Below the pieces are notes generated by a model that worked only from the letters and a program-made list of their open reading frames with translations, ran no database searches and was not told the DNA's origin. The position numbers and the translations under genes were made by a program. This document shows, piece after piece, positions 1-55,004 of a DNA stretch of 55,004 nt. How positions within the stretch are numbered: position 1 is the stretch's first letter; every line of letters starts with the position of its first letter. The stretch is from Cyanophora paradoxa CCMP329 (lineage: Eukaryota > Plantae > Glaucophyta), in assembly GCA_004431415.1 (NCBI GenBank), contig QPMI01000285.1, forward strand, positions 1 to 55,004. Direction: 5' to 3'.

Positions 1-3000
1 TCAGGTGGGAAGGTTAACGGAGGATTTGTGATATGCTCCCATAAATGTGTATGGGCGAAATCTGTGATTGATCTTTGTGTGAGTATGGGCAAAAATCTGT
101 TATTTGATCTTTGGTGTGTGTATGGGCGAAATCTGTGATTTGATCTTTGTGTGAGTATGGGCGAAATCCGTAATATCTGCTTTTGTGTGTTTTTGTTTTG
201 CTAACCAATCTAAAACAACATTCGATGTTGGATGATGTGGTAGAGTTGCATTTTTGGTAACTGTGAGATTTTCAATAAATATATTGCTCGAATTAATTTT
301 AAGATCTTCATTATTCAATATGGGCTGCGTATTTGGAAATCCATACAATAATTGTATATAATATCTAACCGCGTTCTTTTCTTCAATAGATAACGCACGA
401 TTGAAAACGATAATTTCGGCAAGATCTCCATTAGCAACAGAAGAACCAAATGATGCAAAATTAGAAGGTGGAAGAAAATCACCCGATGAAGTTCCAATAT
501 CAATACCACCCATTCCTACGACAATTTGCTCTGAGGAAACAGTGAAATCCCAATAATTCCACGAATTATAATATATGATGCATCGAATAATGGAGGAGTT
601 GCATTTTCTATATCGTTTTGAATTTGAGTGAAACCCAAACTTTTGATTTTTACAACCATATCCAATCCAATTTTGATAAGAACTATCCCTTATACTCAAC
701 ATATAAGAAGGATTTGTAGTATTGATCCTACCTATAAAGAATAATGTAAGACCTAATGACCAATCTATTGAAACACTATTCCTATAAGCCATGTTTAATT
801 CTTTCCCAATCGAAATTTGATTGTTCAGGGTTGCATTCAAATAATAATAAACAGTTTCCCAATTCGAATATTTGTAATATGGTATCTGTGTAGTAACTCT
901 GTTATATATCTGACCTTGAAATATATCAACTGACCATGTTGACCTGATGCTTTCCATGCAAATATACAATTTGGAATAATTGGGGCTGGATCAATGACAG
1001 TAGTAACAGCATAGTAAGGTCTATAAAGTATTTGTATAGTATTTTGTGTTCCAATTGTTATATTTCGATACACTGTAAGATTACTTGTGTAAATATCATC
1101 TGCCCATAGTTACTTGCCAATGTTACTTGCCCATAGTTACTTGATATGTTACTTGTATAAAGGTTACTGGTGAAAATGTTACTTGTGACTGTAAGGTTTG
1201 TGTCATTTTTGATCACAAAAAGAGAAAGAATGTTTGTTAATTCACCTTCATCAATATATCCTTGCTCTTCTAAATAATCCTCTGTGACCACTCTCGAAAT
1301 GTTCTCATTGTGTATGTTTTTTGCAGCCATCCTCTGATTGGCTTCCAGAACCCCACCATAATCTGTTTTAATCCATGCAAGCTCTGCCCTCCATAATTAT
1401 CATTTGCAGTTCCCACTATGGGAATGTAGGAATATTTATCTCGACTGAAACTATCATTGGTCTTGAGCCATCTAAACTGCTTACATCTGCTACATGAACC
1501 TGTATAGCAGAGTTGTAATTTTGGTAGGTTGCTGGGTCTGTTGGGACTCTGAATGTATCTGTGGGAATGTCAGCCTCCATGTAGCTTGACACAAAGATAT
1601 TTGGTATGGTTGCTCCTGGTTCAGGTGGTGGATCATAAGAGCCTGGTATGTCCTAATATGAAGTGGTCCTCTCATAGCTGAATTTGCAAGTGTCCATTCA
1701 CATGACATAGTGTTCATTCAAAAAATCCTTTCAGGGACATTGCAAGTCTGGTAAAGAGAAACCCCCAGTTATCAAGAGGCTCCACCTTTGCGAATCTGGT
1801 TGTCATTTTCTCATCCCAAGTATGTTCATGTTTGCTTGGTGGGAAACTCAGTAGGTATCCCATCAATTTCACCCCAATCATGCCTGTGATCCTCTGGTGG
1901 ATACTTTTGAGGTTTGCCTAAGATCTCATCCAATCATGATTGTGATCCTCTGGGGGATACTTTGCAGGTTTATTATTAATTTGTTCATAATCAGGAAAGA
2001 ACTCCCAGATCTCAGGTCGAAATCCATCTGTAATAATTCCTCATGGGGTTCATAAGGTTGCTCATAATCAACAACTGGTGGATCATGCCCATCTGGCAAA
2101 TACTCCTCATCAGGTTCATAGTTCTGCTCATACTCAAACTCTTGAGGATCTAAGCCATCTGGTAGTATCTCCTCCTCATTGGGGTCAAATTGATCATACT
2201 CATACTCTTGTGGGTCAAAACCATCTGGTAAATACTCCTCCTCATCTGGAACGAATTGATATTCTTCAAGCTCTAATATATCGATTTCAGGAGGTAAATA
2301 CTGCTCATCTATTTGCTTTCTGGGTTCAATTATAGGTTTATTGCGAACTTGCTCCCACTCACATATGCTGCCCAAAGGCTACATCTTCAGTTGCTGTGTA
2401 TTCTCTTCCAGGCTGCTTCTTTGGTGTTAGATCGGGTGTCCATTGGGAAATGGAATAGGGAATGGGACAGTAGGTCCATTGGGACCATAATGCTCAATGA
2501 TTTCCCTTAGAGTTTTCTCACTAACAAGCTTCTCTCATTTGCATACACATTGCTGCCATGGATATTTCGCCATTGCCTGGTTCGAATTCCAAGGTCTTTC
2601 ACATTGCTATACAAAGGCAAAAGGTGCCTATCCATTTCGACTAAATCAGGATGCAAATGGATTGCTACTGGTTGACTGGGCTACTGTTGATTGTAATTGA
2701 TGGCTTTTTTTGATGGACATCTTTTGGAGTAAAGAACCCAAAGGCTCATTTCTTGCAAAGTCATATGTAATATCCTTGGGGTAGACATCATTTGTGTAGG
2801 AGACCTGATTGTATTGGCAATGGGACCCACTTGCAATACTTGGGGGACCTCAGCTTTTGCAGTGCTGCCCTCATTGTAAATTCGTAAAGCTGTGTTCTGT
2901 TTGCCCTGCTCATCTTGAACATTGAAAATCAATCGACCACTATCGAACCTGGAAGGTATATCTGGATGAGTGCCACTGGTTTTGAGTTTCTAGGTCTCCT

Positions 3001-3255
3001 TCTGGTGGCTTTGATCTCTGCCACTTGGTTTGCTTTCACATTACCCAAACTAAAAGCTACACTGACATCCTCTTTATCTGGATCAGTTTGATTCACAGAT
3101 AAAGCATGCTCCCTTGATTGAGTCTTTGATGAATTATCAGAGCTGTGGTCAATTGAAACTGAACCCTTTACTTTAATATTATCAAAGTTCACATGCTTGG
3201 TGTGCTTGCATTATCATCTTGAATGGTTTCTAGATGGTGGGTAATTGAAGCTCAT
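1..3255 (-). CDS. Large modular fibre/spike protein, copy A (N-terminal part; frameshifted; runs off window)
   Basis: ATG at 3255 equivalent to 53525 in copy B. ORF fragments 2929-3192, 2681-2932, 1926-2375, 1058-1330, 837-1073 and 100-969 are collinear with copy B. Contains acidic LPDG repeats, HxH repeats and a LamG-like domain (AEIIVFNRALS). Confidence 0.8.
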
Positions 3256-3298
3256 GGCTTTTACTATATGGATTTATAAAATTCCTGATAAGTAAAAG

Positions 3299-4848
3299 AT
3301 GCCTCTCAAAGTAGTTCTCAGTTTGTCAGGGGAGGTGCAAGGGCATTATCATAACCAGGCTGCTCAAAGAAATCGAAAATCGAACTGGCAGGAGAATAAT
3401 CGATCTTGTGGATCTTGTGAGTGGAACTTCCACTGGTGGGATCATTGCTATTGGGTTAAACATCAGGCATCCTGATAAACCAGGTGAACCTAAACTGACA
3501 GCAAACGATTTACACAATATTTACCTAACTCAACTGCCCTTGATTTTCGCAAATCCTCGAAATATCATTGAAAATGCCCTATTTAACACAAAGTATGATG
3601 TGGGACCCTTGGAGACTGCAATCAATTCAGTTACTGGTGAATCACTAATACAGGATTCCCTTAAGACATTGTGATCACATCCTTTGATACTCAGAATATG
3701 AAACCAATATTTATCACAAATGACAACAATTACAACTTTATGCCTTGTAAGATTGCTGCTAGGGCTACTTCTGCTGCTCCTACATATTCTCTCCTGTAAG
3801 CATTGTTGATTTCAATAGGGGAGTATATGTCTGTCTCATTGATGGTGCCATTTCGGGAAACAATAATCCCAGTGTGTGTGGTTACAGCCATGCAAAGAAG
3901 ATTTACAGTGATGATGATGATATTATAGTAATAAGCATCTCTTGTGGTGAGGTAGACCCACATTTAGAGTCTGATTATGTGGGTTATGCTTATGAGACTG
4001 TAAACAGCTGGGGCATTCTCTCATGGATTGCCTCAACAGATGGAAGCCCATTGATTAACATGCTCATGGCTGCAAGTGAGCTTTCTGCCCTTGATAAGAT
4101 GGAGGAGTTGTTACCCTACAACTATGATCAGGATTATGGGAGATACTATAGGTTATCAGTCCCTCTTCCAAATCATATAGTAAGCTCCCTGGATGACACA
4201 TCTAAGATCCCAGACATGCTTGCATTCACTGAAACATACATTGCAGCAAACAATGATATGATCAATAAGCTTTGCAGCCTTCTAGTAGCAAACTATGAAC
4301 TAAAGAACCCTTCAAAGGCTTACATTTCATCCACTCTCACTACATCACCTCCTTTGGATGCCAATTGGTATCAGCTTGCAGATGATGCCTTTACTGCCTC
4401 ATCCTCTGTGACAGGTAAGAGCCTTCATGGCAAGACCTTCAGCATTTGGCTGGGAAGCTGGAGCCTTTGCTCCTGAGCAGATATGGGAAACCCCCACTGA
4501 ATACCTTCAAGTTGCTTTCCCATACACTTTTGAACTCTCCTCTGTGATTGCCTATGGCTCAGGGGACACCAATGCTTTTATTAAGACTTTCAATGTGGCA
4601 ACATCCACTGATGGGATCAACTGGTCTTTTATTCGATCAGATGGGCAAAACAAAATGTATGTCTGTGAGAACATTAACAATGCTCACAACTCAGGTGATG
4701 TGGCTCTATTGAGTGGATTTCCTCTCAGCATCAAGGATGCTTTTTACATAGGTTATTCTCTGAGAATCAAGTATATTCGCATTTATCCCTTGTGTATGTG
4801 AATGCTCCCACAATGAGAGTTGACTTTACAGGTGCCTTTATTCGATAA
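3299..4848 (+). CDS. Patatin-like phospholipase with C-terminal F5/8 type C (discoidin) domain, copy A (frameshifted)
   Basis: GTSTG nucleophile elbow and DGA motif (GGGARG intact in copy B). C-terminal FTASS..W..EYLQV..STDGINW..IRIYP..MRVDFTG is discoidin-like. Restoring one base at ~4790 gives the stop at 4846-4848. Confidence 0.88.
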
Positions 4849-5767
4849 ACTCCAACTGAAAAGAATTATCGATTCCATTCATATCAATCAGTTCACCAAA
4901 GTAATCTTTAAACTCCACAGTGAGTTCCCTTATCACCAGGTTTCTGTCATTGATTTGAATAAATTCTGCATGTTCACCACTATGGTAAACATAGCCCCCT
5001 ATATCTTTACTCAATTGCAATCTAAGGATAGCTCCCTGATTTGTGGTTGCGATTTTGGAATTATATTGTGTCTGCTGGCAAAGGGGACAGCTCTTTAATA
5101 TGCATGTACAGATACTGCTCAGCATTCATATCAGACATCTTCCTGCTGTCAAAATAATATTGCAAGGGCTTAGAGGAGAGTCTGGGTCCTGAGAAGGTGA
5201 TTCCCCATGCTGGGTGATCAGGTGTAATAGGTTTGCCATCATACTTTAACAGGTTCTCAGGTCGATAGGGTGATCCACCAACAGGAGGAGTGCTATAATA
5301 CCCAGTGGTGTATTCAGTAGAACTTACACCCAAAAGCTTTCCTATTCTCTGGTTGCTTGCAATAAAACGAAACTCATGGTTACTGTAAAACTCCACTTTA
5401 TAGGTTGTTGGGTTGTAGAATATCTTGAACTCAAAAGCTACTGTTTTGCCTGCAATAGTTTGGAAGCTTGAATAGTTCAGCCCATAATTATAAGGGTGTG
5501 TTACCCCAAAATGACCCTGATTGATGTAGCCACTGGGAAGGGGATACACTTGTTGTGTGATCACTTGGTTATATGAACCATCTTGGTAATTAAACTGAAC
5601 TGTTAGATGATCAGTTCCCACACTGTTATAGATGCTGTTTGGAATCTCTGCATATAGAACCCTGCATTCCCTTGGTCTCTCTACTGGAGTTGTGAGGGTG
5701 ACCCTGTAAGAGTTTTCATTTTGTCCTTGCTTCTATCCCTGCTATCAATATTAACGAGCCGGTTCAT
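4838..5767 (-). CDS. Minor capsid protein (penton) 1, frameshifted
   Basis: N-term MNRLVNIDSRDR...VLYAEIPNSIYN and C-term LTVEFKDYFGELIDMNGIDNSFQLE match the PLV/NCLDV single-jelly-roll penton pattern. Confidence 0.82.
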
Positions 5768-5795
5768 TTTAATATATAAATATAGATAAAGAAGA

Positions 5796-6803
5796 ATGCC
5801 TGTGGATTACATCGAGGTTAGCTCATTTAATACAATCTCTGGTGATGGTCCCACATCAAGCTTTGTGGCTAGACTCCCCAGTACTTATGAGAATGTGAGG
5901 GCTGTGAGACTGGTCTCAGCCGAATTTTATAACAGCATCCCTATGGTGAGTGGTGAAACCAAAGCAGGAGATATAACAGTTGACAACACTTTTAGTATTT
6001 ATTATTCTGAAGAGCTTGCGGGAGCTGGAATTACAGGAATTCCAACAACTCGCCCAGCTGCTGATTTTGAACAATGGAAACAATTCATTGTAAATCGCGA
6101 AACCCCCATTCAAAACCACCAACAGCTGGTGAATGTTATAAATGAAAAGTTTAATGACAGAAATCCTAAACCATCTGTTCGCTGCAAATGGGATGAGTCA
6201 CTGAAACGAATTATATTCCATTCCGAAAAAAGTTTTACCTGGCTTTCTCACTTGCTGTAGACCCAAACCTGAAAACAATCCAAAAGCTGTTAAGCTCAGC
6301 TCGACTTTTTGGTCTTGATCCTGGAAGATATGGTAATTCCCCAATCAAATCACAGGTCTATGATGCTCTCACTGATGGAATCTTTACTGGAACTCGAGTA
6401 AACGGTATTATATCTTCATTTGAGCCTGAAATGACCAGGGACAGTGTTTTGTTTGTGAGAGTAAAGGAGCTGGGTGATCTGGTGCAATGTGGGATGGTCT
6501 CCTGACTGGTTACTTCCATAAAATAGTGGTCCCTGACAAAGATTATGGTGAGCATGTAGTTTACAATTCGACAGAGGCTCATCCACTTTACAAATACTAT
6601 AATAGAAGGTTGGATTATCCACTTTCTCGGTTGATATTGTGAATGCTGTTAATGAACCAATTGATTTCGAGGGTCAACCTGTTCATCTTACCTTTGAAAT
6701 TCGCTATGGTGATGAGCCAGCTGGGGACCCAGTTTATGAATACTATAAGATGAGAATGTCGCAGCTTCACCCTTCCTATCCAGTTATTACAAACTTCGCA
6801 TAA
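5796..6803 (+). CDS. Minor capsid protein (penton) 2, frameshifted
   Basis: N-term SSFVARLPSTYENVRAVRLVSAEFYNS; C-term in shifted frame LSTFSVDIVNAVNEPIDFEGQPVHLTFEI, stop 6801-6803. Directly upstream of MCP. Confidence 0.8.
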
Positions 6804-6855
6804 ATTAAGGATCATTGGTAGATTTTTATGTTGCAGTATAATAAAAGAGAATATA

Positions 6856-8224
6856 ATGGATATCACTTCCACTCTTCAAAGACTTTCGCTGAAAGAAGCC
6901 CTAACAACCCCAGAGGAGGCGAAAGCCTTTTTCCTGGATAACTCCCTTATGCTTGGTCTCGAATCCAAGTCTAAGCCAGTTCTAGTTGTTGTGAATCCTA
7001 GTAATACTTTCACAAATAATGTAGGAAATCGCATTTCCTTCAAGCTACCTCGCTACAATTTCTGTGGAAAACTCGAACTTGCTTTTGACCTTCCAGCTAT
7101 CACTTTTGCTGGTGATACTGATCTAGTTCGCAATGGATACACTCGCCCAGTTGGTGCTTTAGTTCAGCGACTTGAAATTACCTATGGATCTTACACCTAC
7201 CATATTCCATCTGATTTCCTTGCTCATTTCCCCCTGGTCTATTATTCGGAGGATCAACTAGCTAAAAAGAAACGATCAATGGGCATGGTTCATGGCATCC
7301 CTGCTCATGGAACCAACCGACTTGGTGGCTCATTTTTCGTTGAAATTCCAGTGCCTTGGCTAAATCACTACCTTCCCCTTGGTGCTTTATCTGGTGAAAT
7401 GGTTGTTACTGTTTGGTTTAAGGATGTTGGAAAAGGCTATGTTGAAACATCCTATGGTGGTCGTGGTCTTACTGTTGCAGCAGCTGATGTAGATTATTCA
7501 AAAGATGATGGTCTTGGAACTGCCCCTGCTGAAACTGTTCTGGCAAATGTTGGTCAAAACATCACAGACTTTACTCTTGGTGCAACAACTCCTGAAATTT
7601 CAATTACTTCTCCTCGCTTTATATGCATGCTATTAATGTTTCTGATGAGCTTTTCGCTACTGTAATTGAAAAGTTAAGACTACTGGCATGGCTATTCCCT
7701 CCCTTGATATTGGATTTGTTGATGCTATTGCTTTCCCTGCTAAGGGCAATGCCCAACCCAATCGAATTAACCTCTCTCAAATCTCAGGTCTTGTATATGC
7801 TCTGCTTGTTTCAGTTCGTGATAATGCAACTGTTGACAAATCCAATGGCTCCCACAGTGTTCTTAAGACCTATGCCAACTCCAAAGACATAACATTTACA
7901 ACTGAAATAAATGGTCAGCGACTTTTTGCCACTGAGCCAATTTCCCTACTCAAAGGTGCTGAGCTAATTGCTGATGCCTTCAAATGCTCTAACATGGATA
8001 AGGTTGCTGATCGCTATGTCCTTTCAGGATTGCCTTTCTGCCTTGATGGAGAAAAGGCGATTCGAAATATTGCCCAGTCTGGTTATGTTGATTTAACAAA
8101 TTCCTCCTCTTCATTCCTCACCCTCTACATGCCTTCAGATAAGGTAATCGATGTTAATGTTCGCGCTCTCATGCATAGCTTTATTATTGTCGACAAAGAT
8201 GGTTTACGCAGAATTAATTTATAG
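6856..8224 (+). CDS. Major capsid protein (double jelly-roll), one frameshift near 7620
   Basis: SFKLPR..LELAFDLP..GALVQRLEITYG..FVEIPVPW..YLPLGAL..VVTVWF resembles the DJR MCP N-terminal barrel. ~455 aa combined; sits between penton and ATPase. Confidence 0.82.
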
Positions 8225-8289
8225 ATTGTTACGATATTCAGTCTCCCTGCATTATTTTTATATGTCTTTATTAAGAAAGATATACAACA

Positions 8290-8983
8290 ATGACTGATTT
8301 GGATGAATTTGTGGCTGGTGAAATGATAGAACCACCATTTCGTGTATTGGCAATAGGAAAATCAGCAACTGGTAAATCAGAAGCTGTAAAGTATTGGTTA
8401 AAGCAATTACATGATGCCAAAAAGATTGATGTTGTATTAGTTGTGAGTGGAACCAGCTTCAATCATTTCTGGGATAAAGTGGCAACACTGCAACTGGGAA
8501 AATGGGATGCCCTTACATTGCTAAATTGCTAGATGAGAGGCAAGAGAAAATAGAGAAAGGTGAACCTGTTAACCAATTGTGTGTGGTTTTAGATGATTTA
8601 ATCGATAATGAGATAGTCGATCTCACAAGGATAAAATAATCGGATCTCTGTATTCCAGAGGTCGCCATTCGAAAATATCCATTATCTGCATCACACAAAA
8701 GCTAAGAAAAGTCTCTTCGACTATTCGAGTAAATTCGGATTATGCAATGTTTCTAAGTGCTGCAAATCGCAAAGAACTGGAAGCCATAGAGGAAGAATAC
8801 AATATAATGCGAAATAAAGAGGATTTCTACAAGATGTTTGAAGAGTATGTTCACTCCTATCAGTATATCATTTGGTCCTCTGCAAACTACTCAGTTAAAT
8901 ACTATGTAGATAAAGCTGAGCTTGTGAAAGATTTCCCATTTCCTCGCTTCCACAGGAAGCCAAAAAGAAAGAAGATGAACTGA
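8290..8983 (+). CDS. A32-like (FtsK/HerA) genome packaging ATPase, frameshifted
   Basis: Walker A GKSATGKS; Walker B CVVLDD (~8580-8597); RGRHSKISIICITQ motif (~8657-8698). Confidence 0.9.
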
Positions 8984-9096
8984 AACCACCAGAGAAAGAG
9001 GAAGCCCCAAAGAAGTGAAAAGCCAAGTCCATAGCAATAAATTGATGCGATATAAACGCGGTTTATAAAATTATCTCTCATTCTAATAAAGATACA

Positions 9097-9828
9097 ATGC
9101 CTCCCAAACGAAAGATAGGGATCCCAGCTGGGGCTGTTGGCTATTCAGGTGGTGGAAACAATGGATCCATTAACACAGACCCACTGAAATTCAATGGTAT
9201 GAATGAAGTGAAGCCCTCTCAACAACAAGAAGACCCCCTCAATGCTGCCTATGAGGAATCATTTGATGACAAAGCCCACAGGCTTCAACCAGTGACCAAC
9301 TCAACATTTCACCTGAAGCCTCAAAGATGAAGGCTGTTGCTGAGGGAGCCAGGCGAATTATTGGTGCTGCTGATGATAAAGGTTTAGGCTTGCAAGATCT
9401 TTCACTGGCTCGCAAAGGTGAAGGTCTAAGTAAGGAATCAGACAAGGTTATCCAGTCTATGGCTGGTGAAGTCACATATAAGACTGCTCCCACTCAAAAT
9501 ATTCATCGAATTCCCAAGGCTCAATGGGATGAGGTGACTGCTAAACTCAAAGATCTGGAAGCCAAATCAAGTGCCTTGGAGCAGTATGTTACTGAGAAGA
9601 AAGAGAGGCTAAGCTAAAGGAGATGCTTCGAAAGGAAGTTTATAAAATGGGCATTACTGGTGTCCCAGATAAACAGTTTATTGCTAAGAAAGAGACCCAA
9701 ATCGATGAGCAAGCAGTAGATGAAATGAAAACAAAGACCCAAAAGGAACCATTGAACCTGGTGCCACTAAAGCTGAAGTAGAAAAGGGAGTAGCTCCCAC
9801 AGTATATAAAAGACGAGTTTGGCTTTAA
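9097..9828 (+). CDS. Hypothetical viral protein (MPPKRK start; frameshifted; 3' end uncertain)
   Basis: Abutting ORFs 9097-9330 and 9327-9617 and a downstream frame share element-type codon usage; upstream TAATAAAG motif. Confidence 0.5.
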
Positions 9829-9850
9829 TTTTCTCTGTTTTATTAGAGAC

Positions 9851-10123
9851 ATGGATATAATACGAAAGTTTATTGAGATGCTCAGTCTGCATGTGGTAAG
9901 CAATTGCCACAGTGGATGCTGTGACACAACAATAGAGTTTGAGATGTCAGATACTGAGGATAATGCCTCAGAAGCAAGAGAGAGAAGGAGGTCTACGATT
10001 TCTGTGGAGTCAATGCCAGCAGACCCCAATGAGTATGCATATGAGCAGCAGGAGTATCCAAGGAGAAGTTCTTTACCAGCAGAAAACGTTTTCTCTGGGA
10101 ATATAAATGGAGGACACTATTAG
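9851..10123 (+). CDS. Hypothetical 90-aa protein
   Basis: ORF with upstream TATTAGAG motif; no recognisable domain. Confidence 0.5.
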   Translation: MDIIRKFIEMLSLHVVSNCHSGCCDTTIEFEMSDTEDNASEARERRRSTISVESMPADPNEYAYEQQEYPRRSSLPAENVFSGNINGGHY

Positions 10124-10352
10124 TTTAATCGAGTTTACCAGTGATGAACCTGTTACTGAGGGTTCTATTAGACACATTCTAGCAATGCAGAAACGATATA
10201 GAGAGGACCCAGAATATAGAGAGTATAAAAAGCAGCAAGCCCTGGCATCCTATTATCGCAGAAAAGCCCAAAAAGAGGAGCAGAGACCCAGAGGGAGACC
10301 GATTAAATATTATTTGCCTACTGATAGTAGCAATGGACCCCCAGGTCTATAA
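10107..10352 (+). CDS. Small basic protein with AT-hook-like motif
   Basis: KRYREDPEYREYKKQQAL..YY..RPRGRPIKY; similar to 10505-10831. Confidence 0.65.
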   Translation: MEDTISLIEFTSDEPVTEGSIRHILAMQKRYREDPEYREYKKQQALASYYRRKAQKEEQRPRGRPIKYYLPTDSSNGPPGL

Positions 10353-10504
10353 GATAATTGAGAAAAAGCGGTCTCAGTATGCCACTGAGGCAGCTATAAA
10401 AGTTTACAGACAGGAACTGGTGTTCGCAACAAAAAATGACTTAAGGAAAAAGTAGATAGATTGTATTGAGGAAAAATTATTTTCGTATCTACTATTAAAG
10501 AGAA

Positions 10505-10831
10505 ATGCCAAATATCCGCAAGATACTCACAGATGATGAAAAAGCAGAGAAGCTGAGACTGAAAAGGGAGCAAGATGCCCAAAGAAAACGCGAAGCCTAT
10601 CATAAAAAGAAGCAGGAACGATTATCCCAAGGAGCCGCTACAGTTCACACACCAGAAGAACTCAAAAAGATTGCCCTCAGACACCAGTGGAAATACAGGG
10701 AAAATGAAGAATATCGCGAGCAAAAAAAGGCAAAAGCGCTGGAATATTACCACAAGAAGAAAGATGAACAGCCCAAGAAACCCAAAGAGCATAAACCGGT
10801 TGGAAGACCTCGGAAATATATCGAAGAATAA
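10505..10831 (+). CDS. Small basic protein with AT-hook-like motif (paralogue of 10107-10352)
   Basis: KYRENEEYREQKKAKAL..YY..KPVGRPRKY. Confidence 0.7.
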   Translation: MPNIRKILTDDEKAEKLRLKREQDAQRKREAYHKKKQERLSQGAATVHTPEELKKIALRHQWKYRENEEYREQKKAKALEYYHKKKDEQPKKPKEHKPVGRPRKYIEE

Positions 10832-11047
10832 ATTCTCGATCGAAACAAATTTTGTAGAAATCGATTTGATCGGAGGCAAAAAAATGACAGCTTTCTTCCC
10901 TCTTTTTTAAAACTGTACCTATATATCGAGACAGTATCCCGACCCAAAACTACTTAAGGACTTGGCAAATAATAGGATATATATAAAGACAATTCCTCCT
11001 TCCGAAATTATTTTCTTCGTTAAAGGTAGAAGTCCCCAAAATCGAAA

Positions 11048-13636
11048 ATGAACAAATCGAGAAATTCGCCACCCCTGTTGAAAATGCTACATTCCTTAGT
11101 ACTCTCATTGGTGATCGCAACAAGGTCACCCATGTATTTGATTCTGCCGAAGATGCCCTTGAAGCCATTGATAATAGCAAGGTTAAGACCTGGGCTGAAT
11201 GCATTCAACCTGAGCAAGTGACCAGAGTTTACCTGGACCTGGATAAATTCGCTGATTTGAAGGAGAACATTGCTGATAACTATGCTGAGGCGGAAACTGT
11301 TGTAAGAGAGATGAGAGATAAGCTATGGAAGCGATCTGGTACCACTTCTATTAACGATATTGCTGTTGCAGTTCGCCATAGAAGGGTTTATTTGATTAAG
11401 GAGGATGTCACCAAGTTCAAGATTTCAGCCCACTTTATTATTAAATCGCTTGCATGCAAACATGAAGATATCCCCAAGCTTTTCAAAGCGATGGATTGGT
11501 GAAAAATGAGGATTATGACAGTGGAGTTTACAGCTCCACACAGAACCTAATCTGCCTCAATTGCTGCAAAGGTGAGACTCTGGATGCTCAAAATAAGTCG
11601 AAAAAAGATGTTGATAAAAACGTTTGCTTTAAGAAATTCGTTGACTGTGACAAAGTGTTAATGCGAAATGAGGACTTCTTTGTATCTTACTTCTCAGCTA
11701 CTACTAAACTTGTGGATGAATCAAATATTTCTGCATTTGCAAATTATACTCCTGAGCCAAAACCAGTTAAAAAGGAGCCAAAAAGTGATAAAGTGAAGAC
11801 TGAGAAGGTAGAAGCTGAAAAAGACACTGAACCCGAAAATCCTGTTACTTTCGAACTGCTACAAAGTGTTATAATGGGTCTGAATGGTGAGAGAGCTAAT
11901 GAGTATAAAACTTGGATTGATGTAGGACTGGTCATCATCAATGTTGGGGACGACAACAAATTTACCCCTAAAATGCAGGCTGAACTCTTCCACCAATTCT
12001 CAGAACAGAGTGACAAGTATGATTATGATGAATGCCAGGAGAAGTTTACACAGCTTCGCAGAAGCAAGAAGAAGGCTGAGCCTGGCAAAGTGTTGACCTT
12101 CAAATCCTTGGTTTATTGGTTGAGCAAAGATAACAATGAGCTTTTCAAGGAACTCTTCCCCAAAAAGTATGCATTCCTACCAGAGGACACAGATGAAATC
12201 GATTACAAGACTGCAAGTATCCCTCCTTTGGCTGAACATTACAATGTGCATAAGAGGTATTTCAATGCTCGAATGCATCATGTTGAAAATGTTGGTTGTG
12301 TGATGCTCTGGGATGAACAACTACTTTGCTGGATGCCCAAAGATATTGGGAAGCTCTCTACAAAGCATTTCCCCCATTTGATGCATAAGGTGATTGTCAA
12401 TGAGGGAACAGATAATGAGAAAGAGAAATGGAGCAATCATTTAGGAAATGGATTGTGGATCCAACAGCCACAAGATCAACTTACATGGATTTCCTTCCCC
12501 TCCTGCTACTCTCAGTGCAAAATGCAAGTCTGTATTTAATCTCTATCCAGGAATGAAGGTCGACCATCAGCAATTCGAAAATGCTCCAGAGGATGTAACT
12601 GCTGAGATGATTAAGCCTTTCCTTGATCACTTGTTCTTAATGTCTGGTGAGGATCAAAATACCTATGAATATCTGTTGAAATGGTTTGCCCACATGCTGC
12701 AAAAGCCTGGGGAACTCAATGGAGTATCCTTAATCTTCATTGGTGAACAGGGAACTGGTAAGAATGTGTTGGTTGATACTTTCCAAAAGAAGATACTTGG
12801 AGATGCCCTGAGTTATGCAACTGGTAAGCCAAAAGAGGATCTGTTTGGTCGATTTGCCCATAACAGAGAGGATAAGATCCTGATTGTTGTCAATGAAGCC
12901 TCAGGCAAGGACACATTCGAAAATAATGATATGCTCAAAGATCTCATAACTTCTGATAAGATTGTAATTGAACACAAAGGATAGATTCATACACAAAAAG
13001 CAACTTTGCCAGGATTATATTCACCAGCAATAACAACATTCCAGTAAAAATTGAAGCTGGAGATAGGCGATTTGTGGTTGTTGAAGTTAGTAAGAAATTC
13101 GCAAAGGATAGGTCATACTTCCTTCCACTTGTAAAATGGCTAAATGATCACTGCAATATTCGAAACATTGCCCACTATTTGAGAACCAAAGTTGACTGTG
13201 AGGATGTGAACTGGATTGCTGATAGACCCCTTACAAATAAATACTATTTAGCCCAGCAGGTATGCGCCCAATCATTCTTATGTTCACTAAGTGGCTTGTG
13301 GATCGAGGCTTAATTTCCGAGAATAAATGCAAGTCTGGTAGCCTTGTGGAAACCTGGAAATGGTTCCAGGAGTTTATTACCAGCAACAAATATAAAAACG
13401 ATTATAATAGTCGCAGATATTATACAGAAATGCGAAGTGTTACATATATCCAAGTGAAAACTACAAATGGCAAACAATACTATCATTTCTTGTTCCCACA
13501 AGTATTTGAGGAATTCAGAAAGATGAAGCTTGTAGATGATGAGACCATTGAGGAAGAAGCTAATCCAAGGATGAAACAAGAACTACCTGCTGCTGATCCT
13601 GATGCATCAGATTATGACTCTGATGTTGAAGTTTAG
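11048..13636 (+). CDS. AEP primase-PriCT-2-SF3 (D5-like) helicase, frameshifted; start approximate
   Basis: AEP motifs RVYLDLD, KISAH, DSGVY; PriCT-2-like YKTWIDVG..FSEQSDKY..LVYW; Walker A GEQGTGKN, Walker B IVVNE, motif C FTSN, DRRF. Confidence 0.88.
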
Positions 13637-13645
13637 GTTTACTCA

Positions 13646-13828
13646 AAAGTGGACTCACAGTTGACTCAAATTTATCATAAAAGACCCAAACAGTCTTTTA
13701 TTTATGGTTTATTTATCGATTAGGTTGACTAAGTGGGGGGAGTTGACTCATTTTTTCACAGATTCTAAAAGAGGACTCTGCCCTAAAAAGAAATAAAAAG
13801 TGCCTCAACTCCACCCACTAAGTCAACC
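13646..13828. repeat. Iteron-like GTTGACT/GTGGACT array with inverted pair (candidate origin)
   Basis: AAAGTGGACTCAcaGTTGACTCA (13646), GGTTGACTAAGTGGGGGGAGTTGACTCA (13723-13750), inverted TCAACTCCACCCACTAAGTCAACC (13805-13828). Same layout at 19857-20046. Confidence 0.75.
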
Positions 13829-13879
13829 AAAAAATGATTTAAGAGATAGAAAAATATATTTATATGTAACTAGTAAGAA

Positions 13880-14230
13880 ATGGCTGGAACAGATCATGAT
13901 TCTGGATCGATCTATATGATTGAGAGTCAGGAAATGAACAAAGTCTACATAGGAAGAACCTCACAGCCACTTCAAAAAAGATGGAGACAACACAAATCAG
14001 GTCAAATGCCATCTACAGCAGACCTATGCAAGGCTTCTGATGTGAAGTTCTCAGTCCTGTATTCAAGTAAGAAGGGTGGGCATGAAGACCTAATGAACAG
14101 AGAAGCATATTACATGTATCTCTTTGAACCTTGGATAGTCAATTTACAAAAACCGAAATCCCGATTTAGGATTAATAGGTTTTTGCGATTCCATTCAGAG
14201 GAAGCCAGTGGATCCATTAAAACATTTTAA
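13880..14230 (+). CDS. GIY-YIG endonuclease
   Basis: GSIYMI..VYIGRT..KRWRQH..RE..N motif order. Confidence 0.9.
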   Translation: MAGTDHDSGSIYMIESQEMNKVYIGRTSQPLQKRWRQHKSGQMPSTADLCKASDVKFSVLYSSKKGGHEDLMNREAYYMYLFEPWIVNLQKPKSRFRINRFLRFHSEEASGSIKTF

Positions 14231-14289
14231 ATTGCGTTTAGAACATCCTAAAATAAAATATCCCTTAGAATAGGAACAAGTTAGGAATA

Positions 14290-17200
14290 ATGCCCCGAAT
14301 TACCAACAAACTCATAAGGGAGAAGAAATGGGAACTCATGGGATTGCTGGGAACACTTTATGCAGCCCATGAAATTACAGAGGCTGAATATGACCGGGAA
14401 ATAGATTTAATTGCAAAGGGCAGACCCACTTTAAGCAGATTAACCAGAAAAGCAAATAACCTATATGATAAAATTGAAACCTTGGATGAATTGGATAGGC
14501 TTAGGCAAATAGAACCAGAGGCAGAAGATGGAACAGCCATGAATGAATTATATCGCTGGCTCACTTACAGAGCCAGAAGGGAAGTTGTTGTAGATGTGAT
14601 TGAATTCCTGGACAGAATTGCTACATCCCTTCCAAATCGATTAAAGCAGGGGTTAGATCAATTCAGGGCAATCAAGGTTCGCTTGTCTTTTATCTGCAAG
14701 TTCGTTAAAGTGAGCAATCCACAGGTTTGGATATCGAAATACATTTACAGTGATTACTTTGTATTAACCAGGTCGAGAAATATTCGAACTGAGCTGAATA
14801 AAGCAGCCCAAATGTGTCAGGAGCAGATGAATGTGGTTGATAGCTATCGCTTAGAAAGAATTGAAATACTCAGAGTGGCTATTATGAGTTATGCTCCAAC
14901 TGGTGGATGCTTTCTACAAACCCCAGAGTGGATTGCTAGGAAGAGAGCCACAGTAAATATTCGAAATATTGATGATTCCTGCTTCGAAAATGCAATTTTG
15001 GCATATATTCACAGAAAAGCGATAAACTCCCATAAGAGGAATGAGCTTTCACAATATCGCAAATGGAAATACTCAGCAATCGCTTATAATCCGCTGGCTC
15101 TCAATTTCGATAACATCCCATTCCCTGTTGCCTGTGATGCTGATATTATTGATAAATTCGAGGCTCAAAATGCAGGCATTAGCATTAATATATTTGGAAT
15201 CGATGGAGAGGTTATTTATCCCCTGCATCAATCAAGTAACCCAGGCAGAAAGCATAAGGTTAATCTCATGCTGATATTTGATGATGAAGGGAATGGTCAC
15301 TATATTACAATCATGTCCCTTTCAAGGCTATTGAAAGTAAACCATGAAACATACAATGATCAGAAGTTACACTACTGTGACACATGCTTATCTCGATTCA
15401 GGTCTGAGGCTAAACTCACTGCTCATGTGGACTCAAACAGATGCATTGATTGGAGACTCTCAAAGGGAATCACACCAAAACCTGAGACCACCATAGAGTT
15501 TGGACTGAAAAACCTCAGGAAAACTGTTTGGCTTCCTGTTGTGGTTTACTGCAAGATTGAACATAGAAGCATCCCCATAGATGCATCGAAATCCAAGAGG
15601 GAAGTCTCAGCAGTCAACATTAGAATAGTCACTGGGGCAGATGTTCAAGATTTTCGATTTGAGGGTCAGGATCCAATGGGAGGTCTGTTTGAATGCTTGG
15701 AATCCAAAGCAAGAGAGCTAATTGACTTCCTGTTTACCAATATTCCCATGAATGAACTCACAGATGAGCAAAAGGCTGTTTACAGGGCTACTAAACACTG
15801 TTACCTTTGCAGTGAGAGGTTCACCAAGGAGAACTTCAAATGCAGGGATCATGATCACCACACAGGTCATTATATTGCTCCTGCATGCAGAACCTGCAAT
15901 CTACATAGGAGAATCTCAAAGCAAACAAAAGTAGCAGTGGTTGTTGACCAAATGGATGACTGTGGGACATTCATTTTCAGAAAAATAGCAGGCATGGGTG
16001 ATAAAAAGCGAATCGAAATCCTTTCGAAAAACTTTGATCAATACCTTTCATTGCAATGGGGTCTTTACAAGTTCATTGATGCAAGTAATTTCATGGATTT
16101 TGGAGCTGCTGATGTAGATGAGTTAATGAACAAATTCCAAGCCTTCAGAAGGCTTTCACACTCAGTATATGGACTTGACCCAGTTCATTATGTATCTGCA
16201 CCTGGGTTATCTTGGGATGCTATGCTTAGGACCACCAAGGCAAAAATAGAGCTTATAAGTGATGTAGAGCAATACGAATTTGTTGAGAGGGGAATCAGGG
16301 GTGGCTTTGCAACAATGCCTTGTAGGTATGCTGAGGCTGATGGTGAGAACTCCCATATAATGCTGTTTGATGCTAACAACTTGTATGGCTACTGTTTGAG
16401 TCAGCCAATTCCAGTTGGTGATTTTAGATGGGAGACCGAATTCAACCCACAAGATAACAGATCCAGTTTCCTGGAAGTTGATCTGGATTACCCAATTAGG
16501 CTATATCTAGACCACAGTGATTTCCCCCTAATTATTAACAAGAAAATAGTAGAGTATGCAGAATTATCACAATATCAAAAGAGCCTATTAGATATTTCAG
16601 GAGAAGAGCTTGATAAAACCCCTAAGCTAACTGCAACCTTTGGTTCTGTGACAAACTATGTGATTTCTGAGCCTCTTCTGCAATATCTGTTGGACAAAGG
16701 GGTGAAATTAAAGAAAGTTCACAGGGTCCTATCATTTACTGTGGCTCCTGTAATGAAACCCTATATTGAGCTGAATACTGACATGAGAAGGAAAGCAGTG
16801 AATAAATTCGAGGCTGATTTCTACAAGCTCATGAATAATTCAATCTATGGGAAATGCATTGAATCTTGCAGAGGTAGATCTGTGGTTAAGATTGCAAACA
16901 GTGAGAAACTATTTATGAAATATGCAGCCTCCCCATTGGTGAAATCAACAAGCCCCATAAACGAAAAAGCAGTTGCCTTTGAGTTTTACACAAAGCATGT
17001 GAAACTAGATAAGCCTGTTGCAATTGGGGCTTATGTTTTGGATGCAGCCAAACTGCATAATTACCAGTTCTTCTATGATACTGTAAGGTCCCAATGGACA
17101 AAAGCAAAGTTACTATTCCATGATACTGACTCCTTCTGTCTATATATTGAATCTAAGACCATTGCAAAAGATATAGAGAATATATCTTATGCATTAGACC

Positions 17201-17535
17201 TTGGAGGTGATTCCAGAATGACCCCAGGTAAATACAAAAATGAAATGCCAGGTTCTGCAATCCTGGAGTATGTAGGTCTGAGAGCCAAGGTTTACAGTTT
17301 CAGAACAGCTGAGATTGAGAGAAGTAAGCTCTCTGGGACTTCCACTGAGGAACTCCAATTTAATGATTTTAAGCAGTGTTTATTTGCAGGTATAAGCAAG
17401 ACTGTGACTGCCAAGCAAAAGAGAAGGGCAGATCACACAATAGTAGACACTGTGAGTAGAAGGGTTGCCCTGAACTGCTTTGATGCAAAGAGATACATCT
17501 TACCAGATGGTATTAATTCTGTTCCTTTTAATTAA
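14290..17535 (+). CDS. Protein-primed family B DNA polymerase (Polinton type) with degenerate exonuclease
   Basis: Pol motifs FDANNLYG, KLMNNSIYGK, HDTDS, GLRAKVY; vOTU-like DDSCF..GHY; endonuclease-VII-like Zn finger CYLC..RDHDHHTG..CRTCN. Confidence 0.95.
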   Translation: MPRITNKLIREKKWELMGLLGTLYAAHEITEAEYDREIDLIAKGRPTLSRLTRKANNLYDKIETLDELDRLRQIEPEAEDGTAMNELYRWLTYRARREVVVDVIEFLDRIATSLPNRLKQGLDQFRAIKVRLSFICKFVKVSNPQVWISKYIYSDYFVLTRSRNIRTELNKAAQMCQEQMNVVDSYRLERIEILRVAIMSYAPTGGCFLQTPEWIARKRATVNIRNIDDSCFENAILAYIHRKAINSHKRNELSQYRKWKYSAIAYNPLALNFDNIPFPVACDADIIDKFEAQNAGISINIFGIDGEVIYPLHQSSNPGRKHKVNLMLIFDDEGNGHYITIMSLSRLLKVNHETYNDQKLHYCDTCLSRFRSEAKLTAHVDSNRCIDWRLSKGITPKPETTIEFGLKNLRKTVWLPVVVYCKIEHRSIPIDASKSKREVSAVNIRIVTGADVQDFRFEGQDPMGGLFECLESKARELIDFLFTNIPMNELTDEQKAVYRATKHCYLCSERFTKENFKCRDHDHHTGHYIAPACRTCNLHRRISKQTKVAVVVDQMDDCGTFIFRKIAGMGDKKRIEILSKNFDQYLSLQWGLYKFIDASNFMDFGAADVDELMNKFQAFRRLSHSVYGLDPVHYVSAPGLSWDAMLRTTKAKIELISDVEQYEFVERGIRGGFATMPCRYAEADGENSHIMLFDANNLYGYCLSQPIPVGDFRWETEFNPQDNRSSFLEVDLDYPIRLYLDHSDFPLIINKKIVEYAELSQYQKSLLDISGEELDKTPKLTATFGSVTNYVISEPLLQYLLDKGVKLKKVHRVLSFTVAPVMKPYIELNTDMRRKAVNKFEADFYKLMNNSIYGKCIESCRGRSVVKIANSEKLFMKYAASPLVKSTSPINEKAVAFEFYTKHVKLDKPVAIGAYVLDAAKLHNYQFFYDTVRSQWTKAKLLFHDTDSFCLYIESKTIAKDIENISYALDLGGDSRMTPGKYKNEMPGSAILEYVGLRAKVYSFRTAEIERSKLSGTSTEELQFNDFKQCLFAGISKTVTAKQKRRADHTIVDTVSRRVALNCFDAKRYILPDGINSVPFN

Positions 17536-17538
17536 GAG

Positions 17539-18924
17539 ATGCCAGCAACTGGAAGAATAGTTAGGAGAACCACTGACCAACTGCAAGGGAACCTACTGCC
17601 CATCACAATTCCAAAGGAGGAAAAGGGGGAATCTCGAATTGTTAAAAAGTCTGAAATGAAAGAGCTTGTCCCAGTAGAGATCCCAGTTGCTATTGCAGTG
17701 AAAGAAACCAGCAAGATTGCCAAGAGATTCTATGATGTGAGAACTGGTTACAAAGGGCTTCAAGCTATGAGGGCTGAGTTACCAGATGAATCCTATAAGC
17801 AGTTGCAAGAGTTCTATAAAAAACAAGAGGTAGTTCAGATCAATGCACCTGCTATATCTAGAAAGAGAGATCCCATGGTCCCAATCAGGCAACCCCTTGA
17901 TACCTATGTGATTGATTTGCTCTTTTTCCCAGCTTATAAGAAACAAAACAATGGCTATGACACCTTCATGACTGCAATGGAATCCACACTGAGAACTGGG
18001 TATATTATACCTATAAGGGATAAATCAGCTCTCACTACATTGGCTGCATTTAAACAGCTTGAAATGAGAGTGGCAAGACCAATAGTAAAGGTTCAATCAG
18101 ATGCTGGGAGTGAATTCCAAAATCGAATATTCCAGGAGTATTTATCTGGTAAATACATAGAACACCAAGTGAGTGGAACTGCTGACCACAGAAGCCAAGG
18201 TAGAATTGAAGCCTTTAACAAACAGATTAAGAGACTGATCACAAACTACTGCATAGCCAATAACACAGCTAGATTCTTTGATGTGTTAGGTGATATTGAG
18301 TATAATTACAATAATACAGTCCACTCAGCTACTAAGATGAAGCCAGGCGAAACTACAGAGAAGCATTATAGGTATATAGTGGGATTAGAAGATGAAAGAT
18401 TCAAGAAATCAATAGCTTACCTTGATACCATGCAGCCTGGCATGTTTGTGAGAGTGAAAGTTGAGAAAAACCCCTTTGCTAAACAGGGTAACAATTGGTC
18501 TAGGATGGTTTACACTGTTGATAGTAGGGAAGGCTTTAAGTTTAAGCTAAGGAGTCCCACTGGTGAGATCATAGATAACAGGTTTGCTTTCCATGAGCTG
18601 TTGCCTGTGAATGCAGTTGAGTACCTGGAAACCCCTACAGTTGATGCCTTGGAGCAAGCTAAAGAGGAAGCCAGGGTTGATGCTGCTATAAGGAGAGAAG
18701 GCATAGAGGCTGCTAATGAGGTCCCAGATAAGCCTTTGATAGAGGCTAGGAAGGAGAAGGCTGGGAAAGTTAGCAGGGAACTCAAAAAGCTCACCATAGC
18801 AGGCACACAGAAACTTTCAGAAGTGAATAGCCAGAGGTGGTATAATGACTTTCAGACTACTAAGGAGTCATATACAGCCCCTAAACCTCAAAGAACACTA
18901 AGAGAAAGGACCAAAACTAGCTAG
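17539..18924 (+). CDS. Retroviral-like (rve, DDE) integrase of Polinton type
   Basis: YVID, QSDAGSEF, GRIEAFN, YNNTVHSATKMKP, NWS..VYTV; no C-terminal chromodomain recognised. Confidence 0.95.
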   Translation: MPATGRIVRRTTDQLQGNLLPITIPKEEKGESRIVKKSEMKELVPVEIPVAIAVKETSKIAKRFYDVRTGYKGLQAMRAELPDESYKQLQEFYKKQEVVQINAPAISRKRDPMVPIRQPLDTYVIDLLFFPAYKKQNNGYDTFMTAMESTLRTGYIIPIRDKSALTTLAAFKQLEMRVARPIVKVQSDAGSEFQNRIFQEYLSGKYIEHQVSGTADHRSQGRIEAFNKQIKRLITNYCIANNTARFFDVLGDIEYNYNNTVHSATKMKPGETTEKHYRYIVGLEDERFKKSIAYLDTMQPGMFVRVKVEKNPFAKQGNNWSRMVYTVDSREGFKFKLRSPTGEIIDNRFAFHELLPVNAVEYLETPTVDALEQAKEEARVDAAIRREGIEAANEVPDKPLIEARKEKAGKVSRELKKLTIAGTQKLSEVNSQRWYNDFQTTKESYTAPKPQRTLRERTKTS

Positions 18925-19152
18925 TTTGCTAGGCGAAAACTCGTTTTTTCCAAATATATGTATGTGTCATATACATAAATGCCCACGATATACACATAGT
19001 CTTGTAGAGCTTATCAAGCGCTTCACAGCGATATGCAGAACGTTGCGTTTTGATGATCTGGTGATGAGATATAACAGTTTGAAGATGCAAAAGTCACTTG
19101 CCATAGTAGACTTGGTGAAACACTAGCCCAGGAGTCGACTTGGTGGTAAGCC

Positions 19153-19223
19153 GTTTTTGGCTCAGAGAATAGAGCGCTTGATTTCTGACTCAAAACTACG
19201 CGGTTCAAATCCGCTCGGGAACC
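19153..19223 (+). ncRNA. tRNA-like element (degenerate; anticodon TCT or CTG)
   Basis: D-stem GCTC/GAGC (19160-63/19172-75); anticodon stem TTGA/TCAA around TTTCTGAC; T-arm GCGG-TTCAAAT-CCGC (19200-19214) with perfect B-box; acceptor GTTTTTG/CGGGAAC with three G-U pairs. Confidence 0.6.
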
Positions 19224-19822
19224 TTTACTTCGTTCGCCGTGAAACTTGAAAAGTAAAAAAAAAGCGGTTTTTTCTAGATTAATGCTGTACCCGTCTAGAA
19301 AATCAATATTAACGTTTGCTACGATATCTCAACACCAACTTATCAAATCGATGCGCTTAAAACGTCATAAAATCGAGCATTTCAAGGCGGTCACAGCGCT
19401 TATGAGCCATCTCGGAATTTCACTAACTGTAACTCCAAATCGCGATGAAACCGATTTTGAATTTCGATTTTAAATTCGATTAAAATCCATTAAACGTGAG
19501 TTTTTAATATAGATCACTAGGAAGTTATCAAATCGATGCACTGACGGTCGAATATAATCCCATATATCATACATAACAATAACTTGCAATCACATATACG
19601 AATCTCAATGTGTATAGATCGCTATTACGATTAAAGCGAGTTTTGAAATTCAAAATTAATTCGATTAAATTCGATTATAACTCAAAAATCGCGATTTATA
19701 ACCATATACTTATCGTTTCGATCAACTTATGATATCGAATATTCAACTATATTATATTGCTTCGATAACTGTGATCCCATCTATGATCCCATCAATCTAA
19801 CACTGCATTTAGTAAGCATCTG

Positions 19823-19978
19823 CCCTAGATTCCCCCTATTATATAATATTTATATTAAAGTGGACTCAAGGTTGACTCATATTAATCGTAAAAGTAGTAA
19901 TAGTATATGGATTTTGTTACGAATTCAATGCAAGGGTTGACTAAGTGGGTTGAGTTGACTCAAATTTCACAGGAAATA
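19823..19978. repeat. 156-bp sub-terminal block, exact inverted copy of 44306-44461
   Basis: Base-by-base reverse-complement match; contains GTTGACT iterons. Confidence 0.95.
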
Positions 19979-20571
19979 TTTGGGACCTAAAGTTTTCTAA
20001 AAAGGATTTGAAAAAATGTGTCAACTCCCCCCACTTAGTCAACCCTGACCATAAACAGTAAGGATTTGAGCTAACATGTATCACAAAGTGAACATTTTGA
20101 GTCCACTTAGAAGATCCACTTTTGAAATCAAAGTTGATTTTGCTTGAAATTTCAAAGTTGATCTAAAAGTGAGTCCACCCTGATTGATTATGGTAACAAA
20201 GTTGACTAAGTTGACTAAGTTGAGTCATCTTAAGAAATTCAAGGAGACTAAGAGTTCAAAATGTTTATGAAAAGTGAGTCAACTTAGACCACTTATGGTA
20301 ACAAACTTAAATATTTAATTGATTTAATCGGAAAAGAACATGATTTAATCGAATTTATTGATATAATTCCGATTAGATTCATTTAGGATTCAATTAAGAT
20401 CAATCGAAGTTATAGATATAATTCCGATTAACTACAATTAAGATACAATATCGATTAATCGAGTTTATCGATATAAAATCGATTAAATTAATTGAAAATG
20501 CATTTAAAAATATGAAAATTCATGTGAAAATTCAAATAAATTAATCGATTTTATTGATATAACATCGAATC

Positions 20572-20644
20572 ACACATATGAATATTCATATTTTAATCCT
20601 GAGGCGGAACGCCGAGGGATTAAAATATGAATATTCATATGTGT
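20572..20644. repeat. Terminal fold-back of copy A: perfect 28-bp arms, 17-nt loop
   Basis: ACACATATGAATATTCATATTTTAATCC (20572-20599) / GGATTAAAATATGAATATTCATATGTGT (20617-20644). Confidence 0.97.
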
Positions 20645-23600
20645 AGCCTTGGGAGGGTGGAAGGCGATACCCGTATTGAACTGCAAGAGATGCTGGAGGG
20701 CCCGGCTCGTGATCTCATTCCGCTTGTTCTCCGTGAGGCGCCGCCGCTGAGTTTGCGACAGCTGCTCGTCCTTCTTGCCGGATTCGCGCAATCGTTTGCC
20801 GGTGCCCACCAAGAGAGGCCGCTGCGTCACGCGAAGCTCCTCCTCCGCCGTGAAGTACGGATCCGTGCCCAGAGAGCGCGCCACGATGTCCTCCCAGCTG
20901 AGTCCCGTTCGCAAGTATTGCGGGAGTTTGTGCGGTCCGACTCTCCCACGGTAATCGGTACCCTGAAGGAGCTCTGCGATCGCCGTCGAGATGGGCATGT
21001 ACTCGTTCGGGAGTCGCGGCAGGAGGTGGCGGATCGGAGTGTCCGGGGAATCGCGGTCCCAACAGAGGTATACGCCGAGGTGCACATGGGCGTCTCGAAG
21101 GTACGCGCGAAGAACAGAGAGAAGCGTGAGCGGATGCTCGAGGCCAGGGATTGCGAGGATGCGGTTCGCCATCGCCGTAGCCATCCGTTCGGCGACGAGG
21201 TGGCCCTCCGGCGTCGACGCCTCCTGGTACCGCGTCGCCAGCGCAACGCGGAGCGCAACAGCGAGCACGCGAGCCCGAGGCTGCGAAGCTGCCAGAAGTG
21301 CGGCCTCGTTGCGCGTGATGAGGATTTCACTGTGAGGTTCGTAGCTGAGTGGGATCGGGTCGGTAGCCGGGAGGCGCTTGAGCTTCATCGTAGGCGGTTG
21401 GGCCTGGCCGAACCCCTCACTGGTGAACGCGTCGCGAACGTAGTTGATGATGGCGTGCGTGTACGCAGTCTGGTCACGGATACTATTCATGCGCGCCATA
21501 GCGACGGTCGGGCTAAGTTCCGTGACGAAGGCAGTGCCCGTCGGTGAGGACCCCTTGCGATGCTGCTCCAAACCCGCCTCGCACGCCTTTAGTGCCGCGT
21601 CTGCGTTCGTCGGGACAGAAGAGCGATGACCGGGGTTCGGGATAGAGATGGCGATAGACGAGTACGTGAGCTCAAATTCCCGCGTGAGGTCGCGAAGGAA
21701 GCAGGACGTGAGGCGGCCGCCTCGGTGGCTGTCAAGAACTAGACGGCCAAAATGTGTTGTCCAGGACATCAGGTCCGGAGTGAGCCGCGCCGTATCCGTC
21801 GTGAGGTTCAGTGCCCGAAGCATGTACTCAGACTGTTCGATGATCACGCTGAAGGTGTAGGCCCGCGGGATTGCATCGTTCTCGACCAGAAGCGGTTGCG
21901 GTTCGCAGAAGGTCGTGCGGAGAGAGGCGTCATCTGTGGCACTGACGACGCTTGCCAGCAGCGTGCCCTGAGCGAGTGCCCTGGCCCGGAGATGGACAGA
22001 GACGCGAGGTATCAGCGCAGCCGTGTGCCGTAGCTTCGAGTCGACGTAATCGATGAGGACTTGCCCTTCTTCTGCCTCCAGCGCGGGAGGGAGCCTGTGC
22101 AATTCTCGAAGAGACTGGTGGAACAGTCGAACGCGTACAGCATGCGTGTCGCCTTGCGCCGTGACTGCGCGCAGCGTGGAGTGGTGGTGCAGCGGTGAGG
22201 TCGTGGCCCCCTCGCCTTTGCGAGCGTCCAGCGCCGTCTTGTAGGCCCGGGCCGTGTCGATCACTGAGGAAAGGATCGCGGTAGCCACCGAGTCCGTCGT
22301 GTAGCTTGCGATGCTCGCGTCGGTTGCGCTGAGGCCGAGGAACTCAAGGAAGGGAACCGACGAAGTCAGGTCACGTAGAGTCACGAGCTCCGCCGGGGTG
22401 CTGTCGTAGGCCAGACAGGCGACAAGGTAGACTGCTGAGCGGAAGCGGGGAATGTGATGCAGCAACTGTGCGGCCTGCGCCTCGCGAGTGACCTTGTACG
22501 TGAGCGGGATCGGGCGCTTCTCGTCCTTGAAACGGGCCATGTCATCGTCGTTCAGCGGCGCCTGCCGATCCGACGTGCAAGGTTGTTCTGGAACACGCCC
22601 GTGTTTGCGATGCCCACCGCGTCATAAGAGGCGGGGCACCACGCGACGGGCGCTCGTCCGAGTACAGGTCTGCGTTGTCCAGCGCCGTCGTCATGAGCAT
22701 GTACGATTGCTCGCCTGGCCAGTAGATCGCGCAGCCTGGGGCAAGGGAGAATGTGTGGGCGGGATCTCGCGAACGTCGGGAGGCGGGTGAAGTCTGCCGT
22801 GCTCGTCGGGTGCGATGTGAAGCCGCGCGCAGAGCTCCTTGCTGAACGACGTGTCCGTGTCCTCAGCCTCCTCCGGGGCCGTCGGCGTCGTGGTCGAGGT
22901 CCCGCGGTCGGCGTCATGACTGTCGGCGCCGTCGGCATCGCGGCCGAGGGTGCGACAGCGGACGTTGTCACCGACGGGCTGGAGTCATAGCCGGCGCCTT
23001 CGGCTGCACGGCCGAGGCGTGGGGGATACGTCGCGGGCTTCGGAGTTGCGACTGCAACCTGTACCGTCGGCGGCGCGGCCGAGGGTGCGGTGGGCAGCTG
23101 GTCCGAAGGCATCGTCCCGCGCGGGCGCGCGGACGGTGGGCGCCACGAGCCGCCTGCAGCCGGGATGGCATCGTCCAAGCCGTCGCTTGCAGGGCGGGTT
23201 AACGAGACAGCAGCCGAGCCCGTCGGCGTTCCAGCTGGCTCGTCGTGGTCACTTGGCGACTCCTCGTCGCGGTCCTGGGCGCGCCGGCGGTACTCCTCGT
23301 TCCTCCGCCGCTGGTCCGTCTCCTCGTCCGCCGTGCGGAGGGCGGTGAGCTGCATGAGCGTCATGATGCGCTCGTTCGCATGCGGCACGATGTCGTCGAA
23401 GAACGGGAGAGGATCATCGTTGGCGAACTGAATGATCGCCCGCTCCACCTCCAGCTCCGACAGTTTGAAGGCCGTGCACACTCGTTCGCGGTGCGCCGGC
23501 GCCATCAGCAGAAGTACGCGAAGGAGGACGTGGGGAGGGTAGTCTTCCATGTAGCCCGTGCCCAGTGCGGGGAGGGACTGAGGGTTCCAGATCCACTGGA

Positions 23601-26600
23601 GATTGTCAAGGTTCGGAGGCTGTACCGGGTCCGTTCGAGTGAACGGTCCCATGACGTCGCACTGCCCCACCTGAGTCCACGGTACAGCCGAGATGTCCGT
23701 TCCGTACGCCGGCTGAATGTGAGAGTAGGCCGCGGGCGACCCAGCATCCAGCCTGGCAGAGCGAAGGAGCCCGTACTCGTCGCCCGGCCTGACGGACTTG
23801 GTCCAGCTCGTCGGCGCGGCGGGTCCGTGACCACGAACGTGGACGTGTCGGAGAGGGGGATGTTGATGTACTCGTCGGCAAGAGAAGGGAAGACCGCCTC
23901 GCGTAGACCGGCGAGCTGGGGGGCGTAGACAGCGAGGTTGCAGTAGATGCAATGAAGCAGGTCGCACATGGCCGGAGGAACCTGGCGGCAGAAGGGCGGT
24001 TCTGTCCGTGACACCGTCGTCTGGAGCGGGAGGCGAGCCGTGTACGTCGCGCCCGTGTCATTGTCGACTCCTCTGCCGCTGGTCATCAGGGAGGAGAAGG
24101 TGCCCGGGAAAGCGCCGCAGACGCCGCAGCCAGAAATCAGCTCCCAGCAGGTGCCCACGATGGTGCCCTGGGCGTCATGAAGCAGGCACGGGTAAATGAC
24201 GACGACGTGGTACGAGTGAGTGTGCTTGATCGGCAGTCCCCCGCGTGCGTTTGGCGTGTAGGGGGCCGGGCAAGGGACGGGGCTGCGAAGCTCGTGCGGA
24301 GCGAAGCGAAGGTAGAAAGCCCGCGTTCCCGGAGAGAAGCACAAGTCCAGCGGCGTCATCTTGTTGAAGATCTCGTCGCCGCCGTGCGCGTTGTAGAGGA
24401 CGGACCCCGCAGCACGAAAGCGGGCGCGAAGCGTCGCCGCCGCCAACTGGAAGAGCTGCTCCAGCTCCCGTGCGTTTGACTGAGCGAGGCAAGCGCGGAT
24501 GGTGTTGCGGAACGTCGCCATCGTCGAGTCGGAGAGCGCGGGCGGGGGCGCCGGCGTCGAGGGCATCGTGGCCAGCGTTGTTGCGATCGGCGGGTTCGCA
24601 GAAGTCGGGGTCAACGCCGTACCAAGCACCTCTAGGGGCGGCCAGGGTTCCGTGAGGTGCGGCGGCCCCGCGGGACGCTGATTCGTCGTCGCCGTCGTTG
24701 GCACCGCAGCATTCGGCGGGTCCGATCGCGTCGGAGCCGCGGCAGCGGGGAAGGCGGGGGGGATGTAGATGGGGATGGGGCTGAGGCCGAACTCGCGCGA
24801 GAGAGCAGCGGGATCCAGCGCCGGCAGGTGAGCGAAGGAGGGCGTGCCCGTAAGGTGCATTGCGACCCCCAGAGCAAGCTTCGGGCGGGGCGGCTTCTCA
24901 GTCTTCAGGTACGCAATGATGTCGTGCACCACCGAGGACCAGCTGTCGAAGCGGATGTCGCCCCTGCGGCGGAGCTGCAGGGTGTACAGGTCTGCGTACG
25001 TCTGGGCAAACGCGCTCTGCGTGCACGCCGGAAACGCCATCTCGTCGGACGGGGCGTCGGTCGAGGTCCGAGTCGCGTGTGGGGCTGACGACGTCGACGG
25101 CTGCGTGGCCGTGGACGAAGACAGCTGCACGGGCGGTGTAGGCTGCGCGTGTGACGACGGCTGCGCGGCCGTGGTCGCAGTCGGGCGGGAGGGCGTCGAC
25201 GAAGACGACGGAGTCCCCGAGGTCTTGGAGCTCGAGGCGTGGGCCAGGTGCCAGTTGGTGTGCGGACGCTGCCGAACGCCCTCGCGGAGTACCGCGTCCT
25301 GCTGCTCCTTCGTCGCCGTACCATCCACGACGGCCGCGAAAGCCTTCTGGTAAGCCCTGCGGGTTGCCTTGCCGTCGGGGAGGTCCGGGCCGGCCGCCAT
25401 CAGGACCGTGTAGTACGGGTGACTAGCAGCGCCTTGCGTGCGAAGCGGTACAGTCGGGTTCCTGTTGCTTGCCGGCGGCAGCGGGCGCGGCACTTTGCCG
25501 AGGTCGCCCGGTGCGCGAGCAGTCACAGTGATGGGGCCCGCGACGAAGAGGAAGTAGGGGCGGTGCTCCGGAGTGTTAGGAGGCGCAGTGAGAGGAAGGC
25601 GGGAGAGCTCGTCCAGCATGAAGCGGTGAGCCGTCTGGAGGTACGCCGGCGGTTCGTGAAGCCGCGCTCGCACAACGTGCAACTCCACCGGTTCCAACGG
25701 CCCCGAGCCCCTCCGCTTGGCCGGGAACTGCTCGCAGTGAGGGCAAAACTCCTTCAAATACGGGGCCGAGCTCTTGACGGAGGAGCTGTCCGTGCGGAGG
25801 TCGACCGCATACAAGTCCGTCACGTCGTCCTGCGCCTGCATGAAGCAGGGGCGGAAGTTGTGGTGCGGCTTGATGAAGTACGACGAAGTCTCGCCGGCGA
25901 CTCGCGAGTCGTAAGTGTAACCGCGCGGCCGCTTGCCGGCTTGCCGCGAGCAGAGGGCGGGTCCCCTGGGAGCAGCGATCGCCAACGTCTTGCCCTGCAC
26001 AGGAACGATGAGGAGGGCCTCGAACGTAACCGTGCGGAAGTCGCCTCCCGGGAAGCCCGTCGGTAGTGAGCAGAGCTGACGACGTCGGCACGGTAGTTGA
26101 TATTGTCCTGCCGCTTGGCGTGTGCAGCGTAGGCGAGGAGCTCGAGGTACGGGCGCGCAACGTCCTCCGCGCCGGGAACGGGTGCTCCGTACACTTGGAG
26201 CGCCGGCGTAATGTGGTCGCGGTCGACGTTAGACGGCGCAGGCTCCGGCGTGAGAGGGCCGGCCGTCGGAGCGGTCGAAGAAGCCGGCGCGCCGCTTGCA
26301 TTGCTGGAAGTAGCGGGCTGCTGGGTGCAGACGTCGAGCCCATGACCATCGCCTGCGTTGCAGCAAGCACCGCGCGCGCCTCGCGCTCGATGTTGAGGGC
26401 GGAGCGGGACGGGGAGGGGAGCGGCCGCCGGTAGTGACGTTGACGGGGCAGACGCGGACCGCCGCAACGTTGGAGCCGTGGGTGCCCAGGGCACGCTCCG
26501 CCGCCCAATGAGCCTGCTCCTGGATCCGGACCTGCGCCGCCTTGAGCCGTGCTTTCACCTCGAGTGCAAGCTCCTTGGACGTCTTGAGGCCGGGAGTCGT

Positions 26601-29331
26601 CCGCGCAGCGTCGACGGGCGACGGTGCGGTTGACTTGGCGGCGGGCGGGATGAAGCGGGTCGAGGCAGCAGGGACCGTAGGAGTCGTGGCAGCGTCGGCG
26701 CGCGACGGTGTCAGAGGTCCTGAGGTCCCGACGGTCGAGGGAGTGCTCGTAGAGGAGGCGGGAGCGGGGGCCTGTGTCGTAGTAATCGCAGTCGTGCCCG
26801 TGGTGGCGTCGTCGTGCGACGGCACGCGGGTGGCAGCGACGGGAGGGCAGGAACGGCGGCTGCAGCCTCGACGCGCGAGGGCACTGCCGTCGGAGGGTTG
26901 GGGTCGCGGCGTCGGCGTGCGACGGCGCGGAGTTGGTTGAGGAGGAGACGAGATCCGACTGCGAGGCCGAGGCTGCAGCGTCGTCGTGCGACGGCGCAGT
27001 CGGGGCGTCGGGCATGGGCTCGTCGTCGAGGGGAGCGACGGGCGGCGGGGGGCAGGCCGTGTAGGAGATGCCCATCGTCACCGGCGGGCGCGAGGCGCGG
27101 GTCGTGGCCTGGAAGGGGACGCCCTGGGGCTGCGTCGGAGCGCCGCCGCGGCCGCCGCCACCACCACCTCCTCGTCCGCCACCGTAGCCACCACCAGAGC
27201 CGCCGCGGCCGCCTCCAGGGGCGCCACGACCGCCTCCGGGGCCACCGCGTCCAGCGCCGCGGCCTCCCGGGCCGCCGCCGTTCGGGTTGGGGCAGTCTTT
27301 CATGATGTGGCCCTTTTGTCCGCAGCGGAGACACCTGTCGACCCACTCGCAGTGTGCCGCCAAGTGTCCGTAGGCCCCGCAAAGGTAGCAAGCGCCAGGC
27401 TGTTTAGTCCGTAGCGCAGCGGTCGGGACGCCCGTCGGCGTCGAGGTGGACGGGGTCAAGCCGAGGGTACGGTGGAGTTGGGCGACGATGGGGTCGGAGG
27501 TGGGCAAGTTGCGCAGCTCCGACCGGTACCAGTGGGTCGTGCAGAGGAGGTAATCGTCGCCAAAATGCCAGCAGGCGTCCTCTGGGAGGCCAGCCCTCAC
27601 GCAGCGTTCACAGAGCCAGCGTGCACCGTTAGGACGGACGGGCTTGTCGGGGCGAAGGATGTTGAGGCCGGCGAGGAGATCCGTCTTCGTCTGCAGGCGA
27701 GGCAGGTTGAAGTTATGATCGGAGGGCCGTGTCTGAGGCCGGGTCGAGTTCGCGCTCGAGCCAGCGGGTGGGGAGCCGTCGCCTGGTAGAGAGGGGCGGT
27801 CTGCGGGGCCGTCGCATTCTGGTAGACGTAACCGATGTCGGCGTAATTGAACGGGTATTCGGTCTCGTCGGCGTCACCGTAAGCCATCGTGTCCGTCGTC
27901 GGAGTTTCAAATTCCGTGCCCTGCGATTCGTTGAGAAGACGCGCCATCGAGATCTGGCCGAGCTGGAACTGAAGTACACGGTCCGAGGCAGAGTTTGCGC
28001 GGAACATGTTGTCGTACTGTCCGCCGCAGCAGCCGAGGTGGTGCTGGTGCGACGACGTGGACGACTGTGAAGAGCGGGGCTTGGTGTGCTCGTGGTCGAC
28101 GTCCTCCTCGTCGTCGTGGTCATGAGAGCGCTGGTCGCGCGTGCGCGCGGCACGGGCGGCCAGCTGCTCGTCGGAGACGGAGGTCAAGGAGTCAAACGGT
28201 TCGCGCGTGCTCGCGGCACGGGCGGTCGTTTTCTCGACGGAGCGGGAAGAAGAAGAGGCCGAGGCTGGCGGAGCGACAGTCGTGGAGCGGCGGGAGACGT
28301 CTTTCCACGGGAAGGTACGGAGTAGCCACGGGACTTCAAGTAAGAAGTTTGCTACCGCAGCGTTGCACGCCTGCACGTCGTTGAGCAAGGCAGCCGGCGG
28401 CTGGTGTTTCATCGCCAGATCCTTGACTTCCTTTGCCGCCCTCCGGGCCTGTTTGAAGTTATCCATCTTGGCGAGCTGGTAGTCACCGAGGGGTAACGTC
28501 CACTTTCCAGGTCCCGGGCCGCGATCATTTTCTTGATAACGTCATACACCTCCATCGGTGTAGGTTGGCCTTCCAGCTTGCAGACTAGACCCGCCCCACG
28601 AAGCTAAGAATCTTGGCGACAGTGCTGACCATCTCCGGGAGCGGGTAGCCGTTGTAAGCCTGAAGGAGGACCGTCTGTGTGCGGAAGCGCTCCTGTTCCG
28701 TAATGTTGATGGCCACCCAGCGTACAAGTGACGGGAGTCCGCGGATGCAGTGGTCGCTCTCGAGCTGGTAGGTGATGTTCCGAATCGTTCGCTTGATTGT
28801 GTCACGTTTAGTCAAAAGCCGTTGGCGTGTGTCGCGCGTGTCCCGAGACCGGTCCGCCACGTCCGGGCCCTTCTCCCGAACATGGTCAGTGACTGCGTCA
28901 GCCGCGTCGCGGTGCTCCTCCTTGGCCTTGGCGAGGTCACGGGTAAGCTGACGCGTCTGGTTGATCATGTCGTGGATGGAGGCCTGGTACTGCGACGGGA
29001 GCGCCTTGGCCGCCAGAGTAGCCCCCGCGAGTGCGAGCTTCGAGCCGTCGTCGGCGTCGGAGTATCGCTTCGTGTCCCCGTCGATTGCGCGCTGCGCGTC
29101 GTCTCGCCAGGCGGCGACGCCTTGCGGCGTGAGCGGGTTGCCCGGACTGGTGATGCAGATGCCGCCGCCGCAGTCAATGAGGATCGGCCGCTCCGTGTTG
29201 GACAGCGCGTTGAGAGCTTCACGTTCCGCTGAGGCGTTGGAGGTGACCGCAGCAACGTCCGTCAGCTCTTGAAGTAAGGTGTTGGTCGCCGAGCGCCGGA
29301 GCGGCGCGTCGTCGAAGTGCATGGAGTCCAT
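20645..29331 (-). CDS. Very long frameshifted gag/ORF1-like polyprotein
   Basis: ORFs 28585-29331, 27597-28466, 25576-27600, 23505-26000, 22552-23967 and 20570-22540 abut or overlap. CYLCGAYGHLAAHC and CLRCGQKGHIMKDC at ~27290-27395. Confidence 0.55.
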
Positions 29332-29541
29332 CGTGTCTGCACGCGGCAGAGACGGAGGAAACCGACGCGGAGCCGAGAGGCGGAGGCGAGGAGGCGAGGG
29401 ATCCGGCGCGGCGTCGACGCGCGACGGCGGCCGGGACCGGGGCGAAGTGAAACGGACGGGGAGGTGGTGCCGGCGACGAACGAGCGTCGGCTGGCGAGCG
29501 GACGGGGCGTGGCGAGGACGGCGGCGTCGGGTGAGAGCCGG

Positions 29542-30060
29542 GGCGCCGCGAGTAGATCACCGGCCGGGCTTCCACGCGGGAAGGCCGGCTGCGAGCTAAG
29601 ATCTCCTCCGGGGCTCGTAGCGTCCGCAGCGAGGCGGAGGCGAGGGAAGAGCTGAGGGGAGAGGGCGGGAAAGGGCGACGGGGGCGGTTCGAGGCGCCGC
29701 ACGTAGATCACCGGCCGGGCTTCCGCGCGGGAAGGCCGGCTGCGATCTGAGGTCTCCGCCGAGGCTCGTGGCGTCCGTAGCGAGGCGGAGGCGAGGGAGA
29801 GCCGAGGGGAGAGGGCGGGAACGGCGGGTAACGGACGGCGTGGCGTCGTCGAGCGACGGCGGCCGGGGAAAGGAATGACGGGTGCGGAAATCGATGTCGG
29901 CGACGTATGGACGTCGGCCGACGGGCGGGAGTGGGCGGGAAAAGCGGCGAAGATGGAGGTCCGAGGAGCCGAGGGAGGATCGCCGACCGGGCTTCCACGC
30001 GGGAAGGCCGGCTGCGATCGGTGATCTCCGGCGAGGTTCACGTGTCCGCAGCGCGGCGGA
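29542..30060. repeat. Three diverged direct repeats (~130 bp) upstream of the gag-like ORF
   Basis: Core CCGGGCTTCC(A/G)CGCGGGAAGGCCGGCTGCGA at ~29564, ~29715 and ~29986. Confidence 0.85.
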
Positions 30061-31235
30061 GACGTGGGCGGGAGAAAGTGGGGGCGGGGGAAGTGATCGC
30101 GAGGTAAGTCCGCAGCTGAGCGTCGGCGGTCCACCGGCGAGTCGAAGGGCTGAATCCGCCGGAAATTTTGGCAGAGTCTCCCCCTTCGAAAGGCCGAGAA
30201 GTGCGCGGCGCTGAAGCGGGCGGCGGGGCGGGGTCGGTCGGTCGATGTCGGTCGGTGACGGGCGCGTCCGGTCGACGATCCACCGTTTCCGAGCGTCGCC
30301 GATGCCACTAGCAACGGTTCCGCGTCCGGCGTGGGACGGGGGCGTGCCAGTCGATTCCCGCAGACTGCGGATGCACGGGGCGACCGTTAGCGAGTCCGGC
30401 GTCGACGTGCGGCGGCGGATTCGCAATACTGTCCTCCGAAACGCGCTCCTCCGTCCACGGATCGCTTCGCCCAGCGGTCCGACCACGCCTGGCTGCGGCT
30501 GGCGGGTCGGATGGCTGGACGAGGCCCGGCGAGGGTCAGAAGAGCCTAGTTTATGGTGCGGCTAGGCTTAGCCATGCGTGCTGTGCAGTTCTAGCAAGCT
30601 GGCGGCGAGAGCGAGCAGAGCTGGTATTCCAGGAGCAAGCACAAGTACAGGGTACAAGTGTATCACCCGGGGTGTGAGCCCGGGAAGGGTACATGAAAAG
30701 TAGTGGGGGTCCAATCGGCGCACTCAATGTGAGCGCTGCGGAGACTAAGGCCAAGCACTGCAAGCGGAGAGACTCGGGGCGCCGGCTCCTGACGGCATAA
30801 AGCCGTGAGGCAATAGTAGCGCTAATTATATATAACGCTAGCAATTTATGCAAGGCTCTCTGCAGGCTGCAGCTGCAGCAAACGTTAAACCTATCATAGT
30901 ATTCTTTAGATCTGGAATTAGGCAGACCCGGGGGCCGGGGCAAGGCCCCTGGACCCCTGGCAGCCTAGTGGCAGGCACTGCCAGGCAGTGGCAGCAAGGC
31001 AATGGCCTATAGCCCTAGGGTCCCCGGTCCCCCGGAACGCGGAGCTCGGGCCTTCGATTCGGAATCTATAGCTATGGACAGCTGCACTGCGGCAGTTGCC
31101 TCCGGATTCCATGCCAAGGCCGGCGCGGCCCCACGCGTACGGCCTCCGAGGGTCTAGATCTCCGAGGCCTGCTGCGCCCGGCCGTGCACGCCGTATGCAG
31201 CTGCAGGCGGGGCGCCCCAGCGCGCTGCACGGCCC

Positions 31236-32765
31236 CTACTCGAACTTGATATCGTACCTGCGCGCCCCCGCGCCCCAGCGCCCCTCAGCCGGTCGGCCCG
31301 CGTGTGAGGGGGCTCGGCTCCGCGGTGCCGCGGGGGGCGCGGGGGCGGGGGGGCGCACTTGCCGCGGGTCATGTCGCCGAGGATGCGCTGCGTGCTCGCG
31401 TACTCGGCCTCCTCCACCACCCGCCTGCGCGCGCGGCGCATCAAAGGGGCCCCGAGGCGGCCGCCCGGCGGGGCGGGGGCACCGGATCTCGGCGGCGCGC
31501 TGCCGGGGGTCCGCCTCCTCGTTCACGATCGCGGAGATGACCGCCACGCCCTGGCGCGTCCCGAGGCTCGGGCGGGCGCCCGGCGGGGACGGAGGAGAGG
31601 GGCCCGTCGGCGCGCACCGCCGCGCCCGCCGCGATGGCCGGCTCCGCGTTGTTCGCGTTGATGCCGCCTGGCGGGCGCGAGGGCCGTTCAGGCGGCCCCG
31701 CGGAGGGTTGGCTCGTCGACGTCGACGCGGGCGCGCGCGTGCGCACCGATCGCGATCACCGGCAAATCGATCTCCTGCCGGCGGGGGTCGGGGGCGTGCG
31801 GGGGCGGGCGGGCGCCGGCGGGGGCGGGGCGGCTGCGGGGCGGGCGGACCTGGCAGATCTGGTCGATCCGCTCGACGCCGACGGGCGCGCCGCTGTCCGA
31901 CTTGGTCGCCGTCGCGTACACCTGCACAGGGGAAGGGGCCGCTCCGAGGGGCGCGGGGGAAAGGGGGCGGGGCGGGGGCGGGGGGCACCGGCCCCACGCC
32001 AACGTAGTCGGCCCCGTCCTCCTGCGCCCTCCGCGCCTCGGCGAGAGTCTTGACGGAGACGCCCACGATCTTCCCCTCCGGCAGCAGCTTCCTCGCCAGC
32101 ATCGCTGCCCTGGCGGTGAGCGCGGGGCTCGGCCGGCCTCGGCGGCCTCGGCGGCGGGTACCCGGCATGTCGTCCTGGCCGACGTGTACCCCGTCCGCGT
32201 CGACCGCCATCGCCACGTCGAGCCGGTCGTTGATGATGAGGAGGGACTGCAGGCGGTACCCGTCGGCCGCGGGGTACCGGTGCGGCGCCCAGGGCGCGGG
32301 GGGGCCACGGACCTCGAACTCGCGCGTGAGGGCGCGGAGCTGCATCGCCTCGTTGATCATCTCCCGCGTGCTCTTGTTCTTCTCCCTGTACTGGACTGCG
32401 ACGAGAGAAAGGCTCGGCGGGGGCAGAGGCCTGGGGCGTCAAGGGGCCGCACCGATGCCGGCGCCCCCGCGCAGCGCCTCCCGCACTATCTCGATGAGGT
32501 CGCGCTTGCCGGCCAGCTTCGAATCCGTCACAAGGTACAGCGACCAGTCGATCTCCAGTTCCCTGCGCCGGCGTCGGCCGCGGTCAGGGCGCGCTCGCGG
32601 GCCGTGCAGCGAGCGGGGCTCGGATCGGAGCGCATAGCCAAGCGGCATTGGAACGAGCGCAGCGGGAGCGCACTCGTCGTTTGCGCTCGGCGGCCGAGGG
32701 CTCGGATTCGCGTTGGAGCTGCGCCGCCCGCTCCCGTTCCCGTTGCCGTTCCCGTTCAGCACCAT
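31236..32765 (-). CDS. thiE: Thiamine-phosphate synthase, spliced host gene (start uncertain)
   Basis: Exon peptides SLYLVTD, VQYREK, LIINDRLDVAMAVDADGVHVGQDD, IVGVS, GADYVGVGP, VYATATK, LPVIAIG, GINANN, GVAVISAI separated by short GC-rich introns. Confidence 0.92.
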
Positions 32766-32976
32766 GCTAGTAACTCCGTGCTCGAATCGCGCCGCCGCTC
32801 GCTGCCTCTGAAGCGGTCGCCCGCTGGACGACTTCTTCAACCGGTGGCACGCCGTGCATAGCGCAGGCGCGGCTGAAGCTCTAATTTCCGGGTGCGTCCC
32901 CTGCAGCTGGATCGCCGAGAAGCTCGCAGAGAAGCTCGCCCGCATTTTTTCGCGAGACGGGTACAGATTCCAGAAG

Positions 32977-35501
32977 ATGTTCGTCGCGCAGGCCCCCGTG
33001 GTCGCCCGCGGCGAGGCTGCGGCGGAGCTGGTCAGGAGCATGGCCGCGCGGCGGCAGCAGCCGCCGGCCCGCCGGCAGCGCCAGCTTGCACGCAGCACTT
33101 TCCTCGGCGACGCGACGGCCGCGGCGGGCCCGAGCTGCGCGGGATCCGCGACCACTCGCCAGGGCATCGCGTACGATCGGAGCGGCCGCGAGGCACCGGC
33201 CTTCTCGGGCCCGCAGGCTTCGCTCATCGAGGAGCTGCACAGGAAGCTGACAAGCAAGGAGGTCTCGGCCGTGGAGCTCGCGCAGCAGTACTTGAAGCGC
33301 ATCGAAGCCGTGGAGCCGAAGGTCAAGAGCTTCATCTCCGTCTCCCCGGACCTGTGCGCCCCACCCCGGCAAAGAATCTAGCTCGAGCGCCGGCGCGCGG
33401 CGCCCTCACGCGGCGCCGCGGGGGCGCTCGCGGGGGCTCGTGCGGGCCTCCTGACGGCGCGGGACAGGGCGCTGGAGCAGGCGAAGGCGGTGGACGCGCG
33501 GATCGCCAAGGGCGAGGAGGTGGGCCTGCTGGCGGGCCTGCCGCTCGCGGTGAAGGACAACCTGTGCACGCGGGGCGCCCCAACGACCGCCGGCTCCCGC
33601 ATCCTCGACGGCTTCCTCTCCCCCTACGAGTCCACTGCCTCCCAGGCGCAGGCCCCCGCCCGCCCCCACCCCGCCGGCGGCGCCGCCGCTGACGCGCCCC
33701 GCCCGGCCGCGCCGCGCAGCGCCTGCTGGACGCCGGGATGGTTATGGTCGGCAAGACGAACATGGACGAGTTCGGCATGGGCAGGTACTCCCCGCCCTCC
33801 CGCCCCCGCCCCCGCGTGCCCCGCCCCGCTCCGGCCCGCCTGACCTCCGTGCGGGGGTACAGCTCCACCGAGAACTCGGGGTACCACGTCACGGCGAACC
33901 CATGGGACACCTCGAAGGTCCCCGGCGGCTCCTCCGGCGGTTCCGCCGCGGCGGTCGCCGCCCAGGCGCGAACCCCCGCCGGCTCCACCCCCCGCCCGCG
34001 CTCACCCGCGCCCCGCAGGAGTGCGTGGGCGCGCTCGGCTCAGACACCGGAGGCTCGATCCGCCAGGCACCCCGCGGCCCCGGCCCGCCCGCGCACTCTC
34101 CCCTGACGACGTACCCCCCGCAGCCGTCGGCGTTCTGCGGCGTGGTGGGCCTGAAGCCGACCTACGGGCGCGTCTCGCGGCACGGCCTCATCGCGTGCGC
34201 CGGCGCCCCCTCTCGCCGCGCCCCGGCCGCGCGCGACGCCGGCGGGGCGCAGCTACGCGTCGTCGCTGGACACCGTCGGCCCCATCGCCCGCACCGTCAA
34301 GGCGAGCGTCCCCCCTCCGCCCCCTTGGGCGAGGGGCGCGAGCGAGCCGGGGGCGGGCGCAGGACGCGGCGATCCTCCTCTCTGCCCTCGCCGGGCGCGA
34401 CGCCATGGACGGGACCTCCTCCCCCGCCAAGGCCTGCCCCCCGCCCCGCCCCGCGCCCGCCCCCTCGAGCGGGCCGGGCGGGCAGGTGGGGGACTACGCG
34501 GGGGCGCTGGGGGCGGAGGGGGGCTCCCTCAAGGGCCTCCGCGTGGGCCTCCTCCAGGAGACCCTCGCCGACGGCCTCGACCCCGAGGTGGCGGGGGCCC
34601 TGCACCCCGCCCCCGCCCCCGCCCCCCGCCCCGCTCAGCCTGCGCAGGTGAAGGCGGCCGTGCTGGCGGCCGCGGAGCAGCTGCGCGCCCTCGGCGCCGA
34701 CGTCCTCGACGTCTCCTGCCCCGCTTCGCCTACGGCGCCGGTGCCCGCCCCCGCCCCGCCCCGCCCCGCCCCCGCCCTTCCGCCGGGCAGCGGGGCTGAT
34801 GGCGGGGTGCTGCGGCGGGGCAGCGGCGTACTACGTGATCGCGCCCTCGGAGGCGAGCGCCAACCTCGCCCGCTACGACGGCGTCCGGTGCGCCCCGGCC
34901 GCCCCGCCCGCCCCGCCCCGCCCCGCCCCGCCCCTCGCCGACGGGGGCGGGGGGCAGGTACGGGAGGCGGGCGGCGGCGTCGGACCTGGTCGCCATGTAC
35001 CGCGACTCCCGCGAGGCCGGCCTCGGCCCCGAGGTCCCCCCCGCCCCCCGCCCCGCCCCCCCATCCCCTGCCCTGGTGATCCGGTGCCCCCCAGGTCAAG
35101 CGGCGCATCATGGTGGGGACGTACGCCCTCTCCTCGGGCTACTACGACGCCTTCTACGACAAGGCGCAGCGCGTGCGGCCCCGCGCCCGTACCCCCCGCT
35201 CCAATCCCGATCACGATACCCCCTCCAGGTCCGCTCCCTCGTGAAGCAGGACTTCGACGCGGCGTTCGAGAAGGCGCGTGGCCGCCTCCAGCGGCGGGGG
35301 CCGGCCCCGCGCTGAACACGGGGCGGGGCGGGGCGGGCAGGTGGACGTGCTGGTGAGCCCGGTGGCGCCCTCGCCGGCCTTCGGGATCGGCGAGAAGTCC
35401 TCAGACCCGGTGCGCGGGGCCCCCGCACCGCCACGGCCGCCTCCGACGGGGCCGGCGCCGGCGCCAGGTCTCGCTGTACCTGGGGGACCTTATGACGATC
35501 C

Positions 35502-35532
<31 letters not shown>

Positions 35533-35743
35533 CCTCCCCTGCGGCTTCACCGAGGCCGGCCTCCCCGTCGGCATGCAGGCCCGCCGCCCCCGCGCCCCCG
35601 CCGCCCCACCGTGCCCCGCCGCGCCCCGGCTCATCGGGCGGCAGATCATCGGGGGCATGTTCGGGGAGGAGACGGTGCTGCGCGTGGGGCACGCCTTCGA
35701 GCGGAGCACGGAGTGGCACGCGCGCGACCTCCCCGCCCTGTAG
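32977..35743 (+). CDS. gatA: Glutamyl-tRNA(Gln) amidotransferase subunit A, organelle-targeted, 17 exons
   Basis: [84 protein letters not shown]-terminal extension MFVAQ..STFLG. One missing C at ~34720. Confidence 0.96.
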
Positions 35744-36784
35744 GCCCCCGCCCCGGCTGTCGCCGCCTCCCCCGCCGGGCCGGGGGCTCCGACCCCCGGG
35801 GCCCGAGGCCTGGCCCAGAGACCGACAGCTCCGTCTCGCGATCGACATCGCGATCGGCTGCCCTGCACACGCGCATGCAGGCTGCCGTGCCGCTAGCCGC
35901 AGCGGCAGCCGCCACGTTGAATTCTGGTCGCTTTTCGCGAGTGTGATATCGTGATTTTAATATCGATATCATTTTCATTTATGTCATAGTCATCAATGTT
36001 ATCACGGCGATACTCGTCATTGCAGAGCCAGCCAATTCCAAGTCGAAAGTGACTCGTGAGTGGGTCACTTGTGAGGAAGTTGTGAGTCCGAGGCTTGTGA
36101 CTCAGTGACTCACTGAGTCAGCAAGCCGGCGCAACGACATATACAGGGGGTATATACGTACCGCCGTATACCGTAACATTTTACCGGTACCGTTTACGTA
36201 TACGCTCTACTGTACATGTAACTTTAGTCTGGAATCGTAGAAATCTTTTTTAAAATTACCCCGCTTTCGACAGCTAGTGTCTTTAATTCGTCTATGTTCT
36301 TTTTTAAAATTACCCCGCTGACGAATATTTGACACTCTTGAACGGAAATTGTGCATTGAGAGGGGTACTAACGGTAAACGTTGCAACTGACCCGTCTGTG
36401 GCGGAGACGCGGGGCTGACGAAAATATGATGCCGGCCGTCACGATTCGTCACAATTTTCAGGTTTTGTCGAAATTAAGTCTCACGACGAACTTTCCTACG
36501 TTGGCATGTACCGTTACTAGCATATAAATAATTACTACGGGCTACAGCTCGCGAATCGCGATCGCCTTCGCGTTAGAAATTTCAAGTTTTGGAAGTTAAC
36601 TTCGAAAAGCTTGCAGGCTAAACTTTTGCCGCTAAAGTTGCAGCCGCTGAACAGCCTCAGTGATCAGGAATCAGGATACGCGTACGAGAGTCCCGGTGTC
36701 AGGAAGTGCAATGACAGGAACTGTCACTGTCTGTCAGGCAGTGTCAGCCACTCTGGCAGACTGGCACTGTCAGGCACTGTCAGC

Positions 36785-37176
36785 TAGGGTTGCCGTGTCA
36801 ATTGACATGTCAGTCTACCCTGTGGACATTGACATCGGACATTTGACATGTCAACCGACATGTCAACTGACATTGATTATTATATTATATTATATTATAT
36901 TATATTCCAAAAGTGAGGCGGTGGGGCAGCTTGGGCGAGGTCCTCAGCGCCTCCCTGCTGCCCTCTGCCTCCTTCCTAACATCAGAAACGTGCTGCTAAC
37001 GCTTGCAGAGTGCTGCTTACATGTTTTAATCATGATTTGCAGGCGTTTTAGCTTGTTTGGAGGGGTATCCCCCCCGATGTCAATGGACATGTCAACCCGG
37101 ACCCGTGGACATTGACATGACATGTCAACTGACATTGACATGTCAATGTCAATTGACATCGGACACGGCAACCCTA
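36785..37176. mobile_element. Non-autonomous hAT-type MITE (392 bp)
   Basis: 15-bp TIR TAGGGTTGCCGTGTC / GACACGGCAACCCTA; 8-bp TSD CTGTCAGC (36777-36784, 37177-37184); many sub-terminal TGACAT/ATGTCA motifs. Confidence 0.92.
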
Positions 37177-40100
37177 CTGTCAGCACGCCGGCGCAGCGCA
37201 GGCTGCCAGTGCGCACTGCGGCAGCTGTACAAGTCATGATCAGCTGCAGCCTGCAGCTTGTACATGCCATAATGTGAGCGAGCCTCGGAATCGGCTCGGA
37301 TCCAGACTCCAGCCTGGCAGAGCTGCCGGCCGGGCTGTTGGGAGACCGTACTACGGTAGGACATGTACATGTACAGCTAGCTATTAGTAGCCTATTACTA
37401 CTAAGTTAGCCTAGTAGCTAACGCGCGGTGCATCTGCGCATGCGGCACTGTGGTGCATCTGCGCATGCGGCCAAGCTATGCATATGGGCTTAAAATTGCA
37501 GCACCCGCATGCGCACCGCGCCCACGCCGTGACGCGGCGGCGCTAAATGTACAGCTGTAGCTGCGCTCAACCGCTCTAGATCTGCACTCCAGCGCCACGC
37601 GTACGGCCGCGGCCCGGCGGCAGCCGGGAATTGATCATGATCGGCAGTCGGGAATTGACGTCCGACGTCGACGGTCGCGCAGTCCTGATCATCGGATCAT
37701 GACTCCCGAGTTAGGTATGCGCTTTGAATTCCGATGCGCGCACGATGCGCATGCGCGAGCCGCGCGCGGCCGGGTCATGATCATGATCAGCGGGGCTCAC
37801 GCGACCGCTCACGCGTGGGCGGCTAAATTGAAATGCTAAGCTTGTCTGAATTTCGAATGGCCGCATGCGCGCGCAGCTGCAGCGACGCCATGACCCGGTG
37901 GCCGCGACGTCGACCGCATGCGCAGTGACGCCATTACTCCCATGAGATCTACCGGCCGCCGCCTGCGGCGCTGCGGGTGCACGTGCACGTGTTCCTGTTC
38001 GTGTCGAGTCTGCTCCCCCGCCAAGCCGACGGGCAATCATTGAATGGCGAGCTCGCCATACTATATAGCTACTACTATGATAAAAGGCGTGCATTTGTTC
38101 GCTGCAGCTGGCCATGGTGCGGGCCGCATGACCGCCAGCAATGTTCATGTGTCAGCAGACCCAGGTGCTGTTTTCGTGCTTTAATTTATGATCATTTTAT
38201 AATTACCGCTGTGCATCCGCATGCATATGTATTCATGGGCGCGCAGCTGCAGACGTCACGGCTGCGCATGTGCATGTGTCAAGCGAAACATCATCGATGC
38301 GCATTCATATGCGTTCCCGTGGCCATCTATCCCAGTACTAGTCGCAGCTCCAGCGATCGGCACATGCACAGGACCCAGCAGCTGCAATTGCGAAAGGATG
38401 GATGTCAGGATGAAGCTCGCCATCTGCATCGTCATATGCATAGCGACAGCAATGCGCAGCCTTACAGATCTCTTCAGCGACTGCGATCCTCGCTCGTGGC
38501 TTCTTTTGGGTCCGGATGCGATCGTGACACTGCCAGCGAGGGCGGGAGTTCTCTCAATTCTTCCTGACCGCGAACCCCAACTTGCTGCTAGGCTGTGGCC
38601 GGCAGCCGGCGGCCGCCGCCGGCAGCTGCACGCGAGGCCGAGGCTTGCGCGAGCTCATGATCAGCGCCACTCGGACACGGCCCGGGCTCGAGGTCAGCGG
38701 CACCGGACAGCTCGGAGGAGTCCCGGTCTCGCAGCGCCGCGGCCGCCTCGGGCTCTCCCCGATCAAGACCTCTCCACGCGCGCCCAGCCGCCGGCCCCGG
38801 CTGTGCGAACTTTACCATCTAGAGCCCTTCGAATTCCCGCAAAGGAGCGGCTGCGCGGGGCTTTTGCGCAAGGCGCTGGTCAACCCCGCAGCCACCGGAA
38901 AGTTCTACGCGGACGACTGCGCCGTTCGTCGTCCAGCTTCGCGGCGGCACGCGCAGCTTGCAAGACTCTGCTCCAGATCGCTCTCTTGGCAACCAGCCCC
39001 TCGCAACCTGGCGCGAACGCGCGCGCAGTACCCGCTAGAGGTAGCTACAGCGTCCTTGTTTTGTATTTCCTTCTGAAGTTCTCGTGTCGAGCAGCTTACC
39101 CTTGACTGCGCAGGCGCATTCTTCAACGGCGGTGCACACTTTGATTTGCATGCGCACGTGCACGTGTCCGAACGGTCGACGACGTCAACGTAACCTGCTT
39201 TTCGAACAGGGAACATCCCTATGTACTTCTCTTGGGGATCGGACTTCACGATCATGTTCTGGTGTGGACGTGTATACTTGTGTACTGTCCCAATTATAGA
39301 GGCCATCTCTCTAAATAAAATCCTTTCCCCTCCCCAACCCATCCCCCTAGACCTGTACATGTCCCGCCCCCGCGACCGGGGGCTGCGCCCAATAGAGAGG
39401 CTTACCAGTGATGCAACAGGATCAAGATCGACTCCTATCAATCGCAAGAGCGAGATATCCTTTGTTTCTATGACGTGCGAGGCTTTGATTTGCGCCCCTG
39501 CAGATCTAAATATAGATTGCGCTGACAATTTCAACGTACAGAGTGGTTACATGTTTCGAATTACGTTCGTCGGCGTCATTTCCTCTCACAAATAACATCG
39601 AGATTGCGTCTCGAATTCTTTCTCGCACTCTCTCACTCTCTTTCAACGAACGTCCGCAATCAGGTTCTGCCCGGGCTGTACCGCAGATTTCTCCGCGGTA
39701 GTGGGTCCCGGTGACGCGACGGGTTATGTCGACTTTAAAATTGCCTGGTGCGTGGCTTGGCCGATTCTCAATATTATGGCATGGCCGATGCTCAATATTA
39801 TAAGTATATAATAACTTTTCGAACAGCATCACCGTCGATGTCGTCGGTGGGGAAGTCGTCATGAATATGTTCGATGTGCACTTAAAAGGAACCTACGGAA
39901 TCAAGGTGCGCAAACGTGCAGCGCCATTTATATAATGCTTTCTTGTCTCCTTAGAACCCTGGGCGGCCCCTGCGCGCGATGCATATGCGTCTCTGATTCG
40001 AGTGCGATACATATCAATCCAGATTGGGCAGTGGACGGTAAGCACACAAGTTCGAGGCTGTTTCGGGCCTTAGTTTGGTGTATAAATTGATTCCTCGCTA

Positions 40101-40282
40101 TCGTTACGTATTCGGTTTGCATTGCAGCACGTCGCGGTGTCGATGGGAGGCGGGCGCGTTCGTGTGTATCGAGATGGCGCACACATCCATGATTATACAA
40201 GTACATACGTAAAGTTTTTACCGAACAGTGAGTAAAACGCATCCCTGTCTTCAAGTTCCCTCGAGATCTGCCTTCGCTGCAA

Positions 40283-41490
40283 TTGCTTACGTATACGGGC
40301 CGGGGCTTTCGTACAGAGCAGTGGCCCGTGTCACTGATGGGGAGCAGTCATTCGAGCGGATCCATCTTGAACAGCCGGATCGCGTACTTCCAGTTCTTCC
40401 AAGGGGTTTACATCAGCTCCAGCCGGATTTGGGAAGCGTACTCGACAGGAAATCTCCCATTGGAATACAGACGCTACGTAGACTACCGCTTCGACATCCT
40501 GGACTGTCTCTACCAGTGCGGAGCCGGCCGGGCGTGCGATCGGGTGAGCCATCTTCGAATTAGATGAGAGACCTGCAGCTGCCGAGGGATATTCTAACTG
40601 CTTTCGGCAGTCGGGAAACGGGAGGCATGCGAGCTTCCAGGGCAGCGTCAGCCTTGCGGATTGCCCCCCAGTTTACGCGCCCCCACTAGGTCTGTTCTCT
40701 TACCGCATGTAGACCTCCGCTGCAGCTTGAGAGGACGACGGGTACTGCGATATGTACTCATCGCGCGCGTTCCGTCAGCGATCGTCTTCGGCACGAACAA
40801 CGGGGCGCTGGGCCCGAGGTCCGTCAGGGTACCGGCGCTGGTGTTCGGAGGAGACGTCGTGCTGGAGCTACGGCTGAGGCCGCTCCAGAGCCCCGCCCAC
40901 GGGGCCGTCCTCTTCGACTTCGGCAACTACGACCCGCTCTCCGCCTCCACCAAGTACAACGTCGACTCCCTCGTGCGCATTTAATTGGGCTTTACATCAG
41001 CCTGCAGCCACCGCTTCCAATTGTTTGTGTGGTCTCAGATCATTAGCGCGTGCACGACCTGCACGGTTCGAGCTCTGCGGCACCGATCGGCTTCCTTATC
41101 ATATATAGTATTGCTTTCATCCGCAGTCTCATCTTGAATGATTTCTGCAGGTGGCCACTGGGCGCTTCGCCCTGCGCATCGAAGTTTTCAATGGGACTTC
41201 GCGCGTTGGCCTTGCAGACGTCTTCACGGACGCGTCCGGCGGGATACCGGTTCGGCTCGTTTCTTGCAAACTATCTTCTACTCGCATTCACGCTTGCATT
41301 TATTTTTAACGGCTGCAAGCAGTTCGGAGGGTCTTGGCAGTTTGTCTGGCTTTCCTTTGGCGTTCCCAACAGCGCGGGCAACAGCACCCTCAAAGCGTAC
41401 CTCAACGGGGCGCTCGCGACCAGCACGACTATCGCTGCTATCAAGAACACCACGCGCACTTCGAACTTCATCGGAAAGGCGAACGAGTGG
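40283..41490 (+). pseudogene. Exon fragments of a host LamG/ConA-like domain gene, apparently interrupted by the LINE
   Basis: Peptides VLFDFGN (~40906-40927) and WQFVWLSF..KAYLNG..TRTSNFIGKANEW (~41335-41490) resemble LamG-3 domains; exon structure not resolved. Confidence 0.5.
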
Positions 41491-41529
41491 GTGCGTCGGC
41501 ACACAGTTCATCGACATATGCATGTCTCA

Positions 41530-43382
41530 AGACAGGACTTCGGGGGTACGGAAAATTTGCGGTTGCGCGACGATTACGGCAGCGCGGCGGGCCAGGTTTC
41601 CCACCCGTGGGTTCCTGATAACGCTGCGTGTCAAGCTGCTCGGAAAGTCGCGCGCCGAGCCCACCCGACCCTTGTAGTCCGAAAGCGCTAGATAGGTCAG
41701 CCAGGAGCCGACGGATGGCCGAAAACAGCGCACCACCCCCCAGTAAGGCCGCTGAGACGAGCGGCCCGCCCCCGGATCGCCCGGGAGCGCCCCCGACCTT
41801 CACGGTCGCGTTTTTGAATGTCGAGAGCCTGACCAGCGTCCCCCGCCGCGTCTGGCTCACCCGGTGGCTTAAAAAGAGGCACATAGACGTTCTAGGCCTC
41901 GTGGACCACCGCCTCAGCCCTAAAGAGATCGCCGCCTTCGCCCGCCGCGTCGGCCCGCACTGGTCCGCTCACATCCCCCCAGCAGCGAACCCGCGCCCGG
42001 ACACTTGGAGCAGAGGCACTGGCTTCATCGTGCGCAACCAGATCCCAGGCCTCCCCGGTGCCCAGGCCGAGCTCGTCCCCCTCGCGCCCCGCGCGGGCCT
42101 GCCCGCGCACGATGTTACAGTTCTCCGCCTTGGCAGCGCCGATCACAACTATTACATCGCGTGCGTCTACGCCGCGAACGCCGTAGACGCGCAGCGCCGC
42201 CTCGCCGCAGGTCTCCAAGCTTCACTAACGGAACCCACGATCCCTCAAGGCGCCTCGCTGATCCTCGGCGGCGACTTCAACGCTTACGCCCAGCCGCTCC
42301 TCGAGAGCCGCCGCCGCGCAACCGGCGCGCCGCCCCCGCCGTTCGCTCACTGGGCAGAGATGCTCGCAGACCTCGGTCTTCAAGACGAGCACCGCCGTCG
42401 CCGCCCCGAGGAACGTATCTACACGCGCTGGCACAACAAGACCAGCCGCTCGAGCACAAACGCAGCCCGCCTCGACCACGTCTTCCTCTCGGCTGACCTC
42501 TGCGCCGCGGCAGAGAAAGTGGGCGTCTTCCGCACCGCCGGCCAAGCGCCGCGGCCAGACCACGATGCCGTTTACGCGCGCCTCTTCACGGGGGCTAAAC
42601 CCGTGACCAAATCATCCCGCTTCCGCCTGCAAGACCGCGTCCTCGCCCGCCCGGACTTCGACAAACGCGTTCGCGCGCTCATCGCTGACTCGCTCGCGGC
42701 GCAGCCCCCGCGACGGACGCACGAGTGGCAACGCTGGCTCGACAAGCTCATCACCGACATCCGGTCCATTGCCCACTCTCTCCGCCCGCGCGCTAACTCG
42801 GAACTCCGGGAGGCGCGCGAAGCCGTCGCAGACATGTGGGCAGGCGCCGAACAGGCGCTGCAGGAAGCCGGCCGCGATACCGAAGCCGAGGACGGCGCGG
42901 TGGCGCTCATCGGGTACCTGGCCCTCGAGGAAGCCAAGCTGGACGCGGCCGAGGCCGCCTTCCACTCCCGTAAGAACCTAGAACGCGCGCTCTCCGGAGC
43001 GGTCACCATCCCCCCCGACCTTGCCCGCCACATGCGCTACGCCGGCGCTGACCACGAAATGCGCTCGATGCAGCCGTACCCCCCGACCCCGGACACACCG
43101 CCCGCCTCCGATCACGCGACGATGACGGGGTACGTCAAGGCGTACTACACCGAGCTTCTCACCGCTCAGCGCCCCCTACCCCCCGACCTCCCCCCCCCAC
43201 CTGCGCCCGGCCCCGCCGCCGGCCCCGTACCCCCCCCTCCACCGTCCTCCGGACGCGGCGAAGCCCGCCCGTCCTCTCCACCTCCCCCGGGGCCAGTGCA
43301 GAAACGTGCACGCTCGGATCCCTCCCGTCCGCTGCCCGAGCCAGACGAGGCTCGCCCGGACCCGGCCCCCGCGCCGGACCCC
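41530..43382 (+). mobile_element. Non-LTR retrotransposon (L1/Tx1-like) fragment, 3' part displaced by PLV copy B; 5' boundary approximate
   Basis: Intronless APE-domain ORF preceded by a short ORF end (stop 41691); cut at 43382. Confidence 0.8.
41715..43382 (+). CDS. LINE ORF2 N-terminus: APE-type endonuclease (truncated before RT)
   Basis: FLNVESL, IDVLGLVDH, RGTGFIV, CVYA, ILGGDFN, YT, RLDHVFLS, DHDAV motifs in APE order. Confidence 0.88.
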
Positions 43383-43666
43383 ACACATAGTAAAATGCGG
43401 AGTTTTAACCCTCGGCTTAATCTTAATTGATTTTGTTGATATATCTCGTATATTCTATTTCAATCAATCGATAATCTGTGTATATCTTATCGAATATTCA
43501 ATTATTTCGATTATTTTGTATTCTTTTCGATATTTTATCGTAAATTTCTCTTATTTTCCGATTAGTCTTACTGAGTTAATCGATAATCTGTATATATTTC
43601 CGAATAATATAACTGAATCTCAATTAGATCTTGCCTCTGGTTAAAACTCCGCATTTTACTATGTGT
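43383..43666. repeat. Terminal fold-back of copy B: perfect 28-bp arms, 228-nt spacer
   Basis: ACACATAGTAAAATGCGGAGTTTTAACC (43383-43410) / GGTTAAAACTCCGCATTTTACTATGTGT (43639-43666). Confidence 0.97.
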
Positions 43667-43908
43667 GATTGGTCTTTTTGTTAATTGATTTAATCGATAT
43701 TATATTCATGTACTTTCTCGATTAAATTTAATTAAATTTAATTCATTTAATCGGAAATATATCGCTAAACTCGATTAAGATCCATAAATGATTCATTTGT
43801 TAAATAAAACAAATCGATCTCTTATTGAATCCAATCGTAATTATACATGAAACTTATATGATTTTATCATTGTTTTGTTGAGTCTAAGGGGGGACCCTTA
43901 GGTTTTTT

Positions 43909-44253
43909 GAAATAATTGGGTGTGACAGGTGTGACAGGTCTATCCAAAACTTTTGATAGTTCATTTTTAGGTTATTGAAAAGTTTGGGATAGACCTGTCA
44001 CACCTGTCACACAAACCATTTTCAGTAAGATCCTCTTTTATAATGAAAAACTCAGTAACAATATGAAAGAAGTTTATCTATGTAATTCTACTTAAATAAA
44101 CAAATGAAATAATCGAGTGTGACAGGTGTGACAGGTCCATCCCAAACTTTTGAGAGTTCATTTTAGTGCTATAGAAAACTTTGGGATAGACCTGTCACAC
44201 CTGTCACACAAACCATATTCAGTAAGGACCTCATATATTGTGAAAATCTCAGT
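43909..44253. repeat. Two direct copies (197-bp period) of a 35-bp-arm inverted repeat built from TGTGACAGG 9-mers
   Basis: 43920-43954/43978-44012 and 44117-44151/44175-44209. Confidence 0.93.
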
Positions 44254-44305
44254 GTTAGTTGGTGTAGTTGATTCAAAAAATGCATTTTATACTCTGATTC
44301 ATTGT

Positions 44306-44461
44306 TATTTCCTGTGAAATTTGAGTCAACTCAACCCACTTAGTCAACCCTTGCATTGAATTCGTAACAAAATCCATATACTATTACTACTTTTACGATT
44401 AATATGAGTCAACCTTGAGTCCACTTTAATATAAATATTATATAATAGGGGGAATCTAGGG
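44306..44461. repeat. 156-bp sub-terminal block, exact inverted copy of 19823-19978
   Basis: Direct reverse-complement comparison. Confidence 0.95.
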
Positions 44462-44609
44462 GAATGTTGAGTTTTAGTGTAAGGAAATCGAACATTATTC
44501 TAATTATTTGACATTGCTTAATGTAGGGTGCATTCACATTATGGCTTCATCATACAGTAGAATTCTATCGTAAAAAACGTCCGGAATCCGGAAAATAATC
44601 ATTGTAGAA

Positions 44610-44656
44610 AGCTACTGTAGTAAAAGGATATATTATGTCCTTTTGTAACAGTAGCT
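44610..44656. terminator. Imperfect hairpin downstream of the leftward gene block (possible 3'-end signal)
   Basis: AGCTACTGT..AAAAGGA..TCCTTTT..ACAGTAGCT, ~60 nt past the stop at 44715. Confidence 0.4.
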
Positions 44657-44714
44657 GATCAATGTTATTGTTAGATACCAAAGGAATCCTTTCAAAACTC
44701 ATTATAGAAACCCA

Positions 44715-45113
44715 TCAAAACGGAAATCTATCATGTTTATGTCTTTCAGTCTTCTCAAATGTGAGGAAATTCATTGTTTTATCGATCTCATCTGCTACTG
44801 CTTGTGTTTTATGCTGAGCTTCTTTACCACAACTAAATATATCAATTGCTAACATGCCTTCATTGGAATAACAATGAGCTGTACAGTGGCTTTCATCTAA
44901 TAGCAGAACCAATGCAAAACCAGGAGGTGATACTTTGCCATCAAATATCTCACAGTGTTTATGAACAATCCTAATACCTTGTCTCAATATAGCTTGTTCA
45001 AGGGTTCCCATAATCCAATTACCTAGAAAACTAACATGCTCATGTCCTGTTGCAATAGCTGATTTAGCTTTGTAATCAAGCATAACATGAAAGCCTCTGT
45101 ATTTAGTCTTCAT
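44715..45113 (-). CDS. speD: Prokaryotic-type S-adenosylmethionine decarboxylase proenzyme homologue
   Basis: GFHVMLD, LLDE-SHCTAHCY (pyruvoyl self-cleavage site), AIDIFSCG; 132 aa. Confidence 0.88.
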   Translation of the reverse strand: MKTKYRGFHVMLDYKAKSAIATGHEHVSFLGNWIMGTLEQAILRQGIRIVHKHCEIFDGKVSPPGFALVLLLDESHCTAHCYSNEGMLAIDIFSCGKEAQHKTQAVADEIDKTMNFLTFEKTERHKHDRFPF

Positions 45114-45142
45114 TAAGAATACCTAAGAAAAATTAATTAAAC

Positions 45143-45415
45143 CTAATCGAACCGAATGCAAACATCCCTATATTCCACTGTGATTGATGAAGTAGCCCTT
45201 TTCCTATAAGCCTGAGAATGCTTTTTGTTGCATTCCCTGCATCCTGATCCCTTCACATGATTAAAGGGATATGTTAGGATCACCTTGTTACACTGCAAAC
45301 ATCTAACAGATACTTTCTCTTGAGCTTTGATGTAATGTGTCTCACTGTAATCGAATTTATCTTTACCATGGACTGTCATAGCAGCATCAATAAACTTTTT
45401 TGTTTTACTATCCAT
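45143..45415 (-). CDS. DUF723-like zinc-ribbon protein
   Basis: FI..A..VHG.DKFDYS...Y.....KV...C..C......P.NH..GSGC..C. Confidence 0.75.
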   Translation of the reverse strand: MDSKTKKFIDAAMTVHGKDKFDYSETHYIKAQEKVSVRCLQCNKVILTYPFNHVKGSGCRECNKKHSQAYRKRATSSITVEYRDVCIRFD

Positions 45416-45437
45416 ACTCTATATATAACCAATATTC

Positions 45438-46271
45438 TTATGGAGCAGTATCCTGCCCGAAAATGGGGAAATATCGATTTGTCCCATAGTATTCAGCATA
45501 GGTATTCTGCTTTGCAATAAAATCGGTTCTCTCAGCATATAATACACACTTGTAGATACCAAACTTGGTGGCTCTCACTAAGAACTGATAGTCTTCCAAA
45601 CCGAAATTGACTCCATGATAAGCAATTCCGAAATTATCATATGGGGTGATCACTACTGCAAAGTTGGGAGTTCCACCTTCAACTTGGCATACAGCATAAA
45701 CATCTGGTGGGATATCCACAACAACCTTGTAGTGATCACCAATCTCAACAAGAGAGTCTACTACTGCTGTTTGTTCATTCACAACAATGGGGAATATCTT
45801 TATAATGTATGGGGCATTCATGCTGGGGACATAGGTTCGAATTCTTGTGTTGGGATCAATGGGATTGGGTTGATCATTCACAAATAAAGGCGCTCCAACA
45901 GCCCCACCAACCCGAAGACCATCACCAATATAAGCTCCCCCCGATTTGCAGTTAATAGCTCCCGACCTAGATTCAAAAGAATAAGTAGACAGAGGATCTC
46001 CATAGCTATCTGGGTCTCCATAATGAGCAGAAAAGTTTGCATTTGTGACAAGTAGCTTAGTTGTCTTAACTATTCCATTATTTTTATCACATCTGAGTTC
46101 CTGTAATCTCAGCTTGTGGGTGGAACCAAAGGTGTTCATTGTAGGTTGGACCTCTGTTGATTGGAGACCCTCTACATCATCAAAGGTAGCATGCTGTAAA
46201 ACATGGTTTGCTGGGGCAGCTAATGATAGTTGAGGTGTAATAATTCGTTCAAGTGGGGGTTGCTCAGCCAT
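45438..46271 (-). CDS. Putative structural protein (paralogue of 46295-47149)
   Basis: ELRCDKNNGIVKTTKLLVTNANF..SGGAYIG shared with neighbour. Confidence 0.7.
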   Translation of the reverse strand: MAEQPPLERIITPQLSLAAPANHVLQHATFDDVEGLQSTEVQPTMNTFGSTHKLRLQELRCDKNNGIVKTTKLLVTNANFSAHYGDPDSYGDPLSTYSFESRSGAINCKSGGAYIGDGLRVGGAVGAPLFVNDQPNPIDPNTRIRTYVPSMNAPYIIKIFPIVVNEQTAVVDSLVEIGDHYKVVVDIPPDVYAVCQVEGGTPNFAVVITPYDNFGIAYHGVNFGLEDYQFLVRATKFGIYKCVLYAERTDFIAKQNTYAEYYGTNRYFPIFGQDTAP

Positions 46272-46294
46272 TTTACATTAAAGGGATATATCTT

Positions 46295-47149
46295 TTATGG
46301 GGTTGGGTCATCAATTACATCTGGTTCCATGTAAAATCCTGTTGTGAATATATCAGCAACATTTACCCCACGAAGTGCTGATACAGCTGCTATATCTGTT
46401 CTCAGTCCCATAATCATAGTATTGTATACTCCAACCTCAGTGACAAACAGATCATAGGTAAATGTCAAATTGTTATAAACACAATATCCTCTGCCAAAAT
46501 GGTTCGAAGCTTGAACAAAGAATAAGTAGTTGTGTCCTGGTTGATTATTATTGGCTCTACACATGGAAAGCATTGCAGTGGGAAGAGGAATATTTCTTCT
46601 TACTCGATCAGTTCCTGTAATGGAAACCAATTCTGAATTTTCAAGAGTGACAGATGATGCAACATAGAAATGCAGAAAAGGTTGCTGTGCAACTGGTGTA
46701 TAGAAACGTATTCGTTGGGGATTCTCTACATTTTGTTCAAGAGTATCTGGGACATCATTATACGAAATTGAGGATGAAAGTTGACCTGAAATTCGACAGC
46801 CACCCCCAATAAATGCTCCTCCTGATCTCACAGTAACAGCTGCAGAATTCTTGTCGAAATCAAGGGCTTTCAGATCAACACTGTAAGCATCTGGACCTCC
46901 ATTAGTAGGTTGGAAGAAGTTTGCATTTGTGACAAGGAGTCGAGTTGTTTTCACCACACCTGAATTCTTATCAGCTCTCAGCTCTTTAACTCGAATAATC
47001 GAATTCTTATCAAAGGAGTTACCATTGGAATTGGGTCTCTCTGTGGATTCTAAACCACGAACCTCATCATTAACTTCATGCTGGCGAAAATGCATTGCAG
47101 GGGATCCAAGGGAATATATAGGCAGTTGAACTCGATTATATTCACCCAT
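46295..47149 (-). CDS. Putative structural protein (start MGEY; paralogue of 45438-46271)
   Basis: ELRADKNSGVVKTTRLLVTNANF..SGGAFIG; upstream TAGTAAAAG motif. Confidence 0.7.
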   Translation of the reverse strand: MGEYNRVQLPIYSLGSPAMHFRQHEVNDEVRGLESTERPNSNGNSFDKNSIIRVKELRADKNSGVVKTTRLLVTNANFFQPTNGGPDAYSVDLKALDFDKNSAAVTVRSGGAFIGGGCRISGQLSSSISYNDVPDTLEQNVENPQRIRFYTPVAQQPFLHFYVASSVTLENSELVSITGTDRVRRNIPLPTAMLSMCRANNNQPGHNYLFFVQASNHFGRGYCVYNNLTFTYDLFVTEVGVYNTMIMGLRTDIAAVSALRGVNVADIFTTGFYMEPDVIDDPTP

Positions 47150-47188
47150 TGCTTCTTTTACTAAGAAGTAAAGAAAAATAAACTGCAA

Positions 47189-47494
47189 TCAAGCCAAAGT
47201 GATTAAATTCGATCCAAGGGATTGGTAGGCAACTGAAAGTGATTGAAGGTTGGATGTCATCGCTTTGAGGTTAGAATCACATTCACCATATTTTTTTACT
47301 GGGTCACCATGAGCCGATTGCGCAAGGACATTAACCAAGAGGTTTTTATACTCATTTACAACTGGTGAGAGCTTGTTAGTTTGCTGAATCGTTTTTTCAA
47401 CTGTTTGTAATGCGTTTACAAGGGTGATTGTATCGAAAGAAAGCGCAACAGGCTCAGTTGAATAGGTGGTTCCACCAAGAGGATAGGTCGCCAT
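47189..47494 (-). CDS. Hypothetical 101-aa helical protein
   Basis: ORF tightly packed behind the fibre gene. Confidence 0.6.
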   Translation of the reverse strand: MATYPLGGTTYSTEPVALSFDTITLVNALQTVEKTIQQTNKLSPVVNEYKNLLVNVLAQSAHGDPVKKYGECDSNLKAMTSNLQSLSVAYQSLGSNLITLA

Positions 47495-47497
47495 TTA

Positions 47498-50400
47498 TTA
47501 TACTTTGACATTTTTAATTTGGTCTATTTGATCCTGTAGATCTTTGCATTTTTGGGACAACTCCTTCACAGCTTCAATGAGAACTGGAATTAAACCTGTG
47601 TATTCAAGAGATAGGTAGCCATCGTCTTTTTTAACATTAACTACCTCTGGTATTACCTTTTGAACATCTTGTGCAATTAAACCTAATTTAACTCCATCTT
47701 TTTCACTTCCAATTCGTTTAAAACTCACTCCCTCTAATTTCTCTATTGCTGAAAGAGCGCCGGTTATCTTTTTAATATCTGTTTTGTATCTTATGTCACT
47801 TCCTTGTGTTAAATAACCTCCAATCCACATCCATCCTCCATGATACATGTAACAAATATCAGTATCTTGTTCATTTCGGAATACAAGGGGAATATCTCCC
47901 CCTCCTTTCAAATATGTAGAAGTTTGGTTACCGAAATGGATACGATGGTATCCATCACTTGAACTAAACCAAGTCCCCACAGTTCCTGTTAAGATATTTG
48001 GTTTACTATAAACGTTATTCCAATGAATATAGCCGGTGTGACCACCATAACTATTTCCTACCCAAATTTTCATGTAACTAATACCCATAATATGAACTCT
48101 TCCAATCTTTGGTCTAATCCGAATAGTGAGGAATCTATTTCCAAGATGTATTGGAACATTATTTATACCACTGTGGTTACCATCAGGAGATGTGGCGTAT
48201 GGTTGATAACTATTCACTGATGTAATAAAAACTTCATTCCCTTGTCTATTAACTCCCCAAATTTCAAAAAGTCGTGAGTTAGTCCAAGGTAAATAGGTTA
48301 AAAATGCTGTTCCTGTGTGGTATCCATCGGGTATATCGAAGTCAATCCAAGCGGTAGATGTTTGATCATCCGTTTGATTATTATAGACATATGAACCATA
48401 ATTATAATATGGATCCCATGCTGAACTCCATGCCCATGTCCAACCCTCAGAACATCTATTAAATGCAATACCTCCTACTGTTTTATCTGCTGTGTGAAAC
48501 TTTGGAACAGCATTACCATTTATTTGAAGATCTGTTGTCGCATTAATAGTGGGTGCTGTAATAGTGTTTTTCACCCAAAAGTTACCATTGTTATAAGACT
48601 TTAAAATTGCTCCATCTGCTGAGTCTCTAAATTCAATTGACACACCGTCACCATTCGGTCTCCCTCGTATATATGTGCAATCGCCATTACCAAACCAAAT
48701 TCGCTCGACTGCATCTACTGATTTTAACCATGTATTTGTTGGCCATGTTGCTGTTCCTGGGAGGTCTGCGGCTGAGTAAAATGATGGTTTGCTATATACA
48801 TTATCCCAAGAGATCATCCCAACCTCATTATCTGTTGCCCTCTGTCTACTCCACCCAAAAACACCTGTAAGATGGATTCTACCTTTTCGACCTTGAACAT
48901 ATATTTTTGTGTAAAACTCACAGTTAATAGAGATGAAAAGTATACTGGATTGTGTTCCATCATGTACTGATGCTTGAATACCTTGATAAACATTTAAACG
49001 CCGAAGGAAATGTTGATTACCATTAGCTGTTTGACCATAGATGTCAAAATATCTACAATTAGACCAACACATGGTTTGAATATAAAACGTTTTCATTCCT
49101 GTGGGGACATTCCACCTCATCCAACAAGCGCTACAATCTTCATCATTTTGTGGTGTTGTATAACATCCTGTTTGTCCGGTTCTTGGTGTCCATCCTAAGT
49201 TCCAATTATTTGCGCTTCTATCTGTCGAAACCACATCTAATTGGTCGAAATCGTAACCTTTTGGTATTGTGGTTCCACCAATTTGTAAAGTGGTAGCATT
49301 CACAGTTCCTGTTACAGTTCCACCTGTAAGAGGTAAATAATTCCCAAGAGCTGCTGTTAATTCGGTATCTGTTACAACATCTGTAAGAGCTAATTGTAAT
49401 TCTGTATTTGTTACATAATCTTTGTTTTCTAAATAATCATCTGTAACAACACCAGAGAGGGTCTCATTGTGTAAGTTTTTTGCTGCCATCCTCTGATTGA
49501 CTTCTAAGGCTCCTCCTGCTAATGTTTTAATCCAGGACATTTCGCATTTCCCATAGTTATCTGATGGTTGTCCCGCAAGTGGGACATAATTGAATTTGGA
49601 TCGACTGAATATTATTTTAGGTCTGGAGCCATCAGTTGCACTGACATCTGTTACATTTACTTGCATAATGGCATCCTTGTCATCATATGCTGCTGGATCA
49701 GATGGGAGAGGTGGTAATCCTGATGTCAATGGGATGTCCTCATTATAATAACTTGTTAAGAAGATGCCTGGTTTGGTATCAATCACCCCAACACCACCTG
49801 CTGAAATCATTTGGATTCTTGTTGGTTGTTTGATGTATAATTCACCTTCCATTGTGGTCCCTCCATCAATGCCTTTTCGATTGACATAATAATCATTTAG
49901 TTGTAGCCTTTCAGGTATGGTATTACTCTGGTAGAGACTCACACCATTTGTAAAGTCTGTCAAAATATTGCCTGCTGATGAAAACCTGGGCTGCTGGTCG
50001 ATTTCACTCCAAGGGTGTCTGTGGTTACTGTTGGTGATCTGGGAATAATCATGAGTATGGGAATCAGGAGGGAATGTTAGTGGTCTATCTGTGATATGCT
50101 CCCATAAATGTGTGTGATCAAAATCTGTGATCTCTGATTTAGTATGAGTGTGGTTACTGTTGGTGATCTGGGAATAATCATGAGTGTGAGCAACAGGTGG
50201 AAAGGTCAATGGCTTGTCTGTGATATGCTCCATAAGTGATTGTGAGAACTGGGAGGGAATGTCAATGGCTTGTCTGTGATATGCTCCCATAAGTGATTGT
50301 GAGAACTGGAGGGAATGTCAATGGCTTGTCTGTGATATGCTCCCATAAGTGATTGTGAGAACTGGGAGGGAAGGTCAAAGGTTTATCTACAATATTCGAC

Positions 50401-53400
50401 CAGGCATGGGTGTGGTCAAAATCTGTAATCTGGGCTTTTGTGTGAGTGTGATTTTGAATCCAACCTTGAACCACATTAGAGGTTGGATGATGTGGTAAAT
50501 TTGCATTGCTTGTAACTGTAAGGTAATCTATTACAGTATCAGGTGAGGTTATTTTTAATCCTCTGTAAATATTCAGAGTCTGGGTATGAGTGAATCCATA
50601 TTTTTGTTGAATGTAATACCTCACAGCATTCTTTTCAGAAGTTGTCAAAGCCCTATTGAAAACAATCAACTCGGAAATACCACCATTCACAATATTACCA
50701 AATCCGAAATGATTGACAGTATTATCTGGTAGATAATTTGTTCCTACAAGTGTTTCAATATCTACTCCATTTAACCCGACTGTGTAGCTGCTGGAAGTAA
50801 TTGTTTGGTCAGTGTAATACCATGTATTTATTAAAGAAGGAACCGTAATAACTGGGCGGGTTTGGGATGCTCCATTAATAGTGAACTGGTTCATTCCAAT
50901 AGCAGTAGAAGATGTTGCCCCATAATAACAATATCGTGATGGAAAGGCGCTTCTGTAAAGTCTCAAGTGAACTTGCATAGAAGAGGCAGTTGGATGATAT
51001 TTTCCCACAAAGAAAAATGTAAGCCCATTTGAGAAATCAATAGTTCTTGCAGCAGAGGTATATGCATAAAAAGTGCCTGTTGGGTTTGAAACACTAACTT
51101 GGTTGTTGATTTCGGGATTGGTGTAATAGGAACTGGCTCCGGAGATAAACAAGTCTGGAACAACTGAATTCGGGACTCTGCTTACTATAGTTGTATACAT
51201 TGCTGATTGACCTGGTACTCCTGATGCCTTCCAAGCAAAAATGCAGTTCGAGATATTTGATGCTGGATCAAAGCTTGGTGGGACATCATACCATTCTTCG
51301 TAAACCTGATTCATGGTATTGAAATTGCAAGAGCCAATTGTGAGGATTCCATTACTTTCAAATTGCTGGTCTCTATATTGCTACTGTAAATATTACTATT
51401 AACTGTGAGGTTTCCTGTGATTGTCCCACCCACAAGAGGGAGATATTTGGATAGTTCTGCTGCAAGTTCAGCTTCTGTAATAAATTGATCAAGCATAGCA
51501 AGGGTTACAAAATTAACAAGGATTACTGCAGTAAGGTAATCCTCTGTGACCACTCTCGAAATATTTTCGTTGTGTATGTTTTTGCAGCCATCCTCTGATT
51601 GGCTTCCAGAACCCCACCATAATCTGTTTTAATCCATGCAAGCTCTGCCCTCCCATAATTATCATTTGCAGTTCCCACTATGGAATGTAGGAATATTTAT
51701 CTCTGCTGAATACTATCATTGGTCTTGAGCCATCCAAACTGCTTACATCTGCTACATGAACCTGTATAGCAGAGTTGAAATTTTGGTAGGTTGCTGGGTC
51801 TGTTGGGACTCTGAATGTATCTGTGGGAATGTCAGCCTCCATGTAGCTTGACACAAAGATATTTGGTATGGTTGCTCCTGGTTCAGGTGGTGGATCATAA
51901 GAGCCTGGTAATGTCCTAATATGAAGTGGTCCTCTCATAGCTGAATTTGCAAGTGTCCCATTCACATGTACATAGTGTTCATTCAAAAAGATTCTTTCAG
52001 GGACATTACAAGTCTGATAAAGAGAAACCCCCAGGGTTGCCAAAGGCTCCACCTTTGCAAATTCTGGTTGGTCATTGATCTCATCCCAAGTATGTTCATG
52101 TTTGCTTGGTGGGAACTCAGTTGGAATCCCATCAATTTCTCCCCAATCATGTCTGTGATCCTCTGGTGGATATTTCTCTGGTTTCCCTAAGATCTCATCC
52201 CAATCATGATTGTGATCCTCTGGGGGATACTTTGCAGGTTTATTATTAATTTGTTCATAATCAGGAAAGAACTCCCAGATCTCAGGTCGAAATCCATCTG
52301 GTAATAATTCCTCATAGGGTTCATAAGGTTGCTCATAATCAACAGCTGGTGGATCATGCCCATCTGGCAAATACTCCTCATCAGGTTCATAGTTCTGCTC
52401 ATACTCAAACTCTTGTGGATCTAAGCCATCTGGTAGTATCTCCTCCTCATTGGGGTCAAACTGATCATATTCATATTCTTGTGGGTCAAAACCATCTGGT
52501 AAATACTCCTCCTCATCTGGAACGAATTGATATTCATCAAGCTCTAATATGTCGACTTCAGGAGGTAAATACTGCTCATCTATTTGCTTTCTTGGTTCAA
52601 TTATAGGTTTATTGCGAACTTGCTCCCAACTAACAATATGCTGCCCAAAGGCTACATCTTCAGTTGCTGTGTATTCTCTTCCAGGCTGCTTTTTCGGTGT
52701 TAAATCCGGTGGATCCCATGGAAGAGGGAAGGGAACTGGGACAGGTCCATAATACTCAAAGATCTCTCTTATGGTCTTCTCACTTACAAGCTTCTCACCA
52801 TTTGCATACACATTGCTGCCATGGATATTTCGCCATTGCCTGGTTCGAATTCCAAGGTCTTTCACATTGCTATACAAAGGCAAAAGGTGCCTATCCATTT
52901 CAACAAGATCAGGATGTAAATGGATTGCTACTGGTTGACTGGGGCTACTGTTGATTGTAATTGATGGCTTTTTTTGATGGACATCTTTTGGAGTAAAGAA
53001 CCCAAAAGGCTCATTCCTCGCAAAGTCATATGTAATATCCTTGGGGTAGACATCATTTGTGTAGGAGACCTGATTTGTATTGGCAATGGGACCCACTTGC
53101 AATACTTGGGGGACCTCTGCTTTTGCAGTGCTGCCCTCATTGTAAATTCGCAAAGCTGTGTTCTGTTTGCCCTGCTCATCTTGAACATTGAAAATCAATC
53201 GACCACTATCAAACCTAGAAGGTATATCTGGGTGAGTGCCACTGGTTTTTAGTTTCCTAGGTCTCCTTCTTGTTGCTTTGATCTCTGCCACTTGGTTTGC
53301 TTTCACATTACCCAAGCTAAAAGCAACACTGACTTCCTCCTTATCTGGATCGGTTTGATTCACAGATAAAGCATGCTCCCTTGATTGAGTCTTGGAAGTA

Positions 53401-53525
53401 TTATCAGAGCTGTGGTCAATCGAAACTGAACCCTTTACTTTAATATTATCAAAGTTCACATGCTTGGTGCTGCTTGCATTATCATCTTGAATGGTTTCTA
53501 GATTGGGTGGGTAATTGAAGCTCAT
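47498..53525 (-). CDS. ~2000-aa modular fibre with C-terminal peptidase S74 intramolecular chaperone (frameshifted into 4 ORFs)
   Basis: SDIRYKTDI..GLIAQDVQKVIPEVV..LIPVLIEAVKEL; HxH repeats; duplicated ~180-aa module; LamG-like domain. Copy A restores the bases missing at ~51680 and ~51580. Confidence 0.85.
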
Positions 53526-53566
53526 GGCTTTACTATATGGATTTATAAAATCCTGATAAGTAAAAG

Positions 53567-55004
53567 ATGCCTCTCAGGGTTTGTTTAAGTCTTTCTGGTG
53601 GGGGTGCAAGGGGCATTATCATAACCAGGCTGCTAAAAGAAATCGAAAATCGAACTGGCAGGAGAATAATCGATCTTGTGGATCTTGTGAGTGGAACTTC
53701 CACTGGTGGGATCATTGCAATAGGTTTGAATATAAGGCATCCTGATAGACCAGGTGAACCTAAACTGACAGCAAACGATTTACACAATATTTACCTAACT
53801 CAACTGCCCTTGATTTTCGCAAATCCTCGAAATATCATCGAAAATGCCCTTTTTAATACAAAATATGATGTGGGACCCTTGGAGACTGCAATCAATTCAG
53901 TTACTGGTGAATCACTAATACAGGATTCCCTAAAGGACATTGTGATTACATCCTTTGATACTCAGAATATGAAACCAATATTTATCACAAATGATAACAA
54001 TTACAACTTTATGCCTTGTAAGATTGCTGCTAGGGCTACTTCTGCTGCTCCTACATATTTCTCTCCTGTAAGCATTGTTGATTTCAATCAGGGAGTATTT
54101 GTCTGTCTCATTGATGGTGCCATTTCGGGAAACAATAATCCCAGTGTGTGTGGTTACAGCCATGCAAAGAAGATTTACAGTGATGATGATGATATTATAG
54201 TAATAAGCATCTCTTGTGGTGAGGTGGACCCACATTTAGAGTCTGATTATGTGGGTTATGCTTATGAGACTGTGAACAGCTGGGGAATTCTCTCATGGAT
54301 TGCCTCAACAGATGGAAGCCCATTGATTAACATGCTCATGGCTGCAAGTGAGCTTTCTGCCCTTGATAAGATGGAGGAGTTGTTACCCTACAACTATGAT
54401 CAGGATTATGGAAGATACTATAGGCTATCAGTCCCTCTTCCAAATCACATTGTAAGCTCTCTGGATGACACATCTAAGATCCCAGATATGCTAGCATTCA
54501 CTGAAACATACATTGCAGCAAACAATGATATGATTAATAAGCTTTGCAGTCTTCTAGTAGCAAACTATGAACTAAAGAACCCTACAAAGGCTTACATCTC
54601 ATCCACTCTCACAGAGTCACCTCCTTTAGATGCTAATTGGTATCAGCTTGCAGATGATGCCTTTACTGCCTCATCCTCTGTGACAGGTAAAGAGCCTTTC
54701 ATGGCAAGACCTTCAGCATTTGGCTGGGAAGCTGGAGCCTATGCTCCTGAACAAATATGGGAAACTCCCACGAATACCTTCAAGTTGCTTTTCCATATAC
54801 TTTTGAACTCTCATCTGTGATTGCCTATGGATCAGGGAAACAAATGCTTTTATTAAGACTTTCAATGTGGCAACATCCACTGATGGATCAACTGGTCTTT
54901 TATTCGATCAGATGGGCAAAACAAAATATATGTCTGTGAGAACATTAACAATGCTCACAACTCTGGTGATGTGGCTCTATTGAGTGGATTTCCTCTCAGC
55001 ATCA
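53567..55004 (+). CDS. Patatin-like phospholipase-discoidin fusion, copy B (3' frameshifts, runs off window)
   Basis: LSLSGGGARG, GTSTG, ATSAAPTYF, DGA..NNP; discoidin-like tail as in copy A. Confidence 0.92.

What the first reader, a model, noticed from the sequence alone, without database searches (positions are those of the whole stretch)
1..55004. A ~27.5 kb integrating PLV with an unusual gene set can be reconstructed from two copies
Seen: B-left to patatin start (10,184 bp) plus A patatin start to right end (17,346 bp). It combines rve integrase and pPolB (Polinton-like), an AEP-D5 primase-helicase (PLV-like), two pentons, a phage-style S74 fibre, a phospholipase and a metabolic gene. 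No stand-alone adenain-type maturation protease was recognised. Inference: a virion-forming endogenous virus of a primary-plastid alga, possibly a new lineage.
Basis: partly seen in the sequence, partly recalled or inferred. Interest (0 to 1): 0.72.

Follow-up and report, generated by a model that had tools for sequence, protein, structure and literature searches.

The report
Catalogued algal provirus, proofreading-dead polymerase
These are two different partial copies of a small DNA virus family, likely in the genome of the alga Cyanophora, that published tables already list with this gene set; the stitched 27.5-kb genome is likely a chimera, and the fresh detail is a DNA polymerase that has lost its proofreading motifs and sits beside a separate primase-helicase.

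Summary
Real: two AT-rich proviral fragments (A 1-20644, B 43383-55004) flank GC-rich host DNA; the 27,530-bp sum and the gene list hold (pentons by motif only). A's frameshifts are likely assembly errors. But A and B are different variants: mostly synonymous differences, 68-79% identity in a fibre gene, different end palindromes and repeat words. The composite is a family sketch, not a genome. The host is likely Cyanophora paradoxa. Bellas 2023 lists 366 capsid hits there in two unnamed 'new' clusters, including the best capsid hit; Bulzu 2025 tabulates the cargo (rve, pPolB, PriCT-2, S74, lipase, AdoMetDC, no protease) and names the patatin-discoidin fusion. So the 'unusual gene set' is already in print. 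Not found in print: the polinton-type pPolB has lost ExoI/ExoII acids and about 100 residues while keeping vOTU and palm motifs, beside a motif-complete AEP-SF3 helicase gene, paralleling mavirus. The capsid is a double jelly-roll with few relatives and no named class. This scan already noted mosaic siblings, hairpin ends and origin-like repeats of this family on other pieces of the genome. Target-site duplications, expression and particles remain untested.

The parts
1..20644 (+). Copy A: right about 20.6 kb of an endogenous PLV, left end outside the window; many 1-nt frameshifts in its left two thirds, likely assembly errors
   Evidence: GC 39%, CpG o/e 0.36; short-read contigs carry one extra base at 12 listed breaks incl. 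7616 in the MCP
1..3256 (-). A fibre-like gene (phage-tail-repeat-like motifs); C-terminal part only 41-52% identical in protein to B's
   Evidence: (B counterpart)
3299..4801 (+). Patatin-like phospholipase followed by F5/8 discoidin domain, likely one fused gene
   Evidence: Pfam PF00754 (A) and PF01734 (B copy); contigs bridge the breaks
4838..5735 (-). Putative minor capsid protein (penton) 1, in two frames
   Evidence: 51-53% to a 314-aa unnamed homologue P0129; PLV penton end motifs recalled; fold failed
5796..6803 (+). Putative penton 2, in several frames, divergent from penton 1
   Evidence: shared N-terminal motif by eye, hhalign not significant; inferred
6856..8224 (+). [quoted passage not shown]
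   Evidence: 58% and 65% identical in the two pieces to P0001; P0001 model matches PBCV-1 Vp54, Foldseek E 4e-16, VIA Z 25.5, rmsd 3.9, 336 aligned
8275..8983 (+). A32-type packaging ATPase, in pieces
   Evidence: Pfam Pox_A32 E 1.3e-5 above cut-off; Walker A in sequence
10987..13636 (+). AEP primase - PriCT-2 - SF3 (D5-like) helicase - C-terminal domain, in five overlapping frames
   Evidence: PF08707 E 1.7e-9, PF19263 E 1.1e-12; PHROG primase; AEP and Walker motifs read in sequence (motif names recalled)
13645..13828 (+). Non-coding block after the helicase: degenerate direct copy of the inner right terminal repeat, with five GTKGACT words, one mirrored
   Evidence: local alignment score 86 vs best 31 of 200 shuffles; word map
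13880..14230 (+). GIY-YIG endonuclease
   Evidence: Pfam E 1e-10
14290..17535 (+). Protein-primed PolB, 1081 aa, intact frame: vOTU Cys/His and palm motifs A, B, C kept; ExoI and ExoII acids lost, about 100 residues up to ExoIII missing
17539..18924 (+). rve (DDE) integrase, intact frame
   Evidence: 26-32% to integrases next to pPolB in 4 of 4 IMG/VR loci
19823..19978 (+). 156-bp block, 100% inverted copy of 44306-44461; internal, 666 bp from A's end
20572..20644 (+). A right terminus: 73-nt palindrome with G.A-type mismatches near the loop
   Evidence: -30.6 kcal/mol vs mean -4.0 (best -8.6) of 200 base shuffles
20645..43382 (.). Host DNA, GC 66%: retroelement-like ORFs, thiamine-phosphate synthase and amidotransferase-like genes with short GC-rich introns; both viral ends interrupt long host ORFs
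43383..55004 (+). Copy B: left 11.6 kb of a second variant; right part outside the window
43383..43666 (+). B left terminus: 284-nt palindrome, different sequence from A's, same 7-nt ends and same mismatch pattern on the 3'-ending strand
43908..44253 (+). Two 149-bp units with eight GTGTGACA words, absent from A
44715..45113 (-). S-adenosylmethionine decarboxylase proenzyme
   Evidence: Pfam E 3.9e-11, PHROG E 3e-12
45438..47149 (-). Two paralogous genes of no known family (34% identical)
47498..50290 (-). Fibre with C-terminal Peptidase_S74 chaperone, 930 aa
   Evidence: Pfam E 1.7e-15; phage tail fibre PHROGs
50262..53525 (-). Second fibre-like gene, three 1-nt breaks bridged by contigs
53567..55004 (+). 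B patatin-discoidin
   Evidence: Pfam Patatin E 1.4e-20; break near 54771

Best explanation
The window holds two different members of a multi-copy, mosaic family of integrated Polinton-like viruses, likely of the glaucophyte Cyanophora paradoxa, already catalogued in published tables; joining them gives a plausible family size and gene list but likely not a genome that exists. Shown: gene content, double jelly-roll capsid fold (on a homologue), purifying selection between copies, loss of proofreading motifs in the pPolB. Inferred cycle: the DDE integrase inserts the linear genome through its short shared 7-nt ends; the provirus would sit silenced by host CpG methylation; once mobilised, copy A would be copied by the pPolB (terminal-protein priming, vOTU cleavage) without proofreading, with the separate AEP-SF3 protein unwinding, likely loading at the repeated-word blocks after the helicase gene and in the terminal repeats, as mavirus pairs an exonuclease-less pPolB with a separate SF3 helicase. 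The A32 ATPase would package DNA into a capsid with two penton types and S74-chaperoned fibres, without a maturation protease; patatin-discoidin would aid membrane crossing and AdoMetDC would raise polyamine supply.
For: Family: best MCP hit P0001 is a Cyanophora paradoxa EukProt record and is itself listed in Bellas 2023 Table S2 with a still closer 465-aa MCP; Table S4 gives 366 hits in clusters 21 (272) and 29 (94), both 'new', no group name. Cargo: Bulzu 2025 Table S6, 156 glaucophyte elements: A32 139, rve 85, PF03175 49, PriCT_2 15, S74 37, lipases 89, AdoMet_dc 66, proteases 0 in all 9 columns. Different variants: substitutions at third positions 29 of 36 (patatin) and 45 of 55 (fibre), synonymous to non-synonymous codons 30:5 and 42:10; different terminal palindromes and repeat words. 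Mosaicism: contig depth relative to B's flank differs by module, about 57-71 (MCP), 25-35 (primase), 9-11 (B's S74 fibre) in two runs (relative hint only). Exonuclease: ExoI, II, III motifs in 56, 57, 47 of 59 aligned homologues, absent in the window and in P0009. Mavirus parallel: PMC11161782 passages. Host methylation: PMC12344493 passages; viral genes CpG o/e 0.05-0.46 vs host 1.1-1.2.
Against: No complete copy was seen, so matched ends and target-site duplications are untested; the identical 156-bp block in A and B, and similar contig depth at both end types, also fit one element with asymmetric ends. Pentons are not confirmed by profile or fold. No virion, free DNA or transcript evidence. 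The host is named from a 58-65% capsid homologue and published tables, not from a host gene. Which of clusters 21 and 29 holds this MCP is not determined. Host retroelements are not CpG-depleted although reported methylated, so the depletion is not simply explained by silencing.
Confidence: 0.72

Rival explanations
1. The composite matches a real subfamily whose left and right ends differ by design (B-type left, A-type right) and share only the internal 156-bp inverted repeat.
For: 156 bp at 100% in inverted orientation, both ends begin and end with the same 7 nt; summed contig depths at both end types are of like order.
Against: A and B differ by 5.5% with synonymous bias and in fibre gene type; B has its own repeat word; unreviewed scan notes report the same palindrome at both ends of complete siblings.
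Confidence: 0.2
2. Copy A is an AEP-SF3-driven virus that gained a transpoviron-like GIY-YIG/pPolB/rve module; the block at 13645-13828 is the remnant of an older right end, and the pPolB is losing its role, so the eroded exonuclease is decay rather than an adaptation to a helicase partner.
For: The block is a direct copy of the inner right repeat and brackets the module; pPolB-rve adjacency is shared with 4 of 4 IMG/VR loci that have an unrelated capsid; such add-ons are described, with one contig from this genome (bioRxiv 10.64898/2026.10.13.758929).
Against: Palm motifs and vOTU Cys/His are intact in a full 1081-aa frame, and the same exonuclease loss is shared with P0009 at 48% identity, so it is old and stable. 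Not exclusive of the best explanation as to origin.
Confidence: 0.25
3. These are dead relics or purely intracellular transposons that no longer make particles.
For: Copy A is broken in many genes as assembled; no relatives of the MCP among IMG/VR or JGI contigs.
Against: 27 of 43 indels are single bases missing in A, 18 in homopolymers, and short-read contigs bridge the listed breaks; purifying selection on fibre and patatin; full morphogenetic module.
Confidence: 0.1

Closest known systems
Cyanophora paradoxa endogenous PLVs, MCP clusters 21 and 29 of Bellas et al. 2023 (PMC10120064, Tables S1, S2, S4) and the Glaucocystophyceae row of Bulzu et al. 2025 (PMC12220804, Table S6 and text)
   Same: Same capsid family (P0001 is in Table S2), same cargo classes, no protease, patatin-discoidin fusion named in text.
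   Different: Those sources give counts only; no name, gene map, end structure or polymerase analysis was seen in the parts I read. 154 of 156 elements escape Bulzu's MCP profiles.
Mavirus-like virophages (PMC11161782)
   Same: rve integrase, pPolB without working exonuclease, separate SF3 helicase gene.
   Different: Mavirus has a virophage capsid and a maturation protease (recalled) and only an exonuclease remnant; here the pPolB is polinton-type with an eroded domain, the helicase is fused to an AEP, and the capsid model is nearer NCLDV Vp54 (Z 25.5) than mavirus (Z 15.3).
Polintoviricetes (Maverick/Polinton groups 1-2, Gosseviruses; bioRxiv 10.64898/2026.06.19.733378)
   Same: pPolB plus rve, adjacent and co-oriented; phospholipase; 31-39% identity of pPolB to thousands of polinton-type enzymes.
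   Different: No cysteine protease; MCP profile finds nothing in the four pPolB-related IMG/VR loci; exonuclease motifs lost.
Multi-replicase mosaic polisuviruses (bioRxiv 10.64898/2026.10.13.758929)
   Same: Two replicase classes in one element, internal repeat bracketing one module, endonuclease beside it; a Cyanophora contig is among its examples.
   Different: Exonuclease status is not discussed in the four parts read.
Palindrome-ended virophages and PLV subtype 4 of Halocafeteria seosinensis (bioRxiv 10.64898/2026.07.28.741278)
   Same: Terminal palindromes at the edge of the terminal repeats.
   Different: There they go mostly with non-pPolB replication; copy A has both a palindrome and a pPolB.

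Membership tests
Polinton-like viruses (broad sense) | [quoted passage not shown] | tested here: met
   Model of homologue P0001 (pLDDT 61) matches PBCV-1 Vp54, E 4e-16, Z 25.5, rmsd 3.9, 336 aligned; window pieces 58% and 65% identical
Polinton-like viruses (broad sense) | A32-like packaging ATPase | tested here: met
   Pfam Pox_A32 above cut-off
Polinton-like viruses (broad sense) | [quoted passage not shown] | tested here: inconclusive
   Recalled motifs only; Pfam, PHROG, PDB profile blank, model pLDDT 36
Polinton-like viruses (broad sense) | 14-40 kb with terminal inverted repeats and target-site duplication | not testable with these tools
Polintoviricetes (Maverick/Polinton) | pPolB and rve integrase | tested here: met
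Polintoviricetes (Maverick/Polinton) | Ulp1/adenain maturation protease | tested here: not met
   No hit in 119 frames scanned; 0 of 156 glaucophyte elements in Bulzu Table S6; unseen parts of A and B are a caveat
Polintoviricetes (Maverick/Polinton) | Mavpol or GKS1-type capsid | tested here: inconclusive
   Clusters 21 and 29 carry no Mavpol or GKS label; only 5 non-self hits of 1.84 billion, one of them a spurious repeat protein; no named profiles at hand
Aquintoviricetes (TsV, PgVV, Dino groups) | MCP and ATPase fall in these clusters | not testable with these tools
   Group HMMs are in closed supplements; 2 of 156 glaucophyte elements hit Bulzu's MCP-POL profiles while 107 hit ATPase1-PLV
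Virophaviricetes (mavirus-like) | Virophage-type MCP and cysteine protease | tested here: not met
   No protease; 0 of 156 MCP-VIR hits; fold nearer Vp54 than mavirus or Sputnik
Nucleocytoviricota-related PLVs / Mriyaviricetes | Mriya48, HUH endonuclease, VLTF2/3 | tested here: inconclusive
   No such Pfam hit but no Mriya48 profile was at hand; best fold match to NCLDV capsids is usual for PLVs (PMC10120064 passage)
Cyanophora endogenous PLV family (Bellas clusters 21/29) | MCP above 25% identity to cluster members and the tabulated cargo | tested here: met
   58-65% to P0001, which Table S2 lists; cargo matches Table S6; which of the two clusters is not determined

The most novel reading that the evidence does not exclude
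The glaucophyte family is a deep, unnamed capsid lineage outside the three recognised Polisuviricotina classes, and its A-type members show a third, independent origin of the 'lose proofreading, gain a helicase' switch caught midway: a polinton-type pPolB with an eroded exonuclease working with a stand-alone AEP-SF3 protein at repeated-word origins and hairpin ends, in an axenically culturable alga where it can be tested.
Probability: 0.3. Interest if true: 0.6.

Novelty: already known. Interest (0 to 1): 0.32.

Why it matters
As given, the finding re-discovers a catalogued family, and the stitched genome should not be used as a reference. What is worth keeping: the family fills an estimated 7% of a model alga's genome (Bellas Table S4) yet has no name or description in the papers found, its capsid escapes most profiles, and the proofreading-dead pPolB beside an AEP-SF3 gene would be an independent test of the proposed trade-off between exonuclease and helicase in these viruses.

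Tried and rejected
MCP relatives with DNA context: none in IMG/VR for the window MCP piece, P0008, P0002 or the ATPase piece, none in JGI contigs for P0001 or P0008; these scans need near-exact words, so they are weak. ESM Atlas gave no result. Penton fold failed (pLDDT 36) and was not searched. Exact look-up of 10 window proteins: 0 of 10 in the collection. No RNA holder listed; X16 and X18 are RNA by guess only and of low depth, so they are not used as expression evidence. The pPolB tree is the quick tree only, 31 unnamed rows (window plus the first 30 of 60 aligned); it shows window + P0009 as a long separate branch but places nothing. P0003 (bacterial repeat protein) was dropped as a spurious MCP hit. 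A circular or overlapping contig (A and B as one copy) was rejected on synonymous divergence. Nearness of the capsid to NCLDV folds was rejected as evidence of a giant-virus link. Scan look-ups by sequence found nothing. Paper searches without a description of this lineage, of PLV AdoMetDC in main text, or of an exonuclease-dead polinton pPolB.
Full report
Layout. The window has three blocks: AT-rich 1-20644 (copy A, GC 39%), GC-rich host DNA 20645-43382 (66%) and AT-rich 43383-55004 (copy B, 38%). The edges are sharp. Contigs from three DNA-type runs begin to match host DNA at 20645, and one of them continues with 512 other letters, an uninterrupted form of the host element. The host block holds retroelement-like ORFs (an endonuclease-phosphatase domain at 41715-43427, zinc knuckles), a thiamine-phosphate synthase and an amidotransferase-like gene with short GC-rich introns (the last by recall).

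Genes. Pfam on 47 frames gave DNA_pol_B_2, rve (under cut-off), PriCT_2, DUF5906, Pox_A32, GIY-YIG, F5/8 discoidin, Patatin, Peptidase_S74 and AdoMet_dc; PHROGs agreed for primase, polymerase, transposase, decarboxylase and tail fibres. A further 68 short frames and 4 capsid homologues gave no meaningful hit and no protease. The MCP has no Pfam hit. Its N-terminal piece found 1 homologue among 1,688 candidates, P0001, a Cyanophora paradoxa EukProt record. P0001 found 5 other proteins among 1.84 billion representatives, one spurious. Its model (pLDDT 61) is a double jelly-roll: PBCV-1 Vp54 E 4e-16; VIA Z 25.5, rmsd 3.9, 336 aligned; mavirus Z 15.3. The two pentons are inferred from position and recalled end motifs; tests were blank.

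Are the breaks real? In the shared 3.3 kb, 27 of 43 indels are single bases missing in A (18 in homopolymers) and 10 are single bases missing in B. Short-read contigs carry one extra base at all 12 breaks listed for A, including the MCP break (64 more rows not shown), and at B's breaks. So the frameshifts are likely long-read consensus errors, as Bellas et al. warn (PMC10120064 passage).

Is the composite one genome? Likely not. A and B are 94.5% identical over 3.5 kb but 68-79% over A's first 1.3 kb, 41-52% in protein there. Substitutions fall at third positions (29 of 36 in 357 patatin codons; 45 of 55 in 493 fibre codons), synonymous to non-synonymous 30:5 and 42:10: separate variants under purifying selection. 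The perfect 156-bp inverted block lies 666 bp inside A's end and 923 bp inside B's; outside it only patches of 73-80% align. A ends in a 73-nt palindrome, B begins with a 284-nt one of other sequence; they share 7 terminal bases and a mismatch pattern on the 3'-ending strand. A's end region repeats one word, B's has eight copies of another word that A lacks. Single-contig depths relative to B's flank differ by module in runs X2 and X3: about 57-71 for the MCP, 25-35 for the primase, 9-11 for B's S74 fibre; the tool warns that depth is no copy number, so this is a hint of mosaicism only. Against this reading: the identical 156-bp block and similar depth at both end types also fit asymmetric ends, and no complete copy was seen.

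The polymerase. The 1081-aa pPolB hits 3,626 of 7,990 scored candidates; the best, P0009, is 48% identical over 96%, the rest 33-39% over 62-83%. Of the 120 listed, 94 were 950 aa or longer and the first 60 were aligned. ExoI, ExoII and ExoIII motifs are present in 56, 57 and 47 of the 59 other than P0009; the window and P0009 lack the ExoI and ExoII acids and about 100 residues up to ExoIII, while the vOTU Cys and His and palm motifs A, B, C align. Over all 120, with looser patterns, 100 have all three motifs and 2 lack both ExoI and ExoII: P0009 and an 812-aa protein that may be a fragment. Window and P0009 form one long branch in a quick tree. Krupovic et al. describe exonuclease loss paired with helicase gain in mavirus and Tlr1-like enzymes (PMC11161782 passages); copy A, with its AEP-SF3 gene, fits that rule by another route. 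Four IMG/VR loci found with the pPolB have the same pPolB-rve adjacency but no match to this MCP family; two of their capsid-sized ORFs resemble the Gossevirus MCP by eye. A 184-bp degenerate direct copy of the inner right repeat follows the helicase gene (score 86 vs best 31 of 200 shuffles) and brackets the GIY-YIG/pPolB/rve module; it may be an origin or an old end.

What is in print. Bellas 2023 (passages, one section, supplement rows): 366 MCP hits in C. paradoxa, clusters 21 (272) and 29 (94), marked new and without group name; Table S2 lists P0001 and a 465-aa MCP closer still at the N-terminus by eye. I read only part of Table S4, so other hosts of these clusters are unchecked. Bulzu 2025 (passages, Table S6): of 156 glaucophyte elements, A32 139, rve 85, PF03175 49, PriCT_2 15, S74 37, lipases 89, AdoMet_dc 66, all nine protease columns 0, MCP-POL 2; the text calls S74 fibres ubiquitous in PLVs and names discoidin-patatin fusions in glaucophyte PLVs. 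These are counts per domain, not per-element co-occurrence. Starrett 2021 (passage) notes adintovirus-like PolB and integrase relatives in this alga. Barth 2026 (parts 1-4 of 5) describes multi-replicase elements and cites a contig of this genome. Bellas and Sommaruga 2026 (parts 1-3 of 5) does not mention glaucophytes in its main text; its HMM supplement could not be seen and may place this capsid. Terminal palindromes are reported for Halocafeteria elements (passages). C. paradoxa methylates 32% of CpG, mainly repeats (PMC12344493 passages). PMC13215967 and PMC12721341 (passages) gave no case of an eroded exonuclease in a polinton-type pPolB; nor did search.

Earlier scan notes on other pieces of this genome (unreviewed) reported helicase-matched repeat blocks, replicase swaps under one capsid, and 75- and 95-nt palindromes identical at both ends of complete copies. 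I confirmed the block layout and the mismatch pattern in this window; the both-ends claim I could not test.

Verdict. Real, likely virion-competent endogenous PLVs of a family already catalogued with this cargo. The reconstruction is a family sketch. The unreported parts are the proofreading-dead pPolB beside an AEP-SF3 gene and the still unplaced capsid. Novelty: already known, with new details; interest 0.32.

Noticed in passing
window 6856-18924 and 44715-54820: Viral genes are strongly CpG-poor (o/e 0.05 in the integrase to 0.46 in the MCP) while the terminal regions (0.88-1.4) and the host retroelements (1.2) are not; may reflect selection against methylation silencing.
   Followed up: partly
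window 20645: A contig of run X3 crosses the A junction with 512 other letters while X1 and X2 contigs stop there: an empty form of the host element, or an insertion absent from that sample.
   Followed up: no
window 44306-44463 and 54655-55004: A 1,162-nt contig of run X18 joins the discoidin region to the 156-bp repeat on the opposite strand, which suggests an internally deleted, non-autonomous derivative.
   Followed up: no
window 43383-44335: A contig of X18 ends exactly at the left terminus and has one repeat unit where B has two; a branch point or a free end cannot be told apart.
   Followed up: no
window 45438-47149: Two adjacent paralogues (34% identical) with no Pfam or PHROG hit, at high contig depth, so likely core genes of the family.
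   Followed up: partly
window 20573-30500 and 41715-43430: Both proviral ends interrupt long ORFs of host retroelement-like sequences; the left one has orphan ORFs and spaced 120-150 bp repeats.
   Followed up: no
window 45143-45415: Small zinc-ribbon-like ORF matching HNH endonuclease PHROGs in part only.
   Followed up: no
L001-L004: Four IMG/VR elements of 15-20 kb with pPolB directly followed by rve; two have Gossevirus-like capsid N-termini by eye.
   Followed up: partly

What the first reader, a model, noticed from the sequence alone, without database searches (positions are those of the whole stretch)
13646..20290. Iteron-like origin behind the primase-helicase gene is repeated near the terminus
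Seen: the layout AAAGTGGACTCA-nn-GTTGACTCA, then GGTTGACTAAGTGGG-nn-GAGTTGACTCA, then the inverted TCAACTCC-n-CCCACTWAGTCAACC occurs at 13646-13828 and 19857-20046. Spacing is conserved (77 vs 78 bp; 106 vs 110 bp) while the spacers are largely diverged. More GTTGACT(AA) units lie at ~20200-20290. Known: phage P4 alpha and SaPI Rep primase/helicase systems bind direct and inverted iterons, one cluster lying just downstream of the gene. Inference: the PLV has an iteron-driven replicon as well as protein-primed ends, i.e. two initiation systems.
Basis: partly seen in the sequence, partly recalled or inferred. Interest (0 to 1): 0.75.

Follow-up and report, generated by a model that had tools for sequence, protein, structure and literature searches.

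The report
Iteron cassettes in polinton-like virus ends
A small DNA virus inserted in a protist genome carries a mirror-image set of short repeats right behind its primase-helicase gene and again near its ends; related viruses show the same layout with their own repeat words, so these are likely the sites where that enzyme binds to start copying, which nobody has tested.

Summary
Observation confirmed: the cassette sits at 13637-13828, directly after the stop codon of an AEP-PriCT2-SF3 primase-helicase, and at 19857-20044. Its repeats and spacing are kept while the spacers are near random identity. A third, inverted copy (44267-44427) lies in the left end of a sibling element, beside two cassettes with a different word. 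The helicase tail folds as a winged helix. In 27 of 52 non-redundant homologous loci, direct plus inverted arrays follow the helicase stop, against 5 of 306 other genes. The word changes with lineage, but not demonstrably with the winged helix alone. Four pPolB-integrase relatives without this helicase have no cassette. Best reading: SaPI/NrS-1-like loading sites for the element's own helicase, copied into its terminal repeat region. 'Two initiation systems' is not shown: the pPolB lacks its exonuclease motifs and the element ends in a hairpin, so one coupled system or a replicase swap in progress fits as well. Binding is untested. My searches found no such origin in print; this scan noted the helicase-adjacent layout before on other DNA. 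The end copies and the second word are what this window adds.

The parts
10987..13636 (+). AEP-PriCT2-SF3 primase-helicase gene, read in five overlapping frames in this assembly; true start likely a little upstream
   Evidence: PriCT_2 E 1.7e-9 and DUF5906 E 1.1e-12; AEP-type motifs at 11230, 11422, 11514, Walker A 12742, Walker B 12886 (motif labels recalled); short-read contigs carry single extra bases at the breaks listed, so those are likely assembly errors (12 of 24 indel rows shown)
13241..13633 (+). C-terminal winged-helix domain of the helicase, predicted recognition helix at about 13406
   Evidence: AlphaFold2 mean pLDDT 78.5, helix-helix-helix-hairpin order; VIA-align top rows SarX Z 8.3 (rmsd 2.4, 84 aligned) and Cdc6/ORC winged helices Z 8.1-7.0; Foldseek no hit at E<=0.001
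13637..13828 (+). Cassette A: three lead-in units (13637, 13649, 13660), forward 9-bp triad (13724-13750), 53-bp spacer of 68% A+T, inverted triad (13801-13827)
   Evidence: starts at the base after the TAG stop
13880..14230 (+). GIY-YIG endonuclease gene, 52 bases after cassette A
   Evidence: Pfam GIY-YIG E 1e-10
14290..17535 (+). pPolB with intact polymerase motifs but no exonuclease motifs and a 104-residue in-frame gap
   Evidence: DNA_pol_B_2 E 2.9e-13; alignment with four relatives
17539..18924 (+). rve (DDE) integrase gene
   Evidence: rve E 9e-4, under the curated cut-off; tblastn to four relatives E 7e-35 to 3e-14
19823..19978 (.). 156-bp block shared at 100% with the sibling's left end; likely the inner edge of the terminal inverted repeat
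   Evidence: several different sequences join at 19790-19854 and contig depth steps up here (depth is no copy number)
19857..20044 (+). Cassette B: two lead-in units, forward triad (19936-19962), 58-bp spacer of 72% A+T, inverted triad (20017-20043)
   Evidence: 0 of 100 shuffles as good
20098..20283 (.). Further units: inverted 20098, 20170, forward triad 20201/20210/20219, inverted 20275
20572..20644 (.). Terminal palindrome at the element's right end, 35-bp arms
   Evidence: z -12.2; host contigs start at 20645
43920..44012 (.). Cassette D1 in the sibling's left end, different word (GTGTGACAG twice plus a third partial unit, then the mirror image)
   Evidence: 0 of 100 shuffles as good for 43901-44300
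44117..44209 (.). Cassette D2, tandem copy of D1 (149 bp at 87%)
44267..44427 (-). Cassette C: inverted copy of B in the sibling's left end; lead-in and forward triad identical to B, mirror triad decayed to one good unit
   Evidence: this form also stands in an independent run (X18)

Best explanation
The repeats are likely binding and loading sites (iterons) for the element's own primase-helicase: its predicted winged-helix tail would read the 9-bp units, and helicase rings would load on the two facing triads and open the A+T-rich centre. Shown: layout, position directly behind the gene, three copies, conserved units with drifted spacers. Predicted: the winged-helix fold. Inferred: binding, melting and priming, by analogy with SaPI Rep/PriRep. 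The copies 600-900 bases from the ends lie in what is likely the terminal inverted repeat and would let the same enzyme load near both ends. Weaker inference (about 0.35): it unwinds there for the pPolB, which has lost its exonuclease motifs, so the two enzymes would form one coupled system rather than two independent ones.
For: Winged helix. 27 of 52 non-redundant homologues have arrays of at least 3 copies on each strand within 400 bases behind the stop, against 5 of 306 other ORFs, 4 of 103 other ORFs with long non-coding tails, 1 of 33 upstream regions and 9 of 520 shuffles (Fisher p 2e-21 and 6e-12). Geometry agrees: the 12 best-scoring relatives have period 9 and gaps of 57-79 bases, the window 56 and 58. 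Words differ by lineage. Four pPolB-integrase relatives without the helicase have no array in the 14-15 kb held. A and B keep units and spacing while spacers drift. The second word, GTGTGACAG twice, gives 34 hits in viral contigs, 22 distinct, 15 with arrays on both strands; of 10 neighbouring large ORFs scanned, 9 hit primase or helicase families. SaPI origins have this layout and are bound by the C-terminal winged helix (PMC9371898, passages).
Against: No binding data. 25 of 52 homologues fail the cut-off (30 of 52 pass a looser filter), and copy A itself scores under it. Word distance follows the helicase core (rho 0.68) as well as the winged helix (0.69); partial correlations 0.49 and 0.45 do not separate recognition from shared descent, and rows are related. 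L047 shares its word with L034/L035 but not their recognition helix or clade. A second cassette is rare in relatives: 2 of 16 positive loci of 8 kb or more, none by the k-mer scan. No sampled relative holds both pPolB and this helicase (0 of 12), so the end copies have no comparative test. The left end of element 1 and the helicase of element 2 lie outside the window, and no genome is held.
Confidence: 0.65

Rival explanations
1. Replicase turnover: cassette plus primase-helicase form a semi-independent replicon, and the copies are scars or handles of module exchange. A and B are direct repeats that bracket GIY-YIG, pPolB and integrase (about 6.2 kb); A and the left-end copy would bracket the rest as inverted repeats. 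The helicase may still bind them, but the end copies would not be needed for replication.
For: L079 holds GIY-YIG plus helicase between two inverted 290-bp cassette copies; L076 has a second direct copy 8.5 kb away. The sibling's end has a half-decayed cassette of the first word beside two of another word. Helicase contigs are shallower than pPolB contigs (weak). Barth 2024 (PMC11296320 section 9) and Barth 2026 (10.64898/2026.10.13.758929) describe repeats bracketing replicase modules.
Against: A and B share only the units, not the spacers, which points to selection on both copies rather than a fresh duplication. B and C are 100% identical over 156 bases while the element bodies are 94.5% identical.
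Confidence: 0.17
2. Host transcription-factor sites: the core TGACTCA is the AP-1/GCN4 bZIP site and TTGACT the WRKY W-box (both recalled), so the arrays would be enhancers or promoters.
For: 8 exact TGACTCA/TGAGTCA sites lie in the cassettes against 3 in the rest of the elements and 3 in the host stretch. Cassette A lies 52 bases before the GIY-YIG start.
Against: Relatives hold the same layout with words that lack this core. B lies 933 bases after the integrase stop with no element gene behind it, and C lies past the 3' end of the nearest gene. Several conserved units (GTTGACTAA, GTGGACTCA, GTGGG) do not match the site.
Confidence: 0.08
3. A small non-autonomous repeat (MITE-like), a cruciform, or a substrate of the integrase or GIY-YIG nuclease rather than an origin.
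For: The triads form 35-37-bp inverted repeats that fold well as single strands (z -6.3 and -7.9). GIY-YIG genes lie in 7 of 12 helicase loci scanned. The block is deep in short-read contigs.
Against: No target-site duplication seen; spacers are not homologous beyond chance; lead-in units lie outside the inverted arms; integrase-bearing relatives lack the array; the position at the helicase stop is general.
Confidence: 0.1

Closest known systems
SaPI/PICI replication module: Rep or fused PriRep5 plus ori (PMC9371898, passages read; PMC7581432, passages read)
   Same: SF3 helicase with primase and C-terminal winged helix; repeats directly behind the gene; opposed arrays around an A+T-rich centre.
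   Different: Eukaryotic virus with pPolB and integrase; 9-bp phased triads rather than 5-6-bp iterons; extra copies near the ends; binding untested.
NrS-1 phage primase-polymerase-helicase (PDB 6k9c/6k9e/6lrb, titled 'Primase'; NrS-1 label recalled)
   Same: Only solved structures hit by the homologue profile (E 1e-34); NrS-1 is named the closest structural homologue of PriRep5 (PMC9371898).
   Different: Origin recognition by NrS-1's C-terminal domain had not been addressed according to that paper; phage, no pPolB.
PLV/virophage end modules and replicase turnover (Barth 2024, PMC11296320, passages, section 9 part 1 and a supplement search; Barth 2026 preprint 10.64898/2026.10.13.758929, parts 1-4 of 5)
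   Same: Proposes inverted repeats as origin for the PLV primase-helicase; Gezel-14T has a direct repeat in its TIR and behind the end module; genomes with two replicases and bracketing repeats.
   Different: No iterons or winged helix named ('iteron' 0 in both texts searched); no word-level match to the helicase lineage.
Halocafeteria endogenous virophages/PLVs (10.64898/2026.07.28.741278, passages read)
   Same: Elements with pPolB plus D5 primase-helicase, read as transient replacement states; terminal palindromes proposed as hairpin primers.
   Different: No internal repeat cassettes described in the passages seen; palindromes there go mainly with non-pPolB elements.
Phage P4 alpha with ori and crr (recalled, not read)
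   Same: Primase-helicase with winged helix; two separate iteron clusters.
   Different: DnaG-type primase in P4, AEP type here; other word; both clusters here have the full mirror layout.

Membership tests
SaPI/PICI Rep-ori module | SF3 helicase with primase, C-terminal winged helix | tested here: met
SaPI/PICI Rep-ori module | Iterons immediately downstream of the rep ORF | tested here: met
   first unit at the base after the stop; 27 of 52 homologues alike
SaPI/PICI Rep-ori module | At least two iterons on each side of a central A+T-rich region, in opposite directions | tested here: met
   triads around spacers of 68% and 72% A+T; element average about 60%
SaPI/PICI Rep-ori module | Six to twelve penta- or hexanucleotide iterons | tested here: inconclusive
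   about 9 units in A, but with 9-bp period and degenerate middle units
SaPI/PICI Rep-ori module | Specific ori binding and melting by the protein | not testable with these tools
   needs EMSA or footprinting
SaPI/PICI Rep-ori module | Bacterial phage satellite island | tested here: not met
   element with A32 ATPase, pPolB and rve integrase in an intron-rich, GC-rich eukaryotic contig; works like a SaPI origin, is not a SaPI
Polinton-type protein-primed replicon | pPolB plus rve integrase | tested here: met
Polinton-type protein-primed replicon | pPolB with 3'-5' exonuclease motifs | tested here: not met
   Exo I, II, III motifs of 4 of 4 relatives are absent; 104-residue gap (motif names recalled)
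Polinton-type protein-primed replicon | Terminal inverted repeats | tested here: inconclusive
   element 1's left end is outside the window; 156-bp inverted match to the sibling's left end and a depth step at about 19820
Polinton-type protein-primed replicon | Terminal-protein priming at the ends | not testable with these tools
   both ends start ACACATA-like, which would suit slide-back priming; the right end is also a hairpin
Polinton-like virus | Double jelly-roll major capsid protein and A32 ATPase | tested here: inconclusive
   Pox_A32 E 1.3e-5; the capsid candidate 6754-8221 has no Pfam hit and was not folded; the PLV label rests on gene order and recall
MITE | Homologous internal sequence and target-site duplication | tested here: not met
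   A/B spacers at chance identity; no duplication seen

The most novel reading that the evidence does not exclude
A hybrid replisome in a eukaryotic integrating virus: an iteron-reading primase-helicase loads at cassettes built into both terminal repeats and unwinds for a pPolB that has discarded its proofreading domain, and sibling elements swap lock-and-key pairs (helicase tail plus repeat word), leaving the old cassette decaying beside new ones, as seen at 43920-44427.
Probability: 0.25. Interest if true: 0.75.

Novelty: new variant of a known kind. Interest (0 to 1): 0.5.

Why it matters
How polinton-like viruses with primase-helicases start replication is open; published work only guesses at the inverted repeats. 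This gives exact 9-bp sites, a 100-residue domain predicted to read them, and a comparative set of about 30 word/protein pairs for binding tests. The end copies and the second word make replicase turnover testable within one host genome. The mechanism is known from bacterial satellites, and this scan saw the helicase-adjacent layout before, which caps the surprise.

Tried and rejected
No whole genome is held, so other copies could not be read. The Atlas does not hold the helicase tail. The search for related loci with the window helicase piece found nothing; with the 111-row alignment it could not run. The exact 15-mer of the triad gave 15 viral-contig hits, none in a related element or with a mirror array, so the word is private to this family. 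Foldseek gave no significant match; no P4, SaPI or D5 winged helix was among the 50 VIA rows, which excludes nothing. No RNA holder was listed; run X18 is only guessed to be RNA and was not used for expression. Covariation specific to the recognition helix was sought and not separated from descent. An origin-directed nuclease carrying a copy of the helicase tail (lead from e1-5488233) does not fit: the GIY-YIG is 116 residues with about 30 after the domain. The sliding scan also flagged 6001-6300 and 49201-49600, both inside ORFs, taken as chance. Literature searches for iteron origins in PLVs, virophages or giant viruses listed none that describes one; only top rows were seen (12 of 105). PMC4974454 (passages) ties strand displacement to TPR2 and a tunnel; the passages seen do not state that exonuclease loss removes it, so that step is recalled. 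Figures and supplements of the two bioRxiv preprints could not be seen and may annotate such arrays ('small repeat array').
Full report
Setting. The window holds two low-GC elements (about 40% GC; 1-20644 and 43382-55004) around a host stretch of 51-82% GC in most bins, with short introns, thiamine-phosphate synthase and amidase genes. Earlier scan notes name the host as a glaucophyte alga (not tested here). Element 1 carries an A32 ATPase, an AEP-PriCT2-SF3 primase-helicase, a GIY-YIG nuclease, pPolB and an rve integrase. Element 2 begins at 43382 in the same orientation and is 94.5% identical to element 1 over 3.5 kb, so it shows the family's left end. Short-read contigs show the family is multi-copy and carry extra bases at the listed frameshifts of the helicase gene.

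Observation. All stated blocks and spacings are right. GTTGACT occurs 21 times against 5 expected. The unit is a 9-mer, GTTGACTCA with variants. Cassette A begins at the base after the helicase stop and has three lead-in units, a forward triad, a 53-bp spacer and a mirror triad. Cassette B repeats this 600 bases from the right end and is followed by six more units. Between A and B the units and distances are kept, the spacers are at or near chance identity. A third copy, C, lies inverted 885 bases from element 2's left end; 156 bases are identical to B, and the mirror triad has decayed. Next to C lie two cassettes of the same build with another word. Contig depth steps up at about 19820 and several different sequences join there, which fits the inner edge of a terminal inverted repeat; depth is no copy number, and element 1's left end is not in the window.

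The protein. The last 131 residues, folded with 10 homologues, give three helices, a beta hairpin and a closing helix (pLDDT 78.5). The best structural matches are winged helices: SarX Z 8.3, Cdc6/ORC Z 8.1-7.0; such Z values show the fold, not the function. A profile of 111 homologues hits only PDB 6k9c/6k9e/6lrb.

Relatives. 55 were dropped for missing stop, under 400 bases downstream or odd length; 91 collapsed to 52 below 90% identity. 27 of 52 have at least 3 copies of an 8-mer on each strand in the 400 bases behind the stop, against 5 of 306 other ORFs, 4 of 103 with long non-coding tails, 1 of 33 upstream regions and 9 of 520 shuffles. The best cases are 9-bp triads facing each other across 57-79 bases, as in the window (56, 58). 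Copy A itself scores 2, under that cut-off; B scores 6. Words differ by clade, for example ATGTATAGT, GTGGAGGGT, GTTACAGAA. Over 30 loci passing a looser filter, word distance follows winged-helix distance (rho 0.69) and helicase-core distance (0.68) alike; partial values 0.49 and 0.45. So word and enzyme travel together, but recognition by the tail is not isolated. Of 12 long loci scanned (125 of 134 ORFs; 7 helicases and 2 overlapping ORFs left out), 9 have an A32 ATPase, 7 a GIY-YIG, 2 a tyrosine recombinase and none a pPolB.

Controls on the other enzymes. Four relatives found by the pPolB also hold the integrase, show no hit to the helicase and have no array in the DNA held (25 of their 46 ORFs scanned in Pfam). 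The cassette therefore goes with the helicase, on a small sample.

Second copies elsewhere. 2 of 16 positive loci of 8 kb or more have one: L079 (two inverted 290-bp copies around GIY-YIG plus helicase) and L076 (a direct copy 8.5 kb on). The k-mer scan found no second cluster in 30 loci and missed L079 altogether. Duplication is uncommon, and no relative tests the pPolB-plus-helicase case.

The second word. GTGTGACAG twice gives 34 viral-contig hits, 22 distinct, 15 with arrays on both strands; 9 of 10 adjacent large ORFs hit primase or helicase families, two with the same PriCT2 plus DUF5906 build (two of the ten are near-duplicates). So element 2's end likely carries sites for a second helicase type, whose gene is not in the window.

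The pPolB and the ends. The ORF is intact and keeps the polymerase motifs, but the Exo I, II and III motifs of 4 of 4 relatives are gone, with a 104-residue gap. The right end is a 73-base palindrome (z -12). Both ends open with ACACATA-like letters. Protein priming is possible but not shown.

Mechanism. Most likely (0.65) the helicase's winged helix binds the units, rings load on the facing triads and melt the centre, as shown for SaPI Rep and PriRep (PMC9371898; PMC7581432). The end copies would load the enzyme near both termini; whether it then serves the pPolB (about 0.35) or runs its own replicon is open. Rivals: relics or handles of replicase exchange (0.17; PMC11296320; preprint 10.64898/2026.10.13.758929), a MITE, cruciform or nuclease substrate (0.10), host bZIP or WRKY sites (0.08).

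Novelty. It works like a SaPI origin and is not one. Five literature searches listed no description of iteron origins in PLVs; Barth 2024 proposed the inverted repeats as origin and noted a repeat shared by the Gezel-14T TIR and its interior. Verdict: real, new variant of a known kind, interest 0.5.

Noticed in passing
window 14290-17535: Intact pPolB ORF without exonuclease motifs and with a 104-residue in-frame gap against four relatives; a proofreading-deficient viral polymerase candidate. No displayed contig bridges the gap position.
   Followed up: partly
window 20572-20644: Terminal palindrome with 35-bp arms and a small inner stem; element 2's left end has a different, wider inverted repeat (43382-43423 / 43626-43667).
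   Followed up: partly
window 20344-20589 and 43420-43830: A+T-rich 55-bp repeats full of ATCGAT-like words in the outer part of both ends, 78-83% alike between ends; a third repeat system of unknown reader.
   Followed up: no
window 19324-19727: Three degenerate units at 185-bp spacing between the integrase and cassette B.
   Followed up: no
window 44718-45122 (-): S-adenosylmethionine decarboxylase gene as the first gene inside element 2's left end (Pfam E 4e-11).
   Followed up: no
window 41622-43427 (+): Element 2 is inserted into a host endonuclease/exonuclease/phosphatase ORF, likely a LINE-type retroelement; element 1 also abuts retroelement-like ORFs (20573-27873).
   Followed up: no
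L079:5833-9814: GIY-YIG plus primase-helicase genes between two inverted 290-bp iteron cassettes inside a tyrosine-recombinase element; looks like a mobile replicon unit.
   Followed up: partly
L076:9141-9287 and 17700-17845: Second direct copy of the post-helicase cassette 8.5 kb downstream.
   Followed up: partly
runs X9 and X4, window 20183 to 19858 joint: A variant in the same organism where a 20091-20183-like segment precedes a 19858-19963-like segment with 65 letters between: another cassette arrangement.
   Followed up: no
window 10499-10828 (+): Small basic protein just upstream of the primase-helicase, no Pfam hit; a possible DNA-binding partner.
   Followed up: no

Follow-up and report, generated by a model that had tools for sequence, protein, structure and literature searches.

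How does a Polinton-type virus start replication, and how are its ends handed over to the integrase? The available part of bioRxiv 10.64898/2026.07.28.741278 calls for experimental tests of both points in Polintons and PLVs. Here the question arises from 73 nt at the edge of an AT-rich block in Cyanophora paradoxa DNA (20572-20644 of the 55,004-nt stretch that we analyzed, hereafter the window), where an initial annotation had proposed that each viral end is its own fold-back and that its terminal nucleotides are templated from, or must pair with, a copy lying farther in at that end.

Two copies of one virus in host DNA

The window comprises two AT-rich blocks (∼39% GC), at 1-20644 and 43383-55004, that flank GC-rich host DNA with intron-split genes. 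The blocks are two copies, A and B, of one Polinton-type virus. Copy A shows its right end and copy B its left; A's left end and B's right end, which a comparison of the two TIRs of one copy and of its 5- to 6-bp target duplication would require, fall outside the window, in which neither copy is whole. GC content steps from 31% to 61% across 20644/20645 and from 78% to 30% across 43382/43383, and because these steps lie at the outer ends of the terminal arms described below, we take 20644 and 43383 to be the element termini. The copies share 3.5 kb at 94.5% identity in the same orientation, and identity is only 68% immediately left of the shared block; A and B are mosaics, in which swapped ends are expected. 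The alignment of the shared 3.5 kb has 40 gap openings.

The right terminal region of A and the left terminal region of B have only an inner 156-bp core in common (19823-19978 in A, 44306-44461 in B; 100% identical, inverted) and are unlike outside it; the join between this core and B is present in the short-read run X17. The core contains repeated GTTGACT/TGACTCA, a candidate promoter motif that is found again within the outer end of A and ahead of two genes, those for the GIY-YIG nuclease and the polymerase (13646-13758). B's terminal region also holds two tandem 93-bp units (43920-44012 and 44117-44209), none of which occurs in A's end; each forms a hairpin with 35-bp arms and begins with a doubled GTGTGACAG.

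B's insertion (41715-43382 side) splits a LINE-like ORF with an endonuclease/exonuclease/phosphatase domain. A's insertion (20645-22540 side) splits a long ORF without a Pfam match, whose depth is 3-4x that of single junction contigs and which is probably a repeat, so that both insertions are likely to lie within mobile DNA. Farther into the host segment, exons at 31236-32360 and 33902-34651 (thiamine monophosphate synthase, amidase) lie between C-rich intron-like stretches.

Polymerase, integrase, and other genes

Block A carries genes for a candidate capsid protein, an A32-type ATPase, a primase-helicase, a GIY-YIG nuclease, a family B polymerase, and an rve integrase, all on the + strand, followed by ∼1.7 kb of noncoding DNA between the integrase and the right end. 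The polymerase, integrase, and ATPase that mark Polintons and PLVs are thus all present, and the earlier assignment of these ends to Polinton-type viruses stands. The integrase (17539-18924) is an open frame with conserved D126/D188/E224; it matches PF00665 at E = 9e-4, below the curated cutoff, and the D/D/E residues are invariant in 4/4 aligned sequences. The GIY-YIG endonuclease (13880-14230) matches PF01541 at E = 1e-10, the primase-helicase (10987-13636; PriCT_2, DUF5906) is spread over several frames, and the packaging ATPase (8275-8983) over two, with a Pox_A32 match (PF04665, E = 1.3e-5) in one of the two fragments. The candidate major capsid protein (6856-8224) is one gene across two frames, both pieces of which align to unnamed homologues of 431 to 456 aa; it has no Pfam or PDB match, and its single-sequence model (pLDDT 45) gave no fold match at E ≤ 0.001. 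Among the scanned ORFs (46 + 12) of these two copies, both incomplete in the window, we found no match to a maturation protease and no Pfam match to an HUH Rep.

The polymerase (14290-17535) is an open frame that matches PF03175 and the protein-primed family B enzymes (pPolB). Its model (pLDDT 84) matches phi29 polymerase (E = 1.5e-17) and predicts a terminal protein (TP)-like fold along with a vOTU-like domain. A first homologue search found none, and a search with the C-terminal region then gave homologues: the best matches are Polinton-type enzymes, at 35-40% identity over the C-terminal half, and a remnant of the exonuclease fold is kept. We compared this pPolB and P0001, the relative nearest to it (47% identity), with 70 of 120 listed homologues, namely those of at least 1,180 aa (49 shorter ones were left out). 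Motifs Exo I and Exo II occur in 69 of the 70 homologues and Exo III in 55; all three are absent from both pPolB and P0001, which also have in common a deletion of ∼100 residues and retain polymerase motifs A to C and the vOTU Cys and His. These alignments argue that the two proteins represent an evolved lineage of proofreading-less Polinton polymerases rather than an assembly error.

The predicted priming loop is five residues shorter in both members of this lineage, and the Gly-Ser-Gly context seen in 54/70 homologues is lost. Both proteins keep a Ser-Tyr pair in this loop, which connects the last helix to the strand; in the window protein the pair is Ser185/Tyr186. The accessible text of PMC11071308 places the priming Ser or Tyr in the same loop. 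This pPolB may therefore still be capable of protein priming.

Copy A has many frame breaks between 1270 and 13636 (in the capsid candidate, ATPase, primase-helicase, and a patatin gene), with the polymerase and integrase open; the breaks reflect either decay or long-read errors. Copy B encodes an S-adenosylmethionine decarboxylase adjoining its left end (44715-45113), a 930-aa fiber-like protein with a Peptidase_S74 chaperone domain (47498-50290), and a patatin lipase (53567-54820). Small AT-rich hairpins directly follow the stop codons of the integrase (18958-18981) and the decarboxylase (44610-44656). Giant viruses have a hairpin rule for transcript 3′ ends, and by analogy these hairpins are possibly transcript 3′-end signals.

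Each visible end is a perfect fold-back

At the right end of copy A, the 28-bp outer arm (20617-20644, − strand; reading ACAC inward from the terminus) is 28/28 complementary to an inner inverted copy (20572-20599, + strand), from which it is separated by a 17-nt neck (20600-20616, + strand). The fold-back at the left end of copy B (43383-43666) likewise has an outer arm (43383-43410) that is 28/28 complementary to an inner copy (43639-43666), here across a neck and loop of 228 nt (43411-43638), all on the + strand. Beyond the inner arm of both copies lies the same GATT (20568-20571, − strand, in A; 43667-43670, + strand, in B), which places the candidate nick site at TGT/GATT. Pairing halts after exactly 28 bp at both ends, with three mismatches followed by 3 to 4 GC pairs, although B could form a 29th pair by using one host base. 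The neck reads CCCTCGGC/GCCTCWGG at both ends, with spacers of 5 nt (A) and 216 nt (B); the loop closed by the GC stem is 3 nt in A and long and AT-rich in B. These results bear out the initial annotation as to the local fold-back, its arm length, neck, and spacers, and the GATT flank.

Perfect terminal repeats of this length are not a chance product of composition: across 1,000 dinucleotide shuffles per end (first 300 nt), the longest terminal perfect inverted repeat was 11 bp, and all 138 flank-motif matches in other collections pair at best at 11 to 17 of 28 positions. Aligned without gaps, the A and B arms are identical at 19/28 positions and differ at positions 8, 9, 12, 15, 17, 18, 20, 24, and 26; all nine differences are compensated in the inner copy, a covariation observed between n = 2 end types. 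The fold-backs are real, and their arms change in concert. The initial annotation had called the arm middle perfectly paired within each end yet unrelated between ends. The pairing holds, but because 6 of the 13 middle positions are identical (P ∼ 0.17), "unrelated" is indistinguishable from "diverged." Positions 5 to 20 of the A arm form a 16-bp palindrome on their own, and the same positions in B are not palindromic.

Both ends place a terminal palindrome at the host junction, the feature by which the Halocafeteria-type ends discussed below are recognized. In a palindrome screen with a gap limit of 10 and 4 mismatches, A would pass (3 mismatches, 3-nt loop) and B would fail (228-nt gap). Screens with short gap limits therefore miss long-loop ends, which may be more frequent than reported.

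Strand asymmetry and folding of the neck

On the strand that ends in the 3′-OH, A's neck folds with T.G, G.A, and A.G mismatches, a 4-bp GC stem, and a GAA triloop, and B's with A.G, G.A, and A.G mismatches, a 3-bp GC stem, and then an imperfect stem and AT-rich spacer. The opposite strand has C/T mismatches at both ends. From the comparison of A with B, the tandem G.A/A.G is the conserved element, with the variable W outside it. In DNA, tandem G.A pairs form stable stacks. The consulted part of PMC5449611 describes folded 3′ overhangs of Streptomyces telomeres in which sheared G:A pairs close GNA loops.

The nearest-neighbor energies of the two strands are nearly equal (−30.6 and −29.5 kcal/mol), and because the energy model leaves noncanonical pairs unscored, any strand preference depends on those pairs. 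We infer from the G.A asymmetry that the folding strand is the 3′-ending single strand. Folded with 20 to 24 nt of inner flank, its 3′-terminal base is predicted to pair with its arm partner at a probability of ∼0.9; such terminal pairing, with template beyond it, would constitute a primer-template geometry.

Short-read contigs confirm the A hairpin

Our short-read data are contigs from four runs (X1, X14, X17, and X18) of three samples, X17 and X18 being the same sample; they were compared with the right part of copy A, so that this test covers A's end. At least half of the words of this right part are present in 20 of 23 listed runs of one organism. Contigs tile the A hairpin without differences, neck included, at 20570-20644 in X1 and 20572-20644 in X17 (contigs overlapping by 30 nt); tiling is partial in X14 and X18 (among 32/234 contig pieces listed). 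Among the matches listed, no hairpin variant reached 1% of summed depth. The initial annotation had raised the possibility that the fold-backs are chimeric-read artifacts. This can be dismissed, as can an assembly artifact: contigs from the four runs tile the hairpin, and a chimera would not yield the identical asymmetric neck at two ends.

Host contigs begin exactly at 20645 in 4/4 runs, and in 4/4 a host contig crosses 20645 into other GC-rich sequence, with 20650-20700 otherwise uncovered. A's site is therefore unoccupied in every one of the four runs; this fixes the terminus at 20644 and shows that the samples do not share the insertion, which is consistent with recent mobility. By eye, the interrupted host ORF reads through the 30 letters shown of the empty allele without a stop codon.

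Neck depth is 19-21x that of the host flank in X1, X14, and X18 and 3.7x in X17, so the A-type end is plainly multicopy, though depth is no copy number. Stand-alone mini-transposon caps are ruled out as the general case, since neck depth equals inner-flank depth in X14 (8000 versus 7670) and X18 (2595 versus 2450). In X17, unlike X18, the neck lies at half the inner-flank depth (51 versus 103), which we read as possible library dropout of the hairpin. A-type outer sequence stands at 12.7-17.9x host-flank depth against 3.5-3.8x for A's right-hand inner sequence in X1 and X14, and at 7.4x against 2.2x in X17. Outer ends are thus ∼3 to 5 times deeper in three runs, which weakly suggests that the A arm is not restricted to this right end. 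All four runs also contain a low-depth variant that departs at 20609, after the outer arm and half of the neck, into other sequence (a contig of 828 nt in X17) and represents a loop insertion or a third loop type.

One loop orientation dominates

Because the 17-nt A neck differs from its own reverse complement at nine positions, an inverted loop is recognizable. The only two 31-mers that span inner flank, arm, and neck provide the test. In X17 they occur at depths of 50 and 50 (neck, 51.3); in X1 both lie in one unbranched contig of depth 3917 (neck, 4057 to 4167); in X18 one lies in a contig of depth 2412 (neck, 2595). They carry ∼82 to 97% of neck depth in X1 and X17 (roughly 82 to 90% in X1). 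One loop orientation thus dominates at integrated A-type ends in X1, X17, and X18, and these depths rule out a 1:1 flip/flop there.

The exception is a 1,426-nt X1 contig in which the arm and an inverted neck directly follow a GC-rich flank, the junction falling exactly at 20572. Over 39 nt this junction shows 1 difference, where the usual orientation would give 6, and its depth of 49.6 is 1.2% of that of the neck; its flank recurs in X17. The contig represents either an inverted-loop end or a stand-alone 73-bp unit. Since it joins the flank exactly at 20572, the inner arm boundary is able to become a host junction.

A self-priming model for the ends

We propose that the 3′ end folds onto its inner copy as its own primer and that the integrase then nicks TGT/GATT and integrates, a reading that we place slightly below even odds (probability, ∼0.45). 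A single strand would form via excision or strand displacement, and its 3′ end would snap back locally, so that the paired 3′-OH faces the remainder of the genome as its template. Extension by pPolB or a host polymerase, with any missing part of the outer arm first filled from the inner arm, would produce a duplex closed by a hairpin, whose new junction would be the TGT/GATT conserved at the inner arm. The rve integrase would nick the arm/GATT boundary and transfer the 3′-OH to the target, after which host gap repair would unfold the hairpin into arm-loop-arm, always in the same orientation. The free genome, the hairpin-closed intermediate, and nicking by a Polinton integrase are what the model proposes. 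At the other, open end, protein priming may coexist because the terminal-protein fold is retained.

Complete pairing at both ends and compensation of every arm difference support self-priming, and the local self-priming or end-regeneration role put forward at the outset fits both the geometry and the strand asymmetry. The arms would be identical and covary because both would be strands of one stem during extension, corrected by fill-in or mismatch repair; self-priming would likewise account for arm length, orientation, strand asymmetry, and GATT with the enzymes present. Further support comes from the exonuclease loss and shortened priming loop of the polymerase, the intact DDE triad of the integrase, the junction at the inner arm boundary, and the empty A site in 4/4 runs. 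Arm homogenization would need host enzymes, since a polymerase that has lost its exonuclease is unable to trim back a 3′ arm with mismatches, and B's 228-nt loop counts against the model, as it slows snap-back relative to A.

More tentatively, and with the odds against it, the lineage may have moved from protein priming to parvovirus-like self-priming, with the integrase as a hairpin-resolving nickase that makes resolution and integration one step; each end would be rebuilt from an internal master copy, and the ends need not match.

Alternative explanations

The fact that both members of the polymerase lineage keep the TP fold, the Ser-Tyr, and the vOTU Cys and His argues against self-priming, and protein priming alone may be at work; an ACAC terminus suits slide-back protein priming. 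These same features, together with a primase-helicase that could replicate from inside, would fit Streptomyces-style patching, which we consider possible but doubtful. The folded 3′ overhang would then serve for recognition and as a template for repair, with the pPolB TP priming at the end, or at the inner copy followed by a jump, without a covalently closed intermediate. Fold-back repair of truncated 3′ ends and subsequent TP priming have been shown for Streptomyces (PMC5449611, in the part accessible), and patching would explain most of the same facts, including preserved orientation and an inner arm that acts as master copy. However, the polymerase would have to stop at the arm boundary despite a continuing template, the Gly found in 54/70 homologues is missing from its shortened priming loop, and patching alone leaves the junction exactly at the inner arm boundary unexplained. 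A duplication without function is an unlikely reading but has the small sample on its side (n = 2): an accidental snap-back would once have duplicated the end, with occasional gene conversion between close inverted repeats keeping the arms alike. Accidental annealing is named as an alternative in the text seen of bioRxiv 10.64898/2026.07.28.741278. Yet arm length, the noncomplementary neck, and GATT are conserved between ends that differ at 9 of 28 arm positions and in loop size (17 versus 228 nt), conversion should tend to remove the mismatches of the neck, and the agreement of neck and inner-flank depths in X14 and X18 puts a fold-back on essentially all A-type ends.

Loop orientation bears most directly on closed hairpin telomeres of the poxvirus kind, with head-to-head concatemers, in which off-center opening at integration would write the inverted duplication. 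Perfect arms would then be trivial, as two strands of one duplex; the mismatched tip fits, a GIY-YIG nuclease and a primase-helicase are encoded, and one inverted-loop junction exists. Poxvirus concatemer resolution gives both loop orientations about equally, and closed telomeres predict the same here, whereas one dominates in X1, X17, and X18; a 228-nt loop would moreover make a poor closed telomere, and we judge this origin quite unlikely. Lower still stands the idea, offered with the initial annotation, that the variable arm core is an end-identity tag; in a fuller form, the tag would mark left (B-type) versus right (A-type) ends of one element, and local folding would free the ends from having to match. 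Terminal regions with only the 156-bp core in common, on bodies that are 94.5% identical over 3.5 kb, would suit such a tag. The outer/inner depth ratios, however, exceed what an arm confined to right ends predicts (depth is rough, and diverged right-hand interiors are missed), and swapped ends are expected of mosaic copies. We consider the tag very improbable and unsupported.

Relation to known systems

The initial annotation knew of no such structure in PLVs, a claim that does not survive: the accessible text of bioRxiv 10.64898/2026.07.28.741278 describes terminal palindromes beside target duplications in four virophage subtypes (1, 2, 5, and 6) and PLV subtype 4 of Halocafeteria seosinensis, and proposes hairpin priming for them. 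The present end type is a variant of that known arrangement. The terms "hairpin" and "palindrom" are absent from PMC12220804, PMC8547959, and PMC12721341; the available portions of PMC11296320, PMC12747079, PMC4046053, and bioRxiv 10.1101/2022.07.28.501842 contain no such PLV end, only palindromes in some casposon TIRs. Our searches of the open-access literature turned up no account in which Polinton ends show arm covariation, a fixed orientation, or the G.A motif. Among the matches listed, motif scans of viral contigs, metagenome contigs, and prokaryotic genomes gave no further fold-back ends (nine of the matches, L001 to L009, are one phage-like locus without a fold-back), and protein-based locus searches returned nothing for the integrase or capsid candidate; for pPolB they recovered a single distant contig, which lacks a perfect terminal repeat.

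For the experimental tests called for above, the A end provides a defined substrate of 73 nt, and the B end a natural counterpart that differs by nine compensated changes and has a long loop. The nick site is predicted, the structural motif is strand-specific, integrase and polymerase are both intact, and the family is apparently mobile.

Like the Halocafeteria ends, as far as their description is available, those of A and B place a palindrome at the extremity of an rve-integrating element, adjoining the host junction. The Halocafeteria palindromes accompany mostly non-pPolB replicases and come from a screen with a gap limit of 10 (bioRxiv 10.64898/2026.07.28.741278, same portion), whereas here pPolB is present and open, a primase-helicase is also encoded, and B's loop is 228 nt. 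Covariation, fixed orientation, and the strand-specific G.A motif are documented here and do not appear in the Halocafeteria text consulted. The mavirus pPolB, in the accessible part of PMC11071308, also combines exonuclease loss beside a helicase gene (a separate SF3 helicase in mavirus) with retained TP and vOTU domains; unlike it, the enzyme described here has its best matches among Polinton-type polymerases and keeps a remnant of the exonuclease fold. The panhandle model of Polintons/Mavericks, in the sources at hand, involves the same pPolB, rve integrase, packaging ATPase, long terminal regions, and ACAC tip; in that model the two ends pair with one another and no extendable 3′-OH is left, whereas here each end can pair locally.

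In the AAV ITR, too, a terminal arm pairs with a copy of itself farther inside that end and so provides a 3′ primer (PMC1131931, in part). There, according to the same portion, an HUH Rep nicks the parental strand and flip and flop both occur; here one orientation dominates, and the scanned ORFs contain no Rep domain. Counterparts at the sequence level are the Streptomyces Tap/Tpg telomeres, which, in the passages of PMC5449611 at hand, likewise have a folded 3′ strand with a GNA loop, purine-purine pairs, an internal copy, and a terminal protein; they cap bacterial replicons that do not integrate, use a Tap primase, and carry a conserved 13-nt palindrome, in contrast to the 28-bp arm with a changeable middle described here.
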